Shown here: piece after piece, positions 1 to 62,479 of the stretch
Layout: each line of letters begins with the position of its first letter
Numbering within the stretch: position 1 is the stretch's first letter
NCBI GenBank assembly: GCA_005882895.1
Contig: VBBD01000007.1
Span: forward strand, 1 to 62,479
Origin: Candidatus Bathyarchaeota archaeon
GTDB lineage: Archaea; Thermoproteota; Bathyarchaeia; 40CM-2-53-6
Direction of reading: 5' to 3'
DNA: 62,479 nucleotides
Position numbers and translations under genes: made by a program
The notes under the pieces: generated by a model
Databases searched by the model: none
What the model was told of the DNA's origin: nothing
Seen by the model: only the letters and a program-made list of their open reading frames with translations

Positions 1-177
1 TGGAAGAAGACTCATGGAAAACAGTCCTTCCACAGGGTCGTGGTCTACATTGGGATTCCAAAGGAATACGAAGGAAAAACCTTCAACACTGTGTCTCATG
101 CGAACGCGTCAAAGCTGAGAGTTCCATTCATCACTGTAGCTCAGCTAGCAGAAGAGATTGGAGGCATTCCCGCCTGA
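1..177 (+). CDS. rpl13: 50S ribosomal protein L13, C-terminal part (truncated by window edge)
   Basis: Frame 1 reads WKKTHGKQSFHRVVVYIGIPKEYEGKTF...[16 protein letters not shown], resembling the archaeal L13 C-terminus; conserved position before S9-RpoN-S2. Confidence 0.85.
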   Translation, partial: WKKTHGKQSFHRVVVYIGIPKEYEGKTFNTVSHANASKLRVPFITVAQLAEEIGGIPA

Positions 178-584
178 GTGAGAAGAAGAAACCGGTTCTC
201 GAAACGGGTAAGCGAAAGACCGCGATAGCCCGCGCTGTCGTGAAACCTGGAAAAGGTCGAATCTACTTTAACGATCATTCTCTCGACTATGTTAGTCCCG
301 AGGTCGTCCGGATGAAGATCCAAGAACCGCTCATCATAGCTGGGGAACGAGCCAAAGGAGTCGACATCCGCGTATCAGTAAATGGTGGAGGTTTCATGGG
401 CCAAGCCGAAGCAGCCAGAATCGCGATCGCACGATCACTCGCCTCGTGGACAAAGAGCAGCGAGCTGAGAAAGAACTTCATCGCTTTCGACAGGGTAATG
501 CTGGCTGGGGATCAACGGGTAACTGAACCGAAAAAGTTCGGTGGGCCAAGCGCACGACGAAGAAAACAGAAATCGTACAGGTAA
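174..584 (+). CDS. rps9: 30S ribosomal protein S9 (start extended to CTG at 174; ORF track starts at 240)
   Basis: [48 protein letters not shown]; GGAGG at 160-164; CTGA overlap with the L13 stop. Confidence 0.95.
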
Positions 585-591
585 GAATGAA

Positions 592-816
592 ATGATCATC
601 CCGGTAAGATGCTTCACCTGCGGCAAGCAGATAGCTGACAAATGGGAAACATTCAGTCTCAGGGTTAGAGCCGGCGACAGACCAATCAAGGTACTGGACG
701 AGCTAGGGATCCGACGATACTGCTGTCGAAGAATGCTCATAACTCACGTCGAAATAATCGACGAGTTCCTAAAGTACCCCCAAGTCTCCGCCAAGAAACG
801 AGCCGAGATCATATAG
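592..816 (+). CDS. rpoN: DNA-directed RNA polymerase subunit N (Rpo10)
   Basis: [12 protein letters not shown]...[15 protein letters not shown] signature; ATG at 592. Confidence 0.96.
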
Positions 817-826
817 ACGAGGAACC

Positions 827-1507
827 ATGTTGGAAAGCCAAGACATCGAGGATAGGGAAGCGATACCGAGAGCAGAAAACCTCCTCCTCTCTCTCGAAGA
901 GCTCTTGGCTGCGGGCCTCCATATAGGCACACGAATCAAGACCGTGGACATGGAAAGGTACATTTTCAGAGTCCGCCCCGACGGCCTGTTCATCCTCAAC
1001 ATTGGCGATACCAACGAGAAGATAAGAATCGCCGCGAGGTTCATGGGCCGATTCGATCCTGGCAGAGTGCTGGCAGTATCCTCCAGACTTTACGGCAAGA
1101 CCCCCGTGGAAAGGTTCGCGGAGATAACGAGAACGGTTCCGATTGTAGGCCGGTTCATGCCAGGGTTGATATCCAATCCTCTGCAGCCCCATCACGCAGA
1201 GCCTCAGGTCGTCCTAGTCACGGATCCTAGAGCTGACTGGCAAGCGATCAAAGAGGCTACGTCGGTAGGCGTGCCCGTCATTGCGTTATGCGACACTGAC
1301 AACGTCTTTGCTGGTGTGGATTTTGTGATTCCGGTAAACAACAAGGGAAGGAGAGCCCTAGCCGTCGTCTACTGGCTGCTCGCTAGACAAGTGCTCCGCG
1401 AGAGAGGAGAACTTCCCCAAGATGGAACGATTCCCCAGACGGTGGATGATTTCGAAACGAAGCTTGCCGCCATGCCCATGGGACGAGCTTCCGGTGGAGA
1501 GGCGTGA
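827..1507 (+). CDS. rps2: 30S ribosomal protein S2
   Basis: LAAGLHIGT, GRFMPG, DPRADWQAIKEA, IPVNNKGRRAL archaeal S2 motifs. Confidence 0.96.
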   Translation: MLESQDIEDREAIPRAENLLLSLEELLAAGLHIGTRIKTVDMERYIFRVRPDGLFILNIGDTNEKIRIAARFMGRFDPGRVLAVSSRLYGKTPVERFAEITRTVPIVGRFMPGLISNPLQPHHAEPQVVLVTDPRADWQAIKEATSVGVPVIALCDTDNVFAGVDFVIPVNNKGRRALAVVYWLLARQVLRERGELPQDGTIPQTVDDFETKLAAMPMGRASGGEA

Positions 1508-2352
1508 AAACACGCCCTCCAGCACAAGCAGGCACCTTCTACTCTGATACTGAAGGCGCGCTCCGGACCCAGATACACAACTGCTTCCTGCATCCTCTCG
1601 GACCAAGAACAATCCCATCCATTCCCACCACGAACGACGACCAGCTTGTGGCGATTGTTGTACCACACGCGGGCTACGATTACTCCGGACCCGTCGCTGC
1701 CAACAGCTACTATCGCTTGGCTACTTCCGGTCTGAGAGAGTCCGTGATAATCTTAGGACCAAACCACACCGGCTATGGAAGCGGTGTCTCAACAATGATC
1801 GATGGGCAATGGGCAACTCCGCTTGGCGAAGTTCCTGTAAACAGCCCGTTGGCTTCCTCAATTGCGAGATTATCAGGCCTGATCGACGTAGAAGAGGAAG
1901 CCCACAAGAGCGAACACTCGATAGAAGTCCAACTTCCCTTCCTACAATTCATCTATCCACGACGTTTCCAGTTCGTGCCCATCTGCATGATGCTCCAAGA
2001 CCTTGAAACGAGTATAGAGATAGGCAACGCTATCGCCAAAGCCTCCACTGGGACGGGAGCGATGCTTATCGCCTCATCAGACTGGACGCACTACGAGTCC
2101 TACGAATCTGCGAAGAAAAAGGACATGGAAGCCATTCAGGCCGTGCTCGAAGTGGACGAGAAAAAATTCCAAGACACGATCGAAGAAAACCACGTGTCAG
2201 CGTGCGGATACGGCCCGGTCACGGCTGTCATACATGCGTCCAAGATCCTTGGCGCAAAACGTGCCAAGTTGCTATCATACCAGACGAGTGGGGACACGGC
2301 AGGGGACAAGCGTTCAGTAGTCGGTTACGCAGCGATCGCATTTACGAAGTGA
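1504..2352 (+). CDS. MEMO1 family protein (AmmeMemoRadiSam protein B)
   Basis: AGTFY, VPHAGYDYSG, LGPNHTG, EHSIEVQLPFLQ, ASSDWTHY, SACGYGP, VVGYAA; usual archaeal position after rps2. Confidence 0.93.
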   Translation: MKTRPPAQAGTFYSDTEGALRTQIHNCFLHPLGPRTIPSIPTTNDDQLVAIVVPHAGYDYSGPVAANSYYRLATSGLRESVIILGPNHTGYGSGVSTMIDGQWATPLGEVPVNSPLASSIARLSGLIDVEEEAHKSEHSIEVQLPFLQFIYPRRFQFVPICMMLQDLETSIEIGNAIAKASTGTGAMLIASSDWTHYESYESAKKKDMEAIQAVLEVDEKKFQDTIEENHVSACGYGPVTAVIHASKILGAKRAKLLSYQTSGDTAGDKRSVVGYAAIAFTK

Positions 2353-3341
2353 GCTCGTCCTCGCCATCACCCTCTCCAGTGACCGTCTCATCCAGAGCGC
2401 CTGGAAAAATCATATTGTCAGGAGAACAATTCGTCGTCCTTGGCGCACCGGCCGTCGCGATGGCTGTTAATCTCTACTCAAAGATAGATGTAAGCCCCTC
2501 TCAGAGTGGCAGGGTCGAAGTAACTGCTGACATTCCGCTTCATCTAGTTGGCGACGCCGACAAGCGATCGTCCTCTCCTGAGAATCAAGAGCTTCTAGAA
2601 CCACTGCGCCTCGCAGCGAGTGCGACACTCGACCACCTAGGAACAGAAGAACAAAGTGTCCATGTGGATGCCAATTGCCAGATTCCTATCGGCGCAGGCC
2701 TCGGCTCATCTGCCTCTACTACAGTCGCAACCATCTCGGCGGTAGCCAAATCGAGAGGAAGGAGGCTCGACCGACGAGAAATCTTCAAGCTCGCTTTCAT
2801 TCCAGAGAACTATCTTCATGGACACCCTTCGGGGGTCGACCAGGCAACTTGCACCTATGGCGGAATTATCCAGTTCAGAAAACCCTCAAGGATCAGGGCG
2901 ATCGGCATCAAACGACCACCCATGATTCTTGTATGCGACTCCGGAGTCCACCGGTCAACCAAAGCCTTGGTAGGGTCAGTAGTCAGGAGATCAAGTGAAC
3001 AAACAGATAGGTTCCAAACACACCTAGACGAGATCTCTACAATGTCGAATGCAGTGGTCAAGGCTCTAAAGAGTGAAGACGATAACGAGCTGGGGTCCTT
3101 GATGAACAGAAACCACGAATTGCTCCGTCAGATTGGCGTTTCAACAACCAGGTTAGACAGGCTTGTGGCTGCGGCCAGGAAAGGAGGAGCTCTCGGAGCC
3201 AAGCTCACGGGGGCTGGAGGCGGTGGATGCATGATAGCACTATGCGATGACAAGAAGTCCCGATCGAATATCGCCAGGGAATTACGAAAGTTGGGAGGAA
3301 CAATTTACAACGTGTCCCTTGACGTGCGAGGAGTCGACTAA
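2349..3341 (+). CDS. mvk: Mevalonate kinase (GHMP family)
   Basis: APGKIILSGE, IPIGAGLGSSAS, PSGVD, GAKLTGAGGGGC; GTG at 2349 overlaps the previous stop (GTGA). Confidence 0.9.
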   Translation: MSSSSPSPSPVTVSSRAPGKIILSGEQFVVLGAPAVAMAVNLYSKIDVSPSQSGRVEVTADIPLHLVGDADKRSSSPENQELLEPLRLAASATLDHLGTEEQSVHVDANCQIPIGAGLGSSASTTVATISAVAKSRGRRLDRREIFKLAFIPENYLHGHPSGVDQATCTYGGIIQFRKPSRIRAIGIKRPPMILVCDSGVHRSTKALVGSVVRRSSEQTDRFQTHLDEISTMSNAVVKALKSEDDNELGSLMNRNHELLRQIGVSTTRLDRLVAAARKGGALGAKLTGAGGGGCMIALCDDKKSRSNIARELRKLGGTIYNVSLDVRGVD

Positions 3342-3408
3342 TTCCCGATGACTCCGGTCGGAAAGGCAGAAAAAGAGCGCTTCCTACCTCCACAATCGAA
3401 GAAAGATA

Positions 3409-3942
3409 ATGCCTGAAATCATCGTTCTAGTCGACGAGAAAGACAATCCAATCGGATACGAAGAAAAACTAGCAGCTCATCGCGGTGGTGGGAAACTGCA
3501 CAGAGCCTTTTCCATCTTCATCTTCAATTCCAAGAACGAGGCGCTTCTCCAGCTCAGATCGAAAGCAAAGCACCATTTTCAGAGCCTGTGGAGTAACCCG
3601 TGTTGCAGTCATCCAACAAAAGGTGAAAAACTGGAGGCTGCAGTCCATAGAAAGCTGAAGCAAGAGTTGGGCTTTGATACCCCGCTGAAGGAGGCCTTCA
3701 GCTTTGTGTACAAGGCGACCGACCAGAAGAGCGGCTTGACAGAACACGAGTTCGATCATGTCTTTGTCGGGCAATACGATAGAGATCCGAAACCGAACCC
3801 TGATGAGGTCGACGATTGGAAATGGGTCACCCTCACCGAGCTCAAAAACGACTTAGACAAGAATCCGGGGAAATATACTCCCTGGTTTCCGATCGCATTT
3901 AACAAACTGCGAAAGGAAAACCTAGGTCTACCAGAGGCCTAG
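3409..3942 (+). CDS. idi: Isopentenyl-diphosphate delta-isomerase, type 1 (Nudix fold)
   Basis: LHRAFSIFIFN, WSNPCCSHP, TEHEFDHVF, PNPDEV, YTPWF. Confidence 0.95.
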   Translation: MPEIIVLVDEKDNPIGYEEKLAAHRGGGKLHRAFSIFIFNSKNEALLQLRSKAKHHFQSLWSNPCCSHPTKGEKLEAAVHRKLKQELGFDTPLKEAFSFVYKATDQKSGLTEHEFDHVFVGQYDRDPKPNPDEVDDWKWVTLTELKNDLDKNPGKYTPWFPIAFNKLRKENLGLPEA

Positions 3943-3944
3943 AT

Positions 3945-5264
3945 TTGGAAACGTCTGTTCTAAACAGAAGCTCAACTATTGGTTCGTTCTACAAACTTCC
4001 CTTGGAAGAGAGACTCAGAATCGTCAAAGAGTTCGCAGGACTAACATCTGAGGAGGCTCAGACCCTAGCCAAGGGAACGATGCCGAGCGCGACTGCGCAG
4101 CGAATGATAGAGAACGTCATCAGCATGTTCCCGATTCCCCTTGGAATCGCCACGAACTTCCTGGTAAACGGCAGAGACTACTTGGTACCGATGGCCATAG
4201 AGGAGCCGTCAGTGGTCGCCGCGGCAAGCAACGCGGCCAAGATGGCACGACCAACAGGGGGCTTCACAGCTACTAGTACAGAGCCTGTGATGATCGGCCA
4301 GATCCAGATAGTGAAATGTCCTTCGCCGAAAGATGCTGAAAAGGAAATTCTCTCGGCGAGAAAAGAGGTTCTCGAAAAAGCCAACCAGCAGGATCCGATG
4401 CTGCTATCGATGGGTGGTGGGGCAAAAGATCTCCGCGTCAGGATTCTACCCAGTCAAGTCGGAACATTGGTCATTGTTGAGCTTCTGGTTGACTGCCGCG
4501 ATGCTATGGGGGCGAATGTCGTCAATACGATGGCTGAGGCTGTTGCACCTATGGTTGAGAAGATTTCGAAGGGTCAAGCCCGACTACGCATCATTTCAAA
4601 CCTTGCAGATAGAAGGCTTGCCAAAGCCACAACGACCGTTTCGAAAGAGGCCCTGGGCGGCGAGGACATCGTTGACGGGATTGTAGAGGCGTACGCGTTT
4701 GCTGCCGCTGACCCGTACAGATGTGCAACTCATAACAAGGGAGTCATGAACGGGGTAACCGCCGTCTGCCTAGCGACCGGGAATGACACTCGCGCGATAG
4801 AGGCAGGGGCTCATGCTTACGCGGCACGATCTGGACGCTACTCTCCCCTCACAACATGGAAGAAGGATTCTAAAGGAAACCTGGTCGGGACCATCGAAAT
4901 CCCTGCTGCAGTCGGAATTATCGGAGGAGTCACCGCCGTCCACCCTATGGCGAAGATATGCCTGAAGATCCTTGGCGTAAAGACAGCGCGTGAACTCGGC
5001 GAGGTTATGGCCTCGGTGGGCTTGGCCCAGAACATGGCCGCACTACGAGCCTTGGCCGCGGAAGGAATTCAGAAGGGACACATGTCTCTGCACGCTAGAA
5101 ATATCGCCGCAATGGCGGGAGCACAAGGTGATCTGATCGACTTGGTCGCGGACAAGATGGTCGCCGAGCGGAAGATCCGCTTGGATAGGGCTAGAGAGGT
5201 TCTGCTCGAATTATCCAGGTCAAAGGATAGCGGCGCCGCCCAAAAGAAAACCCACAAGGCCTAA
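3945..5264 (+). CDS. mvaA: HMG-CoA reductase, class II (MvaA-like)
   Basis: ENVIS, VPMAIEEPSVVAAAS, DAMGAN, THNKGVMNG, GNDTRAIEAGAH, EGIQKGHMSLHARN. Confidence 0.93.
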   Translation: METSVLNRSSTIGSFYKLPLEERLRIVKEFAGLTSEEAQTLAKGTMPSATAQRMIENVISMFPIPLGIATNFLVNGRDYLVPMAIEEPSVVAAASNAAKMARPTGGFTATSTEPVMIGQIQIVKCPSPKDAEKEILSARKEVLEKANQQDPMLLSMGGGAKDLRVRILPSQVGTLVIVELLVDCRDAMGANVVNTMAEAVAPMVEKISKGQARLRIISNLADRRLAKATTTVSKEALGGEDIVDGIVEAYAFAAADPYRCATHNKGVMNGVTAVCLATGNDTRAIEAGAHAYAARSGRYSPLTTWKKDSKGNLVGTIEIPAAVGIIGGVTAVHPMAKICLKILGVKTARELGEVMASVGLAQNMAALRALAAEGIQKGHMSLHARNIAAMAGAQGDLIDLVADKMVAERKIRLDRAREVLLELSRSKDSGAAQKKTHKA

Positions 5265-6086
5265 CAGCATCCATAGCAGAACTTGGCGTTTGACCGCTCG
5301 AACGTTCTCAGGCGTCTGATCGCCCACCAACCTATAAGCTGAGTAAAGAAAGCCGACATCGGCGATTATCACCGGAGGAAAATACAGCCAGGAGATCGTC
5401 TCGAGAAACGGCGGGAGGAAACTGAGCAGAACCGCGATGATAAACAATCCCGTAGATGTTAGCGCTGCAACCTTTGTTCCCCTGACTACTGCCAGGGTCC
5501 GGACTTGACGGAGGTTATCGCCCTTCACATCGGCTATTCCCTTTGCGACCTCTCGGGCAAAGTTTGCGAGAAACGCGACCACGGAGAAGATGAAGAGCAG
5601 GGGCCCAATCGAATTCACTGCGAGGCCTCCATAGAAGAAAGGCAGAGCGACGTTGAAGCTTACAACCGCATTTCCTATCAGGCCAGTCTTCTTTCCCCTC
5701 GTGTTATAGTAGACCATAAGCGCAAGAGCGAGAAGTGCAGTCAGAAACGTCCATAGACCAAGGAGCGCGGAGAATCCTATCGCAGCCACGGAGAGAGCTA
5801 CTGCCAATACGACCGCGTCTCTGGTCCTCACCGTTCCGGAAGGGAGAGGCCGTTGCGGGCTGTTGACCTTGTCAATTTCAACGTCGTAAACGTCATTGGC
5901 TACCATCGTTCCCGCCATCATCAGTGACGCCGTCAGGAACCCGAAAACAGCCTCTGGAAGTCCAGGGAGTTTGCCGAGACCTATCGCTTCGCCAATGACT
6001 ACTCCAAGCCCGATCATTATGGTATTTGGGGGCCGTATCAGCGTCAAGTATGCGCTCAAGCGAGCTGACGTTGCACGGCTAGACAC
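5220..6086 (-). CDS. UbiA prenyltransferase, probable digeranylgeranylglyceryl phosphate synthase
   Basis: LIRPPN, NDVYDVEIDKVNSPQRPLPSG, REVAKGIADVKGD; multi-TM; beside mevalonate genes. Confidence 0.88.
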   Translation of the reverse strand: MSSRATSARLSAYLTLIRPPNTIMIGLGVVIGEAIGLGKLPGLPEAVFGFLTASLMMAGTMVANDVYDVEIDKVNSPQRPLPSGTVRTRDAVVLAVALSVAAIGFSALLGLWTFLTALLALALMVYYNTRGKKTGLIGNAVVSFNVALPFFYGGLAVNSIGPLLFIFSVVAFLANFAREVAKGIADVKGDNLRQVRTLAVVRGTKVAALTSTGLFIIAVLLSFLPPFLETISWLYFPPVIIADVGFLYSAYRLVGDQTPENVRAVKRQVLLWMLLGLVGFLLGGAAIL

Positions 6087-6181
6087 GCTCAGAGCTCAGT
6101 CCCTCCACAGTTTTCGGCCTTGTGATTTCCACAACATCTGGCTGTTGGAATAAGGCTAAAAAGACTCCCGGAGGCTATGCA

Positions 6182-6652
6182 ATGGTTCGACCAGTCTTGT
6201 CAGTCAAGAAGGAACCGACGCTTCTCGATGACCTCAACCAAGCTCTTGCCGGAGAAACCTTGGCTGCCTTTCGATACCTCTACTTGAGCAAGATCGCTAG
6301 CGGAATAAGCTCTCTTCCTCTCTCGAAGCTCTTCAAGGAGATGGCTGACGGAGAATGGGACCACGCCTCAAGATTCATGGAGAGAATCATACAGCTAGGG
6401 GGAGTGCCTATATCAAAACCGGTCGAGTGGGAAAAGAAGGCTTTCTTCTCTTATTCAGACCCACCGCGAAGGGGAAACGATCTGAAGGCAATGATCAAGG
6501 AAAGCCTAAAGCTTGAAAGATCCTCACTCGAATTCTACCAGAGACTCGCCAGCAAGACTCGAGATACCGACATGGTTACTCACAAGATGGCGATGGATGC
6601 AATGGCCGATGAAGCACGCGAGGAACGGAAACTTACCGCGTTGCTAGACTGA
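6182..6652 (+). CDS. Ferritin-like (bacterioferritin/DPSL-like) four-helix bundle protein
   Basis: LNQALAGE, EWDHASRFMERIIQLGGVP, LERSSLEFY; ATG at 6182 preferred over 6122. Confidence 0.75.
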   Translation: MVRPVLSVKKEPTLLDDLNQALAGETLAAFRYLYLSKIASGISSLPLSKLFKEMADGEWDHASRFMERIIQLGGVPISKPVEWEKKAFFSYSDPPRRGNDLKAMIKESLKLERSSLEFYQRLASKTRDTDMVTHKMAMDAMADEAREERKLTALLD

Positions 6653-6667
6653 CCGCTCAGAAGTCTT

Positions 6668-7957
6668 CTAAACCCAGCCTCTGATCTGCATAGCATCTCG
6701 GACTTTTCCGATAGCGTAGACGTAGGCTCCGGTCCGCATATCGACATTCTGCTCCTGACTGGTCTTCCAAACCTCGGCAAACGCCTTCTTCATAATCGCC
6801 GTTAGACGATGGTCCACTTCCTCAGCAGTCCACCAGAGGTGTTGGAGATTCTGGACCCATTCAAGGTAACTTGTACTGACCCCGCCAGAGTTTGCCAGAA
6901 TATCCGGTATCAGAGTGACGCCCTTCTTGAAGAGAATGTCATCCGCCTCAGGTGTCGTCGGCCCATTCGCGCCTTCTGCGACTAGCTTTGCCTTGATGCT
7001 TCGAGCGTTGTTTTCGGTAATGACGTCCTCTAGGGCCGCCGGCACGAGTATGTCTACGTCTAGTTCGAGTAGTTCCTCGTTCGTAATGTTCTCGGAGCTA
7101 GGCAAGTTCGCCAGGCTCGTGTTCTTCTTCTTGTGCGCTGCGACTTCGTTGAACCAGAGGCCTGTCTTCTTGTGAATTCCTCCTTTCGAGTCGGAGACGG
7201 CGACAACTTTGACTCCGGCTTCTTCAAGGAACATGTGGGCGAACGAGCCTACGTTTCCCCACCCTTGGATTGCGCAAGTTGCCTTCTTCAGATCGATCTT
7301 GAGATGTCTCGCGGCTTCCTCAACCGTGACTGCAACTCCTTTCCCGGTGGCCGAGTCCCTTCCAAGAGATCCTCCAATTATTATCGGCTTACCTGTCACG
7401 ACTGCGTTCGCGTTGTTCCTGTCCACTTTGCTGTATTCATCCATGAACCAGGCCATCGTCTGAGAATCGGTGTAGACATCAGGCGCTGGAATGTCGCGGA
7501 ACGGACCGACGATTTCGCTTATGAGCGAGAAAAATGTTCTGGAAAGCCTCTCCAGTTCGTGTTTGGACAGGAGTTTCGGGTTAACCGTGACTCCTCCTTT
7601 CGCGCCCCCGAACGGGATGCCTGCGACCGCGCACTTCCACGTCATCCACATGGATAACGCCTTTACCTCTTCGATGGTAACGTTCGGGTGATATCTGATT
7701 CCACCCTTGTAAGGTCCCAGGGCGTTGTTGTGCTGGCTTCTGAATCCTTGATAGAGGAGGATTCTACCGTCGTCCATTTTGACAGGGAAGTTTATGCTGA
7801 GAATTCTTCTAGGCTTTCGAAGAATCTCCTGAACGTTCTCGTCCAGCTTCATCAGGTCAGCGGCCCGCTGGAACTGTTCTACAGCAATGTCGTACTGGGT
7901 TTTCTGCATGCCGAGGCTCGATGGAGCGGCTTCGTGCTTAGAAGTGGTCTCTAGCAA
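6668..7957 (-). CDS. gdhA: Glutamate dehydrogenase (Glu/Leu/Phe/Val family)
   Basis: GPYKGGIRYHP, MTWKCA, GGAKGG, DIPAPDVYT, VTGKP, EGANGP, PDILANSGGV. Confidence 0.95.
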   Translation of the reverse strand: MLETTSKHEAAPSSLGMQKTQYDIAVEQFQRAADLMKLDENVQEILRKPRRILSINFPVKMDDGRILLYQGFRSQHNNALGPYKGGIRYHPNVTIEEVKALSMWMTWKCAVAGIPFGGAKGGVTVNPKLLSKHELERLSRTFFSLISEIVGPFRDIPAPDVYTDSQTMAWFMDEYSKVDRNNANAVVTGKPIIIGGSLGRDSATGKGVAVTVEEAARHLKIDLKKATCAIQGWGNVGSFAHMFLEEAGVKVVAVSDSKGGIHKKTGLWFNEVAAHKKKNTSLANLPSSENITNEELLELDVDILVPAALEDVITENNARSIKAKLVAEGANGPTTPEADDILFKKGVTLIPDILANSGGVSTSYLEWVQNLQHLWWTAEEVDHRLTAIMKKAFAEVWKTSQEQNVDMRTGAYVYAIGKVRDAMQIRGWV

Positions 7958-8319
7958 TCATTATGCCTTCGAATCGGAGAGCAGCAAGAAACTTCCCATT
8001 TAGACCTTTCCTCAGAATTCAGGGAAAAACCTAGTTCTAGTTTTTCATCGAGTGAGAAGAGTGGAAAACTGACGGACAAGCCCTTTTAAAAAAAACAGTG
8101 AAAACCCTCATTCTTCGTTACCGCATATCACGGTATTTTTCGTAACACAACACCCGTAGCTCAAGCCCTCCCATTTCCTAGGGGATTACGCATGGCAATA
8201 GCGAACCGCCTGCTACTATACGTCATGTCTTCCGGGTTACTTCACCAACCGTCTTTGGAAGGATGCACTCCGCCGGCAGCTCACTTCCTACTCCCTCTTC
8301 GGGGATGCTTCTCGCCGGA

Positions 8320-9447
8320 TCAGCCGAGCGTTTGACGTTGACCGGTTGCCGCGGCCATCTCGATCGCGTTCAGCATGCGATGGCGCGTGACCGCGTCGTC
8401 GAACGTGGGGCAGAGATGCGTTCCCTCGCGATAGTCGCGCGCGAAACGCGCGTATGCCTGGGCGACGTTGGTGGAAGGGCCCGGGCCTTGCGGCGGCGAC
8501 CACCGATACTGCTCAGGCACGAGCAGGACCTCGAGCGATGACTGCGCGCCCTTGCCGCCGCGTATGGTCATCTCGAAGATCTGAGCTTGGCCGCCGGCGG
8601 CGGTGAGTTGCAGATCGCCCTCGGTGCCGTTGATCTCCCAGAGCAGGTTAGTGCCGCGCGAGACGCCGCCGCGATAGTGGATCGAGAGTGCGGCCCCGCC
8701 CTCGAGCAGTCCGGTGACGCACACCTGATCCTCCGCGGTCATGGGCTTGCTTTCGCCGGTCTGCGCGATCGTGAAGGACTTTCGGCGCACAGTCATTGTG
8801 GCCGAGAGCTCTCGCACTTCGCCGAGGCAGTGGCACAGTGCGTCCGCCGCGTGGCCGAGTGCGATCGAGAGCATCGTCGCGCCGTTTTTCTTGTCGTTGA
8901 GGTAGGCGTTGTAGGGCTCCACCGTTGGTCCCCAGCCCATTCCTGAACCGATCAATGTGGTGGAGAGCACCTCACCGACGTAACCTTGTTTGATCAGGTC
9001 ATGCACGTAGGCTACCGACGGCGCAGAGCGGGCCTGTAGTCCCGCGACGGCGAGGACGCCCTTCTTCTTCGCCAGTGCGGCCAAGGTCTGCGCCTCTTTC
9101 AAGCCGTTACCGAGCGGCCATTCGCAGTACACGGCCTTGCCCGCGCCGAGCGCTGCAGACGCTAGTTCGAGGTGATACGGCACCTTCACGGTGACAGCGA
9201 CGACGTCGACGACAGCGCTGTTCACGAGGTCTTGGTAGTTGTCGAATGCGACAGGCGCACCAAAGAGCTTGCTGGCGGCGTCGGCAGATTCGCGTCGGCT
9301 GGTGGACAGCGCCGTGATCTCGAAGTCATCCGAGAGCGACTTCAAAGCAGGAATGTGTGCCTGCGCCGCCCATCCGCGATCCGGGTTGGCGCCGATGATG
9401 CCAACACGAATCCTCTTCGTTCCACCCTTGCTCATAGCGGTCTTCAC
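8320..9447 (-). CDS. Gfo/Idh/MocA family NAD(P)-dependent oxidoreductase, GC-rich and bacterial-like
   Basis: IRVGIIGANPDRGWA, VYCEWPLG, GHAAD; AGGAG upstream of GTG 9447 (ATG 9435 alternative). Confidence 0.88.
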   Translation of the reverse strand: MKTAMSKGGTKRIRVGIIGANPDRGWAAQAHIPALKSLSDDFEITALSTSRRESADAASKLFGAPVAFDNYQDLVNSAVVDVVAVTVKVPYHLELASAALGAGKAVYCEWPLGNGLKEAQTLAALAKKKGVLAVAGLQARSAPSVAYVHDLIKQGYVGEVLSTTLIGSGMGWGPTVEPYNAYLNDKKNGATMLSIALGHAADALCHCLGEVRELSATMTVRRKSFTIAQTGESKPMTAEDQVCVTGLLEGGAALSIHYRGGVSRGTNLLWEINGTEGDLQLTAAGGQAQIFEMTIRGGKGAQSSLEVLLVPEQYRWSPPQGPGPSTNVAQAYARFARDYREGTHLCPTFDDAVTRHRMLNAIEMAAATGQRQTLG

Positions 9448-9650
9448 ATCTTTCTCTCCTAAAAAATTGTAAGCCGCGGATCCGCGGAAAGCGACAAGAA
9501 CGCCTTCAACTGTTGAACCAGTAGGCACAGAAAAGTAGTTTGGCTGTGGGTATCCCGGTAGGAGAAGCGTAAGGTCCTCACACGAGCCTTTTTATAAAGA
9601 AACTAGGTGTTTTCTCTCTCCGTTTCGGGAAAGGAGTTTGAACTAAGACA

Positions 9651-10949
9651 ATGTCCGCAAAACCCCATCTCAACCTGATAGTGATGGGTCATGTTGACCA
9701 TGGAAAGAGTACGCTGACAGGTCATCTTCTGTTCGATGCGGGATACATTGACCAGAAGACCATCGAGCAGTACGCGAAAGAATCTGAAAAGACAGGAGCA
9801 GGTGATACTTTCAAGTACGCCTGGGTCCTAGACACGATCAAGGAAGAGAGGGAAAGAGGAGTTACCATCGATCTCTCTTTCCAAAAGTTTGAGACACCGA
9901 AGAATTTCTACACGATCATAGACGCGCCCGGACACCGGGACTTCATCAAGAACATGATCACCGGCGCCAGCCAAGCGGACGTCGCAATTCTTGTCATTTC
10001 GGGTAAGAAGGGCGAATTCGAAGTCGCCGTTGGACCTGGAGGACAAGCGAGAGAGCACGCTTATCTTGCAAGAACTCTCGGAGTGAAGAACCTTGTCGTG
10101 GCCATCAACAAAATGGATGACCAGACAGTCAAGTATTCTGAGGAACGCTACAAGGAATGCCGGAAAGAGCTGGAAGGATTGCTCAAGACCGTGGGCTTTG
10201 ACGTTTCAAAGGTCCCGTTCGTGCCGACCAGCGGATGGCTGGGCGACAACCTGTCGAAGAAGAGCACGAACACGCCCTGGTACAAGGGAGTTACAGTGTA
10301 CGATGCCCTTAACGATTTCATTCCGCCACCGAAACCCTTGGACAAGCCTCTTCGCGTTCCGATTCAGGACGTGTACACAATCACCGGTGTTGGAACTGTC
10401 CCGGTAGGACGCGTCGAGACGGGTATTGTGAAAGATGGTGACAAGGTCATCTTTAATCCCTCCGGAAAGCTCGGCGAGGTAAAATCGATCGAGACCCATC
10501 ATGTTCGGATGACGAAGGCTGAGCCTGGAGACAACATCGGCTTCAACATCAGAGGAGTTGCAAAGAACGAGATCGGACGGGGAGAGGTTATGGGCCACAC
10601 GGACAAGCCACCGACGATAGCGAAAGAATTCATCGGACAGATCATCATAATCTACCACCCAACTGCCATCGCTGCAGGATACACCCCGGTGCTTCATGCG
10701 CACACTGCTACGGTCGGGGTGACTTTCGAGGAACTGATCAAGAAAATCGACCCACGAACAGGCCAGGTGGTCGAAGAGAAGCCTAGTTTCCTCAAGGTCG
10801 GCGACAGTGCCCTGGTGAAGATGAAGCCCTTGCACAACATGGTCTTGGAAGCGTTCTCGGACATTCCAGAACTTGGAAGGTTTGCTATCCGCGACATGGG
10901 CAGCACCGTCGGGGTCGGCGTGGTCAAAGAGATCATCACGAAAGGCTAG
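9651..10949 (+). CDS. tuf: Translation elongation factor EF-1alpha
   Basis: GHVDHGKST, ERERGVTID, DAPGHRDFIKNMITGASQAD, NKMD, LGRFAIRDMG. Confidence 0.99.
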   Translation: MSAKPHLNLIVMGHVDHGKSTLTGHLLFDAGYIDQKTIEQYAKESEKTGAGDTFKYAWVLDTIKEERERGVTIDLSFQKFETPKNFYTIIDAPGHRDFIKNMITGASQADVAILVISGKKGEFEVAVGPGGQAREHAYLARTLGVKNLVVAINKMDDQTVKYSEERYKECRKELEGLLKTVGFDVSKVPFVPTSGWLGDNLSKKSTNTPWYKGVTVYDALNDFIPPPKPLDKPLRVPIQDVYTITGVGTVPVGRVETGIVKDGDKVIFNPSGKLGEVKSIETHHVRMTKAEPGDNIGFNIRGVAKNEIGRGEVMGHTDKPPTIAKEFIGQIIIIYHPTAIAAGYTPVLHAHTATVGVTFEELIKKIDPRTGQVVEEKPSFLKVGDSALVKMKPLHNMVLEAFSDIPELGRFAIRDMGSTVGVGVVKEIITKG

Positions 10950-11165
10950 CTCAACACCACAGTAACTGTCCAAGGTACTCTACGACTCCAAGAACGAGTC
11001 CACAGATCTTCTGTCTTGCTGGCATTGCCTCAAACGGTGTTCTTTGTTTGAAGAACGCCTGAATTCAATACCGCGGTTTCCGCGGGAGTTTACACCAAGG
11101 TTTTTAACAGCACCGGACCCGCCCTAGCCCTTCGCTACAAAGGTCGACAATGAAGGTGTCTTGGG

Positions 11166-11474
11166 TTGGTTTCCAAAGCTAGAATTCGCCTGTCCAGCAC
11201 TGACCCCCAGGACATCAATACAATTTGCACAGAAATACGCGACATCGCCGACAAGACAGGCGTCAAGCTGAAAGGACCCATACCGTTGCCAACCAAGAAG
11301 CTCATCGTCCCATCAAGAAAATCGCCAGCCGGACAAGGAACACACACGTTCGACAAGTGGGAGATGAGGATTCACAAACGCCTCATCGACGTGGACCCAA
11401 ACGAACGATTCTTGAAAAGACTGATGAGGATAAGAGCACCTGACGATGTTTTTATCGAAATAGAACTACTGTAG
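11166..11474 (+). CDS. rps10: 30S ribosomal protein S10
   Basis: [25 protein letters not shown]; follows tuf. Confidence 0.97.
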
Positions 11475-11477
11475 GGA

Positions 11478-13010
11478 CTACTTTCTCATTCGTCCGACAG
11501 AATTCGACTTTCGCTTTCGCGGCCGTCTTACGAATATTGCGAGGCTGCCAAGTACGATCATAGAGGCAAACCCGACGGTGACATATGACACGGACGAATC
11601 AACGACATTGACTCTTACAAAGACGTCGAGACTCACTTGCGAGTTGAATGCGGTCAGTGCTACATACCGCTGCCCTAGGGTCGCGTTCCAGGCAGCAAAA
11701 ATCGTAATGCTCGTAGAATAGGGAACGCTGGCTGGAACAATATCTGATTGAGAGGAGCTGTAGATCTGTGGAGGATAATAACCCGGGGCGTCCTGAGTCA
11801 CCGCCGACGAATTGAGCGAGAATTTTCCCTGGTCCGCTGAGTTGACAATAACCGATACCGGCCGGGACCCACCCCTCTGAATTACTACGTCAGGCAGCAC
11901 GCTGCCAAGGCTAATCGGGACCGGTACACTCGCGTTCACGTAACCTATCTGGCCCAGTGCCCAGGCGACGAACCAAACGAGATTATTCGGCCCTGGCATC
12001 GCCCACCACATCAACGGGATGGAACTTCCAGGGACCCAATACTCGGTAAGGACGCCGGTCAAGGGGTCATAACGAGCAATCCGCCCGGCAATGTGTTCCG
12101 AGAACCAGACCATGTTCTTTGCGTCGATAAAGATGGCATTAGGAAGCCCGTTGATGCAGTTGTCCGGACAATAACCAATCGGAAACACCTTCCAAACGTT
12201 TGTGAGCGGATTTAACACTCCAAATTGGTTGCTACCGTGATCAGTAAACCAGACGTTGCCAGAAGAGTCAACTGCGACCTGTATTGGTGCGGCCAGGTTC
12301 ACGTACGAAGGGGGAGAAAACTCATCGGGGACGGGAGAGACCTCAGGAACAAGACGACCAATTTTCTTAGACCCGGCCTCGGCAAACCATATTGTCTTCC
12401 CAGAGGGAGAAACGGTAATGCCTTGAACGATGGCCCCGCTCGTTCGAACCGGATAGGTCTGATTCAAGTGACTCAACGGGTCGTACATGGCAATACTACT
12501 CGCCCCAGATGAGCCCACCATGGACATCCATATTCGACCTTGAGTGTCATTCGCGAGGTACTGTAGGCTTTGGTCTGGAAAGGTAATCGCCTTTGTCTCG
12601 CTTGTTTGGTCCGTACTCGTGTCGTAGAAGGCCAGTGTCGAGTTCTCAGTGAACCAAACCTTCGTTGAAGGATTCACCGGATCGGCAAGAATCGAACTTA
12701 CGATCACGTTTGGGAGACTTATGACTCCTTTCGAGGTTCCATCGATGAAGAATTCTCTGATTTGGGAAGTAGGAGGATTCCCTGTGGCTATGCCGGCAAC
12801 CCAAATCGTTGAGCCTGTTGGATAGATGAGCCAAGGGCTCGGGCTTCCACTAGGGACCTTCGGCAGAAGAGTCACATATTGTTGAGCACTGGTCTGGAGG
12901 ACAAGGGCGGGCCCTGCGGCCTGGGGAGGATGAGTTAGCGCGTTACCTAATGCCGAGAGAGCAATAAGAATCAGGATTGGTCCGATCGAGTGTGATAATC
13001 GCATGATCAT
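11478..13010 (-). CDS. Secreted, C-terminally anchored Vgb(streptogramin lyase)-like beta-propeller
   Basis: Signal-like N-terminus; repeated VWFTE/IWFAE/VWFTD/VWFSE blades; C-terminal TM plus basic tail; ATG 13010 just after the cupredoxin stop. Confidence 0.75.
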   Translation of the reverse strand: MIMRLSHSIGPILILIALSALGNALTHPPQAAGPALVLQTSAQQYVTLLPKVPSGSPSPWLIYPTGSTIWVAGIATGNPPTSQIREFFIDGTSKGVISLPNVIVSSILADPVNPSTKVWFTENSTLAFYDTSTDQTSETKAITFPDQSLQYLANDTQGRIWMSMVGSSGASSIAMYDPLSHLNQTYPVRTSGAIVQGITVSPSGKTIWFAEAGSKKIGRLVPEVSPVPDEFSPPSYVNLAAPIQVAVDSSGNVWFTDHGSNQFGVLNPLTNVWKVFPIGYCPDNCINGLPNAIFIDAKNMVWFSEHIAGRIARYDPLTGVLTEYWVPGSSIPLMWWAMPGPNNLVWFVAWALGQIGYVNASVPVPISLGSVLPDVVIQRGGSRPVSVIVNSADQGKFSLNSSAVTQDAPGYYPPQIYSSSQSDIVPASVPYSTSITIFAAWNATLGQRYVALTAFNSQVSLDVFVRVNVVDSSVSYVTVGFASMIVLGSLAIFVRRPRKRKSNSVGRMRK

Positions 13011-13021
13011 CCTGGCGTTGC

Positions 13022-13447
13022 CTAGGTTACATTTAGGAGACCAGTCCGCATGAATTGGTGGACTGTGCAAACGCCGAGTGAGCAGTACATAGTGAACTGC
13101 CCTATTTTGGTCGCTTGGAATTTCAATGTCTGGGGGGGGCTTCCTCCGACAATTTCCAAGCCGCTGTTGGAGTAGTAAGTCACTGCGAACCCGTGAGCCT
13201 GTGTGTCGTTGTTAATTATGGTGATCTCAACCCTATCGCATTGGTGAACTGTGGTGACAGGCCAAGGACCAGTTTGAGACTTGCTCCCGTTGTACCCGTT
13301 TAGATCAGCAACAATCGTGATGGAGCGAGTGGCTCCACTCACACCCGAACAGGGAGATGGGGGAGGGCTGAGTACTACTGCGAACACTCCGCCTGCTGCG
13401 AGAGAAGTGGCAACGAGCGCGATTATGACCATCTCGCTAGTTCTCAA
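13022..13447 (-). CDS. Membrane-anchored cupredoxin-domain protein (CuA-like), copy 1
   Basis: N-terminal TM; NNDTQAHGF; GQFTMYCSLGVCTVHQFMRTGLL. Confidence 0.8.
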   Translation of the reverse strand: MRTSEMVIIALVATSLAAGGVFAVVLSPPPSPCSGVSGATRSITIVADLNGYNGSKSQTGPWPVTTVHQCDRVEITIINNDTQAHGFAVTYYSNSGLEIVGGSPPQTLKFQATKIGQFTMYCSLGVCTVHQFMRTGLLNVT

Positions 13448-13651
13448 CGATCACACCCAAGGTTCTCAGCCTGATATACGGCCCGGACTAGAAGTTTGGA
13501 GGAACCCCGCTAAATAGAGCCATGGTCAATACGTTCAACAGGACATTGGCCCGTAGAGCACAGGTACCAAAGGAACATGATCTGGCTCTCTAGGCTAAAG
13601 AGGACCATGAGCTCGAAAGGCTTAGCCTAGGCTACTTTTGAACCTGCCGGG

Positions 13652-14245
13652 CTATCCGTATGTTATGACTATGTTATCAGGCACACAGGGCTGGAATACG
13701 CAAAGAGCGGTAGAGGACGCTGCTTTGCGGGGGAAAACGTAATTTTGAAAGCTAGTGTCGGGATTGCCATTTACAGTCATGTTTAGGTGGTGTGTCCCGT
13801 CTACTTTGTGGTCGAAAATCTGAGTAGAGTTGAAGATAGCCGTAGTGGGATTGTTTGCCCAATGTCCCCAGAGAAGGAACCAGTCGCCAAGCGTGTAGTC
13901 TCTGTTTTGATCAGTTTCAATATGGAGGGTACCAGTCGCGTCATGGGTGTGAATCGGTTGCTGACATCCATTGTCGAATGTTCCAGGCGATGGGGGAAGG
14001 GCAAAGTTGGCCCCGTTTATGGAGATAGTCAAATTTGGGTGGGAGTGGTAGGCTTGACCCTCAACGCAATGGCTCAGATAGTCAGGCAGCGGTACAAGGT
14101 TCGGTGGCGGGCGCAAGAAGACGATGGCGACTACGATTACCGCAATGAGAATTATCGCAATAGCCAAGGTGGTTAGTGCTCTCTGTCGGCGTTTTCTCTT
14201 GACATCCCCGAGAATCTTCTGCTTTCGGGTCTGGGTCTGAGACAT
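13652..14245 (-). CDS. Membrane-anchored protein with HxH/HTHD/H motifs, putative metal-binding
   Basis: Basic N-terminus plus TM; YHSHPNLTISING, CQQPIHTHDATGTLHIE, YTLGDWF. Confidence 0.7.
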   Translation of the reverse strand: MSQTQTRKQKILGDVKRKRRQRALTTLAIAIILIAVIVVAIVFLRPPPNLVPLPDYLSHCVEGQAYHSHPNLTISINGANFALPPSPGTFDNGCQQPIHTHDATGTLHIETDQNRDYTLGDWFLLWGHWANNPTTAIFNSTQIFDHKVDGTHHLNMTVNGNPDTSFQNYVFPRKAASSTALCVFQPCVPDNIVITYG

Positions 14246-14395
14246 CGAGAGCGACCTATGCAGGAATTCGAGTGCGTTCGAGCAATAATATCTTTCCCGC
14301 GGAACTCGAAAAGAGAGAGGATAAGACCCTAAGACCTTCAGTCGAGATGGAGAGCCTTAAGACATATTTGAGAAGGCTGTCGAGGGGTTTCTCCT

Positions 14396-14577
14396 GCGGG
14401 GGTACCAGAGTCAGGTCAAATCATCTGACTAAATGGGCGGGTCGCGCCTAGCACGCGCGCGCTACACTCAAGACCCAATACCGCAAAGGCGTCGGAGCGA
14501 TTAATGCCTTGGCAAAACGCGGGTGTGCTATCCCGTGGCGTAGGCCTTCGTGGGTTCGAATCCCACCCCCCGCACCA
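14396..14577 (+). tRNA. tRNA-Leu(CAA) with three introns (21/22: 14420-14432; 30/31: 14442-14465; 37/38: 14473-14529), CCA encoded
   Basis: Acceptor GCGGGGG/CCCCCGC-A-CCA; T arm GTGGG-TTCGAAT-CCCAC; Leu-type variable arm; spliced anticodon arm CGGGA-CTCAAGA-TCCCG; each intron bounded by a 4-bp helix and 3-nt bulges. Confidence 0.92.
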
Positions 14578-14601
14578 ACTTATCATACTGTGATGGACAC
14601 A

Positions 14602-15459
14602 TCAAGGGTGAGCAGTCAGAATATCGGGGGTAGGGCTCGCTTTGACTTCTCTCCAGGTGAAGATCATTACGGGAATTATTACGCCTATCATGAACGCCAG
14701 AACTATCAGATTTCCAAAATCTAGGGGAATGATGTCTTGTATGCCAGTTCGGAAGAGTATCCCCGCAATGATGAATATTATGCCGCCGTAAAATAGACTG
14801 CGTGCCCCTGCTCTCGTTCCGAAGGTCTGGATTCTTTCGGGACCCCACTTCTTCGCGATTTGGAGGACGCCACCGAAGAGCGAACCAATTGCTAGCAACA
14901 CGATTAGTGTGCCAAAGCCGAATGCTGCCCCCGGTGCGAACCCAAGGTATGCAACAGGCATTGCTGGAACGGCGACCAAATAGATGAAAGTGGTGAACAG
15001 CCCAGTGTCCACGCCGAAGCCCGCGATGAACCCGTGGATTACGCACCAGTGTGTGGGAACCCGTCTTGAGGCGCCTTTCTCATCGTAATGCGTTTTAGCA
15101 TGAGTGCGCAGGAATCGAGCAAGGGGATGCCAAGACGGCAATTTCCCGGACAATATCAGATATCCCGCGAGGGACATGGCGATTCCGACAGCTACGTAGA
15201 CGAGTGCGTTCAAACCTTCGTCGAAGGCGAGATAACTAGCGAGCGCGAAGTAGACGAGCTGGGCCATAATTGCGCGTTGGAGTGTAAAGGCTGAGGCGAA
15301 GAACATGCCTGAGAGCATTCCTCCTCTCCCAGTAGCTGAACCCACTGAATAGCTGAAAGTGATAGGCCAAGTGTGTTCGTCTGGAATGACCCCGTGCAGC
15401 ATTCCGAGCCCCAGAGAGCCCAGCAAGAGAACGATCCATTCCGGGAGAAGAGGGATCAC
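14602..15459 (-). CDS. Ni/Co transporter-like membrane protein (NiCoT/RcnA/UreH superfamily)
   Basis: LGMLHGVIPDEHTWP TM1 motif, His-containing loop, IHGFIAG; divergent from nikR; GTG 15459 preferred start. Confidence 0.7.
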   Translation of the reverse strand: MIPLLPEWIVLLLGSLGLGMLHGVIPDEHTWPITFSYSVGSATGRGGMLSGMFFASAFTLQRAIMAQLVYFALASYLAFDEGLNALVYVAVGIAMSLAGYLILSGKLPSWHPLARFLRTHAKTHYDEKGASRRVPTHWCVIHGFIAGFGVDTGLFTTFIYLVAVPAMPVAYLGFAPGAAFGFGTLIVLLAIGSLFGGVLQIAKKWGPERIQTFGTRAGARSLFYGGIIFIIAGILFRTGIQDIIPLDFGNLIVLAFMIGVIIPVMIFTWREVKASPTPDILTAHP

Positions 15460-15481
15460 GGCACGAGAGATGGAGATGGAA

Positions 15482-15509
15482 TTATTAAGTATTTTCTGGA
15501 TTTTAATAA
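15482..15509. promoter_or_regulatory. Candidate NikR operator TTATTA-N16-TAATAA overlapping the permease TATA-like box
   Basis: Perfect inverted repeat with the 6-16-6 geometry of the E. coli NikR operator, between nikR and the permease. Confidence 0.6.
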
Positions 15510-15553
15510 CTCTAATATAAGCAGTCACCTGGAAATTATTATGGCACAGTCAA

Positions 15554-15940
15554 ATGCCCATCGTTAGCGTCTCGTTACCCGACGAACTAGTCGATTCCAT
15601 GACTGCGATTCAGGAATCCCAAGGATATGCCGGAAGATCTGACGTAGTCAGAGCTGCAATACGTCTCCTGCTATCTGACTCAAGAGAGAAAGCGTCACTC
15701 ACCGGCCGAGTAGCTGCAATTCTCGTGGTTACACATGATGAATCGAACGAAGAGCCAATCACTCGGTTGAAGCACGCTTACGATGACATTGTGCGAACCC
15801 ACATTCACAATAAAATGGGCCAAAACAACTGTTTCGAACTGTTTCTCCTAGAGGGAGAAGGAAGGAAGGTCGCTTCAATGACTAGTGCATTCCAGAAAGA
15901 GAAGAAGCTGAAAAGCGTCAGGCTTCTCGTGGTCCGATAG
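15554..15940 (+). CDS. nikR: Nickel-responsive regulator, NikR family
   Basis: N-terminal ribbon-helix-helix (IVSVSLP...GYAGRSDVVRAAIR) and metal-site residues H...HIH...C. Confidence 0.88.
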   Translation: MPIVSVSLPDELVDSMTAIQESQGYAGRSDVVRAAIRLLLSDSREKASLTGRVAAILVVTHDESNEEPITRLKHAYDDIVRTHIHNKMGQNNCFELFLLEGEGRKVASMTSAFQKEKKLKSVRLLVVR

Positions 15941-16074
15941 AGAGTTGACGAAGGGTTCAGAGGTACACAGCGAGACCATAGAATCTGAGATCTTTGGATC
16001 GATTTGAAACCCGACACTTTCATCGAAATGACCCGGCTTTGAATCGACGCGAGATTTGCAGTAGCGGTTAGATC

Positions 16075-16881
16075 TTAGCCTGAATGGAATAGAGCCGCGA
16101 AGTAGATCGTGAGGAGTCCAAGGGTTATGAGCACCGCCATCGTCATCGATTCCTTCGAGCTTGCAGGGTTCGCCTTGTTGAACATCGATCCAAAGAGCCT
16201 CACCGCGGCATAGATCGCCGTTCCGGTGCCCAGGGCGTAGAAGTAGCTGCTGTCGTAGGTTAGGTAATAGCCGCTGGCAGCGCCGATGAGCGAGGGAATC
16301 GCGAAGACTATGCTCAGAATTGCAAGGTCTCTCAGGCGACCTGTGGTATTCTTAGCGTGCTGGATAGAGTATGCGCAATAGCAAGCGCCTATTATCATAG
16401 GTTCAAGTGCCTTGTGCAGAACATATGCTACTCCGCCGGAAACGCCGCCGAATGTGTCCAGAAGCGACGTGCTTGTTGTCAGCGCAGCAGTTCCCCCGAA
16501 GGCTGCGCCCTCGCCGAGCCCGTGGACGCCTAATGCCGCTGCAACTAGCATCGGTATCGCCAAGCCATACTTTCCAATTGCTAACTCAGGCGAGAAGATA
16601 TTTCGATTACGATCAATTGAAAAGAAGAAGAGAAGGCCGATGGCAAAGAGTCCTACGATTGCAAGCTGACCTGCACCTCCAGAGAAACCCGAGTTGACAT
16701 CGAGGCTTGCTGCCCCGGTTATCGTGTCGACGAAAAACCAGAACAAAATCCCGAATGCAAATGCCGCAACGTATCTTGTCTGAAATTTCATTCCCACCAA
16801 CACAATAAGGGACAACCCTACAAACGCGGGAATCAGCGTCGACGCAGTCCACGGAAGGAAACTCTCAGCGAATCCCAGCAT
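16075..16881 (-). CDS. ZIP (GufA-like) divalent metal permease
   Basis: About 8 TM; GVHGLGEGAAFG and VLHKALEP match ZIP TM4/TM5 motifs; ATG 16881 fits a leaderless start. Confidence 0.7.
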   Translation of the reverse strand: MLGFAESFLPWTASTLIPAFVGLSLIVLVGMKFQTRYVAAFAFGILFWFFVDTITGAASLDVNSGFSGGAGQLAIVGLFAIGLLFFFSIDRNRNIFSPELAIGKYGLAIPMLVAAALGVHGLGEGAAFGGTAALTTSTSLLDTFGGVSGGVAYVLHKALEPMIIGACYCAYSIQHAKNTTGRLRDLAILSIVFAIPSLIGAASGYYLTYDSSYFYALGTGTAIYAAVRLFGSMFNKANPASSKESMTMAVLITLGLLTIYFAALFHSG

Positions 16882-16919
16882 GAGCAAGTGTCTCAAGCCT
16901 ATTGTTCTAAGGTTTTTTG

Positions 16920-16934
16920 GCTCAAGTTACGAAC
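16920..16934 (-). promoter_or_regulatory. Conserved motif GTTCG-N5-TGAGC abutting BRE/TATA-like elements of the ZIP gene
   Basis: Minus strand GTTCG TAACT TGAGC CAAAAAA CCTTAGAA. Confidence 0.65.
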
Positions 16935-16977
16935 AGGACAAAGAATATCCTTTGAGTGCGAGACTAACTAGCTTCTT

Positions 16978-16992
16978 GTTCGCAGTTTGAGC
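16978..16992 (+). promoter_or_regulatory. Conserved motif GTTCG-N5-TGAGC abutting BRE/TATA-like elements of the cupredoxin-2 operon
   Basis: GTTCG CAGTT TGAGC CATAACT TTCTTAAT. Confidence 0.65.
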
Positions 16993-17058
16993 CATAACTT
17001 TCTTAATCATCGGACGCCAGTCTGTACATTCCCATATTCGCAGCGTAGTTAGGTTTCC

Positions 17059-17601
17059 ATGCAACTTACCTTGCCGGTCCACTCGGAGACTAGTGGTAAC
17101 GGAAAATTAGCTGGGAGCTCAAGCGGGGAAGAGTCCGCGCGAACAAGACTTTTGCGACGGGTGCTGGTGATCGTACTCATCGTCGTGGTAGTCACCGGGT
17201 TTTTCGCTGCGGCGTATACGTTTCATTTCTTCGGTCTCGGGGCAACCAACTGTTGGGCCCGTCCCGCGAGCGTGCCGGCAAGCTCTGCCTACTTCGTCGT
17301 CGTGATGGCTAACGAAGGGATGAATGTCGGGTTCAACGGTAGCAAGTTCCAAAGCGGCTCTTGGCCTATAATGAATGTAACGCTGGGGAGAAACGTTACG
17401 ATTCATGTCATAAACAATGATACAATTCAGTCTCATGGATTTGCGATACAGAGCTACTTCAACGGTTTTGCGCTGGGTCCCGGCAAGTGTAGTGATGTGA
17501 CGTTTACAGCGGATCAACCTGGCTCGTTCTTGGTTTATTGCTACATTTCCTGCACAATCCATGTGTTCATGCAGAATGGGAAAGTTAACGTGAACCCTTG
17601 A
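17059..17601 (+). CDS. Membrane-anchored cupredoxin-domain protein (CuA-like), copy 2
   Basis: TM; NNDTIQSHGF; GSFLVYCYISCTIHVFMQNGKV. Confidence 0.82.
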   Translation: MQLTLPVHSETSGNGKLAGSSSGEESARTRLLRRVLVIVLIVVVVTGFFAAAYTFHFFGLGATNCWARPASVPASSAYFVVVMANEGMNVGFNGSKFQSGSWPIMNVTLGRNVTIHVINNDTIQSHGFAIQSYFNGFALGPGKCSDVTFTADQPGSFLVYCYISCTIHVFMQNGKVNVNP

Positions 17602-17604
17602 ACG

Positions 17605-17943
17605 ATGGAAGGAGCGACGTGGCTATCCATGTTTAACGTCACCGACGGGCTGGTGCATGTTCTCCTCGTGGCTTTCTCGGCCTTAGTCCTGTTGATCTCT
17701 CTGCTCGCGTACGTCGGTCGGAGAGACTCGAGGTATCTTTTTCTCTCGCTAGCTTTCGCCTTCCTCGCGCTTAGCCAAGTAGTCGAGCTAGTTGAGACCA
17801 TATTTTTGTCGAATCAGTTGATCTTCATTCCCCTAACAGGGGTACACTTGTCGCACTTTCTAGACTTCCTGATGCTGTCTAGCTTCAGCTTGGCCTTGCT
17901 TGTTCGAAATGGAGAGAGCCTTGGGAGTTCAGGGAAACAGTAG
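17605..17943 (+). CDS. Small 3-TM membrane protein co-transcribed with a wHTH regulator
   Basis: Hydrophobic helices with intramembrane His/Glu/Asp; overlaps the next gene. Confidence 0.7.
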   Translation: MEGATWLSMFNVTDGLVHVLLVAFSALVLLISLLAYVGRRDSRYLFLSLAFAFLALSQVVELVETIFLSNQLIFIPLTGVHLSHFLDFLMLSSFSLALLVRNGESLGSSGKQ

Positions 17944-18430
17944 GGTCAGGGTCAAGCAGCTTGTCTCGCTTGCCCCAGGCGTTCACCTAAGAGAACTCCA
18001 GCGACTCCTGGGCATGTCATTCAATTCTACACGGTACCATGTGGACAAGTTGACGACGGCCGGCGAAATTATCCGAGTAGAAGAAGGAGGGTATTCTCGG
18101 CTCTATCCCGCCGGGATCAGCGAAGCAGAAAGGGCCATTTTCACCCTTGTTCGCGGCGAGACGGATAGGAAGATCTTGGCGAGTCTAGTTGCTGACCCAA
18201 TCCTCTCAAACAAACAGCTATGCGAGCAAACAAACCTGGCGAAATCCACCGTCAGTGAACATCTAACGGGACTTGTGCGAGCGGGCATAGTCAAGACGCG
18301 ACAAGTGACCGAGAACTTTGTTGCATATGAACTGGAGCAACCTGATCAAATCCGATTCCTGTTGAGGAGCCAGAACCCGAGTATTCTCAAGAAGGCAAGT
18401 GACCGATTCATAGACCTGTGGGACTTCTGA
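17909..18430 (+). CDS. Tandem winged-HTH (ArsR-like) transcription regulator
   Basis: PGVHLRELQRLLGMSFNSTRYHVDKL and LSNKQLCEQTNLAKSTVSEHLTGL; C-terminal DRFIDLW. Confidence 0.85.
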   Translation: MERALGVQGNSRVRVKQLVSLAPGVHLRELQRLLGMSFNSTRYHVDKLTTAGEIIRVEEGGYSRLYPAGISEAERAIFTLVRGETDRKILASLVADPILSNKQLCEQTNLAKSTVSEHLTGLVRAGIVKTRQVTENFVAYELEQPDQIRFLLRSQNPSILKKASDRFIDLWDF

Positions 18431-18441
18431 GACGGCAGGGC

Positions 18442-20235
18442 ATGCGCTTGAAACTTCAGAACAAGCGACGCTTAGCTCTGACATTCGTCATTATCAGCTT
18501 TCTCTCACTATCTACAATAACCTTGGGACAGCCATACGGCCTTCTCAAAGCAACGGGAAGCAGTCTGGTCTCTCAACAACCCAGTTCCAGCTCTCCGATT
18601 ACAGAATTCCCTATACCTTACGCGAACCCCGGGCCGAATGCAATTGTCTCTGCCCCGAATCACATCTTCTGGTTCGTGGAATACAACACAGGCGAAATCG
18701 GCGAGTTCAACGAGACAGCAAAAACCTTCAGTCAAATTCCGATACTCGAGACAGGAGGGGCCATCCCGGCATCGTTGGCATTGGATGGTTTTGGCAGAAT
18801 CTGGTTTACTGATCAAAACAAGAATAATCCTAGTGTCTGGGTTCTCAATGCGTCCGCGTCTCCTGTAACGTTCCACCAATACTTGACGAACACGTCGAAT
18901 TCGACACCCGTCTTCGTCATCGTAGACAATAGCACCAACGACGTATGGTTCACTGACACAACCGCCAACAATATTGGAAAAATCGACCATCTGACAGGTC
19001 AAATTACAAAATTCACTCTTCCGACCTCGAACTCAGGCCCCGCTGAGCTTGCCCTCCAGAACGGTACGTCATACCTGTGGGTCACCGAAAGTTTTGCGAA
19101 CAAGGTTACCCGGTTTGATATGGCGTCTCACAATTTCCAGGAATTCACGCCCTCCGTCTCACTAGTTTCGCCGGTGGGGATCGCTGTCGACAAGAACGGG
19201 AACGTGTGGGTCTCGGAGCACGGTGCGAGTTCAATCGCGGAGTTGATCCCATCTAATTCGACCTTCAGAAAGTATCCGACCACCCAACCCTCAACCTACA
19301 AGACGACGGCTCCAGCAACAATCGCTATCGACAAGCAAGGCCGATTCTGGTTTGTCGAACACTTCGGAAACAGGGTCGGACGGCTAGACCCTGCGACCGG
19401 GATAATGGATGAGTTCGCTATTCCCACCTCGGGTCTTGCATACTCCCTCCGTAACGCACTGGACCCTAGTGGCAACTTCTGGTTCACAGAGTACACGGGG
19501 AACCAACTTGGAATGATCCCGTGGAACGCGACTTCCCCTATCGCTCCTAGCTCAATGCTAGCTCCTCTAACAATGAACGCCGGCCAAACAGTCACCTCGC
19601 AGATCTCCCTGTCAGGTACTACAGCGAGTTCCGTCACCGTCAACTTGAATGTCACAAGCACATTCACAACCTACGGCCAAACATCCGCGAGCGAGGTAGC
19701 GCTGTCAAACTACAGTCTCGTGCTCAACCCGAATCAAGCCAAGACTGTCACTCTCTCGATCACCCCGGATGGCAGCTTACCTTCCGGACTCTACACAGTG
19801 GGTATTGTCGCAACGGATGGGAAGACTTCGTCAGTTGGTGTTGTCTTTCTCCAAGTACACGGCACCTTCTCAATACTCAATCTTCTCCAAACCTACCTCC
19901 CGGCGATCCTAATCGCTGCCGCTTCGGTCTTGGTACTGACGAGCATCCTGATTAGAAGAGGGAGGGCAAGGTCGGCTCCGCTGGATTCGAACACTAAGCT
20001 TCCGCTCGGCACGATCATAGTCATCGGGACAATTCTAATCGTGCTTGCCGTACAAGCGATACCTCCTTCGACAGCCAAGTGTATAGGCCTTCCCCCGCCT
20101 CCACCGAACGGACAGCCAGCCGGGCCAGACTATATCGGGCTGGGCTTGGACATTGGATCTCTAGCCTTCTTTGTCGTGGTACTCTATTTGATACTAAAGA
20201 GCCGACGCAAGAACAAGCCTTCTAGTCCAGGGTAG
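18442..20235 (+). CDS. Secreted Vgb-like beta-propeller with multi-TM C-terminus
   Basis: Signal peptide; blades FWFVE/IWFTD/VWFTD/LWVTE/VWVSE/FWFVE/FWFTE; Ig-like region; three C-terminal hydrophobic segments. Confidence 0.8.
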   Translation: MRLKLQNKRRLALTFVIISFLSLSTITLGQPYGLLKATGSSLVSQQPSSSSPITEFPIPYANPGPNAIVSAPNHIFWFVEYNTGEIGEFNETAKTFSQIPILETGGAIPASLALDGFGRIWFTDQNKNNPSVWVLNASASPVTFHQYLTNTSNSTPVFVIVDNSTNDVWFTDTTANNIGKIDHLTGQITKFTLPTSNSGPAELALQNGTSYLWVTESFANKVTRFDMASHNFQEFTPSVSLVSPVGIAVDKNGNVWVSEHGASSIAELIPSNSTFRKYPTTQPSTYKTTAPATIAIDKQGRFWFVEHFGNRVGRLDPATGIMDEFAIPTSGLAYSLRNALDPSGNFWFTEYTGNQLGMIPWNATSPIAPSSMLAPLTMNAGQTVTSQISLSGTTASSVTVNLNVTSTFTTYGQTSASEVALSNYSLVLNPNQAKTVTLSITPDGSLPSGLYTVGIVATDGKTSSVGVVFLQVHGTFSILNLLQTYLPAILIAAASVLVLTSILIRRGRARSAPLDSNTKLPLGTIIVIGTILIVLAVQAIPPSTAKCIGLPPPPPNGQPAGPDYIGLGLDIGSLAFFVVVLYLILKSRRKNKPSSPG

Positions 20236-20240
20236 CCGCG

Positions 20241-21008
20241 CTAGAGTTTCGAGTACCAGATGTAACAGATTGTTCCCAGCAAGGCAAAGGCGAGTGAGGG
20301 TCCGGCTAGGATCAATATCGATCCTAGGGAATCGCCAGCTGGGACTTGTGCAAAAGAAATGGGCGACAGTTGCCGGAACGCCTGAATAGCCCAGGTCATG
20401 GGGTTTGACGCTACTATTGGGGCTAGGACACGAGGAAACACGCTCACTGGATAGAACAATGCGCTGAGGAAGGACAGGTAGAGCTGGATTGCGCTTCTGA
20501 CGGTGACCCACATTTCTATGCTCGAAGAGAACGCGGAGATAGCCATGGAAAGTCCGACTATTCCCAGCGAGAAGAGACCTACTATCAAATAGGCTACGAA
20601 AATCTTTTGAGTAAAAAGTATCCCATAGAGGTAGCATATGACAAGGGTCCCAGGGAAGGTCGCTATCACGCTTCTAACGACTCCGCCTAAGACCCTTGAG
20701 AAAGCGAGAATCGGCCTCTGCACCGGAAGGGTCAGAAGGTACGATGTTAGGTCTTTGATGTACTTCTCACGCCATACATCTCTGCCGGACTGGAATGCGG
20801 CAACCATCGCCGTTATGAGGTTCGATCCGGGCGCGATGAAGAGGAAGTAGTTCTCGCCTTGGCCGGTAACGAGTCGGCCGAAAGTCGCGGCTGTCACAAA
20901 GAGGTCGATCGCAAAGTTTGCGAACATTATCGCGACAAGAAACGCGTCGGAGAAGAGGATCCGAACGTCTCGCTCGATGATCAGCGGGATGAGTCGCGTA
21001 TTGCTCAA
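20241..21008 (-). CDS. ABC-2 type exporter permease
   Basis: YFLFIAPG, LSALFYPVSVFP, NPMTWAIQAFR. Confidence 0.88.
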   Translation of the reverse strand: MSNTRLIPLIIERDVRILFSDAFLVAIMFANFAIDLFVTAATFGRLVTGQGENYFLFIAPGSNLITAMVAAFQSGRDVWREKYIKDLTSYLLTLPVQRPILAFSRVLGGVVRSVIATFPGTLVICYLYGILFTQKIFVAYLIVGLFSLGIVGLSMAISAFSSSIEMWVTVRSAIQLYLSFLSALFYPVSVFPRVLAPIVASNPMTWAIQAFRQLSPISFAQVPAGDSLGSILILAGPSLAFALLGTICYIWYSKL

Positions 21009-21817
21009 CCGTAGATTCCTCCTTCCAGACGGCGGAAATAGAACGCGGCGCCCAACCCAAGGAAGATTACGACGAACGCTACCAGCCCCGCGATCGCGGG
21101 AATGTCCAGAGTGAACCCGACAAGAGAATTACGCGCAGTGTCAGCGGCAAACGAAACCGGCGAGAAAGGGGCGAACAACGAGACATAGAACGGCATGAAA
21201 GCGATTGGGTAGAGAGCCGTGCTTCCCCTCGACACTGCGAGCTCAAGGAGGGCAAGAACCACGTCAAATCTGTTAGCGCTCTTCACGCTCACGGCCACGG
21301 TTATCGACATGCCAGTAACGCCGAAGGCCAGGAGGAAGAGCGATACGAGAGCTGTTAGGATCGAGAGCGGTTGGTTGAACCCCCAAACGAAGGCGACGAT
21401 GACAAACATTGGTATGGTGTAGATTATGGCTCTCATCGCTCCGCCGAGCGCTCTTCCAATGATGAACTGCCGTCTTGCGATTGGAAGCGTTAGCAGATAA
21501 TCGAGTACTCCCTCTTCCGCTTCTTCGAAGATGTCGTAGCCGATGACAAACGAGATGGAAGCGATCGTCGCTACTACGCTCCCAACGGCGTAGTACTCGA
21601 AGAAATTGAGCCCCGGAATATGGATGAGTCCGCTAATGAGGAACGCAAAGACAAAGAGCTGTATGATGAAGGCCAGACTTCGGGTTATGATGATCCAAGG
21701 GGTCCTGAAGAGGACCGATACATCTCTGAGAGCCATCTGAAGGATGAGATGCGTGGGTGATTCTGCGGCTATGGTTGTCTTACTCGAGCCGTTGGCCGGT
21801 GTATGTGAGGAAGACAT
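21005..21817 (-). CDS. ABC-2 type exporter permease
   Basis: EAEEGVLDYLLTLPI, STALYPIAFMP, PVSFAADTAR; start uncertain. Confidence 0.85.
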   Translation of the reverse strand: MSSSHTPANGSSKTTIAAESPTHLILQMALRDVSVLFRTPWIIITRSLAFIIQLFVFAFLISGLIHIPGLNFFEYYAVGSVVATIASISFVIGYDIFEEAEEGVLDYLLTLPIARRQFIIGRALGGAMRAIIYTIPMFVIVAFVWGFNQPLSILTALVSLFLLAFGVTGMSITVAVSVKSANRFDVVLALLELAVSRGSTALYPIAFMPFYVSLFAPFSPVSFAADTARNSLVGFTLDIPAIAGLVAFVVIFLGLGAAFYFRRLEGGIYG

Positions 21818-22715
21818 CTTCCAGACTGACCTCCTTCAGTTTGACGCTTTCGATCTTGAACCCTTGAGTGCTCAGGGTGTCGACTATCTTTGGAAGAAGA
21901 AGTGTGCCTGAGTTAAGGAAGACCAGGATCCTGTTGTCCTGTTTCTTGACATCATGTACCTCTGGGAACTTGGTCAACATGTCGGGTCTGAATTCGGATC
22001 CATCGTTCAGTGTAAGCTCTAACACTTCTCCGCCCTTTACGGTTCCCTTCAACTGTTCCGGGGTTTCACTGGCAACCAGCTTGCCCTTGTTGACTATCGC
22101 AACTCTCTCGGAGAGACGCTCAGCCTCGTCCATCATGTTCGTGGCTACAATGACGGTCGAGCCCTCGTCCCTCAGTTGGCGTATCATCTTCCAGACCAAC
22201 AATCTGCTCGGGACGTCGAGGAAGGCGGTAGGTTCGTCGAAGACCGCTATGCTCGGCCGCTGAACCAGTATCTTCGCATCCTCCACTTTCTTCTTCATAC
22301 CTCCACTCATCAGCCAGGTCCGCTTCTTACGTGCCTCCCAAAGGTCGAGAGCTTTCAGGACGTCTTCCACGCGACGTCGGCGCTCGTCTTTGTCAAAGGT
22401 CGTGGTCATCTTGAGGTGCCAGTTCAACACCTCGAACCCACTCAGGATTCCGTCCACCCGTGGATCCTGGAAAGCGATTCCGATAAGTCTCCTAACCTCG
22501 TTAGGCTGCTTCACAACATCAAAACCGTTGACTGTTATCGTCCCGCTCGTGGGGCGATAGACCGTTCCCATCATAAGCATCAGAGTGGTCTTTCCAGCAC
22601 CGTTCGGACCGAGAAGCCCTAGAATCTCTCCATCCTTGATTGTAATGGAGAAGTCTTTGACAGCGTCAAGATCGCCAAATCGTTTTCCAGTTCTCTCAAA
22701 CGTTATCATTGACAA
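21780..22715 (-). CDS. ABC exporter ATP-binding protein (DrrA/NodI-like)
   Basis: GPNGAGKTT, MSGGMKKK, VFDEPT, SLEDVFL. Confidence 0.93.
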   Translation of the reverse strand: MSMITFERTGKRFGDLDAVKDFSITIKDGEILGLLGPNGAGKTTLMLMMGTVYRPTSGTITVNGFDVVKQPNEVRRLIGIAFQDPRVDGILSGFEVLNWHLKMTTTFDKDERRRRVEDVLKALDLWEARKKRTWLMSGGMKKKVEDAKILVQRPSIAVFDEPTAFLDVPSRLLVWKMIRQLRDEGSTVIVATNMMDEAERLSERVAIVNKGKLVASETPEQLKGTVKGGEVLELTLNDGSEFRPDMLTKFPEVHDVKKQDNRILVFLNSGTLLLPKIVDTLSTQGFKIESVKLKEVSLEDVFLTYTGQRLE

Positions 22716-22847
22716 TTAATCCTGGATTGTGAGATCGCAGGGAACACCTGTATGCAGTTCGCTCAGCGAATCGGAGCGAAGCCGGATAAAAACCCGCGAC
22801 CCGTCTACGCACGCTTTTGAAGAGGCCCAGAGCAAGGCCCTTCCAAG

Positions 22848-23420
22848 ATGGACTTCGCGAGAACGGTTCTAACCCGTAAAATGATCCGAGCCTTCAAACC
22901 AGACCCCGTGCCCAAAGACAAGATAGAGCGGATTCTCTCCATCGCCCAACACTATCCCAGTGCCGGATACAGCCAGGAGGTCGCGTTCATCGTCGTCACC
23001 GACAAAGAGAGACGAAAGAGGATAAGGGAGCTAAGGGATCTGAGAAGCGACGCCCCTGTCCTATTGATACCATGCGTCAGCGAGAAGGTGGTCCATGATC
23101 GCTATCATGAACCTGACAAGATCCGCTCGGGAGGAAGAGAAATCGACTGGCCTGTCCCGTTCTGGTACTTCGACGTCGGATGCAGTTGTATGCTAGTATT
23201 CCTGGCAGCCGTAAACGAGGGGCTTGCAGCGTCTTTCGCCGGCAGCGTTGGAATCTTCAAACCTGGAATTCTGAGAAAGGAGCTTGGGATTCCAGAGCAT
23301 TATGAGCCTGTCGGTGTTCTATCGCTGGGTTACCCAGATCATACTAGTGACGTTCCTTCGCCATCGCTGAAACGTGGAAGGCGACCCTTCAGGGATTTTG
23401 TCCACGACGACAAGTGGTGA
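22848..23420 (+). CDS. Nitroreductase family protein
   Basis: RKMIRAF, YPSAGYSQ, LAAVNEGL, LSLGYP. Confidence 0.9.
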   Translation: MDFARTVLTRKMIRAFKPDPVPKDKIERILSIAQHYPSAGYSQEVAFIVVTDKERRKRIRELRDLRSDAPVLLIPCVSEKVVHDRYHEPDKIRSGGREIDWPVPFWYFDVGCSCMLVFLAAVNEGLAASFAGSVGIFKPGILRKELGIPEHYEPVGVLSLGYPDHTSDVPSPSLKRGRRPFRDFVHDDKW

Positions 23421-23463
23421 TTGCAGAACTCAAGTGTCGACGCGAACCGATACTTTGCGTCGA

Positions 23464-23952
23464 CTAATTTACGTCTAGTTCTGCTTTTTCGAAGACATAG
23501 ATCGTCGTAAAGATGGGTTCATAGATTTGGAATTTACCTGTTGTTGTCGCCTGGAACCTGACTGACTTGGTCTCGCCAATGTGAGCAATTATTCCGTTAG
23601 GCGTGTAAAACTGAACAGCTAACCCGTGGGCTTGTGTAGAATCATTGTTGATGATGCGCAAGACAACGACCTCCCCTTTCTGAACACTCATGACAGGAAG
23701 TGATTGATGAACACTGTCGTTGTATCCGATTGAACCAGCCACGATTGTGAAACAATGAGTGTTCCCGGCAGTGACGCACGGTGTGATGGCGGTTGAAGGA
23801 ATATAGATTACAAAGAAGTAGGTCGCGACGGACGATACGACCATTATGATCACAACTATGATCGCCACTATGTTAGCAAGGGTACTCTTGTCAAGTCGAA
23901 GCGTAAATGTTTGCCTCTGAGATGCATCTGCCCGAGTTTGCAGATCCGCCAA
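23464..23952 (-). CDS. Cupredoxin-like paralog, copy 3, C-terminal metal ligands lost
   Basis: TM; NNDSTQAHGL; ligand loop reads GKFQIYEPIFTTIYVFE; start may be CTG 23943. Confidence 0.72.
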   Translation of the reverse strand: MADLQTRADASQRQTFTLRLDKSTLANIVAIIVVIIMVVSSVATYFFVIYIPSTAITPCVTAGNTHCFTIVAGSIGYNDSVHQSLPVMSVQKGEVVVLRIINNDSTQAHGLAVQFYTPNGIIAHIGETKSVRFQATTTGKFQIYEPIFTTIYVFEKAELDVN

Positions 23953-23978
23953 GGGGTAGTTACGATTTAAGAGCTATG

Positions 23979-23993
23979 GCTCAACATGCGAAC
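23979..23993 (-). promoter_or_regulatory. Conserved motif GTTCG-N5-TGAGC abutting BRE/TATA-like elements of cupredoxin-3
   Basis: Minus strand GTTCG CATGT TGAGC CATAGCT CTTAAATC. Confidence 0.65.
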
Positions 23994-24073
23994 CGTTCTT
24001 GACAAATCTTCTGGGTCGCATTGCAGCTGGCACGCTTATGCTCAATCAGAATTGCGAGCATCCCTTCGACAGG

Positions 24074-24826
24074 TTAGGATTGGAGCAGTGAGTCCACGGA
24101 CCGATTAAGGTTAGTGTTTCGCAAATCGTAGTATAGTCTTCTGTTCGTTTTTCCTTTGTTCTCCAGCTTCAGCAGTTGGATCTGTCCGATCTCTTTGAGA
24201 TGGGACACGTGTAGTCCTCCGTCGGCTTGTCGGTCTATGCCTTCGATTTCGACGATTCTAAGCTGGGCTTCAGCTGGTGGTGCGGCTTCTGCAAGTTTCA
24301 CCATGTCCGGGAGCTTGAGGGCTTCTTCCCGTTTCAAAAAGTACGTTTTGATCGGCGCATCTTTTCTGATCAATTCATTCGCTTCTGCAACGTATCCTTC
24401 GATCTGGGTCCGGTCGAACGATTCCAAGTTGAAGTCCATTCTAGACCGGTCCACGTCGATCTGATTCCCTGTTATTCGGCAGTTGGCCCTCGAATAGAAC
24501 AGGGAGCTGAGAAGGTGGCCGGCCGTATGCATCTTCATCAGTGTATGTCGTCTTTCCCAATCGACCTGTCCCGTCACTTTGTCTCCGACCTTCAAAGATG
24601 CGGGGGATTCCAGCGTGTGAAGTATGTTGTCGTCAGCTTTTGTCGTCTCTTGGACCTTTGACGCGTTTAGGGTCCCGGTGTCGCAAGCTACACCGCCACC
24701 TCGTGGGTAGAAGAGTGTCTGGTCCAGAACAACCCCCTGCCCCTCGACCGAAACTACCTTCCCGATGAAGTCATTGGAATACGGCTCTTCCCAGTATAGC
24801 TTCCTCGTAATGGATAATCTCCCCAA
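24074..24826 (-). CDS. alaXM: Alanyl-tRNA editing protein AlaX-M
   Basis: LDQTLFYPRGGG, MKMHTAGHLLS, DRQADGGLHV, KGKTNRRL; start TTG 24826 or ATT 24811. Confidence 0.9.
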   Translation of the reverse strand: MGRLSITRKLYWEEPYSNDFIGKVVSVEGQGVVLDQTLFYPRGGGVACDTGTLNASKVQETTKADDNILHTLESPASLKVGDKVTGQVDWERRHTLMKMHTAGHLLSSLFYSRANCRITGNQIDVDRSRMDFNLESFDRTQIEGYVAEANELIRKDAPIKTYFLKREEALKLPDMVKLAEAAPPAEAQLRIVEIEGIDRQADGGLHVSHLKEIGQIQLLKLENKGKTNRRLYYDLRNTNLNRSVDSLLQS

Positions 24827-24830
24827 ACTA

Positions 24831-25658
24831 CTATCGTACAACAGATGGCCTTACGATTACTGCCTCTTTCGTACTCTTCGACTGGTTGTATACTTCCTGG
24901 GCTTCCCTTACAGTCGCGCCTCCGTGCACTATCTCTCGAATTGCTCTGATCATTGGCACCGGGTGATCGGACTGCCAGATGTTCCGACCCATGTCAACTC
25001 CTACGGCTCCCTCTTGAATCGCGTCGTAGGCGAGTTGAAACGCGTCCAGCTCTGTCTCCAGCTTGGGTCCTCCAGCGACAACCAAAGGCACTGGACAGCC
25101 CTTGACAACTTTTCCAAAATCCTCGCAATAGTAGGTCTTGACAAAATGGGCACCCAGCTCTGCGGCGATTCTACAAGCCAGTGCAAGATAGCGCGCGTCT
25201 CGTTTCTCCAGCTCCTTGCCCACCGCCGTAACGGCGAGAACCGGAATACCATGTTCCTCGCCCTCATTCACAAGCCTGCCAAGGTTCGTCAAGGTCTGAT
25301 GCTCGTGAGCAGACCCCACAAAGATCGAAAGGGCCATCGCCGCAACGTTCAGCCGAACAGCATCGCTCACAGAGGTTGTGATAGCTTCGTTAGTCAGAGA
25401 ATCCCCAATAATGCTAGCTCCACCTGAAACCCGGAGCAAAATAGGCACGTTGGATCTCGGGTCAATAGATGTCCGGAGTACTCCACGGGTGCACATTATC
25501 CCGTCCGAGTACGCGAGGAGAGGCTCGATCGTTTTCCGAGGCTCTTCCAGCTTGTGCGTGGGACCCATGAAGTAGCCATGGTCCACCGCAAGCATTACAG
25601 TTCTTCCCGTTTCAGGTTTGATTATTCTTGAAAGCCGGTTTTTCATTCCCCAGTCCAC
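24831..25658 (-). CDS. lsrF: Class I aldolase of the LsrF/DhnA family
   Basis: MDWGMKNRLSRII, MLAVDHGYFMGPT, ELGAHFVKTYYC, AGGPK, GVDMGRNIWQ. Confidence 0.85.
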   Translation of the reverse strand: MDWGMKNRLSRIIKPETGRTVMLAVDHGYFMGPTHKLEEPRKTIEPLLAYSDGIMCTRGVLRTSIDPRSNVPILLRVSGGASIIGDSLTNEAITTSVSDAVRLNVAAMALSIFVGSAHEHQTLTNLGRLVNEGEEHGIPVLAVTAVGKELEKRDARYLALACRIAAELGAHFVKTYYCEDFGKVVKGCPVPLVVAGGPKLETELDAFQLAYDAIQEGAVGVDMGRNIWQSDHPVPMIRAIREIVHGGATVREAQEVYNQSKSTKEAVIVRPSVVR

Positions 25659-25897
25659 GATACGTCAGCTCAAACGGTGTTGGGACAACAATAGAATATT
25701 ACAGTTTCTCCCCGGAGGCGTCTGAGATTCCGATCTCGACAGCAGTCTCGGAATGGCTGTGAAATCCTCAAGGAATAATCTTCGAGCAGAGTCAAGAACT
25801 CGATACCTCAAGCGATGGCCGCGAGCTACTAAATCCCTATATCACAACGGGGCTGCGCATCTCGTCAACGAACAGGCTGCTTGCAAGAGGCTTGTAG

Positions 25898-26731
25898 ATG
25901 ATTCGACAAGGCTGGCCATACTTCGACGGATGGCCCTTCCCAGAAAGATGGGTTCACTTAGATGGGCTCGCAATCCACTACGTGGACGAGGGCTCCGGTG
26001 CTCGTCCAGTTGTGATGGTTCACGGCAACCCAGCTTGGTCCTATATGTGGAGGCGCCTCGTCCCAGCGATTACCGGCTCCGGTCATCGAGCTCTCGCATT
26101 TGATTTAATGGGCTTCGGAAAGTCAGACAAGCCAAACCCAGACCTCCATGATTTTCCGCATCACGCAAGGATAGTATCTGGTTACATCGAATCTCTAGGG
26201 CTCAGGAACCTGATCCTGATACTGCACGACTGGGGAGGACCCCTAGCCATGCAGTATGTGATACGACACCCGCAAAACGTCGCCGGCCTAGTTATCATGA
26301 ACACTTTCCTCACACCGGACTATCGTCTTCCTCCTCAAGTAGCCGCAAAAATAACTCCCGCGATTATCAAGGAATCATCCCTGCATCCAGAGAACATCCC
26401 AGAGAGTGCGATGGAGGCCTACTGGGCACCTTTCCCCGATGACGAAGCGAAGAAGGCCTATCAAGCCTTCCCCAGAATGTTCCCAGATTCCCCAACACAC
26501 CCTAGCTTCAAACCAATGAAGGAGATAGAGCAGGGTCTCTCTCGGCTGAAGGTTCCAACGCTAATGATCTGGGGAACAGGAAAATCGCCGCCGACGTATG
26601 CTGAGAGAATATCCAAGATGATTCCAAACGCAAAGTTGACCCAGGTGAAGGCAGGCCACTTCGTCCCGGAGGACGCACCGGACGAAGTCGAGAAGCTCAT
26701 CCTAGGCTTCTTCTCCGATAACCTCCTCTAA
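25898..26731 (+). CDS. Alpha/beta hydrolase, haloalkane dehalogenase-like
   Basis: HGNPAWSYMWR, DLMGFGKSDKP, HDWGG, GHFVPED. Confidence 0.85.
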   Translation: MIRQGWPYFDGWPFPERWVHLDGLAIHYVDEGSGARPVVMVHGNPAWSYMWRRLVPAITGSGHRALAFDLMGFGKSDKPNPDLHDFPHHARIVSGYIESLGLRNLILILHDWGGPLAMQYVIRHPQNVAGLVIMNTFLTPDYRLPPQVAAKITPAIIKESSLHPENIPESAMEAYWAPFPDDEAKKAYQAFPRMFPDSPTHPSFKPMKEIEQGLSRLKVPTLMIWGTGKSPPTYAERISKMIPNAKLTQVKAGHFVPEDAPDEVEKLILGFFSDNLL

Positions 26732-26859
26732 CAACCTAATTGAACGTCTCGACAGAGATTGCTTCCAGATTGCAAACCTACTGCCAACCTAGTAACCTCC
26801 ATCTCGTAGCCGAGAAATAAGTTAAAAGGTTCAACATAGTCACCGGTCGTCGATCCAAG

Positions 26860-27948
26860 ATGAAGAACGACGCGTTACCCATAGAAGGAATAGATTACGT
26901 CGAGCTCTACGTTGGAAACGCGAAGCAGGCAAGTTACTTTTACAAAAACGGATTCGGCTTTTCACCGGTCGCCTACAGCGGACCTGAGACAGGAGTCAAA
27001 GACAAGACATCCTATCTCATGCAGCAAGGCGACATCCGACTTCTACTAACCTCCTCTCTCATCCCCGACCATCCAATCTCTAGGTACGTAATCACACATG
27101 GAGACGGTGTAGCCGATGTTGCCATGCGAGTCAAGGATGTTGACTGGACGTACAAGGAGGCAGTTCGACGCGGAGCTAAGGGAATACAAGCACCCAAGAT
27201 ACTCAAAGACGACAATGGAACGATCCGAGGCGCAGCCATCGCAGCTTACGGTGACACGGTTCACACGTTCATAGAGCGTCACGACTATCACGGAATATTC
27301 GCGCCAGGATACGTACCTTTCCAAGGGAAAGCTGAGCCAGTCGGATTGAAACACGTAGACCATGTCGTCGCTAACGTCGAAGAAGGAAAGATGGACTACT
27401 GGGTAGAATTCTACGGCAACGTTTTCGGTTTCACCCAGCTCATCAGCTTCGACGACAAAGACATCAGCACTGAGTACTCCGCCCTTCGCTCCAAGGTCAT
27501 GCGTAACCCCACCGGGACGGTCAAGTTCCCGATCAACGAGCCGGCAGCAGGGAAGAAAAAATCGCAGATACAAGAATACCTGGACTATTTCAAAGGAGCC
27601 GGGGTCCAACACCTCGCCATCTCCACAGAGGATCTCGTGGCCACTGTCGCAAGACTGGCAGAGCGGGGCATCGAATTCCTGCGCACACCCGACAGCTACT
27701 ACGCAGAGCTTCCTAAGCGCGTCGGAGGAATCTCGGAGAGGATAGATGATCTAAAACGTCTTGGCATACTGGTGGACAAGGATGAGAAGGGCTACATGCT
27801 CCAGATATTCACCAAACCCCTCCAAGACCGGCCCACACTGTTCTTCGAGCTGATCCAGCGGAAAGGAAGCGAGTCCTTTGGAAAAGGCAACTTCAAGGCC
27901 CTCTTCCAATCGATAGAAGCCGAACAGGCGAAACGGGGAAACCTCTAG
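26860..27948 (+). CDS. hppD: 4-hydroxyphenylpyruvate dioxygenase
   Basis: HGDGV, VDHVVANV, KFPINEP, SQIQEYL, GVQHLA, FFELIQRKG, FGKGNFKALF. Confidence 0.97.
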   Translation: MKNDALPIEGIDYVELYVGNAKQASYFYKNGFGFSPVAYSGPETGVKDKTSYLMQQGDIRLLLTSSLIPDHPISRYVITHGDGVADVAMRVKDVDWTYKEAVRRGAKGIQAPKILKDDNGTIRGAAIAAYGDTVHTFIERHDYHGIFAPGYVPFQGKAEPVGLKHVDHVVANVEEGKMDYWVEFYGNVFGFTQLISFDDKDISTEYSALRSKVMRNPTGTVKFPINEPAAGKKKSQIQEYLDYFKGAGVQHLAISTEDLVATVARLAERGIEFLRTPDSYYAELPKRVGGISERIDDLKRLGILVDKDEKGYMLQIFTKPLQDRPTLFFELIQRKGSESFGKGNFKALFQSIEAEQAKRGNL

Positions 27949-27954
27949 CCTCAG

Positions 27955-28965
27955 ATGAAACTGGTCGCCTACAGCACAAAGAAAGCGCCAACCAAGACTC
28001 GTACTGGGCTGCTGTGGGGAGAATGGATACTAGACATCGATCGAGTTACTAGCGTCGCTAAGAAGCTCAATATTCCCGCTCCACGATCAATTCGAAACCT
28101 ACCAGCAGCGGCCACCATCAAACAGATCTTATCGAGGAACCCCAAACTCCTGGATGACCTTCAATCCGTGTCGTGGCGGATCTTCAACAGAGTCCCGCCT
28201 GAGCACGTTCACCGATTTATGACTCGGACTGAAGATGCCAGGATTAAGACTCCGATTCCAGATCCTCCCACTCTACGAGATTTTTACGCATTCGAAGACC
28301 ACGTCAAGTCGGCCCGAGCGCGACGAGGCCTTCCTATGCCGCAAGAGTGGTACGAGTTTCCCGCCTTCTATTACTCCAACCCGCATGTGATCTATAGTCC
28401 TGAAGACGATCTGCCCTATCCATCCTACACCAAAACCCTCGACTACGAGCTTGAGGTTGCTTGCGTCATCGGACGCGGCGGAATTGACATACCTGAAACG
28501 GAAGCCGAAGCCCACATAGCGGGCTATACTATAATGAACGATTGGAGTGCGCGGGACGTGCAGGTAGGCGAGATGAAAATCGGTCTCGGCCCAGCTAAGG
28601 CCAAGGACTTTGCTACCTCTCTCGGACCCTGGCTCGTCACAGCTGACGAGCTGCAAGACAAGAAGACCGGGCCTGGCAGGTTCAATCTCAAGATGACCGC
28701 CAAAGTCAACAACAAACAACTATCATTGGGAAACATGGGGAAAATGCACTGGACCTTCCCCCAGATGATAGCTCGCGCGTCACAATCCGTTCAGCTTCAA
28801 CCCGGAGAGGTATTTGGATCTGGGACAGTCGGAACAGGGTCGCTCCTGGAGCTCGGACAGGATGTACATCCTTGGCTTAAACCTGGAGATGTCGTGGAGC
28901 TTGAGATCGAAAGACTGGGAGTGTTGAGAAACAAAGTTATACGCCCCGAGAAAAGGTCAGAGTGA
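27955..28965 (+). CDS. Fumarylacetoacetate hydrolase family protein
   Basis: RDFYAFEDH, LDYELEVA, NDWSARDVQ, KAKDF, GSGTVGTG; lies between hppD and hmgA. Confidence 0.92.
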   Translation: MKLVAYSTKKAPTKTRTGLLWGEWILDIDRVTSVAKKLNIPAPRSIRNLPAAATIKQILSRNPKLLDDLQSVSWRIFNRVPPEHVHRFMTRTEDARIKTPIPDPPTLRDFYAFEDHVKSARARRGLPMPQEWYEFPAFYYSNPHVIYSPEDDLPYPSYTKTLDYELEVACVIGRGGIDIPETEAEAHIAGYTIMNDWSARDVQVGEMKIGLGPAKAKDFATSLGPWLVTADELQDKKTGPGRFNLKMTAKVNNKQLSLGNMGKMHWTFPQMIARASQSVQLQPGEVFGSGTVGTGSLLELGQDVHPWLKPGDVVELEIERLGVLRNKVIRPEKRSE

Positions 28966-30137
28966 CCGAATTGCCCAGTTATTACAGCCTCGGCAAACTT
29001 CCAGCCAAGAGGCATACACAGTTCCGAAAGCCGGACGGCTCGTTGTACCAGGAAGAGGTTTTCGGGACAGAAGCATTCTCAGGCGTCTACTCAACCCTCT
29101 ATCACGTCAACCCTCCGACTAGAGTGTCTCACATCAAGAAGCTGAAAGAGCTGGCGATAACTCGCTGGCACCCCGACCTTCACCGTCATCATCACGTCCG
29201 CACCAAGAACTCGGAGCTGGCAAAGGACCCGGTTGAAGGACGCCAGCCCCTCTTCTACAATGATGATGTGTTCGTCTCAACCGTCCGACCCTCCCACGGC
29301 ATGGACTGGTTCTTCAGAAACGCCCAAGGAGACGAGTTATACTTCATCCATGAAGGAAGGGGAAGCTTGGAGTCTGTCTTCGGGATCTTACCCTTCCACG
29401 AGGGGGACTTCGTTATCGTCCCGCGAGGGACCACTTACAGAATAAGCCTCGATGGAAAAGACAATCGGTTCATGATAACCGAATCCGCTGGACCAATCGA
29501 GATTCCCAAACGATACAGAAACGATTACGGCCAGTTGGTAGAACTCGCGCCCTACGCGGACCGAGATTTCCGTCGGCCAGAGAAGCTCGTCCCACACAAC
29601 GACTCAGGAGAATTCGAAGTCCGGGTCAAGATCGACAACTCGTTAATGTCATACGTTTTCGACTACCACCCTATCGACGTTGTTGGATGGGACGGCTATC
29701 TCTACCCTTGGATCTTCAATGTCAGCGATTTCGAGCCCCTAACCGGCCGCGTCCACCAACCGCCACCGATCCATCAGACCTTCGAAGCGCCGGGGTTCGA
29801 CGTGTTATCGTTCGTCCCGCGAAAACTCGACTACCACCCTCAAGCAATACCCGTCCCATACAACCACAGCAACATCGACAGCGACGAGGTCCTCTACTAC
29901 GTCAGCGGAGACTTCAGCAGCCGCCGAGGAATCGAAGTAGGATCCTTCACACTCCACCGGAGAGGCGTACACCACGGACCACAACCAGGAGCCGTCGAAG
30001 CAAGCCTGGGAAAAGACTCTACTAATGAACTGGCAATTATGATCGAGACCAAGAAGCCGTTGAAGGTGACCTCGATCGCTGAGAAGCTGGACGATCCCAA
30101 CTATCCCTTCAGCTGGCAGACACCCGCCAAGAAATAG
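28962..30137 (+). CDS. hmgA: Homogentisate 1,2-dioxygenase
   Basis: RNAQGDE, VVGWDG, HQPPPIH, PYNHSNIDSDE, HHGPQPG, ELAIMIET. Confidence 0.95.
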   Translation: MTELPSYYSLGKLPAKRHTQFRKPDGSLYQEEVFGTEAFSGVYSTLYHVNPPTRVSHIKKLKELAITRWHPDLHRHHHVRTKNSELAKDPVEGRQPLFYNDDVFVSTVRPSHGMDWFFRNAQGDELYFIHEGRGSLESVFGILPFHEGDFVIVPRGTTYRISLDGKDNRFMITESAGPIEIPKRYRNDYGQLVELAPYADRDFRRPEKLVPHNDSGEFEVRVKIDNSLMSYVFDYHPIDVVGWDGYLYPWIFNVSDFEPLTGRVHQPPPIHQTFEAPGFDVLSFVPRKLDYHPQAIPVPYNHSNIDSDEVLYYVSGDFSSRRGIEVGSFTLHRRGVHHGPQPGAVEASLGKDSTNELAIMIETKKPLKVTSIAEKLDDPNYPFSWQTPAKK

Positions 30138-30173
30138 ACTGACGGTATTCTTCCAGACCGGAAGCCGACGCTC

Positions 30174-31280
30174 TTGTCTAGCGCGCAAGTCGTTAGCGGC
30201 GAGTATTCTTACCTGCCCATCGAGAGGGTCCACTTTGGACCCGGGTCAATTGCAAGGTTGGCCGAGGAACTCGACAAAATACGGTCAGACCGTCCGTTCG
30301 TCATAACAGGACAGACCATCGCCGAGAAAACAAGAATAGTAGACGCAGTCGAAAAGGCGTCAGGACGAAAGCTTGTCGGTGTCTTCTCCCGCATAAGACA
30401 GCACGCTCCGATAAGTGACATAAAACAAGCAATCAGTGAAGCACAAAGGGCAAGAGCTGACTCTCTTATCAGCCTTGGAGGCGGTAGCCCTATCGACTCG
30501 ACAAAGATCGCTGTCAAGGAGCTGTCAGAAAACTTCGCTAAACCCATCATTGCTCATCTCGCGATTCCTACAACACTCTCAGCCGCTGAATTCTCACACT
30601 CAGCTGGAATGACAGATGAGACCTCGAAGAGAAAGACCGGGATTCGGGATCCAAGGCTCGTTCCACGCTTCATCTTCCTCGACCCGAAAATCACAGTTGA
30701 TACTCCATCCTGGCTCTGGGCTTGTACCGGAATCCGAAGTCTCGACCATGCAGTCGAATCAGTCTACTCCCCCAAACACCAACCCTACGTTGACACTCTA
30801 GCACTCGAATCTATCAAGCTCCTTTTTCAAAACCTCAAATCTTCCACCAACAACCCGAGGGAGATTGGCCCTCGTCTAGCCTGTCAAATGGCAGCATGGA
30901 TGTCCTTCGCAGGCGTCCAAAGCGTCGGGACCGGATTAAGCCACGCAATAGGCCGCGTGATCGGTTCCACTTGGGACATCCCTCATGGTATCACATCCTG
31001 CTTGACACTTGCCGAGGTAATGAGGCACCAGGCTCGGAAACATCCAGACAGGCTTGCGTTGATTGCTCGGGCAGAAGGACAGGACCCGAAAGGCCTCAGC
31101 AAGAGCAAACAAGCCATGTCCGCACCTGAGCGAGTCGAAGAGTTAGTCAAAGACCTCAGACTGTCCAAAAGGCTCAGCGACTACGGCATCAAGAAGGATG
31201 ATCTCCCATCAATAGCAAAAGAAGCAGCAGGGCCGGAAGAATACTCGATGGCTCTGGAAGTTCTACAAGCGATATTCTAG
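30174..31280 (+). CDS. Iron-containing alcohol dehydrogenase family (maleylacetate reductase-like)
   Basis: GGGSPIDSTK, IPTTLSAAE, LDHAVE, GLSHAIG, IPHG. Confidence 0.85.
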   Translation: MSSAQVVSGEYSYLPIERVHFGPGSIARLAEELDKIRSDRPFVITGQTIAEKTRIVDAVEKASGRKLVGVFSRIRQHAPISDIKQAISEAQRARADSLISLGGGSPIDSTKIAVKELSENFAKPIIAHLAIPTTLSAAEFSHSAGMTDETSKRKTGIRDPRLVPRFIFLDPKITVDTPSWLWACTGIRSLDHAVESVYSPKHQPYVDTLALESIKLLFQNLKSSTNNPREIGPRLACQMAAWMSFAGVQSVGTGLSHAIGRVIGSTWDIPHGITSCLTLAEVMRHQARKHPDRLALIARAEGQDPKGLSKSKQAMSAPERVEELVKDLRLSKRLSDYGIKKDDLPSIAKEAAGPEEYSMALEVLQAIF

Positions 31281-31359
31281 ACATCATTAGGTGAAAGACT
31301 TAACCCAAGAAACTCCGACAACCCAGTCTCGCTCTCACAAGAGATCGGGTTCGGACAAG

Positions 31360-32211
31360 ATGCCAGGGCTAACCGAAAAGCTGCTCTACCGGGTCGCAAA
31401 GCGATGGATAGCGGGATACACCCTCGAAGACGCGATCAGAGTTGCCCACGACGCCAACAATCGAAAGCTCAGAGTAATCCTCAACCGGCTGGGCGAACAC
31501 ACTCCTGACGAGAAGCTGATTCAAGGCTACACAGAAGAGTACCTCAAACTTCTCGACCGGATACAAGAAGAGAAAATAGAGGGCACGATCTCCGTAAAAC
31601 CATCTCAGCTCGGACTTGCCGCAAGTTCTGCCCTCTACAATACGAACCTTCTACGGATCATAGAGAGAGCCGAAACTTATGACGAGTTTGTCTGGATAGA
31701 CATGGAAAACTCACCGTACACCCAAGGGACGCTAAAGACGTACAGGGAAATTCTTCCAGGTCATCGGCAATTGGGAGTCTGTTTGCAGGCAAACATGAAA
31801 CGAACCGAGTCTGATCTCAAAGACCTCATTTCTCGCGGAGGAATAATCCGCTTAGTGAAAGGTGCCTATCCTGAGACCGGAGAGTTGGTTTACAAGAAGA
31901 GAAGCGATGTTGATGCGAACTATGTCAGGCTCATGACCATGCTCTTTGAGGGAGGAGGTCGGTTCGCAATCGGGACCCACGATGGAAAGCTCATTGACAA
32001 GGCAAGAGAACTTTCAAAAGAACAGAAACGAGACTTCGAGTTTCAAATGTTGAAGGGTATCAGGGATGACATCAAGCCAACTTTGATCGAGGAAGGATAC
32101 CGAGTAAGCGAGTACATTCCCTATGGACCAGAATGGTACAACTACAGCAAAAGAAGGATGCGCGAGCGAAAGCGGAACATTCTACTCCTGCTACGATCCA
32201 TTACCGGCTAG
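31360..32211 (+). CDS. Monofunctional proline dehydrogenase
   Basis: SVKPSQLG, IDMENS, RLVKGAYPE, GTHD, FQMLKGIR, YIPYG. Confidence 0.93.
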   Translation: MPGLTEKLLYRVAKRWIAGYTLEDAIRVAHDANNRKLRVILNRLGEHTPDEKLIQGYTEEYLKLLDRIQEEKIEGTISVKPSQLGLAASSALYNTNLLRIIERAETYDEFVWIDMENSPYTQGTLKTYREILPGHRQLGVCLQANMKRTESDLKDLISRGGIIRLVKGAYPETGELVYKKRSDVDANYVRLMTMLFEGGGRFAIGTHDGKLIDKARELSKEQKRDFEFQMLKGIRDDIKPTLIEEGYRVSEYIPYGPEWYNYSKRRMRERKRNILLLLRSITG

Positions 32212-32277
32212 ACCAAACCGGGAAAACGGAGCAGAGCTTATCTACAGTTTCAGACTGCCCGCTGAACATTCCGTGAG

Positions 32278-32472
32278 ATGAAGCTGAGAGACGGAGGATT
32301 GGTCGTTACGGATCAAGTGGACAAGAACTTCATCGCTGATCTTCTAGTACTACTCGTCATCCTCGTAGTTGTTGTCGGAGGCTTCGCCTTTCTCCACTCC
32401 CCATCAATCCTTCTCGGCGGAGGACTGGCACTAGTCGTCGCCGTCGCTGCCGAATTTGCCTGGTCTCGTTGA
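32278..32472 (+). CDS. Small 2-TM hypothetical protein
   Basis: Two hydrophobic helices; GGAGG within the first codons suggests a slightly later start. Confidence 0.5.
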   Translation: MKLRDGGLVVTDQVDKNFIADLLVLLVILVVVVGGFAFLHSPSILLGGGLALVVAVAAEFAWSR

Positions 32473-33036
32473 CGCTCCCGCGACTCTTGCAGCCCTCTTC
32501 CTAGCCCTTAATCTCCTCGCTTGTCTTTCCCGCTTCTTCTTGGAAACTCTCTCCCGCCTCATTCGGGATCGAAGAGAAACAAAGAGCTTTCTCACTTCCC
32601 CAGCGTAGGAGTCCTTTGGACCTTTAATGTGTCTGTCAGCGAAGACAGCGCAGAAGAGGCCAACCCAAGCGATCCAAAGCGGAGGTCCATAATTGCTCGA
32701 TGCTAGAGCGGGTACCGTGGTCAAAAGGTCGACCAGTCCGAACGTTGTTCCGAATCCAACGAGTTCCTTTCCTAGCCTCAGATGGTTTGCATAGCACAGG
32801 ACGCCACCCAGAAGGATCGTGACTCCCCCGATCTGCACGAGTATTGAGAGAATGCCAGCTAGTACCCAGAATACAGTCACGCCGTTTCCAGAAAGGCTCG
32901 TAAATAGAGCAGCCCACGGGTTCGATGCATTGCCTGGCACTAGGTTCGATAGGACCGGCCTCGTCAAGGTGAGAATAACGCCGGCTACCATGGCAAGGGC
33001 GCTGGAGTATCTGTTGTCGATGTTTACAAATGCCAT
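32431..33036 (-). CDS. Hypothetical membrane protein with Arg/Lys-rich C-terminal tail
   Basis: About 4 TM segments; ATG start; same direction as the DUF309 gene. Confidence 0.65.
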   Translation of the reverse strand: MAFVNIDNRYSSALAMVAGVILTLTRPVLSNLVPGNASNPWAALFTSLSGNGVTVFWVLAGILSILVQIGGVTILLGGVLCYANHLRLGKELVGFGTTFGLVDLLTTVPALASSNYGPPLWIAWVGLFCAVFADRHIKGPKDSYAGEVRKLFVSLRSRMRRERVSKKKRERQARRLRARKRAARVAGASTRPGKFGSDGDD

Positions 33037-33091
33037 GGAAGCGTCTCCTCAGTTCCGCTTGGATTCTTCCGCTAAAAGGGTACAGATACCC

Positions 33092-33715
33092 TCACGGGGG
33101 TTGTGCGTGGGTTTTCGTTTTGACCCATTCGATCCGGAGCAACGCGGGCATGTTGTCGCTGAGGATTTGCTCAATACCGGTTCTCAGGCGTTGGATGTCA
33201 AGGCCCTTGAAACTGTCGAGGGCGGCTAGCTTTTTCATAGCTCTTCCAAGAATTGAGACGCAAACGGCCTTTTCGTTTTTCTGGTAATGAACGAGCGCTG
33301 CAGCCGTCAGGATCAGGCCCTGAATGATGTCTCGTTCAACGCCCGTTGCGGGATGCCAGATCTCCTCTAGGACTTCGTGCGCTTCCCAGAATCTCTCCTG
33401 ATTGAACAAATCGATTCCTTCTCGTAGCGTTTCTCGATCCCCTCTCGGTGAGGCACGGGATTCAATGGGTCTGAGAGTTACCACCTTAGAGATCTTGGCT
33501 TCTAGGAGGCTTTTGGATCTGTTGATGTCGGTTTGCTCTGCGAAAAGGTCGAACTCGATCGCGCTCGTGCTTATTCTGAGGTTGCCGATCTTATCTGCGG
33601 AGCCCAACAATTCTCGAATCCTCGCCTGAAGCACCTCGACGTCTCTGGGCGTGTAGCCCTGGCTGTTAGCCAGCCTCACGAGATATCTCATCATTGTCCT
33701 CCCTGTCTCGGACAA
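33092..33715 (-). CDS. DUF309 domain protein
   Basis: LFNQERFWEAHEVLEEIW, QGLILTAAALVH. Confidence 0.85.
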   Translation of the reverse strand: MSETGRTMMRYLVRLANSQGYTPRDVEVLQARIRELLGSADKIGNLRISTSAIEFDLFAEQTDINRSKSLLEAKISKVVTLRPIESRASPRGDRETLREGIDLFNQERFWEAHEVLEEIWHPATGVERDIIQGLILTAAALVHYQKNEKAVCVSILGRAMKKLAALDSFKGLDIQRLRTGIEQILSDNMPALLRIEWVKTKTHAQPP

Positions 33716-33721
33716 TCCGTA

Positions 33722-34666
33722 CTATGCGAACGCTTGTTCGCGGAGGAACTTGATACGAAGAAGTTCCTCACCTGTTAGCGAAGGTGATTCAGAGGAAGCG
33801 AAGTCCTCATCCACCTGCTCCCGAGTCTTCGTTCCCGGGATCACTGTCGATATGTCTTTGTGGTCTAGGACGAACTTTAGTGCGGCCTGTGCGAGGGTTC
33901 GCTTATTCGATTCCAGGAACCGCAATCGATCGGCTGCCAATGTGAGTTGCGAGATATAGTCGAGAGGAAAGTTGTGCCGAATGTCTCCTTGGGGGAAGGT
34001 GGATTCCGCCTTGAGTTTGCCGGCAAGGAATCCGTTCGCTAATGGTTCTCGAGCGATGATTCCGACATTATTCTTTGTCGCCTCTCGAAAGAGCTGGTTC
34101 TTGGCCTCCTGTCGTAGGATGTTGAATGCGACTTGAATGGCTCCTAGTTCGCCTGCTCTCATTGCCAGAAGCCCTTCTTGAGGATCGTGAATCGAAATCC
34201 CATAGTGCCTGATTTTTCCCGAGGCTTTGAGCCTGTCAAGGATCTTGAAGACCCTACTGTCTTTGATCATTTGGATTGGGGGGTTGTGGAGCTGGTAGAG
34301 GTCAATGTAGTTAGTGCCCAATCGTTCACAGCTTTTCCCTAGGGCAAACTCTAGATAGTCAGAGTTGAAATTCATTCGAGGAGTTCCATGATAAAAGTCA
34401 CCACCTACCTTGGTGGCGATGATGACCTCTGATCGGTGTCCCCTTAGGGCTTGGCCAAGCAGCTCCTCGCTGTGTCCGTGACCGTAGACGTCGGCTGTAT
34501 CGAAGAAGTTGCATCCCAGCTCTAACGCCCTTCCGATCGCTGATAGGGATTGTTTATCGTCGGTAGGCCCGTAACTGTTTCCATGAGCGTTGCCTCCAAT
34601 TGCCCAGGCACCGAAGCCTACTTCGCTGACCTTGAGTACTGTCTTGCCTAGAACTCTGTACTTCAT
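33722..34666 (-). CDS. Aldo/keto reductase
   Basis: FFDTADVYG, IATKVG, IDLYQLHNP, EPLANGFL, VIPG. Confidence 0.94.
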   Translation of the reverse strand: MKYRVLGKTVLKVSEVGFGAWAIGGNAHGNSYGPTDDKQSLSAIGRALELGCNFFDTADVYGHGHSEELLGQALRGHRSEVIIATKVGGDFYHGTPRMNFNSDYLEFALGKSCERLGTNYIDLYQLHNPPIQMIKDSRVFKILDRLKASGKIRHYGISIHDPQEGLLAMRAGELGAIQVAFNILRQEAKNQLFREATKNNVGIIAREPLANGFLAGKLKAESTFPQGDIRHNFPLDYISQLTLAADRLRFLESNKRTLAQAALKFVLDHKDISTVIPGTKTREQVDEDFASSESPSLTGEELLRIKFLREQAFA

Positions 34667-35111
34667 CCGAGCTTTCCTAGAGTGGCACGGTTTGTGGTGA
34701 ATACATTAACCTTGAACGAGTCCGGACAACGAAGGCTGTCCCGTCCCTCCGTGGCTTGACCCGCGACAAGCATTGGGATGCAGCATATCCCTTGGAAGGC
34801 CAATCTGGCCGTCCAAGAACAGACGTGCTTCTCCAATCAATCTTTCCACCTAACTTTCCTTCTTAGCAAATCTTTTTTTTCTGTAACTATTCTTTTTCGG
34901 TAACTAGTCTATGACCCCCGGGGTGGTCGATTTTCCCGCGCCCCGCCCTTCACGAAACACCATTTCTAGACCTGTGAGAGCCTCCGGAATCGGCATAAGG
35001 ACGCTTTGCAGAATCTTTGCCGTGATTGTGCATCGAAGTGCGTCATGCACAGGCTCGGGGGTTACAGTTCGTTGATAGTCTACAAGCGTAGGTTACCTGT
35101 AAGGATGAACT

Positions 35112-35465
35112 TTGGCAGTAAATTCTGCACCAAAGCCTACAGCTGCCTTTGCGCTGTCAGCGCTCGCAGGGCTAATCACCCTGATCAGTGCCTTCATCGC
35201 TACCACAGTCAGCTCCCTGCTGATACCAGGAATCGACTCGACTATGATCCTGGTATGGGGTAGCATCGCAGGCATACTGACGCTCGTCGGATCTTGGCTG
35301 CTGTACAACAACGCGGCTCAGAGGAAAATAGGGTCAATACTCGTGCTCGTCTTCTCGGTAATATCACTGAACTTTGTCGGATTGATCCTAGGCCTCATCG
35401 GAGGATTCCTCGGATACACCTTCAAGGGTGCATCCGTAACCACATCCAACACCTCAGGCCGCTAG
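35112..35465 (+). CDS. Small membrane protein of unknown function
   Basis: KPTAAFALS...GLILGLIGGFLG; 3-4 TM. Confidence 0.7.
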   Translation: MAVNSAPKPTAAFALSALAGLITLISAFIATTVSSLLIPGIDSTMILVWGSIAGILTLVGSWLLYNNAAQRKIGSILVLVFSVISLNFVGLILGLIGGFLGYTFKGASVTTSNTSGR

Positions 35466-35582
35466 CCTCAATCCGCCCTAGGCAAAGGGCGGACCCCTTT
35501 CTTTGTCAACAAAAAAACAGCCGCAGACGAGAGACGATTCTATAATCCTTAAATCAGCTACGAGCAGATACCAACCGTAGCC

Positions 35583-36887
35583 TTGACCAGCACGGTCAGC
35601 CTCTCCGTTCTAGACCAATTCGGTGGCAGCAAACTCCTATCACCCGAAAAGATCCGATGGATAAAACCAACACCCCTGCCGACAAAGCCGGTCGAACTCG
35701 CCTTCCGCGAAGCCTTAGCAGCCCCGATAGGCGCGAAACCCTTCGAGAGAGAAAAGTGCTGGAGCCCCGCCATCATCTTCTCCGACTTCACACGAAAACA
35801 CTCACCCTTCATCTCACAACTCATCAACATGATAGAACCAAAAACCGATGATATCAAAATCATCTGCGCCGGAGGAACCCACGTTCCATCCGAGCCAGAC
35901 TTCATCAAGAAAGTAGTCGGGGAAGACATCTACAAACGCTACCAGAAGAACATCAGAGTAAGCTCGGTGAAAAACCCCGCGAGCAAGTACGAGTGGATCG
36001 GAGTCACGAGCAGAGGCACCCCCGTCGAGCTAAACAAGGAACTATTCGATAGAGACCTTCTAATCTCAACCCTCAACGTTCAACCACACTATTTCGCAGG
36101 CTACGAGGGAGGGGCGAAAGCGCTCCTCCCCGGCTGCTCAGGACTCAAGACCATAACCATCAATCACGGATACGTAATCGGAAACCCGAACTGCAGAGAG
36201 CTCGCGATCAAAGGCAACCCCACGAGGGAGGACATGAACGAGGTACCTGGTGTTCTCCGGGAGTTCATGAAGATAGAGCATCGAATCCTCGATTTCGTCC
36301 TCAACCAAGACGGGACACTGGTCAAAGCGGCTTATGGAGATCCCAACCTTGCACACCAACAACTCGCCGAGAACTATTCCCGCAGAGCCCACTCCGTCAC
36401 CTCACGCCCATCAGCCCTTGTTGTCACGGTTGCAGACGGACCCGCCGGAACGAACCTGTACCAGGCCCTCAAGGCCGCAACCTTCGGCGCGGGCCTCGTG
36501 AATCCCTCACACCAGCCCAAGTCCACGGTAATGTTGCTTGCCTCGCTTGAAACGGGAATAGGAGGAGACGCGTTCAAGGCCGAGATGGAAACCTACGGCA
36601 AGATGGAACCCGAGATGGTAATCGAGGACTTGAAGAAGCGAGTTAAGCTTGGAAAGGTCACAGAGGCCTCGCAGAAGCCGAACCGCTTCTCCTTGGACGA
36701 CAAGAAGACAGACTTCATCGTGGTCTCACCTAAAGCGCCTGCCCCAGTTGAAGAGCTCTTGAACAAGACGAGGGTCAAATTCTTCAGATCAATAGACGAC
36801 GCGCTGAGAACCCTCGACCAGAAGCTGTACGAGAAGGATGTTGCGGTGATTCCCTATGGCTCATCCACCGTTCCAGTAGCCTCATAG
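35583..36887 (+). CDS. LarA (nickel-pincer lactate racemase) family protein
   Basis: SDFTR, GGTH, GVTSRGTPV, PHYFAGYEGGAK, GNPTREDM, NLYQALKA. Confidence 0.85.
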   Translation: MTSTVSLSVLDQFGGSKLLSPEKIRWIKPTPLPTKPVELAFREALAAPIGAKPFEREKCWSPAIIFSDFTRKHSPFISQLINMIEPKTDDIKIICAGGTHVPSEPDFIKKVVGEDIYKRYQKNIRVSSVKNPASKYEWIGVTSRGTPVELNKELFDRDLLISTLNVQPHYFAGYEGGAKALLPGCSGLKTITINHGYVIGNPNCRELAIKGNPTREDMNEVPGVLREFMKIEHRILDFVLNQDGTLVKAAYGDPNLAHQQLAENYSRRAHSVTSRPSALVVTVADGPAGTNLYQALKAATFGAGLVNPSHQPKSTVMLLASLETGIGGDAFKAEMETYGKMEPEMVIEDLKKRVKLGKVTEASQKPNRFSLDDKKTDFIVVSPKAPAPVEELLNKTRVKFFRSIDDALRTLDQKLYEKDVAVIPYGSSTVPVAS

Positions 36888-36955
36888 GAAGAGCCCAACC
36901 ACGACAGCGCACTAGACCAACTAGGTTTAACCGCAACCTATCAACCCGATTTTTT

Positions 36956-37390
36956 ATGATCTACACACAACTAGGAACCGACAAGTATGTCATGAGGCTC
37001 GAATCCGGCGATGACATTCTCCAATCCCTCCGACAATTCGCAACGGCGAAGAGGCTGAGCGCTAGTCTACTCGAGGGCGTCGGCTCTCTGAGCAAGGTCA
37101 AGCTCGGCCACTACGACTTCAAGACAAAACAATACAAGTACGAAACATTCGAAGATGATCTGGAAATCCTAAACCTCTCCGGCAACATATCAACCATGAA
37201 CCGCCGGCCCCTCCCTCATGTTCACGTAACCCTCGGCCGAAGGGACTTTTCAGTAATTGGCGGTCATTTGGATGAAGGGTCAGCAGCCAACATGGTAGAG
37301 ATCGGCATATGGAAACTCTCAGGGAAACTGGTAAAGGCTAAGGATGAAGCAATCGGGTTAAATGTGCTACAACTAGCGCGAAGAATATAG
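36956..37390 (+). CDS. PPC/DUF296 domain protein
   Basis: LEILNLSGNI, PHVHVTLG, GGHL. Confidence 0.9.
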   Translation: MIYTQLGTDKYVMRLESGDDILQSLRQFATAKRLSASLLEGVGSLSKVKLGHYDFKTKQYKYETFEDDLEILNLSGNISTMNRRPLPHVHVTLGRRDFSVIGGHLDEGSAANMVEIGIWKLSGKLVKAKDEAIGLNVLQLARRI

Positions 37391-37511
37391 CCAGTTACTC
37401 GTCAGTCTCACTCATCCCGGTTTTGATCCCAGTTTCTTCATAATCGCACCTTCAGGACCACTTAGCCTATTACACGCTCGACACAGTCTCGAACCAAAGA
37501 TAGGTGCCTAA

Positions 37512-38672
37512 TTGCCGCGTAAGGTCGGGCTACGAATGGTGCTATACCTCTACGTAGCAGTCTTTCTGACAAGGATTGGATTCGGATCAATAACAATCCT
37601 CTTCCCACTCTATCTCCAGGCACCCAGCTACGTAATCGGGGTCATACTCGCACTCTATCCAATGTCCGAAGCGGGCTCAGCGCTGCCTATCGGCCGTCTC
37701 GCGGACCGGTTCAGCCGCAAGAAACTCCACATCATCGGAATGATATTGATCACAATTCTCACCGCAGCGATCGGCTTTACCCGAAGCCTGCTGAACGTCT
37801 CTGTTCTCCATGCAATGATGGGAGTCTCAGCTGCAATCACCGCAGTAACTTCGCTGACACTTTTGGGAGACGCAACCAAACTGACGAATCGGGGGAAGCA
37901 GATGGGAGGATTCGACCTAGCAAACCTAGGAGGCTACGGACTCGGGTTCGGAGTCGGAGGACTACTAGTCAACTCCTTCGCGGATAGGCTGTCGTATGCT
38001 TTCTGGGTGACTGCAGGGCTCTTTCTCTTCGCCGGAATATTGGCGGCCAAGTTTCTTGTGGAACCGGTCAGGGTCTGGGAGCTCAAGCAGCCCAAAATGA
38101 GACAGAGAAGAATCGGAGGCAAGATACGTCCCGTAATCCCTGTCTGGATCGCCCAGACTGTAATACTAGGAATGTACTTTCTACTACCAAAAGCCTTCAG
38201 AGACTCCAGCTCCAGCATTCCTGTTACACGAGATACGCTGATTTTCCTTGGAGTCCTCGGCGGGCTCTTCGCACTTGGGGCTATTGTGTTCGGCCACATA
38301 TCCGATAAGATCGGGAGGACGAGGATAATGGTCGTTGGGGCGTTGGGAGAACTCGGATTCTTACTCCTCTTCGGGTGGTCCGTTCCGGGCGGCGGTTTTG
38401 TGAAATACGAGCTAGTGCTCTGGCCTATGTTCTTTTTAGCGTCTGCAATTGCCCCGGCAATACTCGCCTACGTAGGGGATATCTCGGGCAAAGCCAAGAG
38501 GGGCTCGGCGAACGCGCTCTACAGCATAGTTCTAAGCATCGGTCTAGCTATCGGGAATATCATCGGCGGGTTTGTCGCTGCTTTGGGAATCCAAATGATC
38601 TTTTACGTTGGGGCAGGAATATTGTTCCCCTCAATACTGGCCACGTCAACACTTCTTCGGAGACGCCAATAG
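37512..38672 (+). CDS. MFS transporter
   Basis: GRLADRFSRK and GHISDKIGRTR motif A; about 12 TM. Confidence 0.92.
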   Translation: MPRKVGLRMVLYLYVAVFLTRIGFGSITILFPLYLQAPSYVIGVILALYPMSEAGSALPIGRLADRFSRKKLHIIGMILITILTAAIGFTRSLLNVSVLHAMMGVSAAITAVTSLTLLGDATKLTNRGKQMGGFDLANLGGYGLGFGVGGLLVNSFADRLSYAFWVTAGLFLFAGILAAKFLVEPVRVWELKQPKMRQRRIGGKIRPVIPVWIAQTVILGMYFLLPKAFRDSSSSIPVTRDTLIFLGVLGGLFALGAIVFGHISDKIGRTRIMVVGALGELGFLLLFGWSVPGGGFVKYELVLWPMFFLASAIAPAILAYVGDISGKAKRGSANALYSIVLSIGLAIGNIIGGFVAALGIQMIFYVGAGILFPSILATSTLLRRRQ

Positions 38673-38724
38673 GCAACCGTAAGAATCATCTAGGAGATAG
38701 CTCAACGCGACATCTCGGCCAATA

Positions 38725-39555
38725 ATGCCTCTAGAATATGCCTGCATCATGCCGCACGGCGGAGACATTATCCCACAGTTGGCAGCACGGAAAACCAAGC
38801 ACCTGTTCGTGAAGACAAGAGAATCCATGCGCAAGATTGCAAGAGATATCAGAGAGGTGAGACCCGACACGATCGTAATCGCGAGCCCGCACAACCTGAG
38901 ACTTCAAGACAAGATTGGGATCATGACCTCCGAAAACACAACAGGCCGACTAAATGGTCCAAGGGGAAAAAAAGTCAACCTGAGCCTAAAGTGCGACCGA
39001 GAATTCGCCCAAGACCTCCTCCAAGAATCAACCCGAAAGCATCTACCCGTTGTAGGCGCCAACTACGGAACTGCTGAAGGGCCTGCGTCAGATATGCCGA
39101 TGGATTGGGGGACCCTTGTCCCCATGTGGTTTGTCGCCAAGGAAGAACGGGTCAAAGCTAAGACGGTTATTGTCACACCGTCAAGAGAGATTCCTCTGAG
39201 ACAAAATATCGCGCTAGGGACGACAATTGCCGAGATTGCTGAGAAGAAAGAGAAGCGCATCGTCTTCATTGCAAGTGCTGATCAGGCTCACGCGCACAAG
39301 AGGTCAGGACCTTATGGATACCATTCAAGCGCTGCAAAGTATGACGAGTTCGTCTCACAGGCAATCCGAAAGAATCGCATCGAATCCATTTCTCGGCTAA
39401 AAAAGCGATTCATCGAAGATGCGAAGCCAGACAGCCTCTGGCAGATGGCAATGCTTGCGGGTTTGACCCGAGTAGTCAAGATGCGGGGGAGCCTACTTTC
39501 ATATGATGTTCCAACGTATTATGGAATGATATGCGCAAGTTTCCGCCGAGGCTGA
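38725..39555 (+). CDS. LigB/class III extradiol dioxygenase-fold protein
   Basis: MPHG, IASPHN, MDWGTLVP, ASADQAH, PTYYGM. Confidence 0.75.
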   Translation: MPLEYACIMPHGGDIIPQLAARKTKHLFVKTRESMRKIARDIREVRPDTIVIASPHNLRLQDKIGIMTSENTTGRLNGPRGKKVNLSLKCDREFAQDLLQESTRKHLPVVGANYGTAEGPASDMPMDWGTLVPMWFVAKEERVKAKTVIVTPSREIPLRQNIALGTTIAEIAEKKEKRIVFIASADQAHAHKRSGPYGYHSSAAKYDEFVSQAIRKNRIESISRLKKRFIEDAKPDSLWQMAMLAGLTRVVKMRGSLLSYDVPTYYGMICASFRRG

Positions 39556-39579
39556 ATCGCGATCTTGCTGGAAGTGTTC

Positions 39580-40095
39580 TTACTCTTCGGTCATTCGGTT
39601 CATCATCTCTCTGACCTCGTGCTTGATATCAGGTGAGGTTGTTACCACGACAACTCCCTGTGACGGTTGTCCATAGACGATGAAGGATTTGTCAGGAGAC
39701 TCAAGAATAGCTGGAATGGCAAGCAGGTCTTCTTCGCCATCCACGTAGATTACCGCTTCTGTATGTTGCAGGGCCCCTTTGATGGCATCCCACGCCTCTT
39801 TTGTCACGATCCCTGCCGGGTTTCTGACTCTGTAAATCCGCTCCGCCTTAATCTCAACTGGACTGATGCTTTTTCTGAGAGTCATCTGGTCTACTATTCT
39901 CAGGTTGACTTGTATTCCACTTGCTAGTGTCTCTCGGGAGACTATGTCACCAACTGTGGTGACCTTAGGGGGCTTGTTCTGCTGAATCAGTGTCCTCAAC
40001 TTGGGCATAGTTTCTGCGGGCGTCCCTGTGAGGAGTTTTCCCAGGGGAGTCTTTAGGCGAACGAGGTCGGATTGAGATGGACGGAAGCTTGTCAA
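39580..40095 (-). CDS. GTP-dependent dephospho-CoA kinase (DUF359)
   Basis: TVGDIVS, NPAG, VDGEEDLLAIP, YGQP. Confidence 0.9.
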   Translation of the reverse strand: MTSFRPSQSDLVRLKTPLGKLLTGTPAETMPKLRTLIQQNKPPKVTTVGDIVSRETLASGIQVNLRIVDQMTLRKSISPVEIKAERIYRVRNPAGIVTKEAWDAIKGALQHTEAVIYVDGEEDLLAIPAILESPDKSFIVYGQPSQGVVVVTTSPDIKHEVREMMNRMTEE

Positions 40096-40210
40096 TGCGC
40101 CGTTCGTTGGCGTCTAGCTTTCTAAACTAATCTATGATATCGTAGACCCAGCTCGAAAGGAAACTCAGCTTCAACGGCAAGAGCTTGCAGTTAGAGTCGA
40201 TAGGAGTTCC

Positions 40211-40516
40211 CTATGGACTAGCTGCTTCTTCGGCAAGCTTCTTGATAGTAATTTCAAGCCGATCTACTTCTGTAAGAATCAAGGAACCATCGGTTCCGTA
40301 TTGAGGGTCCTTAGAAACCTCTCCAATGAACTCTCGAATACGCTTCAGCAGCTCCATAGCCCCTTCCTCTCTAGACAGGATCATAGTTTCACCGCAAGCT
40401 GGGCAGGCAAAGCCTGTGGGGCTCCTCGGAAGGCTTCCGGTTTGTGCGGTAGGTGGTGAGAAGAAGTTGCCCTCAAAGATGTGCCCGGCCAAGCACTCCC
40501 ATCGGCTCAAAAACAA
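40211..40516 (-). CDS. Hypothetical zinc-ribbon protein
   Basis: CLAGH and CPACG pair followed by amphipathic helices. Confidence 0.55.
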   Translation of the reverse strand: MFLSRWECLAGHIFEGNFFSPPTAQTGSLPRSPTGFACPACGETMILSREEGAMELLKRIREFIGEVSKDPQYGTDGSLILTEVDRLEITIKKLAEEAASP

Positions 40517-40758
40517 ATCTTCCTCACCAGTGGGCGTGATTCAAAGCTAGCTTTCAAATCAGAGCAACTTATGGACGGAGTGACACTCTATCCCGAAATC
40601 GAGAAGGTCGTTGCCGATTTAAGAGTCGCGTACTTTTTTGCGAAACAAAGGGAAGGACGATCTTGGCTTATTGTGAGAAGCTTCGATAACTGGATTGGTC
40701 TCAGCGGTTAATACAAATTGGCAAAACTAGGGAGACGGAAATATGTCCAAGCAGTGTG

Positions 40759-41790
40759 TCAGGCGTTTCTGGAGGGAATTTGCGGGGCGACGTTCGATCC
40801 GTCGATTCGTTGTAACGTGTCGACCAAGCGCATCGCGTATGCCCATTCGTTGTCATACCAGGCTAAGATGCGAACCATCCCACCAATAGTTTCGGTTGAG
40901 AGCCCATCTACAACCGCGGAATGAGGATCCTTCTTGTAATCAACGGACACTAACGGCTCGTGAGAGACTGTGAGAATTCCCCTCAAGTTTTCGGCCGCCG
41001 CCTGCTCGTACGCGTTGTTAACCTCGTTCCTGCTCACCTCGCCATCGCATTCGACGACGAGGTCTAGAAGCGACACCGTTGAGGTGGGCGCTCTTATTGC
41101 CGAGCAGGTAATTTTTCCTTTAAGTCGAGGGAGAATCTTGCCTATTGTCTGGCTGGCTCCAGTGCGAGTGGGTATGAGGGATTGGCCTGCTGCTCGGGCT
41201 CTTCGAAGATCCTCATGAGACCCGTCGAGCAATCTTTGATCGTTAGTGTAGGAATGGATTGTCGTGGCAAATCCGTGTTTGACCCTGAAATTATCGTCCA
41301 TGACCTTTAGAGTAGTCGCTAGACAGTTTGTGGTGCATGAGCCCATGGAAATGATCCTGTGGTGATTCGGGTCATACGTTTCCAAGTTACAGCCAGGTAT
41401 GAGAGTCACGTCGGCCTCTTCTGAAGGAGCGCTGACTAACACTGTATGGGCTCCGTTGGAGAGGTATGTCTTGAGCACTTCGCGCTGAAGTGGCTGTCCG
41501 GTGCTTTCAAGCACTATGTCGACTTCGAATTTTTCCCAGTCGATCTTTGATTGTATCGTTTCGCTGAGACACGGTGTCTTTTTCCCTGCGCACATAATGG
41601 TATCCAAGTCACAGCCAACATCAAGTGGCAGCGTTCCGTAGGTTGAGTCGTACTTCAGGAGATGAGCGAGTGTTCGTGGCGGAGAGGTTGAGTTTATCAC
41701 CGCGACTTCCATGTCAGAGTTTTGATTCTCCAAGAGCGCCCGGTAGAAGCACCTTCCGATCCGGCCAAAACCGTTGATGGCTACTCGCAA
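40759..41790 (-). CDS. gap: Type I (bacterial-like) glyceraldehyde-3-phosphate dehydrogenase
   Basis: MRVAINGFGRIGR, SCTTNCLA, HSYTNDQ, DLRRARAA, WYDNEW. Confidence 0.92.
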   Translation of the reverse strand: MRVAINGFGRIGRCFYRALLENQNSDMEVAVINSTSPPRTLAHLLKYDSTYGTLPLDVGCDLDTIMCAGKKTPCLSETIQSKIDWEKFEVDIVLESTGQPLQREVLKTYLSNGAHTVLVSAPSEEADVTLIPGCNLETYDPNHHRIISMGSCTTNCLATTLKVMDDNFRVKHGFATTIHSYTNDQRLLDGSHEDLRRARAAGQSLIPTRTGASQTIGKILPRLKGKITCSAIRAPTSTVSLLDLVVECDGEVSRNEVNNAYEQAAAENLRGILTVSHEPLVSVDYKKDPHSAVVDGLSTETIGGMVRILAWYDNEWAYAMRLVDTLQRIDGSNVAPQIPSRNA

Positions 41791-42089
41791 CTAGCGGTTG
41801 GCCACCAGATTCATGATGATAGTCCAGGTGGCTCGGTGAACTCTTGCGGATGACTGGGGGTAGGTAGACCTCTGCAGGACGAATCTGCCTCATTTCTTCT
41901 GGTGGTTCTGTTGCGCGTTGAAGTATTTATTCAATCTTAGGTCTCTAACTACTATGAGGGCGGAAGATATCTCAAGATTTATTTGTCATTACAACGGTTG
42001 ATATCGGTGGTTCCTTTTAGGAAGGGTTAAAACTCGCGAGTCTGCAAGCCCTCCGCAAGGCGGAGTTAGGTACGAGCGGAGAAGCCATC

Positions 42090-43247
42090 TTGAGAACTTA
42101 TCCTGCAAACCAGGCTCAGGCGATCGTGCAAGCACGGCATGAGTTCAATATCGGGTTGATGAGGCCTGTTGTCGATGAGGAGATGATTGAGGCCGGTATT
42201 TCCGCGCTACGAAACGAGAGGCTCGTTATGGGCGAGAGTGTCTACAAGTTCGAGGAAGAGTTTGCACGGTACTGCGGCACGCGTTACGCGGTTTCGACAG
42301 CTTCAGGGACTGCTGCGCTACAAATTGCCTTCCAGTCGATAGGGATCCACGGTGACGATGAGATCTTGACAACTCCCTTTTCGTTTTTTGCAACCTCTAA
42401 CGCAATCATTCACGCAGCTGCGCAGCCGAGGTTTGCGGACGTTGAGGATTCCGGATTCAACTTGGATCCTGAAAACGCGTCTAAGAAAATCACCTCGAAG
42501 ACCCGAGCAGTTGAGCCGGTGCATCTCTACGGCCAGCCAGCACGAGTGGACGAATTCCTAGCAATGGCGGAAGACCGAGGTATCAGTATCGTTGAAGATT
42601 GTTGCCAGGCCCATGGTGCAGAGTATGATGGAAAGAAAGTTGGATCGCTTGGTCTAGCGGGATGTTTTTCTTTCTACTCTAGCAAGAACATGACCGTCGG
42701 CGGTGACGGTGGCATGATAACGACCAACGACAAGAATCTTGCCGATGCTGCTCGATCCTTCAGAGATTGCGGGAGGGCGTCCAAATACGAAATGTCCCGT
42801 GTCGGATATACATCGAGGCTGAATACTGTTAACGCCGCGATCGGCAGGGTCCAGCTTCGAAGGCTCGACAAGTGGAACAGTCTTAGAAGGGGAATTGCCA
42901 GCCTCTACCGGCGGGATCTCGAAGGCGTAGAAGGAATCACGCTCCCGCCCGAAGAGAATTCGAAAGAGGTCCCCGTGTACCACTTGTTCGTGATCAGAAG
43001 CGAGCACCGCGATCGAATCGCGAAGCGGCTCGAGGAGAAGGGAATAGAGTCTGCCATCCACTATCCCATTCCAATTCATCTCCAAGACTACTACCGGCGC
43101 CAGTATGGATTCTCAGAAGGATCCTTCCCCGTATCAGAGAAGCTTGCGAAAGAAGTTCTCAGCCTACCCATGCACCCGATGCTCTCAGAACAAGAGGTCA
43201 GTCTAGTCTCTCGAACAGTTCGAGAGGCTGTTCATCAGGACTCCTGA
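42090..43247 (+). CDS. DegT/DnrJ/EryC1/StrS sugar aminotransferase (WbpE-like)
   Basis: SGTAAL, PVHLYGQ, EDCCQAHGA, FSFYSSKN, GDGG, LSLPMHP. Confidence 0.93.
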   Translation: MRTYPANQAQAIVQARHEFNIGLMRPVVDEEMIEAGISALRNERLVMGESVYKFEEEFARYCGTRYAVSTASGTAALQIAFQSIGIHGDDEILTTPFSFFATSNAIIHAAAQPRFADVEDSGFNLDPENASKKITSKTRAVEPVHLYGQPARVDEFLAMAEDRGISIVEDCCQAHGAEYDGKKVGSLGLAGCFSFYSSKNMTVGGDGGMITTNDKNLADAARSFRDCGRASKYEMSRVGYTSRLNTVNAAIGRVQLRRLDKWNSLRRGIASLYRRDLEGVEGITLPPEENSKEVPVYHLFVIRSEHRDRIAKRLEEKGIESAIHYPIPIHLQDYYRRQYGFSEGSFPVSEKLAKEVLSLPMHPMLSEQEVSLVSRTVREAVHQDS

Positions 43248-43269
43248 AACCACTAGGAAGGCTTGGAGC

Positions 43270-44274
43270 GTGGAACCTCTCAGAATCGCCGTCATCGGGG
43301 CGGGGTATTGGGGAAAGAAGGTCATCCGTGAGACTCTGGACGTTGGCAGGACTACAGGACGCGTCCAAGTTCACGCAGTGGTTGACAACTCCCCTACCAT
43401 GCTGTCCCACTGCCAGAATGAGTTTGGCCCCCTAGACTACAGGCTAGACTATCATGAGCTTCTCACAGACCCGAAACTGTCAGGGGTACACATCTGCTCC
43501 CCGAACGCGACCCACTTCGAAGTCGCCTCTGACTTCCTCAAAGCCGGAAAGAATGTTCTAGTTGAAAAGCCGCTTACTCTAAGATCGAAAGAGGCGTATC
43601 AGCTAGTGCAGCTGGCGAAGGACAATAATCTCGTCCTCTGCACGGGCCATATTCACAGGTTCAACAATGGTGTCAGGGAGCTAAGAAGAGCCCTCTCCAG
43701 CGGCGTCCTCGGCGATCTCTACTACCTCAGATTCGTCTGGACAGGTTTCCTGCCTCCCCAAGGATTCCGGGAAGTCATCACGGACCTTGCGCCGCATCCG
43801 TTCGATATTTGCAATTACCTTTTGGACATGTGGCCTAACAAGGTTACTTGCAGGGGTAAAGGATACAGGACAAAGGAGAACGAGGAAATGGCTTTCATAA
43901 CAGCAGAGCACTCAGGAGAGCTTACCGCGCAAGTCGAGGTTAGCTGGTTGAGTAGAGAGAAGCGGAGAGAGGTAACTGTGGTCGGGAGTAAGGCGGAAGC
44001 GTACTTGGATTGCTCTGACCAGAAAGGCGTTCTCCGGACTGCAGAGGGTACCCAGCAGATATCGATCACGCCTAGCAACACCTTGAGGGAAGAGGTCGAA
44101 CACTTCCTGAATTGTATAACCAGCCATCAAGACTCCAAACCCTTTTCCAACCAGTCAGACGGGGTCCTAGGGGCCCGGGTAGTCAGCGTCCTGGAATCTG
44201 CACGTGAATCTATCCGTCAGGAGCGCACGATGCAGATTCAGATGCCTACTGCCGAGGAGATCCCTGCAAAGTGA
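43270..44274 (+). CDS. Gfo/Idh/MocA NDP-sugar dehydrogenase (WbpB-like)
   Basis: GAGYWG, VLVEKP, GHIHRFN, DLAPHPFD. Confidence 0.88.
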   Translation: MEPLRIAVIGAGYWGKKVIRETLDVGRTTGRVQVHAVVDNSPTMLSHCQNEFGPLDYRLDYHELLTDPKLSGVHICSPNATHFEVASDFLKAGKNVLVEKPLTLRSKEAYQLVQLAKDNNLVLCTGHIHRFNNGVRELRRALSSGVLGDLYYLRFVWTGFLPPQGFREVITDLAPHPFDICNYLLDMWPNKVTCRGKGYRTKENEEMAFITAEHSGELTAQVEVSWLSREKRREVTVVGSKAEAYLDCSDQKGVLRTAEGTQQISITPSNTLREEVEHFLNCITSHQDSKPFSNQSDGVLGARVVSVLESARESIRQERTMQIQMPTAEEIPAK

Positions 44275-44735
44275 GGAGCAGCTCGAAATATTCCGTTATC
44301 AAGAAATCTAGGATCGGGAAAGACTCCCGAGTCTACGACCAGGTAAACCTTTACGGCTGCACGATTGGCAAGAACACGAAAATAGACGCTTACGTTTACA
44401 TCGAAGAAGGCGTCACTATAGGGGATAATTGTAAGGTCAGACCGTTTGTTTTCATCCCGACCGGAGTAACGATAGAGGACAGTGTCTTCATCGGGCCCAA
44501 CGTCACTTTTACCAATGACAAATATCCCAGGAGCAGCGGTGACTGGTCTCTGCTCAAGACCCGGATCAAAAGATTCGTGTCCATAGGAGCTGGGTCCACC
44601 ATAAACCCAGGAGTAACCATCGGCGAGAACGCCCTCATCGGGTCCGGCTCCGTGGTTACAAAAGACATCCCCAGCAACGCAGTTGCAGTCGGTAATCCAG
44701 CCCGGGTCGTCGGCCAGAGAGAACCGCACAGGTAA
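44271..44735 (+). CDS. Hexapeptide-repeat N-acetyltransferase (WbpD-like)
   Basis: FIGPNVTFTNDKYP, IGSGSVVTKDIP, VGNPAR. Confidence 0.9.
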   Translation: MRSSSKYSVIKKSRIGKDSRVYDQVNLYGCTIGKNTKIDAYVYIEEGVTIGDNCKVRPFVFIPTGVTIEDSVFIGPNVTFTNDKYPRSSGDWSLLKTRIKRFVSIGAGSTINPGVTIGENALIGSGSVVTKDIPSNAVAVGNPARVVGQREPHR

Positions 44736-44743
44736 GGGACTCG

Positions 44744-45475
44744 CTTTCGAAAACTCTTGCGATAATTCCAATCTACAGCGAAGCCCCGTCAGTGGGAACG
44801 GTCCTAGAGAGATTCGGGCCGGGCGTCGTTGACGAGATTTGTCTAGTCGCTGACAGCCCATCGCCCAGGACGCTGAAGCGGATCGAAGAAGCGCGCCGAA
44901 GCATCGATGTTCCAGTATACTTGATCCATAATCCTGAGAGGAAGGGAATCGGTTACGCTATCAGGCAGGGATACAGTTACGCCCTCGATAACAAGTTTGA
45001 CCTGATTGTGGTGATGGCTGGGAATGGGAAAGATGATCCTAGGGAAATTCCTAGGCTGACCGCACCGATACTGAAAGAGGGGACGGACTACGTCCAAGGA
45101 TCTCGGTTCCTCCCCGGAGGACGACGGAAAAAGAATCCGTTCCTCAGAAGCATCTTCACCCGCCTGTTTCCGGTCATCTGGACTTCGATGACCGGTGTCC
45201 ACTGTACGGAGGTTACGAACGGATTCAGAGCCTATAGATCCTCGATTCTAAAAGACCCCCGGATCAACGTATGGCAGAGCTGGCTTGACAACTACGAGCT
45301 GGAGTATTATCTGCACTACAAGGCTCTCACACTAGGCTACAAGTTTGCAGAACGGCCGGTCTCAAAAGACTATACGGAAATCAGGAAGGGAAAATACTCA
45401 CACATTTCTCCCCTCAAAGACTGGTGGCAGATAGTTGGGCCCGTATTCATGTTGAAACTCGGGGTCAAAAAATAG
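44744..45475 (+). CDS. Glycosyltransferase family 2 (DPM1-like); start uncertain
   Basis: KTLAIIPIYSE lies upstream of GTG 44792; GIGYA, VQGSRF, TNGFRAY. Confidence 0.8.
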   Translation, partial: LSKTLAIIPIYSEAPSVGTVLERFGPGVVDEICLVADSPSPRTLKRIEEARRSIDVPVYLIHNPERKGIGYAIRQGYSYALDNKFDLIVVMAGNGKDDPREIPRLTAPILKEGTDYVQGSRFLPGGRRKKNPFLRSIFTRLFPVIWTSMTGVHCTEVTNGFRAYRSSILKDPRINVWQSWLDNYELEYYLHYKALTLGYKFAERPVSKDYTEIRKGKYSHISPLKDWWQIVGPVFMLKLGVKK

Positions 45476-45477
45476 CC

Positions 45478-47070
45478 TTGGAACCGGCTATCGCTCAAGG
45501 CATAGTCCTGAGAGGCAACCAGGACAGAGACGTTCGAGTCTTGCGAGAATATGCTGAATTCTGGAAAATACCGTACGTTGTCGATCCTCTCCGTGAAGAG
45601 AACCAGATTCTCGTCTCGTCTGGGATGATACCGCGGACCGAAGTAAGGAACAGTGCAAGTGTCATCATTTTCCCATCGGGACCGGAAGACTCCAAAGATA
45701 TTGCGAAAGAATACGGCCTTACGTTCCATACTAGGGACACCCTGCTTCGACTTCCAGTTAGTCCCGACGTCTCCGTTGCAATAAGAACCAGAGTGAACGA
45801 GTTCTCAGGAGCCGGCATCGAGCCAGTGATCAGCGATGGCAAAACAGCAGTGTTGTCCAAGATCCGCGATACACGCATTCACATATCATCGGTGGATCTG
45901 GTCTCCGAGTACGAGAGACTGGTAACCGGGGGATTAGAGGAAGCTCCGAGCAGAAAATTCCGACTTGTGACAAAGTTTCCATTCTCGTATCGAGCGATAC
46001 CGTCTTTCATCAGGAATCGAGCATTCAGAACCCCCGATGCTGTCACGGAATTCACGGAGGACAAGCTTTCCCCTGTTGAATGCCTTCGGGCTGTCTTTCT
46101 GGCAAGCCTAGTTGTCGCGGCAGGACTTGCAATACCGCGGATAGCCTTCTGGCGGAAGGGAAAATCCCACGCTCTGGCGATCACCCACGATGTGGAGACG
46201 AGACTGGGCCTTGATGAGGGCGCGGGAAGATGCGCGGACATAGAGTCTAAGCTCGGGGTCCGTTCGACCTGGAACATTCCCAGCGAACGATATCCCCTCT
46301 CATCCCAACTACTGATCTGCCTTGCAAGTACGGGGGAAGTTGGGGGGCACGATACGAAACATGATGGCCGGCTGATTTTCGAGAGCTTTGAGAACAAGGT
46401 GGAAAGGGTCGGCAGGTGCAAATCCCGACTTGAATCCCTCTGCAAAAAGGAGGTTCGAGGGTTCAGGTCCCCTCTACTCCAGCATGGACGAGAACTACTA
46501 GGCGCGCTGGGAAAGGCAGGGTACATGTACGATTCATCCGTTCCAAGCTGGGAACCTCTCTCGCCCACATCCCTCAGGCCACATGGGGTCGGAACTGTCT
46601 TCCCATTCTTCATCTCGGGGATGTTAGAGATCCCTGTTTCTCTACCTCAGGACCACCAGCTCATCAGGGTGAGCGGTCTCGCCACTTCGGAGGCTGTTGA
46701 GGAGCTCTTTCGGATTTCGCGATGGATCCACGGTGTCGGTGGCGCGTGTGTATTACTAGTTCACCCGGATTACGAGTTTGGCCGGCCCGAGAATGCGGAG
46801 GAGTACTATCGCCTTCTCGACAGGTTCAGGTCTGATCCCGAGTGCGAGGTTCTAACGCTAGGGGAATTGGCGCAGTGGTGGATTCATCGGGCCAACTCCC
46901 GCATCGAGACGCGCAACGGGAACGTGTCCATCCAGTATGGGGATAGGGACCGGCCTGGCGATCTTGAACTTGAGATAGTGACTGGGTACGGTAGTGATGG
47001 ATTCAAGGTTTCCCGCCTCGACAGCCCAGAAATAGTCCCGCTCCGTGAGCACACTTTCAGGGGGGAATAG
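45478..47070 (+). CDS. Polysaccharide deacetylase family protein
   Basis: ITHDVE, GGHDTKH, RGFRSP, YDSS, LLVHP; TTG 45478 after the previous stop. Confidence 0.8.
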   Translation: MEPAIAQGIVLRGNQDRDVRVLREYAEFWKIPYVVDPLREENQILVSSGMIPRTEVRNSASVIIFPSGPEDSKDIAKEYGLTFHTRDTLLRLPVSPDVSVAIRTRVNEFSGAGIEPVISDGKTAVLSKIRDTRIHISSVDLVSEYERLVTGGLEEAPSRKFRLVTKFPFSYRAIPSFIRNRAFRTPDAVTEFTEDKLSPVECLRAVFLASLVVAAGLAIPRIAFWRKGKSHALAITHDVETRLGLDEGAGRCADIESKLGVRSTWNIPSERYPLSSQLLICLASTGEVGGHDTKHDGRLIFESFENKVERVGRCKSRLESLCKKEVRGFRSPLLQHGRELLGALGKAGYMYDSSVPSWEPLSPTSLRPHGVGTVFPFFISGMLEIPVSLPQDHQLIRVSGLATSEAVEELFRISRWIHGVGGACVLLVHPDYEFGRPENAEEYYRLLDRFRSDPECEVLTLGELAQWWIHRANSRIETRNGNVSIQYGDRDRPGDLELEIVTGYGSDGFKVSRLDSPEIVPLREHTFRGE

Positions 47071-47075
47071 TCTTC

Positions 47076-48218
47076 CTGATCGACTCCGTCCTCATTGCCT
47101 GGATTCTCATAGGCCTCGTCCATATCGGGATTCCTCTCGCATACTTCGGCGTAATGGGGAGATTGGCCTCTTCGAGAGGTTATGGCCTTAACCTCTCCAA
47201 GGAATGGGAGCCAACTGTCAGCATCATCGTCCCAACATACAACGAGAGTCCTGTGGTTGAGAAGAAGCTCCGCAACCTCGCCGAGATCGATTATCCAAGG
47301 GAAAAGGTCGAGCTTATCGTGGTTGACAGCGCTTCGTCTGACGGGACCGCTCAGCAAGCCCGGAAGGCCTTCGAGGAAATGGGCTTCAACGGAGTTGTGT
47401 TGGAGGAAACAGAGCGGAAAGGTAAGGCGTCGGGTCTCAACACAGGTTTGAAGCGCGCTTCAGGAGAGCTCGTCTGTATCAGTGACGCTGAGTGCTTGTG
47501 GAACCAGGAGACTCTGCGAAACGCCGTAAAGTATCTCTCGGATCCTTCAGTCGGCTCTGTCTCGGGAGTTCACGCTAGCCAAGCGCTGGGGTCTAGTCTG
47601 CCGGTCAGCATGGAGAATTCCTACAGGTCGATCTATCGCGCGGTGAGAATTGGCGAGTCCAAAGTTCACAGCACTCCCGTCGCTGAGGGGGAGATTCAGC
47701 TCTTTCGTCGGGCGGATATGCCGAGTTTTAACACTCGGATCGGAGGGGATGACACGGATGCTGCCTTGGCAATGGTGGAGAAAGGGCTTCGCGCGATCAG
47801 CGCTGAGGACGTGGTTTTCTTCGAGCCTACCCCCAGCGTTTGGGGCGCTCGGTTCAGGCAGAAGATACGGCGAGGCCAGCACGTGATCCAGGCATTTCTT
47901 GGTCATCGACGCCTGTTCACCGGAAGGTCGACTCCCGCGGGAATCATCTTTCCGATGGAGTTTTTCCTGTACGCTGTCAACCCGGTTCTCTTTGTCCCAT
48001 TTGCGGCGTTGACGATCTGGGTAGTCGCGATCTTTCCACTGGTTCTCTACATGGCATTAGCTGGGCTAGCTGTGATAATCTTGGTTCCTAGTCTCAGGCG
48101 GATGGGAGCGACGTACCTAACTAACAACGTGATCATGCTGGCCGCCCTGTATCAGGAGGCGCGGGGGAACAAACAGCTGACATGGGAAAAGATCGAAGAA
48201 AACCGGCTGGGTCAATGA
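47076..48218 (+). CDS. Glycosyltransferase family 2 (CESA/IcaA-like); start extended to CTG 47076
   Basis: N-terminal TM upstream of ATG 47154; SIIVPTYNE, VVDSASSDGT, SDAE, GDD, QKIRR, C-terminal TMs. Confidence 0.88.
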   Translation: MIDSVLIAWILIGLVHIGIPLAYFGVMGRLASSRGYGLNLSKEWEPTVSIIVPTYNESPVVEKKLRNLAEIDYPREKVELIVVDSASSDGTAQQARKAFEEMGFNGVVLEETERKGKASGLNTGLKRASGELVCISDAECLWNQETLRNAVKYLSDPSVGSVSGVHASQALGSSLPVSMENSYRSIYRAVRIGESKVHSTPVAEGEIQLFRRADMPSFNTRIGGDDTDAALAMVEKGLRAISAEDVVFFEPTPSVWGARFRQKIRRGQHVIQAFLGHRRLFTGRSTPAGIIFPMEFFLYAVNPVLFVPFAALTIWVVAIFPLVLYMALAGLAVIILVPSLRRMGATYLTNNVIMLAALYQEARGNKQLTWEKIEENRLGQ

Positions 48219-48412
48219 ACGACTCAGTTTTGAGGTTGGGCCCGCGCCCCGTATCGGCAAGTGATTTCAAATTCAGGCATATTACCAAATGCACCTTTGG
48301 ATATAGGACTATACATTGGTATTCGGTTAGATTTTTGTTTCCATTCGCATTTCGTTTCAGAGTTTATTACTGCCTCAACTCCTCCATTATGGTTTAGGGT
48401 CCAGAGGGCGTC

Positions 48413-49522
48413 ATGGAGAGCATAACGTATGTGAGTCCCCGATATCCTCCGTATATTGGAGGGGTGGAGACTCATGTCTCAGAGCTCACCACAAGGGCAT
48501 CTGGCCGGTTTCGCAGGGTTTCTGTTGTGACCACAGACCCCTCAGGGGGCCTTCCCTCGACCCAGAGCCTAGGGAATGGTTCGACGATATTCAGAGTGAG
48601 ATCCTTCGCACCGGGGGGAAACTATCATTTTCCAATGTCGGCGAGTTTTGTCAAGATCCTTCGATCTTGTCGTTCGCGTATTCTCCACTTGCATAGCATA
48701 CACGATGTTCCAGGTCCACTAGCGGCAATCCTTGAAAGCAAGAGTGGTAGCTCGATTGTCTTCACTCCTCATTTTCATGGAAAATTCAGTTCTAGCCTTG
48801 GAGAGCTATTCTTCGAAGCATCTCGGCCGGTGTTGGGCATGGTCATGGACCGGGTGGATTGTCTGATCTGCGTGTCGGAGTTCGAAGCGGGAATAATGGG
48901 CGAGGCCTTTCCCAGTGCGGCGCGCAAGATTACCGTGATACCTAACGGTGTGGACTCTAGACTTCTCTCTCGGTATTCATGGTATCCGCCTGCGTCTCCC
49001 AGAATCCTTTTCGTTGGCCGGTTGGAGAAGTACAAGAATGTGGACAAGATCTTGACGGCGTTCGCCGTCTTGAAGGAAAAGCACCCTTCTCTCAAGCTCA
49101 CTGTCGTGGGGAGAGGACCGGTCAAGGAAGAACTCTTGTCCCAAGCGGAGCATCTCAAGCTAGGTTCGAGCGTGGAATGGCTGGAGGGGTTGACGAAACC
49201 GGAGCTATACGAACTCTACCAGTCGAGCACCGTGTTTGTTCTACCATCCTATCTTGAGGCTTATGGGATAGTGGTCGCTGAGGCCGTGGCTGTTGGCACC
49301 CCTGCCATAGTGGCGAACTCCTCCGCCTTATCCGAGTTTGTAACGGCCGGATTGGCTACGGCTGTTGAGCCTCCGGTCGAGATGGAGAAATTGGTCAATG
49401 CAATGTCCCTGGTTCTGGAGGATCCGAAATCATACTCGGCTAGGAAAAGAAGCTCTGACATGATTCTGTCATGGGATGACGTGGCAGCGAAGACCTTCGA
49501 AACGTACCAGTCCCTTCTTTGA
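48413..49522 (+). CDS. Glycosyltransferase family 4
   Basis: YPPYIGGVE, IPNGVD, FVGRLEKYKN, EAYGIVVAEA. Confidence 0.93.
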   Translation: MESITYVSPRYPPYIGGVETHVSELTTRASGRFRRVSVVTTDPSGGLPSTQSLGNGSTIFRVRSFAPGGNYHFPMSASFVKILRSCRSRILHLHSIHDVPGPLAAILESKSGSSIVFTPHFHGKFSSSLGELFFEASRPVLGMVMDRVDCLICVSEFEAGIMGEAFPSAARKITVIPNGVDSRLLSRYSWYPPASPRILFVGRLEKYKNVDKILTAFAVLKEKHPSLKLTVVGRGPVKEELLSQAEHLKLGSSVEWLEGLTKPELYELYQSSTVFVLPSYLEAYGIVVAEAVAVGTPAIVANSSALSEFVTAGLATAVEPPVEMEKLVNAMSLVLEDPKSYSARKRSSDMILSWDDVAAKTFETYQSLL

Positions 49523-50592
49523 GAGAGGTGAATCATTTGCGGATGAATTTTCTCGAATCGATGGGAATAGTGAAAACAGCCAGAAAAGAGGCTGACTCAT
49601 TGATCCTGGCTCGAGTCCTCCTTCGAAAGGAGTCCCTGCCGATCGACTCTGAGAAATTCGTGGAGCTCGCTAAGCTCAACAAGGTACTGCTCAGGACAGC
49701 TTCCCGGCTGAGGGTTCCTGCCCCGGTCGCACGGGCCGCGAAGGACGGAGCAACAGAGGCATGGGAACTATACGACCAAATGAGCCGGGCCTTCGAGGAG
49801 CGAGGAATCCCCTTCGTGCTGATAAAATCCTTCGACTCCCTGCCCGACATAGGCCATGACCTAGATTTTCTGGTTCCCTCTCCTCCTGAGTTCCGCAGAG
49901 CCAAGGATCTACTTGTGACCGAATACAGGGTTCGCCCGCAGGATCTGACACATTGCGACAAACTTGTCGGCAAATTCAGCTGCTACCTGCCGAAATTTGT
50001 GCACGACTTCGAAATCTACCCTACTATCAGCCAGCTCGGAGAAGAATACCTGGCACCGGAAGACGTTCTGAAACACCGCAAGAAAGAAAATGTAAACGGC
50101 CGCGAAGTTTGGCTCACATCTGACGTGGACGGCGTTCTGATAAGAGTTATCCATGCAATGTTTCGTCACAACGCTCTGAAGCTCTCTGACATCATCGATT
50201 TTGCCAATATGACTCGTAGTTGTCCCAGTCACGAGATAATAGACGGAATTGAGAGGACTGGGACCCAGGACGCGTTCCTCTTCTATCTCTCAATCGTGGA
50301 GCGATTCTTAGAAGCGTGCGAGGTCGATTTTCCCCACGTTACGCGTTTGAGAGAAGAAGCAGTAAGGAATTTCGGCGCCGACAGGCTGGGCTTTCTTGGA
50401 AAGGATAGGCTCGTTCTTCCCTACCGCATCCCTCTTCCTGCGCAAGTAATGGTCTTCCTCCTCAAGGCGGCACGGGATACTGCGAGGGGCCGTCTCGGAA
50501 GTGCTGTCAGATGTTGGCTCGCTCCTCCCCTATTGCTTCTGAACTTTGTCAACGCGCTATCGGCGGACCGGCTTCTCAAGAAGGTCTGGTGA
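49519..50592 (+). CDS. Putative nucleotidyltransferase-fold protein
   Basis: FVLIKS...GHDLDFLV (DxD) motif; coupled to the GT4 gene. Confidence 0.6.
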   Translation: MREVNHLRMNFLESMGIVKTARKEADSLILARVLLRKESLPIDSEKFVELAKLNKVLLRTASRLRVPAPVARAAKDGATEAWELYDQMSRAFEERGIPFVLIKSFDSLPDIGHDLDFLVPSPPEFRRAKDLLVTEYRVRPQDLTHCDKLVGKFSCYLPKFVHDFEIYPTISQLGEEYLAPEDVLKHRKKENVNGREVWLTSDVDGVLIRVIHAMFRHNALKLSDIIDFANMTRSCPSHEIIDGIERTGTQDAFLFYLSIVERFLEACEVDFPHVTRLREEAVRNFGADRLGFLGKDRLVLPYRIPLPAQVMVFLLKAARDTARGRLGSAVRCWLAPPLLLLNFVNALSADRLLKKVW

Positions 50593-51231
50593 ATGCGAAC
50601 GGTGCTCGTGACACTGAGTGGGACCCATGGAACCGGAAAGTCCACGAATGCCGGTAAATGCTACTATCTCCTGAACAAGCAAGGTCTAAGGTTCTCCTAT
50701 CTCAGGCATCAAGATCTCTTGGACCCGCTTGGTTTCATACTGAGAAGAGCAGCGAGGATTCTTAGGTTCGAGAGTACCACCGACTTCGAGAGGATAGCGC
50801 CCGTACGCGTCCTTTCATCAGCTTACTATCTATTCATCTATCTGCCATTCCTGGCGGGCGGAATCAGGATTCGTAAGCTCCTCGGATACAGTACTGTGGC
50901 GGACCGGTACCTGTACGATCTTATGGCCGGCTCTTGGGGCAACGGGATGAAGGTGCCGTTGGAAAAGCTGCTCTTACGCATGGTTCCCCGCCCTGACGTT
51001 TCCTTTGTCTTCGATGCTGACGTTAAGAGAATTCTCACCGATCGGCCGGAGCACACTTTCGAGTACATCATCAACGAGAAGGCGCAGTACAGCAAGCTTG
51101 TGGGCGCCTTTGGGCTAAGAAGGGTCAGCACTGACGATCCTCCCGAGACAGTCTGGAACAGCATCCTTCACGACATTAAAGCCGCATTCCCTCAGGGCGA
51201 CCAAGAGAGAAGACCGGGCCTTGGTGCTTGA
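50593..51231 (+). CDS. Thymidylate-kinase-like P-loop protein
   Basis: LSGTHGTGKST, ADRYLYD, PRPD. Confidence 0.8.
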   Translation: MRTVLVTLSGTHGTGKSTNAGKCYYLLNKQGLRFSYLRHQDLLDPLGFILRRAARILRFESTTDFERIAPVRVLSSAYYLFIYLPFLAGGIRIRKLLGYSTVADRYLYDLMAGSWGNGMKVPLEKLLLRMVPRPDVSFVFDADVKRILTDRPEHTFEYIINEKAQYSKLVGAFGLRRVSTDDPPETVWNSILHDIKAAFPQGDQERRPGLGA

Positions 51232-52754
51232 TATTGAAGGCTCTGGTAATAGGCCTGGACGCGGCTTCTCCTCACCTAATTGAGAAGTGGATTGACAAAC
51301 TTCCCAATCTCAAACGTCTCACCCAGCGAGGCGTGCACGGGGTCCTCGAATCAATTGTACCACCGTCAAGTGTGCCGGCCTGGCAATGCTTTGCCACGGG
51401 GAAGAATCCGGCGAAGATAGGGAACCTAGGTTTCATCTACATCGGCAGGGACCTTCAGATCAAACACGGCAGGACAATTCCTGAAATGGGATGCATATGG
51501 GACATTTGTTCTAAGGCTGGGTTTAGGGTAGGAGTCTTCAACGTTCCGGGAACCTATCCCCCTTACCCGGTAAACGGGTTCATGGTATCCGGCTTCCCCA
51601 TTCAACCCGGGAAGGCCTGGACATACCCAGCCGATCTGATGAAGAAGCTCGATTCCGCAGTGGGAGGCTACGAGGCTGACGTGCCACTGGCAAAGCCGTC
51701 AGAGATGAAAGGTGGAGAGAGAGCCTACCTGTCAGAGGTCGAGCGGCTTCACTCAAAAAGTGTCGAATCCGCTAGACTGCTCCTCGAATGGTTCCGGCCC
51801 GACCTGTTCGTCATGACTCTCCAAGGCCTGGACATGGTCCAACACGACTTTTGGCATTTCATGGAAGATCCAGCGTCGCAGTACGCCAGCGTCGTACAGG
51901 ACTGGTACGTGAAGATGGATGAGGCGATTGGGAAACTGACCCAGAGTGCAAAAGAAGATACATACGTCCTGATCATGTCGGACCACGGCTCCGTTCCGGT
52001 CGCTGGTTCTCTCTACATCAACGAGTTCCTGAGGTCCCAAGGCCTACTAGCTTGCAACGTCAATGGAGGCGAGCGAGCTGGGGAAAAAGGATCCTCTCGG
52101 AAGATCCGAGAGTTCGCCATAAGACATGTGCCCCCACGGATCATTAGAACCATCTACAGTCTCTCTCCGAGTTTCATAGCAAGCAAGCTAACAGTGTCCG
52201 CTGAGATGGAAAGAGTCCTACGGGATCTGGTCCAGAGCATTGATTGGACGCGGACCCTAGCTTTCTCAACTGGCGGACATGGAGCGGCGATCTATGTGAA
52301 CTCCCAACCTGAAAGGCCTAAGGAATTGTCAACAACCACTGCTCGGTCGGAAATCGTTCGCAAGATCTGCGACCTCTTGAGCGACCTGACCGATCCCGTT
52401 TCAGGAGAGAAAGTTCAGCCCGTCTTCCATCTCGGCGAGAAAGTTTTCCGGGGGCCGTATAAAAGCGAGGCACCAGATCTTTGTGTGGAACTTTTCGAGG
52501 AGGACAAGAAGGTTCAGGTCAACCCGCGACTGGGGTCGCGGAAGATATGGAGCTCGAGCTCGCATTTCGCGGCCACGCACGTGAGGGACGGGTTTTGGGC
52601 TCTGACCGGCCCACAAGTTAGACCAGGGATTACTCAAGATGCGGGGATTCTCGACTTGGCACCAACCCTGCTCAATCTCCTAGGCTTGCGGGTTGAGGAG
52701 GATTTTGACGGACAGATCCTTGACTCAGTATTTTCTAAGACCGGATCACGATAG
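51228..52754 (+). CDS. Alkaline phosphatase superfamily phosphodiesterase/nucleotide pyrophosphatase
   Basis: IGLDAAS, PPSSVPAW, TGKNP, DMVQH, MSDHG, DLAPTLL. Confidence 0.88.
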   Translation: MILKALVIGLDAASPHLIEKWIDKLPNLKRLTQRGVHGVLESIVPPSSVPAWQCFATGKNPAKIGNLGFIYIGRDLQIKHGRTIPEMGCIWDICSKAGFRVGVFNVPGTYPPYPVNGFMVSGFPIQPGKAWTYPADLMKKLDSAVGGYEADVPLAKPSEMKGGERAYLSEVERLHSKSVESARLLLEWFRPDLFVMTLQGLDMVQHDFWHFMEDPASQYASVVQDWYVKMDEAIGKLTQSAKEDTYVLIMSDHGSVPVAGSLYINEFLRSQGLLACNVNGGERAGEKGSSRKIREFAIRHVPPRIIRTIYSLSPSFIASKLTVSAEMERVLRDLVQSIDWTRTLAFSTGGHGAAIYVNSQPERPKELSTTTARSEIVRKICDLLSDLTDPVSGEKVQPVFHLGEKVFRGPYKSEAPDLCVELFEEDKKVQVNPRLGSRKIWSSSSHFAATHVRDGFWALTGPQVRPGITQDAGILDLAPTLLNLLGLRVEEDFDGQILDSVFSKTGSR

Positions 52755-52777
52755 CTTGTTCTCTCTGGTTTGGTTCG

Positions 52778-53434
52778 ATGCGTAGACGAGGCCGCCTCAT
52801 ATCTTTCTCGGGCATAGACGGTAGTGGGAAGACGACACAGGTCAAGTTGCTGGAGAATCGGCTCAGGGAGAATGGGGTTGAAACTGTGAAGATTTGGTCA
52901 AGGTGGCGGCCGCTCCTCTCGCTTCCCCTCTTGCAAGTTCTTCGTCGAACCGGCCAGGTGCGAGTTCACAAAGCGGATTTCCTTTCTATTGTAGAGTTCC
53001 ACAACCCCAAGAACGAGGCACTCGCGTCTCTCTGGTGCTTTGCGACGCAGTTAGAAAATCTCCTGAAAACGATCCTGAAGGTATTCTTTCCCATGGCGCT
53101 AGGACGAACTGTCGTTTGTGACCGATATTCGCTTGACTTGTTGGTTGATGGTATGTCCGATCTTCATGATCCGCCGACGAAAATGAGGCTCGGTTTCAAG
53201 CTGCTCAAGCTTCTACCAAGGCCCGAGGAGGCTTTTCTGATAGACGTCGATGCGGGATCGGCTTACGGGCGAAAGCCTGACCTGCCGAGCGTTTCCCATA
53301 ACGTGCAGAGGATCCACCTCTACCTCAGCATGTGCGAGCAATCTGGCGTGAAAGTAATGGATGGCAGAAGGCCGGCGGAGACAATTCATCAGGATGTCTG
53401 GAATCTCGTATCCTCGATGGTAACATCTCGGTGA
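52778..53434 (+). CDS. Thymidylate-kinase-like P-loop protein (second paralog)
   Basis: FSGIDGSGKTT, CDRYSLD, PRPE. Confidence 0.82.
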   Translation: MRRRGRLISFSGIDGSGKTTQVKLLENRLRENGVETVKIWSRWRPLLSLPLLQVLRRTGQVRVHKADFLSIVEFHNPKNEALASLWCFATQLENLLKTILKVFFPMALGRTVVCDRYSLDLLVDGMSDLHDPPTKMRLGFKLLKLLPRPEEAFLIDVDAGSAYGRKPDLPSVSHNVQRIHLYLSMCEQSGVKVMDGRRPAETIHQDVWNLVSSMVTSR

Positions 53435-53444
53435 GCGATGAAGT

Positions 53445-54572
53445 TTGGAAGTATGTTTCGTCGGGGACGATGCGCATCCACCTTGGAATCATGCGAGCTC
53501 TGCATTGACAAAGCGGATGATAGAGTGTCTCTCGCCAGAGGTGACTTGTACGCTGGTTACCACCTCCGAGGAAGATGTCCGGCATTTCAAGACAGGTTGG
53601 AGTACGGTCACGACGAAGCCTTCTGGAAGGCGGGCTTTGGACGCGGCGAAGCTTGGACTGCTCGCTACTCAATGCTCCGCTGACATCATCCACGTCGTAG
53701 GAACTAACGCGTTAGTCTTCTCACCAGTCTGCAAATTGCTCGGAACCAGCGGTGCAATCGTACGACACATCTTCACCCCCTACGATAGGAAGGATGGAAT
53801 GGTCCGTCCACTAAGGTGGCTGGTCAACAAGCTCTTCGTAGGCGCGTACGCATTTACCACTCCATGGATAGGCCGATGGGATAGAGATCTTGGCTCGGGA
53901 ATACGAAAATTGCTCGTAAGGCCTCCCATTGACTGCGAACTCTATCGACCATATGACGTGGAAAATGACCATTCGGCAAATGGTGGTTCGCATGAATACA
54001 GCCTTCTCTACATGGGCCCGCTCTGGCCCTCTCGGTTTCCAGCCGAGAACGTTCTAGGAGCGCTTAGGCTCTTGCTTGGTAAGGGATTTGATATCGGACT
54101 GAACGTCCTCACCAGCGCTAGAAGTTCTGTAAGTCTGTGCGAAAATGTGTTGGCTCTTGCGAAGCGCCTCAGCGTGGACCGAAACATGGCGTTGGAAAGG
54201 AAGGATCTTTCGGAGATCGACAGGGTCCGGGCGTACAATGCGGCTGACGCGATAATTTTCCCATACGTAGGTCCCGAACCAGAGCAGCTTGCCGATCCGC
54301 CCTTTGGAATCCTGGAGTCGATGGCGTGCGGGAGAGTCGTTATCTCGACGCGAGTACTAAGCGTCCCCGAAGTTGTGAGCGATGGAAATACTGGTTTCCT
54401 AATCGAGTCCGCCTCATCAAACGACATTTGCAGCGGTGTCGTATACGCACTGACCGCTCCGGACAGGAAGGAAGTTGGAATCGGTGCACGGGAGAAGATC
54501 GTTGGACAGTTCAGCTATCCCGCGGTTCGTCGAAGTCTGCTCGAGGCATACGAGTCCCTCCTGGTGCGTTGA
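53445..54572 (+). CDS. Glycosyltransferase family 4
   Basis: DPPFGILESMACG, VPEVVSDGNTGFL. Confidence 0.85.
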   Translation: MEVCFVGDDAHPPWNHASSALTKRMIECLSPEVTCTLVTTSEEDVRHFKTGWSTVTTKPSGRRALDAAKLGLLATQCSADIIHVVGTNALVFSPVCKLLGTSGAIVRHIFTPYDRKDGMVRPLRWLVNKLFVGAYAFTTPWIGRWDRDLGSGIRKLLVRPPIDCELYRPYDVENDHSANGGSHEYSLLYMGPLWPSRFPAENVLGALRLLLGKGFDIGLNVLTSARSSVSLCENVLALAKRLSVDRNMALERKDLSEIDRVRAYNAADAIIFPYVGPEPEQLADPPFGILESMACGRVVISTRVLSVPEVVSDGNTGFLIESASSNDICSGVVYALTAPDRKEVGIGAREKIVGQFSYPAVRRSLLEAYESLLVR

Positions 54573-54859
54573 GCCAGTTGGCATTCTGACCGGCTATTCC
54601 AATGGGAGGTCTAGAACACCCGAGCTCACAAATCTACTGACGTGAATATCCGTCCGTGTCCTCGATTCGACATGCATTTCACGTCAACTATTTCCTAATG
54701 GTATTCCATTAGATTGAAATTTATTGAGAAGCGTTTATACGCTTCACCGATCGAGGTGCTACTTTAGCAGGGTGAGAATATCCACTTCGAACAGCGACCT
54801 TGTTTGGTAGTCGTTGCCAAAGAAGTGTTTTTCGGCCTCGCTGCCATGTGGCGGTCTCG

Positions 54860-56005
54860 ATGAGAGGGAAATCTTCCTTATTACTGGCGATTCTCCTTTT
54901 CTCATTCTTCTGGATTCCAGTACGTAACAATGTGGTGTTGGCAGCCGGCCCAACCTTCCAATTTGCGGCCGCGGGGGATCATAATCAGAGTCTAACCACA
55001 AACTCTAGCCTTAAGCGCCTCGCTGACTCCGGAGTAAATTTCTATCTGGCCCTCGGGGACCTAAGCTACACGACTGTCGGCGAGGAGAGCGATTGGTGCA
55101 ACATAGTAAAGTCGTACGTGGGTCCAAACTTTCCATTCGAACTCGTGTCAGGGTTCCATGACGACGGGCTGGAATCACCGCCTAGTAACGGTGGTCTAAT
55201 CGACAGCTATGCGAACTGCCTCCCCGACAAATTGGGGTCTACGGGCATATACGGAAAAGAATACTACTTCGAGTATCCTCAATCCAGTCCTCTGGCACGA
55301 ATCATAATGGTATCACCAGATCTCAACTTCACCAACGGCGGATTCTATTCGTACAGCAAGGGGTCTTCACACTACTTATGGCTGGCAAGCGCGATAGACG
55401 GGGCAAGGGCCTCTGGGATCACCTGGGTCATAGTGGCGATGCACAAGCCCTGCATTTCGGCGGGACTATACCCTTCATGCATAGTGGGGCGAGACCTGAT
55501 GAACCTTTTGTTTCAGAAAAAGGTTGATTTGGTATTACAGGCTCACGACCATAACTATCAACGCAGCAAGCAACTGACATGTGCCCTCGTTGAAAAGTTC
55601 TCAAGTTCTTGTGTGGCGAATGACGGCTCGTCAGGAATCTATTCGAAAGGCCGAGGAACAGTATTCGTAATAGCGGGAACATTTGGACAGGTATTTTATC
55701 CCATTAATTTTACCGACCCTAACGCCGCCTATTTTGCAAGCCTCGCGAGTAACAACACTAGTGGGATGGGACATGGATTTGTTCAGATCTCCGTTACAGC
55801 TAGCGAGATCAGGGCTCAGACGGATTTCTCAGGCAGCTTCTCCGACTCTTTCAGCATAGTCAAACCCGGAGTCTTGCAATCAATCACCTTCTTTGTAGAG
55901 GACAATCTCATCTTGGTTTGGCTTTCTATGGTCCCTATCTTGGCAGGGATAACGGTAATCTCGTTTAGACGCTGGAGAAGATGGCCCCTAATCGCGAAAA
56001 ACTGA
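54860..56005 (+). CDS. Secreted, membrane-anchored metallophosphoesterase (purple acid phosphatase-like)
   Basis: Signal peptide; AAGDH, LGDLSY, GFHD, MHKP, AHDHNYQR; C-terminal TM. Confidence 0.82.
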   Translation: MRGKSSLLLAILLFSFFWIPVRNNVVLAAGPTFQFAAAGDHNQSLTTNSSLKRLADSGVNFYLALGDLSYTTVGEESDWCNIVKSYVGPNFPFELVSGFHDDGLESPPSNGGLIDSYANCLPDKLGSTGIYGKEYYFEYPQSSPLARIIMVSPDLNFTNGGFYSYSKGSSHYLWLASAIDGARASGITWVIVAMHKPCISAGLYPSCIVGRDLMNLLFQKKVDLVLQAHDHNYQRSKQLTCALVEKFSSSCVANDGSSGIYSKGRGTVFVIAGTFGQVFYPINFTDPNAAYFASLASNNTSGMGHGFVQISVTASEIRAQTDFSGSFSDSFSIVKPGVLQSITFFVEDNLILVWLSMVPILAGITVISFRRWRRWPLIAKN

Positions 56006-56114
56006 ACAGTTGATGCGTCTAAGCATTTTTGCTCCAGCATAGCCGCGGAACTTCTCTGCCGGATAGGTTTTTTTTGTGGGACTCGGCTTACTTTTTGCCA
56101 GCCCCGGCACTGGC

Positions 56115-57296
56115 CTAGCGATAGTGTCTCCTGACCAGTATTACCGCGGTGACAGTCAAGGTTAGTCCGACGGCGAGTCCTATGAGGAGCGGCGAGGATG
56201 AGGAGAGGTTGCTGAGCAGGCACTGGAGGCAGAACCCGCTTGGAGCGGATGGTGGAGTGACGATAGCTGTTAAGAATTCTGACATTGTGGTTGAACCGCA
56301 GTCGTTTCCTGAGACTAGGCAACTTAGCGACCAGTTGGATTCGATCGTGGCAAGCCAGTTCAGATGGGTAAACTTGGTCGACGAAGAGTAGTGGAGTTTT
56401 GCTCCGGGACCGGCGACTACGAAGTAGACTGGAGTTGTTCCATATGTGCCCGTAGTGGGCTCGTCCAATGTAATCATAACGGTTGCAGACAGGTCGGTCT
56501 CAAATGTTTTCGTAGTAAGTATCGCCGGGACAACAACTGATAGCCAGCTGTCCGCCTGTTGCATGTTACAGTCGTGGCTATCATCGATTACGTTGGGGGT
56601 TACCCATGAGAAGTGAGGAGCAGTACCATTAAGGTCACTCACCAAGCTGCTGATGACAGAGGTCGTTACAGATGTTCCGCACGAGGTTGCGCCTCCGCTG
56701 AGTCCTGAGGGGACTACTAACGAACATCTTGTTGAGTTGTTCACGATGTTACCGAAGTAGACAAACGGATTATGATGCGCGACATAGTCTGTTCCGCCAT
56801 CAGAACCGCCATTACCGTTGCAGATGTCAGCGGCGGGCATTCCTTCCATGTAGCCTTTCCAAGATACTCCGGCTTTGGAAAATCTGTCAATTACATTACA
56901 AGGGCTTGAACAGGTCCAAGGAGCGGTAACACAACCACCGGAGTTTGGGGGTGGGTCAGATGTACATCCCCAGGTCTGCGCCGAGACTAAGCCGAGATAA
57001 TTGGGTAAGCTTGGATTCCACGTAGAGGAGACCGGGCCCACATAATTGGTACTATTGGCGTACAAATTGCCCAGGGACATCATATAGGGAGCGCAGCCGC
57101 TGCAAGTTACAGATGATAGAGGATGATTCTCTAATATTATGAAAACGATGTGGTTGGAGTAAGAAGGGCTGGGTGATGCGAAGGCCTGGAAGCCCATGGA
57201 ACCTTGGCTGTTGATTGGAGAAATAGTTGTCTGTGCCAGGGTAACCATTCCCAACAGGATGGAACACGTGAAAAAGGTCCGGAGGCTCACTCTCAT
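56115..57296 (-). CDS. Secreted, membrane-anchored phosphoesterase (acid phosphatase/PLC-like family)
   Basis: IVFIILENH, PSLPNYL, HHNPFVYF, DDSHD, ITLDE; Cys-rich; C-terminal TM. Confidence 0.82.
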   Translation of the reverse strand: MRVSLRTFFTCSILLGMVTLAQTTISPINSQGSMGFQAFASPSPSYSNHIVFIILENHPLSSVTCSGCAPYMMSLGNLYANSTNYVGPVSSTWNPSLPNYLGLVSAQTWGCTSDPPPNSGGCVTAPWTCSSPCNVIDRFSKAGVSWKGYMEGMPAADICNGNGGSDGGTDYVAHHNPFVYFGNIVNNSTRCSLVVPSGLSGGATSCGTSVTTSVISSLVSDLNGTAPHFSWVTPNVIDDSHDCNMQQADSWLSVVVPAILTTKTFETDLSATVMITLDEPTTGTYGTTPVYFVVAGPGAKLHYSSSTKFTHLNWLATIESNWSLSCLVSGNDCGSTTMSEFLTAIVTPPSAPSGFCLQCLLSNLSSSSPLLIGLAVGLTLTVTAVILVRRHYR

Positions 57297-57636
57297 CTCA
57301 TTTCCTTGGCGATCACGTTCAATATTCAACGCCGCTGTTCCCTCTCCATCCACTCTATGTGTCTTACAACCAGAGTACATGGGAAGGTTGCTGATCCTAG
57401 ACTTGGAATCAGGCTTCGAGCATTGAGAGTTTTAACCCATGTCCTGACAAAACTCTCGGTTTCAATCGTTGTAATGACAAAGCGATCCGGCGATATCCTC
57501 CCCTCGTCTCAAGGAGGGCCGACCCCGAAGTGGGATAAATAGGACATGAAGGAAATCATTGGTGAAACCCATCTCCGGAGATTTAGCCAACATGAACGGT
57601 GCAGAATTGCGGTAGGTATACTTACCTAGTGGGTTC

Positions 57637-58710
57637 GTGAAAATCAGGGTCTCGGACGACAAGGTATTAACTCGATTGCGCAGTCGTGAACCTGGAAAAC
57701 CCGTGGCCAATGCTCGACTAGGCGAAGCCCTGATCGATATTCAGACCATAGTGATCATCGGATTGCTGTACTGGCTACTCACCGAAGAACAATCAAACCC
57801 CTTCCTACGCACTTGGCTCTCAGATAACTTTCCGCTGGGATTGTATATCCTATCCCCTCTGGCGGTTGCGGTGATCAGCGGGACCCTATTGGTCGTTACG
57901 GCGTTCCGGATCGGACTTTTCGTAACTGGCAGAAGCATGACTTTTGTGGGTGGTGAAGTTCTTCGCGGGCTATCCGGGCTCGAAATACAGCTCCGAAAAT
58001 TCGTCTCGACCAAGGGAACCACCACCTCAGCGCTAATACTAACGAGCTTTGGCACGGCGTTAGGTCTGTATTCATACTTCATAGCCGGAATCATCCCACT
58101 CACGGCGCTGGGTATCTCATGCATCATTCTAGGTCTTACTGCACTGTCGCTCCCTCGCCACGTCAGGGGCGGTCCGGGTATGAGGGCGATGCTTCAAGGG
58201 GCTACACGAGGTGTGGAAGCGTTGCTCGAACAGGGTACCGTTGGAAGGGCAACGTACCTTCCGCCAGCTGACGGCGATGCAATCTTCGCCTATGTCCCCT
58301 TGACTCCTCAGCCCGAGACCCTTAGCATCGACGAGATGAAGCAAGCTCCCAAGAGTCATGTTGGTAATAACGAGAAGGGACTGCTCGTCCACCCAGTGGG
58401 GTCGGAACTGAATAGAATACCCGAGTTCCAAGAAGCCCTTTCTCTCGAGGAGAGGCTGAGATATGTTCTCGTGGAATCGGCAGATGTCTGCTCCCGAGTA
58501 ATGGTCGAGGAGACTGGGAGCGTCGTAGTGGTGGCGATGGAGAGTGCAGACACGGACCTTCAGGGACAGAAATATCTGGAGTCGCTCGGCAGCCTTCCTT
58601 CGAGCCTGGCGGCCTGTATAATTGCTACATTGCACAATAAGCCTGTAACACTGCTTGACGAGAAGAAGACGGGGAACAGACTTATTGCCCGTTTTCGGTT
58701 GCTTGCATGA
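57637..58710 (+). CDS. Hypothetical membrane protein
   Basis: Four TM segments then a soluble domain ending LGSLPSSLAAC. Confidence 0.7.
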   Translation: MKIRVSDDKVLTRLRSREPGKPVANARLGEALIDIQTIVIIGLLYWLLTEEQSNPFLRTWLSDNFPLGLYILSPLAVAVISGTLLVVTAFRIGLFVTGRSMTFVGGEVLRGLSGLEIQLRKFVSTKGTTTSALILTSFGTALGLYSYFIAGIIPLTALGISCIILGLTALSLPRHVRGGPGMRAMLQGATRGVEALLEQGTVGRATYLPPADGDAIFAYVPLTPQPETLSIDEMKQAPKSHVGNNEKGLLVHPVGSELNRIPEFQEALSLEERLRYVLVESADVCSRVMVEETGSVVVVAMESADTDLQGQKYLESLGSLPSSLAACIIATLHNKPVTLLDEKKTGNRLIARFRLLA

Positions 58711-58731
58711 GCCGAAGGGAGAGGTAGAGGG

Positions 58732-58965
58732 TTGCGTCGAGAAAACTCGTTTCTGATATCGCTTGCAATCCTGCTCGTAACCTCAGTGGTTCTGCTCTCA
58801 ACGTTACGAGTCCAAAACCTCGCCACTTACCTGAACCTCTTTACATTATGCTACTTCGCGGATTCGTTCGTTTTCAGGCCCAAGAGAAGATCAATCGATT
58901 TCGTAGGGCTGGGTCTTCTATACTACAGTGCACTCTTCCTCGCCATCGCCTTCCGGGTGTTATAG
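58732..58965 (+). CDS. Small 3-TM hypothetical protein
   Basis: Hydrophobic; GAGG upstream; fills the operon gap. Confidence 0.6.
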   Translation: MRRENSFLISLAILLVTSVVLLSTLRVQNLATYLNLFTLCYFADSFVFRPKRRSIDFVGLGLLYYSALFLAIAFRVL

Positions 58966-58970
58966 ATCTC

Positions 58971-60761
58971 TTGCGTGGTTTTCTAGCCGCACTGCATTTG
59001 ATCTCATTTGGTGCTTGCTCTTTTGTCATGCTGTTTCAAGCGTACACTCATGACCTGCCCACTTTGGCCTATTATCTGGCGCTTCTCGTCTTTGTTGGGA
59101 CGGTTGCAACCTCGATTGTTCTTGGAAGCGAATTCCTGGCGGTGGCGGGCGTCCTCTCCTTCTTTCTCGTGACCCGGTTGATGTTCTACGTCTCGACTTT
59201 CTTTCTCGCTTTTCCCTTTGGCGATCCCTACGGCCAGTTCGGAGTTCTACGGGTATTTGCCCAATCTTCTCACATCTCGATACTATTTCCCAACACCCCT
59301 CCCTTTGACCAAACAAAGTACTTGGCCCTTATCACGAACTCGTATTCTCAATGGCCGGGATTCCAGATACTGACACTCAGCCTCTCAAGAATCACCGGCC
59401 TACCGCTGCTTGGATCGGCAATGGCCATAACCATGATCCTTGATGTGGGTTGGTTCATGGTATCGTACGCTCTGGTTCGGAAAGTTCTTGCCCGAACGAT
59501 CGTGAACCTTCCAAACGCCGTAGCTCTCAGCTTGGCGATTGTTACGGCGCTGCCGACAACTGAGATGCCATCGTATTTCAAATACGACTTTCCAGCGACG
59601 CTGTTCCTCCTCGTCTCCGTCCTACTCTTGCTGAGGGTATACGACAATCACGACTTCAAGGTGTTGGCTCCGCTAACCATCCTCAGTATGGCGATTACGG
59701 TGACCCATAGCATAACATCCCTCTTCTGGGTGCTGGTGCTGTTACCTTTCGCGCTCTGGACAACGGCGCCACGTCTCTTTACGACTCTCTCTTCGAAGCT
59801 TCCGTTTGTTCTGGGGCGGTCGATTCAATGGCCGAAATTTAGCCGTCAACCTCCGGTGCATGCTCTTTTCGTCTTCGCGCTCATCTCATTCCTCTCATGG
59901 TCGGCCTTTTACGCGGTATACCTAGTCAAGTACGTTAGTGTCTCGGCGGGAAAGATTCTTTCTTCACTTTCACTAGGAACTCTTTCGCGACTCTCGTCCA
60001 ACCAGAGTAATATCGGTATGCTGACTCCCAAATGGCTACTTGACCTCCTGTATGTCAGAGACCGTGTCTTTCTTGGGCTTCTTCTGGCTGGAGTTGCAGC
60101 GTTAGTTATCGTCCCATCCCTGGTCCGGAGGGCTCACGTGAAGATCATGCTTCTCACTCTATCGGTGATTATTGTCGCTACGGAATTCTCCGGTGCGTTG
60201 AACTTTGGAGACCGTGCCCTCCTGCTTTTTGCCCCACTGATCGGATTTCTTACCCTTGCGCCCTTGATCGTCGTAGGCTCTCGGTGGCCCAAGCTCAGCA
60301 AAGTCCTAATCGTCTCTATGATGATCTTGCTTATGTTCAGTGCAGGGGTCGGGTTTTGGGGGTCCTCATTCGCTCCCACCGGCCTCTATGTCCAAGGAGC
60401 CAACCCCTCCTCAATGAGCGGAAGGCCTCTTACGTGGCCAGGGGTTGCTTCGTATCTGTCTTTTTCGGGCCGGCAAGATTGTATATTGACCAACGAGATC
60501 TATATGACTTCAATGAGCGTTCCAGTGGATGAGTGGAATATTTCCGGAATGATTGGAAATGTCCGTCCCGCACCAGGCTGCCTTGTTGTAGTTTACCCCG
60601 GCCTCTATTCAACTGTCAATTCGAACGTGTCATCATTCGGCTTCGGTGAACCCTACATCCCATATCGCGGGTTCTCACCCAACGCGTTTTACAATCATCT
60701 CTACAATAACACGGATAGAATTTTCTCGACAAGAGAAGCCGCAATATACTACTATTCATGA
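58971..60761 (+). CDS. Large polytopic membrane protein, GT-C/polymerase-like (DUF2206-like)
   Basis: More than 12 TM; GDPY, YSQWPGFQIL, THSITS motifs; within a glycan cluster; start uncertain. Confidence 0.65.
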   Translation: MRGFLAALHLISFGACSFVMLFQAYTHDLPTLAYYLALLVFVGTVATSIVLGSEFLAVAGVLSFFLVTRLMFYVSTFFLAFPFGDPYGQFGVLRVFAQSSHISILFPNTPPFDQTKYLALITNSYSQWPGFQILTLSLSRITGLPLLGSAMAITMILDVGWFMVSYALVRKVLARTIVNLPNAVALSLAIVTALPTTEMPSYFKYDFPATLFLLVSVLLLLRVYDNHDFKVLAPLTILSMAITVTHSITSLFWVLVLLPFALWTTAPRLFTTLSSKLPFVLGRSIQWPKFSRQPPVHALFVFALISFLSWSAFYAVYLVKYVSVSAGKILSSLSLGTLSRLSSNQSNIGMLTPKWLLDLLYVRDRVFLGLLLAGVAALVIVPSLVRRAHVKIMLLTLSVIIVATEFSGALNFGDRALLLFAPLIGFLTLAPLIVVGSRWPKLSKVLIVSMMILLMFSAGVGFWGSSFAPTGLYVQGANPSSMSGRPLTWPGVASYLSFSGRQDCILTNEIYMTSMSVPVDEWNISGMIGNVRPAPGCLVVVYPGLYSTVNSNVSSFGFGEPYIPYRGFSPNAFYNHLYNNTDRIFSTREAAIYYYS

Positions 60762-60894
60762 CAGAATCCGGTTTACAGCGGTAAGGCTTCAGCGGCCGGG
60801 CGAGTGGGTTCGAAATATTTCGATTCTACAACTATCACGCAATGATTTCTTTTAGGTCGTAAGCGATTTCATCCTAGGAATCACTGAGGAGTTG

Positions 60895-61650
60895 CTATTC
60901 ACTAGTCGTGATGTTCGCAAGACGATAGTAGGAATACTTTCTATGAGCAGTGAGAAACAATAGCCCAATGGTTACGGTGCTAAGCGATAAAACCACCGCG
61001 AGCAACGTGATGCCGAATGGAGTGAAGTTCAGCGCGAGCCCGACTAACGTCGTTATGGCCAGACTCATGACGAAGGAAACTGAAGTTCGAGTTAAGTAAT
61101 CAATGTCCTCTTTCTTGGAGTAGATGAAGCCGAGGAGTGTGTACCCTGGGAGAAATAGGACCAACAGGGCCCCGAATATGTAACGGAGGTAGAGCGCAAG
61201 ACCTGATGATGCAAAGACAAAGCCGATGGAGGCTAGGGTTGCGAATGTCTGTTCCCAGAACCAAATGGAGAGCGGAGAAAGAAGATAGTCTAGAAATCGT
61301 TTGTACGGGACCGGTTCTCGGATCAGAATCTTCCGGTCTGCTTGAAGGCTTGCTATTTTCGCAATGATTTTGTCAGACGTGTAGGCCAGGTCATTGGACA
61401 GTTCTCTCACTAACCTTGCAAGGGGAATGGGTTTCGTCGTCAATTTCTGCAATACGAGAGTTTCGATCTCCTTCCCGGTCTTTGACTCGTTAGCTAGAGT
61501 CTCTTTTCTTCTAAAACCGTTATTGAACTGTGCCCTAGTCTTTTCCGCTGGCGACGAATTCCTATCGATGCCTAGGCTGTTACGTTTAGCCAAATCTGGT
61601 TCCATAATCCGGTGTATTCGAAATTGGAAGCGGGAACATTGTAAGACCAT
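60895..61650 (-). CDS. DUF1616-like membrane protein
   Basis: VLFLPGY, SFVMSLA, GLALNFTPFGI; start uncertain. Confidence 0.7.
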   Translation of the reverse strand: MVLQCSRFQFRIHRIMEPDLAKRNSLGIDRNSSPAEKTRAQFNNGFRRKETLANESKTGKEIETLVLQKLTTKPIPLARLVRELSNDLAYTSDKIIAKIASLQADRKILIREPVPYKRFLDYLLSPLSIWFWEQTFATLASIGFVFASSGLALYLRYIFGALLVLFLPGYTLLGFIYSKKEDIDYLTRTSVSFVMSLAITTLVGLALNFTPFGITLLAVVLSLSTVTIGLLFLTAHRKYSYYRLANITTSE

Positions 61651-62045
61651 AACTCGAATATGATCCTCGTATTATTTCCCACTTGGTTCACGCTAAGGGT
61701 CATCGGGAATGTCCAGGTTTCATTGTCCCTAACAATGTGCCAAAAAGTTGTGAGCACTGGCGCATTAGCGTAGGTTGAATTGCTCACCAAGGTTGACTGG
61801 ATGCCAAGTTTGACGAGCATTTGGTAGTTTTCGATGCTGCCCTCATGGTTTCCTACAAAACCGTAGAGCAGAAACGGCTGGTTCACCCCGACAGTTGTCG
61901 GATAGCCTCTGGTTGTCTGGTCGGGACCTAGGATACCTAGTTCCGAATACCTCTGCTGTTTTACCGGTATTAGGGGTGCCAGAGCGGTTACTACGACGAG
62001 TATAGTTATGGATGCTAGGATTATTGTTGCGGTCTGCCTATTCAT
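61572..62045 (-). CDS. DUF1616-like exported protein
   Basis: TM then YSELGILGP, YP, VGNHEG, IFELW, WNQIWLNVT. Confidence 0.72.
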   Translation of the reverse strand: MNRQTATIILASITILVVVTALAPLIPVKQQRYSELGILGPDQTTRGYPTTVGVNQPFLLYGFVGNHEGSIENYQMLVKLGIQSTLVSNSTYANAPVLTTFWHIVRDNETWTFPMTLSVNQVGNNTRIIFELWSYNVPASNFEYTGLWNQIWLNVTA

Positions 62046-62479
62046 CGCTCTTTTTCACAACATGGTTTCTATAGACTCGCAACCACAGCCGCCTGTAGAC
62101 ACGGTCTCCCATGAGATAGGCCAGTGCAGCTATACCAAGCGTTGCAGCAACGGTGCCTAGAGATTCGTACAAACGGAGTTGGCGTGCCAGGGAACCGCCA
62201 GATGAGACCGAAGTAGAATTCATAGAAACCATTTGGGCTATGGTAGTTGCGTTAGAGAGATCCGCGGAGGCGGCATTCGGATCTGTCGCATTTTCCGCCA
62301 GGGCCCTTTGAATAAGGGAAACGGCTATGTTCAGCTTTTCGACAAGTGCGGAAACGTCTCCACCTTTCTGTTCCGCGTAATAGACTGAGGAAAAAGCGCT
62401 ATTAACCGAGCTGTTCGCGGTCGCTAATTGTCCTCCGGTAGCTTCGTGCGAACTAATAGGAGTAATCGAAATCACCAGA
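62038..62479 (-). CDS. Hypothetical exported/membrane protein, 5'-truncated by the window edge
   Basis: Open frame to the edge; AEQKGGDVSALVEKLN helical domain; C-terminal TM. Confidence 0.65.
   Translation of the reverse strand, partial: LVISITPISSHEATGGQLATANSSVNSAFSSVYYAEQKGGDVSALVEKLNIAVSLIQRALAENATDPNAASADLSNATTIAQMVSMNSTSVSSGGSLARQLRLYESLGTVAATLGIAALAYLMGDRVYRRLWLRVYRNHVVKKSDE

What the first reader, a model, noticed from the sequence alone, without database searches (positions are those of the whole stretch)
11478..23993. Candidate undescribed cell-surface metal system: duplicated cupredoxin + Vgb-propeller modules around Ni/ZIP transporters
Seen in sequence: two oppositely oriented modules each place a membrane-anchored cupredoxin upstream of a membrane-anchored Vgb-like propeller (13447 to 11478; 17059 to 20235). 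A third cupredoxin paralog, a His-motif surface protein, a Ni/Co permease with NikR, a ZIP permease, a membrane protein/wHTH pair and an ABC-2 exporter lie within 12.5 kb. Three promoters share one DNA motif. Inference: an extracytoplasmic copper/metal acquisition, trafficking or redox system in which the cupredoxin delivers Cu or electrons to a propeller protein. No oxidase subunit I or NosZ catalytic domain is present to explain the CuA-like domains.
Basis: partly seen in the sequence, partly recalled or inferred. Interest (0 to 1): 0.85.

Follow-up and report, generated by a model that had tools for sequence, protein, structure and literature searches.

The report
Archaeal cupredoxin, ZIP and propeller copper island
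A soil archaeon carries a conserved, undescribed gene cluster that joins small membrane-anchored copper proteins with a divergent ZIP metal permease and surface beta-propellers, most likely for handling copper outside the cell.

Summary
The genes are real and mostly as described. The window is contig C83 of a 1.97 Mb soil Bathyarchaeia genome. It holds three membrane-anchored cupredoxin paralogs, and two keep H...C-x3/4-C-x2-H-x2-M. It also holds two surface-anchored Vgb-lyase-type propellers, a His-motif protein, NikR, a DUF7471/wHTH pair and a DrrAB-type ABC-2 exporter. The 'ZIP' call holds: the fold matches BbZIP, and 13 of 50 homologs hit Pfam Zip. The 'Ni/Co permease' call is not verified.

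The linkage extends beyond the genus. For the 27 strong cupredoxin genes outside it (26 loci), a ZIP-like gene lies within 3 kb in 14 loci and a Vgb propeller in 11. Five loci have neither.

Two results point to copper. In a sister genus, Vgb propellers in the same cluster context are fused to CopC and CopD (4 of 4 tested). ZIP homologs in an ammonia-oxidiser-like family sit beside a multicopper oxidase (28 of 28), the published MCO1-ZIP pair.

Best reading (about 0.5): an extracytoplasmic copper acquisition and trafficking island. A split NosZ-like enzyme is unlikely. Direct cupredoxin-propeller contact is untested. It is a new variant of a known kind, of moderate interest.

The parts
11478..13010 (-). 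propA: surface-anchored Vgb-lyase/NHL-type beta-propeller. It has a signal-like N-terminus, a propeller, an Ig-like stalk, a C-terminal TM segment and a basic tail. The longest ORF runs to 13070, but orthologs start at MRLS, near 13004-13010.
   Evidence: Pfam Vgb_lyase 1.4e-19, 70.5 bits against a cut-off of 50. The family profile matches the solved Vgb lyase 2z2n at 4.4e-36. Invariant residues include E211, H258, C281, C285, E305 and H306. TM scan.
13022..13447 (-). cupA: N-terminally membrane-anchored single-domain cupredoxin with H85, C122, C127, H130 and M133 (C-x4-C-x2-H-x2-M), plus C33 and C70.
   Evidence: Alignments. The family profile hits NirK-type T1 domains, nitrosocyanin and NosZ CuA domains in the PDB at 2.5e-9 to 6e-7. 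Pfam Cupredoxin_1 is below cut-off, 18 against 27 bits.
13518..13539 (-). Promoter-proximal element before cupA. It is an indel variant of the shared motif (GTTGAACGTATTGACCATGGCT) and is followed by a TATA-like CTCTATTTAG.
   Evidence: Related variants lie upstream of the cupA orthologs in L011, L012 and L013, but not in L009 or L010.
13652..14245 (-). HisP: type-II membrane-anchored protein of an unnamed family with invariant P-x-H-T-H-D-x2-G-x2-H-x-E and W-G. It is a candidate extracytoplasmic metal binder.
   Evidence: No Pfam or NCBIfam family. There are 292 homologs, all unnamed. AF2 model pLDDT 85.6. No Foldseek match at E <= 0.001. Weak VIA match, Z 5.6, to 3u7z 'putative metal binding protein' and to the transcobalamin beta domain. 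It sits in the order HisP-cupA-propA in L009-L012, L051 and L060.
14602..15528 (-). Multi-TM membrane protein of unknown family, divergent from NikR. It contains H-x4-D-x-H (HGVIPDEH). Its start is probably near 15468, as in the 288-aa orthologs.
   Evidence: No family in Pfam or NCBIfam. Not matched by NicO or DsbD_2. It is 91-93% identical in L009, L012 and L014.
15554..15940 (+). NikR-family ribbon-helix-helix metalloregulator.
   Evidence: Pfam NikR_C 7.2e-13 and RHH_1 2.9e-5, both above cut-off. Pyrococcus NikR 2bj1 at 4.6e-11. H and C ligand positions align, but H-x-H lies two residues further from the Cys.
16075..16896 (-). Divergent ZIP-family permease. Invariant in its close family (A3): D57, H125-G-x-G-E129-G130, H161-K-x-x-E165 and H271. 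In the wider 50-sequence alignment (A5), D57, H125 and E165 stay invariant and the others are at least 90% conserved.
   Evidence: AF2 pLDDT 94.8. The Foldseek top 10 are all BbZIP, probability 1.00, TM 0.43-0.59. 13 of 50 profile-found homologs hit Pfam Zip, best 2.3e-16. The protein itself has no Pfam hit.
16978..16999 (+). Shared promoter element before cupB (GTTCGCAGTTTGAGCCATAACT), followed by TATA-like TTCTTAATC.
   Evidence: (I5). It is conserved upstream of the cupB orthologs in L014 and, with small changes, in L052 (genus g2).
17059..17601 (+). cupB: membrane-anchored cupredoxin with C-x3-C-x2-H-x2-M (YCYISCTIHVFM). It is divergently transcribed from the ZIP-like gene.
   Evidence: NCBIfam hit to the C-terminal CuA domain of NosZ at 1.1e-11, far below cut-off. 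44% identical to cupA. Alignment.
17605..17943 (+). Small 3-TM membrane protein, DUF7471-like.
   Evidence: Pfam DUF7471 4.7e-5, 23.8 bits, below the cut-off of 27. TM scan. It is found with the wHTH gene in L014, L046, L048 and L052.
17900..18430 (+). Double winged-helix regulator of the HVO_0163 type. It is a candidate regulator of the island.
   Evidence: Pfam HTH_HVO_0163_N 3e-13 and HTH_24 1.1e-15. NCBIfam ArsR/SmtB metalloregulator 2.2e-11, 43.4 bits, below the cut-off of 55.
18418..20235 (+). propB: Vgb-lyase/NHL-type propeller with an N-terminal anchor or signal, an Ig-like stalk and three C-terminal TM segments.
   Evidence: Pfam Vgb_lyase 7.9e-42, 143.5 bits. 23% identical to propA. 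Two conserved His, in the motifs WVSEH and WFVEH, are shared with all propeller clades aligned.
20241..22715 (-). DrrAB-type ABC-2 exporter: ATPase 21780-22715 and permeases 21005-21817 and 20241-21008. Its membership of the system is uncertain.
   Evidence: Pfam ABC_tran, DrrA1-3_C and ABC2_membrane. NCBIfam drrA 4.1e-81 and drrB, below their cut-offs. Only low-identity ABC ATPases lie near cup genes in other genera.
23464..23952 (-). cupC: membrane-anchored cupredoxin paralog that keeps H (HGL) but has lost both Cys, the second His and the Met.
23972..23993 (-). Shared promoter element before cupC (GTTCGCATGTTGAGCCATAGCT), followed by TATA-like CTTAAATCG.
   Evidence: (I5).

Best explanation
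The region is an extracytoplasmic copper acquisition and trafficking island of an aerobic soil Bathyarchaeon.

Shown: it encodes membrane-anchored cupredoxins with a full Cys/His/Met copper-ligand set, a divergent ZIP-fold permease, surface-anchored Vgb/NHL-type propellers, a His-motif surface protein and metalloregulator-type transcription factors. The cupredoxin, ZIP and propeller genes stay together across genera in changing arrangements.

Inferred: the cupredoxins bind Cu outside the membrane. They act either as metallochaperones or as one-electron Cu(II)/Cu(I) relays that feed the ZIP permease. This parallels MCO1-ZIP in ammonia-oxidising archaea, CopC-CopD, Fet3p-Ftr1p and EfeUOB. The propellers act upstream, as a surface module that captures or releases copper or a copper complex. 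Their two conserved His and several conserved Glu may form a metal site. In the sister genus, propellers in the same cluster context are built onto a CopC-CopD importer. Expression is probably set by the wHTH and/or NikR-type regulators through the element shared by the cup promoters.

The direction of transport (uptake or detoxification) and the metal specificity are not shown. Uptake is favoured because ZIP and CopD are importers by family knowledge. The genome also needs Cu for its haem-copper oxidase, yet no CopC or CopD was found in it.
For: Copper ligands: H85, C122/C127, H130 and M133 are conserved in the family.

Cupredoxin homology: the family profile hits NirK T1 domains, nitrosocyanin and NosZ CuA domains at 2.5e-9 to 6e-7.

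ZIP identity: AF2 pLDDT 94.8; the Foldseek top 10 are all BbZIP; 13 of 50 homologs hit Pfam Zip.

Linkage: the census took all 27 cup matches at E <= 1e-20 outside genus g1, in 26 loci. A ZIP-like gene lies within 3 kb in 14 loci, and within 7 kb in 2 more. A Vgb propeller lies within 3 kb in 11. Either one is present in 21, and neither in 5, of which 3 are cut by contig ends. The g2 locus L052 holds the same genes in a different order.

Copper-specific links: CopC+CopD+Vgb_lyase fusion proteins were found in 4 of 4 tested 931-938-aa ORFs (L046, L108, L109, L110). Each lies within about 1 kb of a ZIP-like gene (two adjacent ORF fragments in L110). L046 also carries DUF7471, wHTH and cup, and L110 carries DUF7471. 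The CopD-propeller junction was found in 9 of 23 g4 genomes and in the one g5 genome. Elsewhere in the 401 genomes only propeller-only matches appeared.

Ammonia-oxidiser analogue: 28 of 28 f38 loci have a two-domain multicopper oxidase gene directly upstream of the ZIP homolog. Passages of PMC7785015 report that MCO1 and the adjacent permease are upregulated under Cu limitation.

Need for copper: the genome has CoxI/III, a canonical CoxII and a plastocyanin-like gene on C43. No CopC or CopD match was found in the 86.6%-complete genome.

Regulators: NikR is present, the wHTH has an ArsR/SmtB-type hit, and NikR-like genes occur in 5 of the 26 loci.
Against: There is no experimental or expression evidence. 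Metal specificity is inferred only by association, and ZIP proteins usually carry Zn, Fe or Mn.

The window's own propellers are not fused to CopCD. In a FastTree the CopCD-fused clade is not specifically sister to propA or propB, and the deep nodes are weak.

The propellers have only two invariant His and belong to a family whose characterised members are Mg-dependent lyases.

Five of the 26 cup loci have neither partner. cupC lacks the ligands. The NikR neighbour and the ABC-2 exporter are not specific to copper. The shared DNA element is confined to the genus and could be a relic of the duplication.

The genomes counted are relatives within one family, so the loci are not independent.
Confidence: 0.5

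Rival explanations
1. Redox module. The cupredoxin is a one-electron carrier between a surface propeller enzyme (an oxidoreductase) and the aerobic respiratory chain. This would resemble amicyanin with methylamine dehydrogenase, or azurin with propeller dehydrogenases.
For: The ligand set H...C-x2-H-x2-M is that of electron-transfer type-1 sites; the amicyanin loop is recalled, not tested. cupA and propA are separated by only 11-17 nt. The genome has a haem-copper oxidase and a plastocyanin-like protein. The propellers keep two His and several Glu in all clades, which could form an active site.
Against: Vgb/NHL/SGL propellers have no known redox cofactor, and no cofactor genes lie nearby. Many cup genes pair with ZIP alone, without a propeller (10 of 26 loci). 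The CopC-CopD fusion points to copper traffic, not electron traffic.
Confidence: 0.2
2. Copper or other metal detoxification island. The cupredoxins and HisP sequester excess metal at the surface and the ABC-2 exporter removes it. The ZIP-like protein would serve another metal.
For: CopC and CopD were first named as resistance proteins (family knowledge). A DrrAB-type exporter and two metalloregulator-type factors lie in the island. The habitat is soil: soil-metagenome runs from 16 studies hold the stretch or part of it, one run being a possible source of this DNA.
Against: No P-type ATPase, CusF/CBA or CopA-type oxidase lies in the island. ABC genes near cup genes in other genera are only 24-40% identical and inconsistent. 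ZIP and CopD are importers by family knowledge.
Confidence: 0.15
3. Split NosZ-like enzyme. The cupredoxin is a CuA domain and the propeller is the catalytic domain of a two-gene nitrous-oxide-reductase-like enzyme, with the ABC-2 transporter acting as NosFY.
For: The cupredoxins hit the C-terminal CuA part of NosZ and L-NosZ models, and propB hits the N-terminal part of L-NosZ at 1.8e-4. One source names homologs 'nitrous oxide reductase'. An ABC-2 exporter is adjacent.
Against: The L-NosZ scores are 15-21 bits against a cut-off of 700, and the same model rings in 9 of 14 control genomes. The propellers have two invariant His, whereas the CuZ site needs seven (recalled). No NosD was found in the genome. 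The Cys-to-His spacing is one residue short of CuA. The exporter is DrrAB-like.
Confidence: 0.03
4. No system. The genes would be fast-evolving surface proteins and unrelated metal genes that happen to be neighbours, kept together in close relatives only by shared ancestry.
For: Among g1 relatives the synteny could be inheritance alone. Between the window and five g1 relatives, EF1A is 95-99% identical, propA only 52-75% and cupA 59-70%, as expected for surface proteins. The loci counted come from one family.
Against: The adjacency survives rearrangement and changes of orientation across genera g1, g2, g4 and g5. With at most 13 Vgb matches per genome of at least 1.3 Mb, my estimate of the chance of one within 3 kb of a given gene is under about 8%, against 11 of 26 observed. 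The domain fusion and the ammonia-oxidiser parallel also argue against chance.
Confidence: 0.1

Closest known systems
MCO1-ZIP permease gene pair of ammonia-oxidising archaea (proposed Cu uptake; PMC7785015, passages read)
   Same: An extracytoplasmic copper protein of the cupredoxin superfamily is encoded next to a ZIP-family permease. The ZIP proteins are homologous: the A3 profile gives E 1e-11 to 5e-21 in family f38. The pairing is constant there, 28 of 28 loci. Both lineages belong to the same phylum sample.
   Different: Here the partner is a single-domain, membrane-anchored cupredoxin with C-x3/4-C-x2-H-x2-M. It is not a two-domain multicopper oxidase with a trinuclear O2-reducing site, so it cannot oxidise Cu(I) with O2 on its own. 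The ammonia-oxidiser ZIP carries an extra N-terminal domain of about 150 aa. Propellers, HisP and the wHTH pair are not part of the ammonia-oxidiser pair.
CopC-CopD (YcnJ-type) copper import and homeostasis proteins
   Same: A Cu-binding beta-sandwich protein outside the membrane is coupled to a membrane permease. In sister genus g4, CopC and CopD are physically fused to Vgb propellers that occupy the same cluster context as propB.
   Different: The window's genome has no CopC or CopD match. The permease here is ZIP-fold and the binder is a cupredoxin with Cys ligands. I found no description of a CopC-CopD-propeller fusion (search).
Nitrous oxide reductase NosZ, including the lactonase-type clade III L-NosZ
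   Same: A beta-propeller is combined with a C-terminal-type cupredoxin that has two Cys, two His and a Met. Both halves give weak HMM similarity.
   Different: The parts are separate genes. Scores are far below cut-off. The propellers have two rather than seven conserved His. The loop is one residue shorter. No NosD was found. I could not read the primary L-NosZ paper; I saw only citing passages in PMC13477213.
Virginiamycin B (streptogramin B) lyase Vgb
   Same: The propeller family is the same: Pfam PF24684 above cut-off, and the family profile matches 2z2n at 4.4e-36.
   Different: Vgb is a soluble protein of about 300 aa (chain lengths 299-300); that it is cytoplasmic is recalled. These proteins are 510-605 aa and anchored outside the membrane. 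They score 44-108 bits against the 600-bit NCBIfam cut-offs. The 'streptogramin lyase' names given by one source are probably wrong for function.
Oxidase-permease iron uptake pairs (Fet3p-Ftr1p, EfeUOB)
   Same: The logic is the same: an extracytoplasmic cupredoxin-type protein changes or holds the metal for an adjacent permease. PMC7785015 draws the same parallel for ammonia-oxidising archaea.
   Different: The permease families differ, the metal differs, and no O2-reducing copper cluster is present here. These points are recalled family knowledge and were not tested.

Membership tests
ZIP (Zrt/Irt-like) permease, PF02535 | Sequence match to the family model above the curated cut-off | tested here: not met
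   The window protein has no Pfam hit even at E <= 10, apart from noise. However, 13 of 50 profile-found homologs match Zip, best 2.3e-16, and the closest non-family relative L065 scores 60.1 bits against a cut-off of 35.1.
ZIP (Zrt/Irt-like) permease, PF02535 | The multi-helix ZIP fold as in BbZIP | tested here: met
   AF2 pLDDT 94.8, pTM 0.92. Foldseek ranks 1-10 are all BbZIP entries, probability 1.00, E 1.4e-4 to 1.9e-2, TM 0.43-0.59.
ZIP (Zrt/Irt-like) permease, PF02535 | His/Glu metal-binding motifs on two central helices (H-N-x-x-E/D-G and H-E-x-x-x-E types; recalled) | tested here: inconclusive
   H125-G-L-G-E129-G and H161-K-A-L-E165 are invariant in the close family and invariant or at least 90% conserved in the wider set. 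I did not superpose them on the BbZIP metal sites.
CuA centre (CoxII / NosZ C-terminal domain) | Ligand pattern H...C-x3-C-x3-H-x2-M (recalled; seen in this genome's own CoxII, CFELCGTGHVGM) | tested here: not met
   The family has C-x3-C-x2-H-x2-M, and cupA has C-x4-C-x2-H-x2-M. The spacing is one residue short between the second Cys and the His.
CuA centre (CoxII / NosZ C-terminal domain) | Association with a catalytic partner (oxidase subunit I or a His-rich NosZ propeller) | tested here: not met
   The only COX1 gene is on contig C43, with its own CoxII. The neighbouring propellers have two invariant His.
Type-1 (blue) copper cupredoxin | Ligands H...C-x(n)-H-x(n)-M on a cupredoxin fold | tested here: met
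   H85, C127, H130 and M133 give C-x2-H-x2-M. The profile is homologous to solved T1 domains and nitrosocyanin. Copper binding itself cannot be tested here.
Vgb_lyase propeller family PF24684 | Match above the Pfam cut-off | tested here: met
   70.5 and 143.5 bits against a cut-off of 50.
Streptogramin B lyase Vgb(A)/Vgb(B) (function) | NCBIfam score above 600 bits and the soluble ~300-aa architecture | tested here: not met
   43.6-43.9 bits for propA and 104.6-108.3 bits for propB. The proteins are 510 and 605 aa with TM anchors.
Nitrous oxide reductase (NosZ / L-NosZ NF052460) | Family model above cut-off, plus the accessory gene NosD | tested here: not met
   The best match in the window is 21 bits against a cut-off of 700, and the model rings in 9 of 14 control genomes. 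No NosD match was found in the 86.6%-complete genome.
NikR | Ribbon-helix-helix domain plus NikR C-terminal domain | tested here: met
   PF08753 at 49 bits against 22, and PF01402 at 24.3 bits against 20.5. NCBIfam NikR models are below their cut-offs, for example 71 against 111.
NikR | High-affinity Ni site ligands (H, H-x-H, C; recalled) | tested here: inconclusive
   In the alignment to 2bj1 the first His and the Cys align, but H-x-H lies seven rather than five residues before the Cys.
NiCoT / NicO nickel-cobalt permease (for 14602-15528) | Match to the family model | tested here: not met
   PF03824 at E <= 1 matches only C6:9687-10541 in this genome. PF13386 gives no match. There is no Pfam or NCBIfam family.
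MCO1-ZIP pair of ammonia-oxidising archaea | A two-domain multicopper oxidase gene adjacent to the ZIP gene | tested here: not met
   In the window the neighbour is a single-domain cupredoxin. The multicopper oxidase is present in 28 of 28 f38 loci.
CopC-CopD | CopC and CopD domains above the Pfam cut-offs | tested here: not met
   None were found in the window's genome. They are present in the g4 fusion proteins L046, L108, L109 and L110: CopC 74-78 bits against 23.3, and CopD 71-78 bits against 32.1.

The most novel reading that the evidence does not exclude
Vgb/NHL-type surface propellers would be a previously unrecognised class of extracytoplasmic copper-handling modules. Together with a new subfamily of membrane-anchored cupredoxins (possibly a shortened, binuclear CuA-like site) and a divergent ZIP permease, they would form an undescribed archaeal copper-uptake pathway. 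In one genus the pathway works with separate proteins, and in the sister genus the propeller is fused to CopC-CopD.
Probability: 0.3. Interest if true: 0.75.

Novelty: new variant of a known kind. Interest (0 to 1): 0.58.

Why it matters
How archaea obtain copper is largely unknown. The only genomic lead so far is the MCO1-ZIP and CopCD complement of ammonia oxidisers (PMC7785015). This island extends that logic to aerobic soil Bathyarchaeia with different parts: a single-domain cupredoxin with an unusual two-Cys loop, a ZIP branch invisible to Pfam, and Vgb-type propellers. In a sister genus those propellers are welded to CopC-CopD.

It gives testable candidates for a copper chaperone or relay and for a copper-transporting ZIP. 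It also suggests a first physiological role for a large set of propellers that one source names 'streptogramin lyase'. The cupredoxins are named 'nitrous oxide reductase' by the same source. Both names could inflate resistome and N-cycle gene counts in soil surveys.

Tried and rejected
Complex prediction of propA (residues 36-480) with cupA (31-141), each with its own alignment: score 0.02 against a mark of 0.32, verdict 'no answer'. This is not evidence either way.

HisP fold: Foldseek found nothing at E <= 0.001. VIA wide gave only Z 5.6/5.5 to 3u7z and to the transcobalamin beta domains. That is below the level the tool calls meaningful, so it is a lead only. Profile searches of HisP and of the ZIP-like family against PDB sequences gave nothing.

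The protein atlas gave only unnamed archaeal clusters for HisP. For the ZIP-like protein it gave a lead to 'Znc transporter' and to a cluster in which 13% of members carry Zip.

The split-NosZ idea was considered and rejected.

The membrane protein 14602-15528 was tested as NicO or DsbD_2, with no match.

The promoter motif was tested as a genome-wide regulon marker. The count is at chance level, and the two look-alike sites on C13 and C42 have no clear downstream gene.

A propeller tree was built to place the CopCD-fused clade next to propB. The deep nodes are unresolved and no specific sister relation appears.

Expression: no RNA holder was listed, and I did not use read laying.

Literature: searches found no description of this cluster or of a CopC-CopD-propeller fusion. 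For most hits I saw only listings. I read passages of PMC13477213, PMC7785015 and PMC9038741. I did not consult supplementary files, and those of PMC7785015 and of its reference 9 may list further gene neighbourhoods.

Rows dropped: cup matches weaker than E 1e-20 (genus g3 and other families) were left out of the census. So were 72 unlisted Vgb matches; I therefore based the census on fetched DNA, not on that list.

Full report
WHAT IS THERE. The window is contig C83 of a genome of 1.97 Mb in 92 contigs, 86.6% complete. Its closest named relatives are soil MAGs titled 'Candidatus Bathyarchaeota archaeon' and 'Crenarchaeota archaeon 13_1_40CM_3_52_10'. Soil-metagenome runs from 16 studies hold the stretch or part of it, one run being a possible source of this DNA.

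Between the ribosomal protein S10 gene (11166-11474) and an AlaX-like gene (24074-24841) lie these ORFs:
- propA 11478-13010 (-)
- cupA 13022-13447 (-)
- HisP 13652-14245 (-)
- an unassigned membrane protein 14602-15528 (-)
- NikR 15554-15940 (+)
- a ZIP-like gene 16075-16896 (-)
- cupB 17059-17601 (+)
- a DUF7471-like gene 17605-17943 (+)
- a double wHTH gene 17900-18430 (+)
- propB 18418-20235 (+)
- two ABC-2 permeases and an ATPase 20241-22715 (-)
- a nitroreductase-family gene 22848-23420 (+)
- cupC 23464-23952 (-)

FAMILY ASSIGNMENTS. Both propellers pass the Pfam Vgb_lyase cut-off, at 70.5 and 143.5 bits against 50. NikR passes NikR_C and RHH_1. The wHTH passes HTH_HVO_0163_N and HTH_24. 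The exporter is ABC_tran, DrrA C-terminal domain and ABC2_membrane, and DrrAB-like in NCBIfam.

The cupredoxins are below the Pfam cut-off. They hit nitrosocyanin and the C-terminal CuA domain of NosZ in NCBIfam. As a family profile they hit NirK-type T1 domains, nitrosocyanin and NosZ CuA domains in the PDB at 2.5e-9 to 6e-7.

A hydrophobicity scan fits N-terminal anchors for the cupredoxins and HisP and C-terminal anchors for the propellers. With basic residues on the cytoplasmic side, I infer that all these domains face outward.

THE CUPREDOXIN FAMILY. The word-indexed search returned 112 homologs (E <= 0.001), all but the four weakest at 50-100% identity. All are from metagenomes or Bathyarchaeota MAGs, and one source names some of them 'nitrous oxide reductase' or 'oxidase subunit 2'.

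H85 and M133 are invariant, and C122, C127 and H130 are conserved in at least 90% of sequences. This gives H...C-x3-C-x2-H-x2-M, with x4 in cupA. The loop is one residue shorter between the second Cys and the His than the canonical CuA loop. This genome's own CoxII shows the canonical form, CFELCGTGHVGM. The same residues fit a type-1 C-x2-H-x2-M site equally well. cupC keeps only the first His.

In a sample of 401 genomes of the class, the family profile matches 67. These include 49 of the 58 genomes of the window's own family f1. Only weak hits appear elsewhere.

THE ZIP-LIKE PROTEIN. It has no Pfam, NCBIfam or PDB-sequence match of its own. A profile search of 1.84 billion representatives found 505 relatives. 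Of 50 aligned full-length relatives, 13 match Pfam Zip, best 2.3e-16. The AF2 model is confident, pLDDT 94.8, and its ten best Foldseek matches are all BbZIP, probability 1.00, TM 0.43-0.59. In the close family, D57, H125-x3-E129-G130, H161-K-x2-E165 and H271 are invariant. In the wider 50-sequence set, D57, H125 and E165 stay invariant and the others are at least 90% conserved. I accept it as a divergent ZIP-family permease.

IS THE LINKAGE CONSERVED? In five close relatives (L009-L013) the order cupA-propA-S10-EF1A is kept, with HisP upstream in L009-L012; L013 starts too close to cupA to show it. L014 repeats module 2 gene for gene. This alone proves little, because EF1A is 95-99% identical. 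It does show that the surface parts evolve fast: propA 52-75%, cupA 59-70%, and HisP 38-80% identical where present.

I therefore took all 27 cup matches at E <= 1e-20 from genera other than g1. I fetched their surroundings and scored the ORFs with local HMMs. Of the 26 loci:
- 14 have a ZIP-like gene within 3 kb, and 2 more within 7 kb.
- 11 have a Vgb propeller within 3 kb.
- 21 have one or both.
- 5 have neither, and 3 of these are cut by contig ends.

Orientation and order vary between operonic, divergent and convergent. In the g2 locus L052 the same set (cup, wHTH, DUF7471, cup, ZIP, propB-like, propA-like) is arranged differently from the window. NikR-like genes occur in 5 of the 26 loci. 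In a cupredoxin tree, ZIP-linked and propeller-linked genes are interspersed within the g4 clades. These loci come from related genomes and are not independent. Even so, the adjacency clearly exceeds my rough chance estimate of under 8% per gene for propellers, based on the match counts.

WHY COPPER. Three lines point to copper.

First, in genus g4 the 931-938-aa proteins carrying a C-terminal Vgb propeller are fusions. They run, in order: signal peptide, CopC (mature N-terminus HANL..., DGHH motif), CopD, an Ig-like domain, the propeller and a C-terminal anchor. This held for 4 of 4 tested proteins: L046, L108, L109 and L110. Each lies within about 1 kb of a ZIP-like gene, which in L110 is split into two ORF fragments. 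L046 also has DUF7471, wHTH and cup, and L110 has DUF7471. This is the cluster context that propB occupies in the window. A query spanning the CopD-propeller junction matched over its full length in 9 of 23 g4 genomes and in the single g5 genome. Elsewhere among the 401 genomes only the propeller part matched. A second class of propeller proteins, 942-972 aa with the propeller at the N-terminus, has no CopCD in 5 of 5 tested and lies outside these clusters.

Second, in a phylum-wide sample the ZIP profile matched 38 of 56 genomes of family f38, which have small complete genomes. In 28 of 28 fetched loci, a two-domain multicopper oxidase gene lies directly upstream. This is the MCO1-permease pair of ammonia-oxidising archaea. 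Passages of PMC7785015 report that both genes are upregulated under Cu limitation, and the authors propose Cu uptake.

Third, the genome needs copper. It has a fused CoxI/III, a canonical CoxII and a plastocyanin-like gene on C43. No CopC or CopD was found in it, with the caveat that the genome is 86.6% complete.

THE PROPELLERS. The propA family profile matches the solved Vgb lyase at 4.4e-36, and also NHL-type propellers such as the PknD sensor domain. NCBIfam Vgb scores are 44-108 bits against cut-offs of 600. The proteins are membrane-anchored and outward-facing, so a streptogramin lyase function is unlikely, even though one source gives that name. All clades share two His, in the motifs W-[FV]-x-[DE]-H of consecutive blades, plus several Glu. 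This may be a metal site (inferred). It is far from the seven His of CuZ (recalled).

REGULATORY DNA. A 22-nt element lies just upstream of a TATA-like box before cupB (16978-16999) and before cupC (23972-23993), and the two copies are nearly identical. cupA has an indel variant (13518-13539), and related variants occur before the cupA orthologs in L011-L013. The cupB copy is kept in L014 and nearly so in L052. The element is not a genome-wide motif. I take it as a shared operator or promoter element of the paralogs, possibly bound by the wHTH protein. That protein has an ArsR/SmtB-type hit below cut-off.

WHAT REMAINS OPEN.
- The membrane protein next to NikR is of no known family and is not NicO. 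The genome's NicO gene is on another contig.
- NikR keeps His and Cys ligands with altered spacing, so its metal is uncertain.
- HisP is an unnamed family with a strong His motif and no clear fold match.
- Whether the cupredoxin touches the propeller or the ZIP is untested. The one complex job gave no verdict (see Tried and rejected).

VERDICT. The best reading is an extracytoplasmic copper acquisition and trafficking island (about 0.5). Its rivals are a redox relay (0.2), detoxification (0.15), chance neighbours (0.1) and a split NosZ-like enzyme (0.03).

It is a new variant of known permease-plus-copper-protein systems. Three parts are noteworthy: a cupredoxin subfamily with a shortened two-Cys loop, a ZIP branch that Pfam does not see, and CopC-CopD-propeller fusions. 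I found none of these described in the held library.

Noticed in passing
L046:3268-6069 (+), L108:3882-6674 (-), L109:2022-4835 (+), L110:6651-9449 (-): These single proteins of 931-938 aa fuse CopC, CopD, an Ig-like domain, a Vgb-type propeller and a C-terminal anchor. The junction was found in 9 of 23 genomes of genus g4 and in the one g5 genome. I found no description in print.
   Followed up: yes
G000 contig C43:3404-8334: This Bathyarchaeon has a haem-copper oxidase operon: an 820-aa CoxI/III fusion, a CoxII with the canonical CuA loop, a plastocyanin-like protein and Nuo genes nearby. It is probably an aerobe.
   Followed up: partly
L066-L093: In 28 of 28 loci of family f38, a two-domain multicopper oxidase gene overlaps the start of a ZIP gene of about 390-430 aa. 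That ZIP has an extra N-terminal domain of about 150 aa with no Pfam family. In L078 a NikR homolog (39% identical to the window's) lies just downstream.
   Followed up: partly
L009:4307-4924 (-), L051:5482-6087 (+): Some HisP paralogs carry a cytoplasmic N-terminal C-x2-C...H-x4-H stretch that looks like a C2H2 zinc finger, ahead of the membrane anchor.
   Followed up: no
window 8320-13447 compared with L009-L013: There is a sharp contrast in divergence between neighbouring genes in the same relatives. EF1A is 95-99% and S10 97-99% identical, but propA is 52-75% and cupA 59-70%. This suggests diversifying or relaxed selection on the exposed proteins.
   Followed up: partly
L048:5436-5919 and 8217-11036 (G325): In this genome the cupredoxin is split over two frames and the CopCD-propeller gene over four ORFs. 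They are possibly pseudogenes or assembly errors.
   Followed up: no
G000 contig C19 (L007:505-2664) and C15 (L107:2426-5179): Two further large propeller proteins lie elsewhere in the genome. One is a 720-aa NHL-repeat protein and the other a 918-aa YNCE-like propeller. Neither lies near a cup or ZIP gene in the stretches fetched.
   Followed up: partly
proteins P0003, P0005, P0390 and others: One source names the cupredoxins 'nitrous oxide reductase' and the propellers 'streptogramin lyase'. These labels are probably wrong and could mislead N-cycle and resistome surveys.
   Followed up: partly

Follow-up and report, generated by a model that had tools for sequence, protein, structure and literature searches.

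Three promoters in the 62,479-nt stretch of DNA analysed here (the window) share a 17-nt element that is conserved among relatives, holds a fixed place and orientation, and is linked to genes for a ZIP-fold metal permease and for cupredoxins. We consider it very probable that this element is a functional, putatively protein-bound cis-regulatory site; it is probably an activator site and the operator of a copper-acquisition regulon.

Three copies of a conserved promoter element

The element has a bipartite core of 15 bp (GTTCG, four variable bases, TTGAGC) followed by two further invariant nucleotides (CA), and the centres of its half-sites are ~10 bp apart, about one helical turn. A scan of the window found exact matches to GTTCGNNNNTTGAGCCA at 16918-16934 (minus strand; GTTCGTAACTTGAGCCA, ZIP-fold permease promoter), 16978-16994 (plus strand; GTTCGCAGTTTGAGCCA, cupredoxin-2 operon promoter) and 23977-23993 (minus strand; GTTCGCATGTTGAGCCA, promoter of the cupredoxin-3-like gene). 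The pattern GTTCG-N4-TTGAGCCA matched exactly three times in the window and not once in 100 dinucleotide-preserving shuffles, and the three were the sole exact matches to GTTCGNNNNTTGAGCCA in the whole 1.97 Mb assembly. The shared element named in the original prediction is thus real; its 15-nt coordinates were correct, the invariant block being 2 nt longer. With one mismatch allowed, the assembly contained four matches, compared to six for a reversed-pattern control, and these four lay inside coding sequence or resembled it and had no downstream boxes. Since the flanks of the three copies differ, the copies do not belong to a duplicated segment.

In all three copies, CAnAAc-like bases come next and then a TATA-like box. 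The predicted boxes are CAAAAAA (16913-16919) and CTTAGAAC (16904-16911) for the ZIP-fold gene on the minus strand, CATAACT and TCTTAATC (17001-17008; both within 16993-17008) for the cupredoxin-2 operon on the plus strand, and CATAGCT and CTTAAATC (23964-23971; both within 23964-23978) for the cupredoxin-3-like gene on the minus strand. As had been predicted, the motif lies immediately upstream of the BRE/TATA-like segment at a fixed distance and orientation, overlapping it by the CA, with the boxes and the leaderless starts discussed below read from the sequence. TTTCTTAATCA-like bases are conserved in orthologous cupredoxin-2 promoters. The motif ended at a BRE-like CA in all 28 collected instances, which include 2 non-promoter matches, and the bases conserved 3' of the motif across this set were AA at positions 19-20, CT at 23-24 and AA at 28-29. 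In T/A content, the boxes CTTAGAA, CTTAATC and CTTAAAT fall below those of the 10 tRNA genes found. In the ZIP promoters with the motif, the TATA-like box is at +7 to +14 after the motif end and the ATG 35-40 nt past it (+36 to +41), a spacing that fits a leaderless ZIP mRNA. The cupredoxin-2 ATG (17059) is 64 nt past the motif end, suggesting a leader of ~28 nt. Relative to the start codons, the motif begins at -53 (ZIP), -81 (cupredoxin-2) and -41 (cupredoxin-3, listed TTG); the predicted transcription start of cupredoxin-3 falls downstream of this TTG.

Among 60 relatives, we found 35 exact matches to the motif and 2 to the reversed control. Most of the 35 (26) were in the same slot upstream of ZIP, cupredoxin-2 or cupredoxin-3 orthologues, spread over 15 genomes, namely the host and 14 relatives. 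The spacer varies between instances, whereas the 13 specified bases and the following CA are constant. The slot of copy 1 was exact in 13 of 20 orthologous ZIP promoters, with one mismatch in 2 more; that of copy 2 was exact in G007, G008, G011, G014, G017, G018 and G026; and that of copy 3 was exact in G007, with one mismatch (ATTCG) in G018. The motif is exact despite diverged flanks, e.g., in G017 compared to G018 and in G008 compared to G000. The separation of the divergent copies 1 and 2 ranges from 17 to 108 nt among genomes, and within the host's genus the motif always faces its genes the same way. Two weaker copies that had been suggested do not behave as motif instances. The variant preceding the ABC exporter, GTTCGCTCAGCGAAT, is present at 22757-22771, but GTTCG is kept in only three of nine orthologous ABC/nitroreductase intergenic regions (the window, L035 and L038), and the region around the cupredoxin-1 copy, GTTGAACGTATTGAC (13525-13539, minus strand), has its own, different conserved block.

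Conservation extends to three more distant Nitrososphaerota lineages, where a reversed copy of the same element is often directly upstream of DUF7471 and the tandem winged-helix pair. The order at these loci, whose winged-helix proteins (wHTH) are 37-47% identical, is reversed copy, GCCAnT, CTTAAATC, DUF7471-wHTH. The reversed copy is exact at L081 and L085, has one mismatch at L080 and two at L084, and is followed by the CTTAAATC box at L080, L081 and L085; the reversed copies are separated from the TATA-like box by ~5 nt more. G401, a genome in one chromosome, has its sole exact copy upstream of DUF7471-wHTH. G408 and G412 have exact copies upstream of ZIP, with a divergent DUF7471 gene in both, accompanied by the wHTH gene in G408 only. 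A paralogue clade of wHTH/DUF7471-like pairs has different recognition helices and a different but related motif; at L088 and L090 this motif, TTGTACCA with promoter boxes, is immediately upstream of the wHTH operon.

Genes downstream of the motif and the candidate binder

The gene downstream of copy 1 (16075-16881, minus strand) encodes a permease of 268 aa from the ATG at 16881. In its AlphaFold model (pLDDT 89.9), the protein has a ZIP fold with paired, putatively metal-binding helices, and BbZIP makes up the ten best Foldseek PDB matches of the model (TM 0.44-0.57, E 4e-4 to 9e-2). Searches for Pfam (including PF02535) and NCBIfam matches and for PDB matches by profile returned none. H120-x3-E124 and H156-x3-E160 are invariant, and we take these residues to be the counterparts of the BbZIP metal sites. 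The permease falls into an Atlas cluster with 13% PF02535 members, which is a lead only.

Copy 2 heads an operon on the plus strand. Its first product is the membrane-anchored cupredoxin-2 (17059-17601), with a weak Cupredoxin_1 match, matches to NosZ/CoxB C-terminal domains, and C-x3-C-x2-H-x2-M close to the C terminus. It is followed by a DUF7471-like membrane protein with three predicted transmembrane helices (17605-17943; PF24283 E 4.7e-5, below the cut-off), a tandem winged-helix protein (17900-18430; HVO_0163_N and ArsR-like HTH), whose start may be the ATG at 17909, and, as the last gene, a membrane-anchored beta-propeller (18418-20235; Vgb_lyase PF24684 7.9e-42, NHL repeat). The DUF7471-like gene always adjoins the wHTH gene; its orthologue clade has a His in helix 1 and HLSHFLD in helix 3, both missing from the paralogue clade, and the protein is a candidate sensor partner. 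Copy 3 precedes the gene for the cupredoxin-3-like protein (23464-23952, minus strand; Nitrosocyanin/NosZ-like 3e-5, far below the cut-off), which has no Cys/His/Met ligands. Its start codon is uncertain: the TTG at 23952 is 24 nt past the motif and is out of frame in G007.

The original prediction proposed the wHTH protein as the candidate regulator, and we regard it as the best candidate binder, with a somewhat better than even chance of being the right one. It matches PF24266 (3e-13) and PF13412 (1e-15), and its model has two wHTH domains in one chain. The C-terminal one resembles ArsR/SmtB proteins (CadC, CzrA, SmtB, HlyU) in sequence and fold (TMt 0.63-0.81), and NCBIfam HTH_metalloreg matches with E 2e-11 but a score of 43.4, below the cut-off of 55. 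ArsR/SmtB proteins are defined by a single winged helix, a homodimer and defined metal sites, whereas this protein has two winged helices per chain, an N-terminal HVO_0163_N domain, a conserved DRFIDLWDF tail and a membrane-protein partner. In favour of the prediction, all loci with the gene have it inside a motif-driven operon or next to one: orthologues were found in 8 genomes, with 8 of 9 loci inside the motif-driven operon, and in G021 the gene is divergent from the motif-bearing ZIP promoter. Two modules are present in G014. In addition, the distant motif copies are upstream of DUF7471-wHTH itself.

Relation to known archaeal motifs

In the ammonia oxidiser Nitrososphaera viennensis, TTCSGSMTTTGWACYANT occurs at 12 places, at -35 to -70 from the start codons of genes up-regulated under copper limitation; the listed instances include GTTCG-GGAT-TTGTACCA and GTTCG-TCAC-GTGTACTA-caacgCTTTAATC, and one heads an operon containing an ArsR-type regulator (Reyes et al. 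2020, PMC7785015). Compared by eye with the published text and supplement, the host motif has the (G/A)TTCG 5' half, the 4-nt spacer length and the TTG..CCA frame of the N. viennensis one; in both, nAAc and a TATA-like box come next, and both occur reversed as well. Half-site positions agreed in 11 of 12 cases, the single difference being G for A in TTG(A/T)ACYA, and the 3' half is TTGAGCCA in the host and TTGTACCA in N. viennensis. Two of the three host copies lie within the published range of -35 to -70. The gene sets, as described there, are partly alike in type, with blue-copper proteins, an ABC transporter, a propeller-like 'sialidase' and, within the cluster, an AlaX-like gene. Unlike N. 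viennensis, the host has no detectable amoA and three sites only, and neither CopC/D nor multicopper oxidases are among the motif targets in the window. When 400 genomes of the class were searched with the published consensus strings, none stood out as enriched. On the sequence likeness to the published instances, the host motif likely belongs to the same family.

Archaeal activators usually bind upstream of BRE/TATA, whereas repressors usually cover BRE/TATA or the start site (PMC5937170, PMC5512572); the motif occupies the position of the known activators described there, in line with the original prediction. TFB-RF1 of Pyrococcus furiosus and other Thermococcales (site TCTGAANTTCAGA) binds just upstream of a weak BRE and is encoded in the operon that it activates (PMC5937170). 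From this description, both systems place a short dyad at a constant spacing from the BRE and TATA, the BRE being weak in Thermococcales and possibly so in the host, and they share a tiny regulon, a regulator gene (in the host a candidate one) within the regulon and order-wide conservation of the motif. However, the TFB-RF1 site is a true palindrome of unrelated sequence and the host motif is asymmetric, and activation was shown in vitro for TFB-RF1 and is proposed for the host motif. The sites of EarA, Ptr2 and the Sulfolobus ara-box are also immediately upstream of BRE at sub-optimal core promoters (PMC5512572), but involve other factors and sequences, that of EarA consisting of four 6-bp repeats.

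Mode of action and possible regulator

The link to the local wHTH gene has its exceptions, since seven genomes keep the exact motif with no wHTH orthologue found (G004, G006, G008, G010, G011, G017 and G020), and the gene has been deleted from the locus in six of them. The deletion of DUF7471-wHTH-propeller is clean in G008, G011 and G017, where a 5' DUF7471 remnant is left; G010 and G020 have a DUF7471 remnant and no wHTH gene; and at the G006 locus neither gene is present. Across the whole of G010, G011 and G020 (77, 82 and 92% complete), no PF24266 member scored above the cut-off. This suggests that the local gene is not needed for persistence of the motif, unless a second copy is unassembled, and it speaks for another factor as the reader of the operator (an unlinked HTH protein, a paralogous tandem wHTH or the neighbouring NikR), with the local wHTH as cargo or modulator. 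We regard this as rather improbable. Of the 14 relatives with copies in promoters, 13 have a NikR orthologue (at least 51% identity); searches of G003 and G013, which have a degenerate motif, found none. However, genera in which no motif was found (G032, G034, G036) have NikR orthologues too, and in G002, G010, G015, G020 and G026 the orthologue and the motif locus are on different contigs. NikR operators in E. coli and H. pylori have two dyad half-sites about two helical turns apart, as opposed to the ~10 bp between the half-sites here, and the spacing between copies is as variable as 17 to 108 nt. Against a paralogue stand the different recognition helices and the lack of any PF24266 member above the cut-off in G010, G011 and G020; against any other factor stands the distant-lineage motif at the DUF7471-wHTH promoter itself.

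As the site overlaps the BRE edge, the GC/CA being common to the motif and the BRE-like bases, a bound factor could instead block TFB until a signal such as copper loss releases it. ArsR/SmtB proteins are mostly repressors, in keeping with the ArsR/SmtB-like C-terminal domain, and the reversed copies at the regulator's own promoter would suit autorepression. Nevertheless, repression is unlikely: in classic ArsR logic metal releases the repressor, which predicts induction by excess rather than limitation, the TATA-like boxes appear weaker than those of the tRNA genes of the same genome, and most of the site is upstream of BRE/TATA, the usual activator place (PMC5937170, PMC5512572). A further alternative, very unlikely in our view, dispenses with a separate regulator: one of several TFB paralogues would recognise the motif as an extension of the promoter. 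The genome has three TFB genes, and no gap separates the motif from the BRE-like bases, but the conserved bases extend 17-20 bp upstream of BRE compared to a TFB contact of 6-7 bp (PMC5512572), reversed copies are at a different distance from the TATA box, and only three promoters in the genome carry the element. Finally, GUUCG and UUGAGC on the sense strand could form a stem that includes two G-U pairs, and the constant orientation to the genes within the host's genus would suit a short hairpin in a 5' leader. Such an RNA-level role is most improbable: the three leaders fold no better than shuffles (z = 0.43, -1.10 and -1.82), their minimum-energy folds do not contain the GUUCG/UUGAGC hairpin, there was no Rfam match, the spacing to the ZIP start codon suggests that the motif is not transcribed, and reversed copies exist. 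The motif shows no covariation because its bases are invariant.

We return to an operator for activation rather than repression, and infer this mode, the copper signal and the binder from the evidence above. The operator would lie at about -53 to -37 of the three promoters, touching the BRE-like CAnAAc and the apparently weak TATA-like box, and a sequence-specific factor bound there would most likely help TFB/TBP onto these promoters; for activation by recruitment we see an even chance. The ZIP-fold metal importer, the membrane cupredoxin-2 operon and the cupredoxin-3-like gene would be switched on, the trigger being copper scarcity by analogy with N. viennensis. The factor would be the tandem winged-helix protein of the cupredoxin-2 operon, with signal input from its neighbour, the His-bearing membrane protein DUF7471. 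Taken as a whole, the proposal of a copper-homeostasis operator in soil Nitrososphaerota, read by a wHTH activator, may equally well hold or fail.

In a more far-reaching reading, which we consider less likely than not, the two unlike winged helices of the one chain would read the two unlike half-sites GTTCG and TTGAGC, which would explain the asymmetry and the fixed orientation beside BRE, and clade-specific changes in the recognition helices would accompany the AG-to-TA change of the motif. DUF7471 and the HVO_0163-type tandem wHTH might then constitute a new archaeal metal-sensing pair that turns on copper acquisition upon copper scarcity across Nitrososphaerota, including ammonia oxidisers.

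A shared, promoter-proximal motif

The motif GTTCG-N4-TTGAGCCA directly abuts BRE- and TATA-like boxes and is present in three exact copies in the window: at 16918-16934 (minus strand) upstream of a ZIP-fold permease, at 16978-16994 (plus strand) upstream of cupredoxin-2 and at 23977-23993 (minus strand) upstream of cupredoxin-3. The shared element of the original prediction was thus recovered, whereas 100 dinucleotide-preserving shuffles of the window gave no match. No further exact copy was found in the rest of the assembly (1.97 Mb, 92 contigs, 86.6% complete), and its four one-mismatch matches (six for the reversed pattern used as control) are in coding sequence or resemble it and have no downstream boxes. 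Since the flanks of the three copies are mutually unrelated, they do not belong to a duplicated segment.

The genes of the locus encode NikR (15554-15940, +), the 268-aa permease (16075-16881, −), cupredoxin-2 (17059-17601, +), a DUF7471-like membrane protein (17605-17943, +), a tandem winged-helix protein (HVO_0163_N plus HTH_24; wHTH, 17900-18430, +), a membrane-anchored propeller (18418-20235, +), an ABC-2 exporter (20241-22715, −), a nitroreductase (22848-23420, +), a cupredoxin-3-like protein without copper ligands (23464-23952, −) and an AlaX-like protein (24074-24841, −). The permease had no match in Pfam or NCBIfam, but the ten best PDB matches of its structure model (pLDDT 89.9) were all BbZIP, and two H-x3-E pairs are invariant across 25 homologues, so that the label "ZIP" given to it originally is valid at the level of the fold. 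amoA was not detected in this genome, and the locus of a congener contains an ORF whose translation reads as eukaryote-type topoisomerase IB-like. The sequencing runs associated with the stretch carry the label soil metagenome, and three soil metatranscriptomes contained almost none of the sequence words of 15500-24500. We take the host to be a non-ammonia-oxidising lineage of soil Nitrososphaerota.

Among 60 relatives of the order, the exact motif was found 35 times (the three copies of the window included), compared to two matches for the reversed control. Of the 35, 26 are located upstream of ZIP, cupredoxin-2 or cupredoxin-3 orthologues (genomes G000, G002, G004, G006, G007, G008, G010, G011, G014, G015, G017, G018, G020, G021 and G026). 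In four of the other nine, the match falls in one conserved coding sequence, at its 3' end (contigs G017:C53, G018:C34, G019:C28 and G021:C20); the match in G008:C100 is identical in sequence to this group, that in G008:C115 shares its spacer, and that in G008:C111 is a second coding-like site. The remaining two, in G016:C4 and G037, are unannotated and without promoter boxes. In several congeners the 17-mer at the coding 3' end encodes ..RLAQVTN.. (loci L009, L011, L029, L034 and L061), so that raw motif counts are inflated by a coding coincidence. When 20 orthologous ZIP promoters were picked by protein, independently of the motif, 13 had it exactly, two with one mismatch and three with the 3' half only; two had no motif, one of which (G016) has lost its entire upstream region. 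Two architectures occur. In the divergent one, as in the window, ZIP and the operon of cupredoxin-2, DUF7471, wHTH and propeller each have their own copy; in the other, a single copy is followed by ZIP, cupredoxin-2, DUF7471, wHTH and propeller in one operon.

The promoters have the layout [GTTCG-N4-TTGAGC][CAnAAc][TCTTAnAA]. In a position profile over 28 distinct instances, including two unannotated matches, the spacer was variable, with Y-R preferred at its first two positions, whereas positions 16-17 (CA), which the search pattern did not force, were invariant, and positions 19-20 (AA), 23-24 (CT) and 28-29 (AA) were strongly conserved. In motif-bearing ZIP promoters the distance from the end of the motif to the ATG is 35-40 nt, so that a TATA-like box comes to lie about 27 nt upstream of the ATG, which would fit a leaderless mRNA; for cupredoxin-2, an mRNA leader of about 28 nt is predicted. 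The TTG listed as the start of cupredoxin-3 is only 24 nt past the motif; in G007, indels of 1 and 3 nt just 3' of it put it out of frame, while the sequence CCCTTGGnGG is conserved (window 23940-23993; loci L037 4579-4760 and L038 10540-10795). The gene may have a different true start, or there may be a leader element.

We consider it very likely that the motif is a real, conserved promoter-proximal operator, that is, a functional cis-regulatory protein-binding site. A role in RNA is unlikely, as neither a known RNA family nor a stable RNA structure was found at the motif. The genome has three TFB genes, and the motif might be imagined as an extended TFB element; this is unlikely because the conserved bases reach too far and reversed copies exist. 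Of activation and repression by the factor bound at the operator, repression seems to us the less likely.

Candidate binders of the motif

The wHTH protein had been proposed as the regulator, and its linkage to motif-bearing promoters was borne out. An orthologue was found in eight genomes, with eight of nine loci inside a motif-driven operon, and in G021 the gene adjoins a motif-bearing ZIP promoter. Scanning contigs with a six-row alignment revealed seven more distant loci (wHTH 37-47% identical, 48-62% GC), where a single-protein query had given none. Their ZIP promoters keep TTGAGCCA and the boxes, with one to three mismatches in the 5' half. Immediately before DUF7471-wHTH there is a reversed copy and, after it, GCCAnT and CTTAAATC; the copy is exact in loci L081 and L085, and has one mismatch in L080 and two in L084. 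The copy before DUF7471-wHTH is the sole exact one in G401, whose genome is a single chromosome of 2.25 Mb. A third lineage (genomes G408 and G412, about 45% GC) has exact copies before ZIP; DUF7471 is divergent from ZIP in both genomes, and the wHTH gene in G408. Furthermore, a paralogous wHTH/DUF7471-like clade has different recognition helices and goes with a motif that is related yet distinct: TTGTACCA and the boxes are joined to other 5' halves. This motif directly precedes the paralogue wHTH operon in loci L088 and L090, and TTGTACCA matched 11 times in 99 kb of paralogue-clade loci (control: 4).

Against this candidate, seven genomes (G004, G006, G008, G010, G011, G017 and G020) keep the exact motif and yielded no orthologue. 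The locus has a clean three-gene deletion in G008, G011 and G017, leaving the first 45-90 nt of DUF7471; G010 and G020 retain a DUF7471 remnant without the wHTH gene; G006 has ZIP and cupredoxin-2 without DUF7471 or wHTH genes; and in G010, G011 and G020 no PF24266 member scored above the cut-off. The locus is a recombination mosaic (in G008, ABC exporter, nitroreductase and NikR are 95-96% identical to those of G001, ZIP 69%) and G014 carries two modules, so a second wHTH copy elsewhere or a recent loss is possible in the seven genomes. NikR, the other local regulator, could also read the motif, but its orthologue is widespread, even in genera in which we did not find the motif, and the motif geometry differs from that of a NikR operator. 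On balance, we moderately favour the operon-encoded tandem wHTH as the binder.

The wHTH model (pLDDT 79.7) has two winged helices in one chain. Whole-chain structure matches were other tandem winged-helix proteins with low TM scores, and the C-terminal domain matched ArsR/SmtB proteins (TMt 0.63-0.81). In helix 1, DUF7471 proteins of the orthologue clade have a His, and in helix 3 the sequence HLSHFLD; the paralogue clade has neither. DUF7471 may sense metal. Complex prediction of wHTH with DUF7471 scored 0.00, which speaks neither for nor against a complex. We found no mention of DUF7471 in the literature searched, and a single paper that names HVO_0163. The genus has lost DUF7471, wHTH and propeller in at least three separate deletions (L035, L036, L039 and L051 compared to window 17602-20240). 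We detected the paralogous pair in 14 of 21 congeneric genomes; in the genome studied here the pair (L055 3720-4577) consists of a tandem wHTH (contig C4:21058-21573, about 30% identical) with a DUF7471-like membrane protein downstream. No clear motif was seen upstream of it, and TTGTACCA was not enriched in this genome (42 matches, 63 for the control).

In three distant genomes a motif copy precedes the gene of a membrane protein of 680-710 aa that contains a 4Fe-4S dicluster domain (L099 3009-5132, L083 5600-7914 and L106 3514-5704); we found no homologue in the genome studied here. This protein, possibly a metal reductase, may also belong to the regulon.

Neighbouring conserved elements

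Two further sites of the original prediction did not hold up. The GTTCG of the "variant" at the ABC exporter is kept in three of nine orthologous ABC/nitroreductase intergenic regions, and we rejected it as a motif instance, since the conserved block of this region is a different 20-mer, GCCGGATAAAAACCCGCGAC (22781-22800), identical in seven of the nine and with one change in each of the others. The block might function as another operator or as a strong promoter. Similarly, the region upstream of cupredoxin-1, said to contain a weak copy, carries its own conserved block unlike the motif (GAAnnTATTGnCnATGGCTCTATT, 13510-13539, −), present in four of six compared genomes.

The NikR gene and that of a 308-aa membrane protein without family match (14602-15528, −) stand head to head, with an AT-rich stretch in between, and are adjacent in the loci of nine relatives; the pair looks like a separate nickel/cobalt uptake unit with its own operator. 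The intergenic stretch 14519-14577 gave a weak tRNA/tmRNA-like Rfam match (17.9 bits, below cut-off). An overlapping ORF ends in GFEPT-like residues and ARAGORN finds no tRNA; the stretch may be a tRNA fragment.

Relation to the Nitrososphaera viennensis copper motif

In N. viennensis, genes up-regulated under copper limitation carry the motif TTCSGSMTTTGWACYANT (12 occurrences, −35 to −70 from start codons; Reyes et al. 2020, PMC7785015). Published instances include GTTCG-GGAT-TTGTACCA, ATTCG-CCTA-ATGTACCA-cttttCTTAAATT and GTTCG-TCAC-GTGTACTA-caacgCTTTAATC, a reversed copy upstream of NVIE_014340, and a copy heading the operon NVIE_014290-014280 (ArsR family)-014270 (PMC7785015). Compared to these published strings, the motif described here is alike in half-sites, spacing, following bases and position, but has AG in the 3' half where that of N. 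viennensis has TA. The N. viennensis cluster also contains blue-copper proteins, a propeller-like "sialidase", an ABC transporter and an AlaX-like gene (PMC7785015). Our motif is therefore, to judge by these strings, probably a member of the same family.

Searches for related patterns gave little: TTCSNNNNTTGWACYA matched 13 times in five genomes of one genus (control: 31), an 80 kb stretch of G367 (42.7% GC) had no promoter-like sites, and in 400 genomes of the class TTCSGSMTTTGWACYA had eight matches in six genomes and the published 27-nt "down-regulated" motif of N. viennensis two, with no genome enriched for either. TTCGNNNNTTGWRCCA was weakly enriched in 41 relatives of G402, G416 counted (58 matches, control 38).

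The nearest studied mechanism is that of TFB-RF1 of Pyrococcus, whose site is a 13-nt dyad upstream of a weak BRE, with a fixed distance between the two; the factor is encoded in one of its two target operons (PMC5937170). Further comparable cases are EarA, Ptr2 and the ara-box (PMC5512572). The wHTH/motif system could add to the few archaeal activators with an understood mechanism.

For ammonia-oxidising and related soil archaea, copper supply is limiting. The authors of the N. viennensis study termed the regulation of its copper genes an open question (PMC7785015). To the published motif family our analysis would add a defined promoter position, a taxonomic range beyond ammonia oxidisers, and a specific, uncharacterised pair of candidate regulator and membrane protein with which the motif travels. 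With one protein, a 17-bp site and three promoters, this system could reveal a copper-responsive transcription factor in the phylum.
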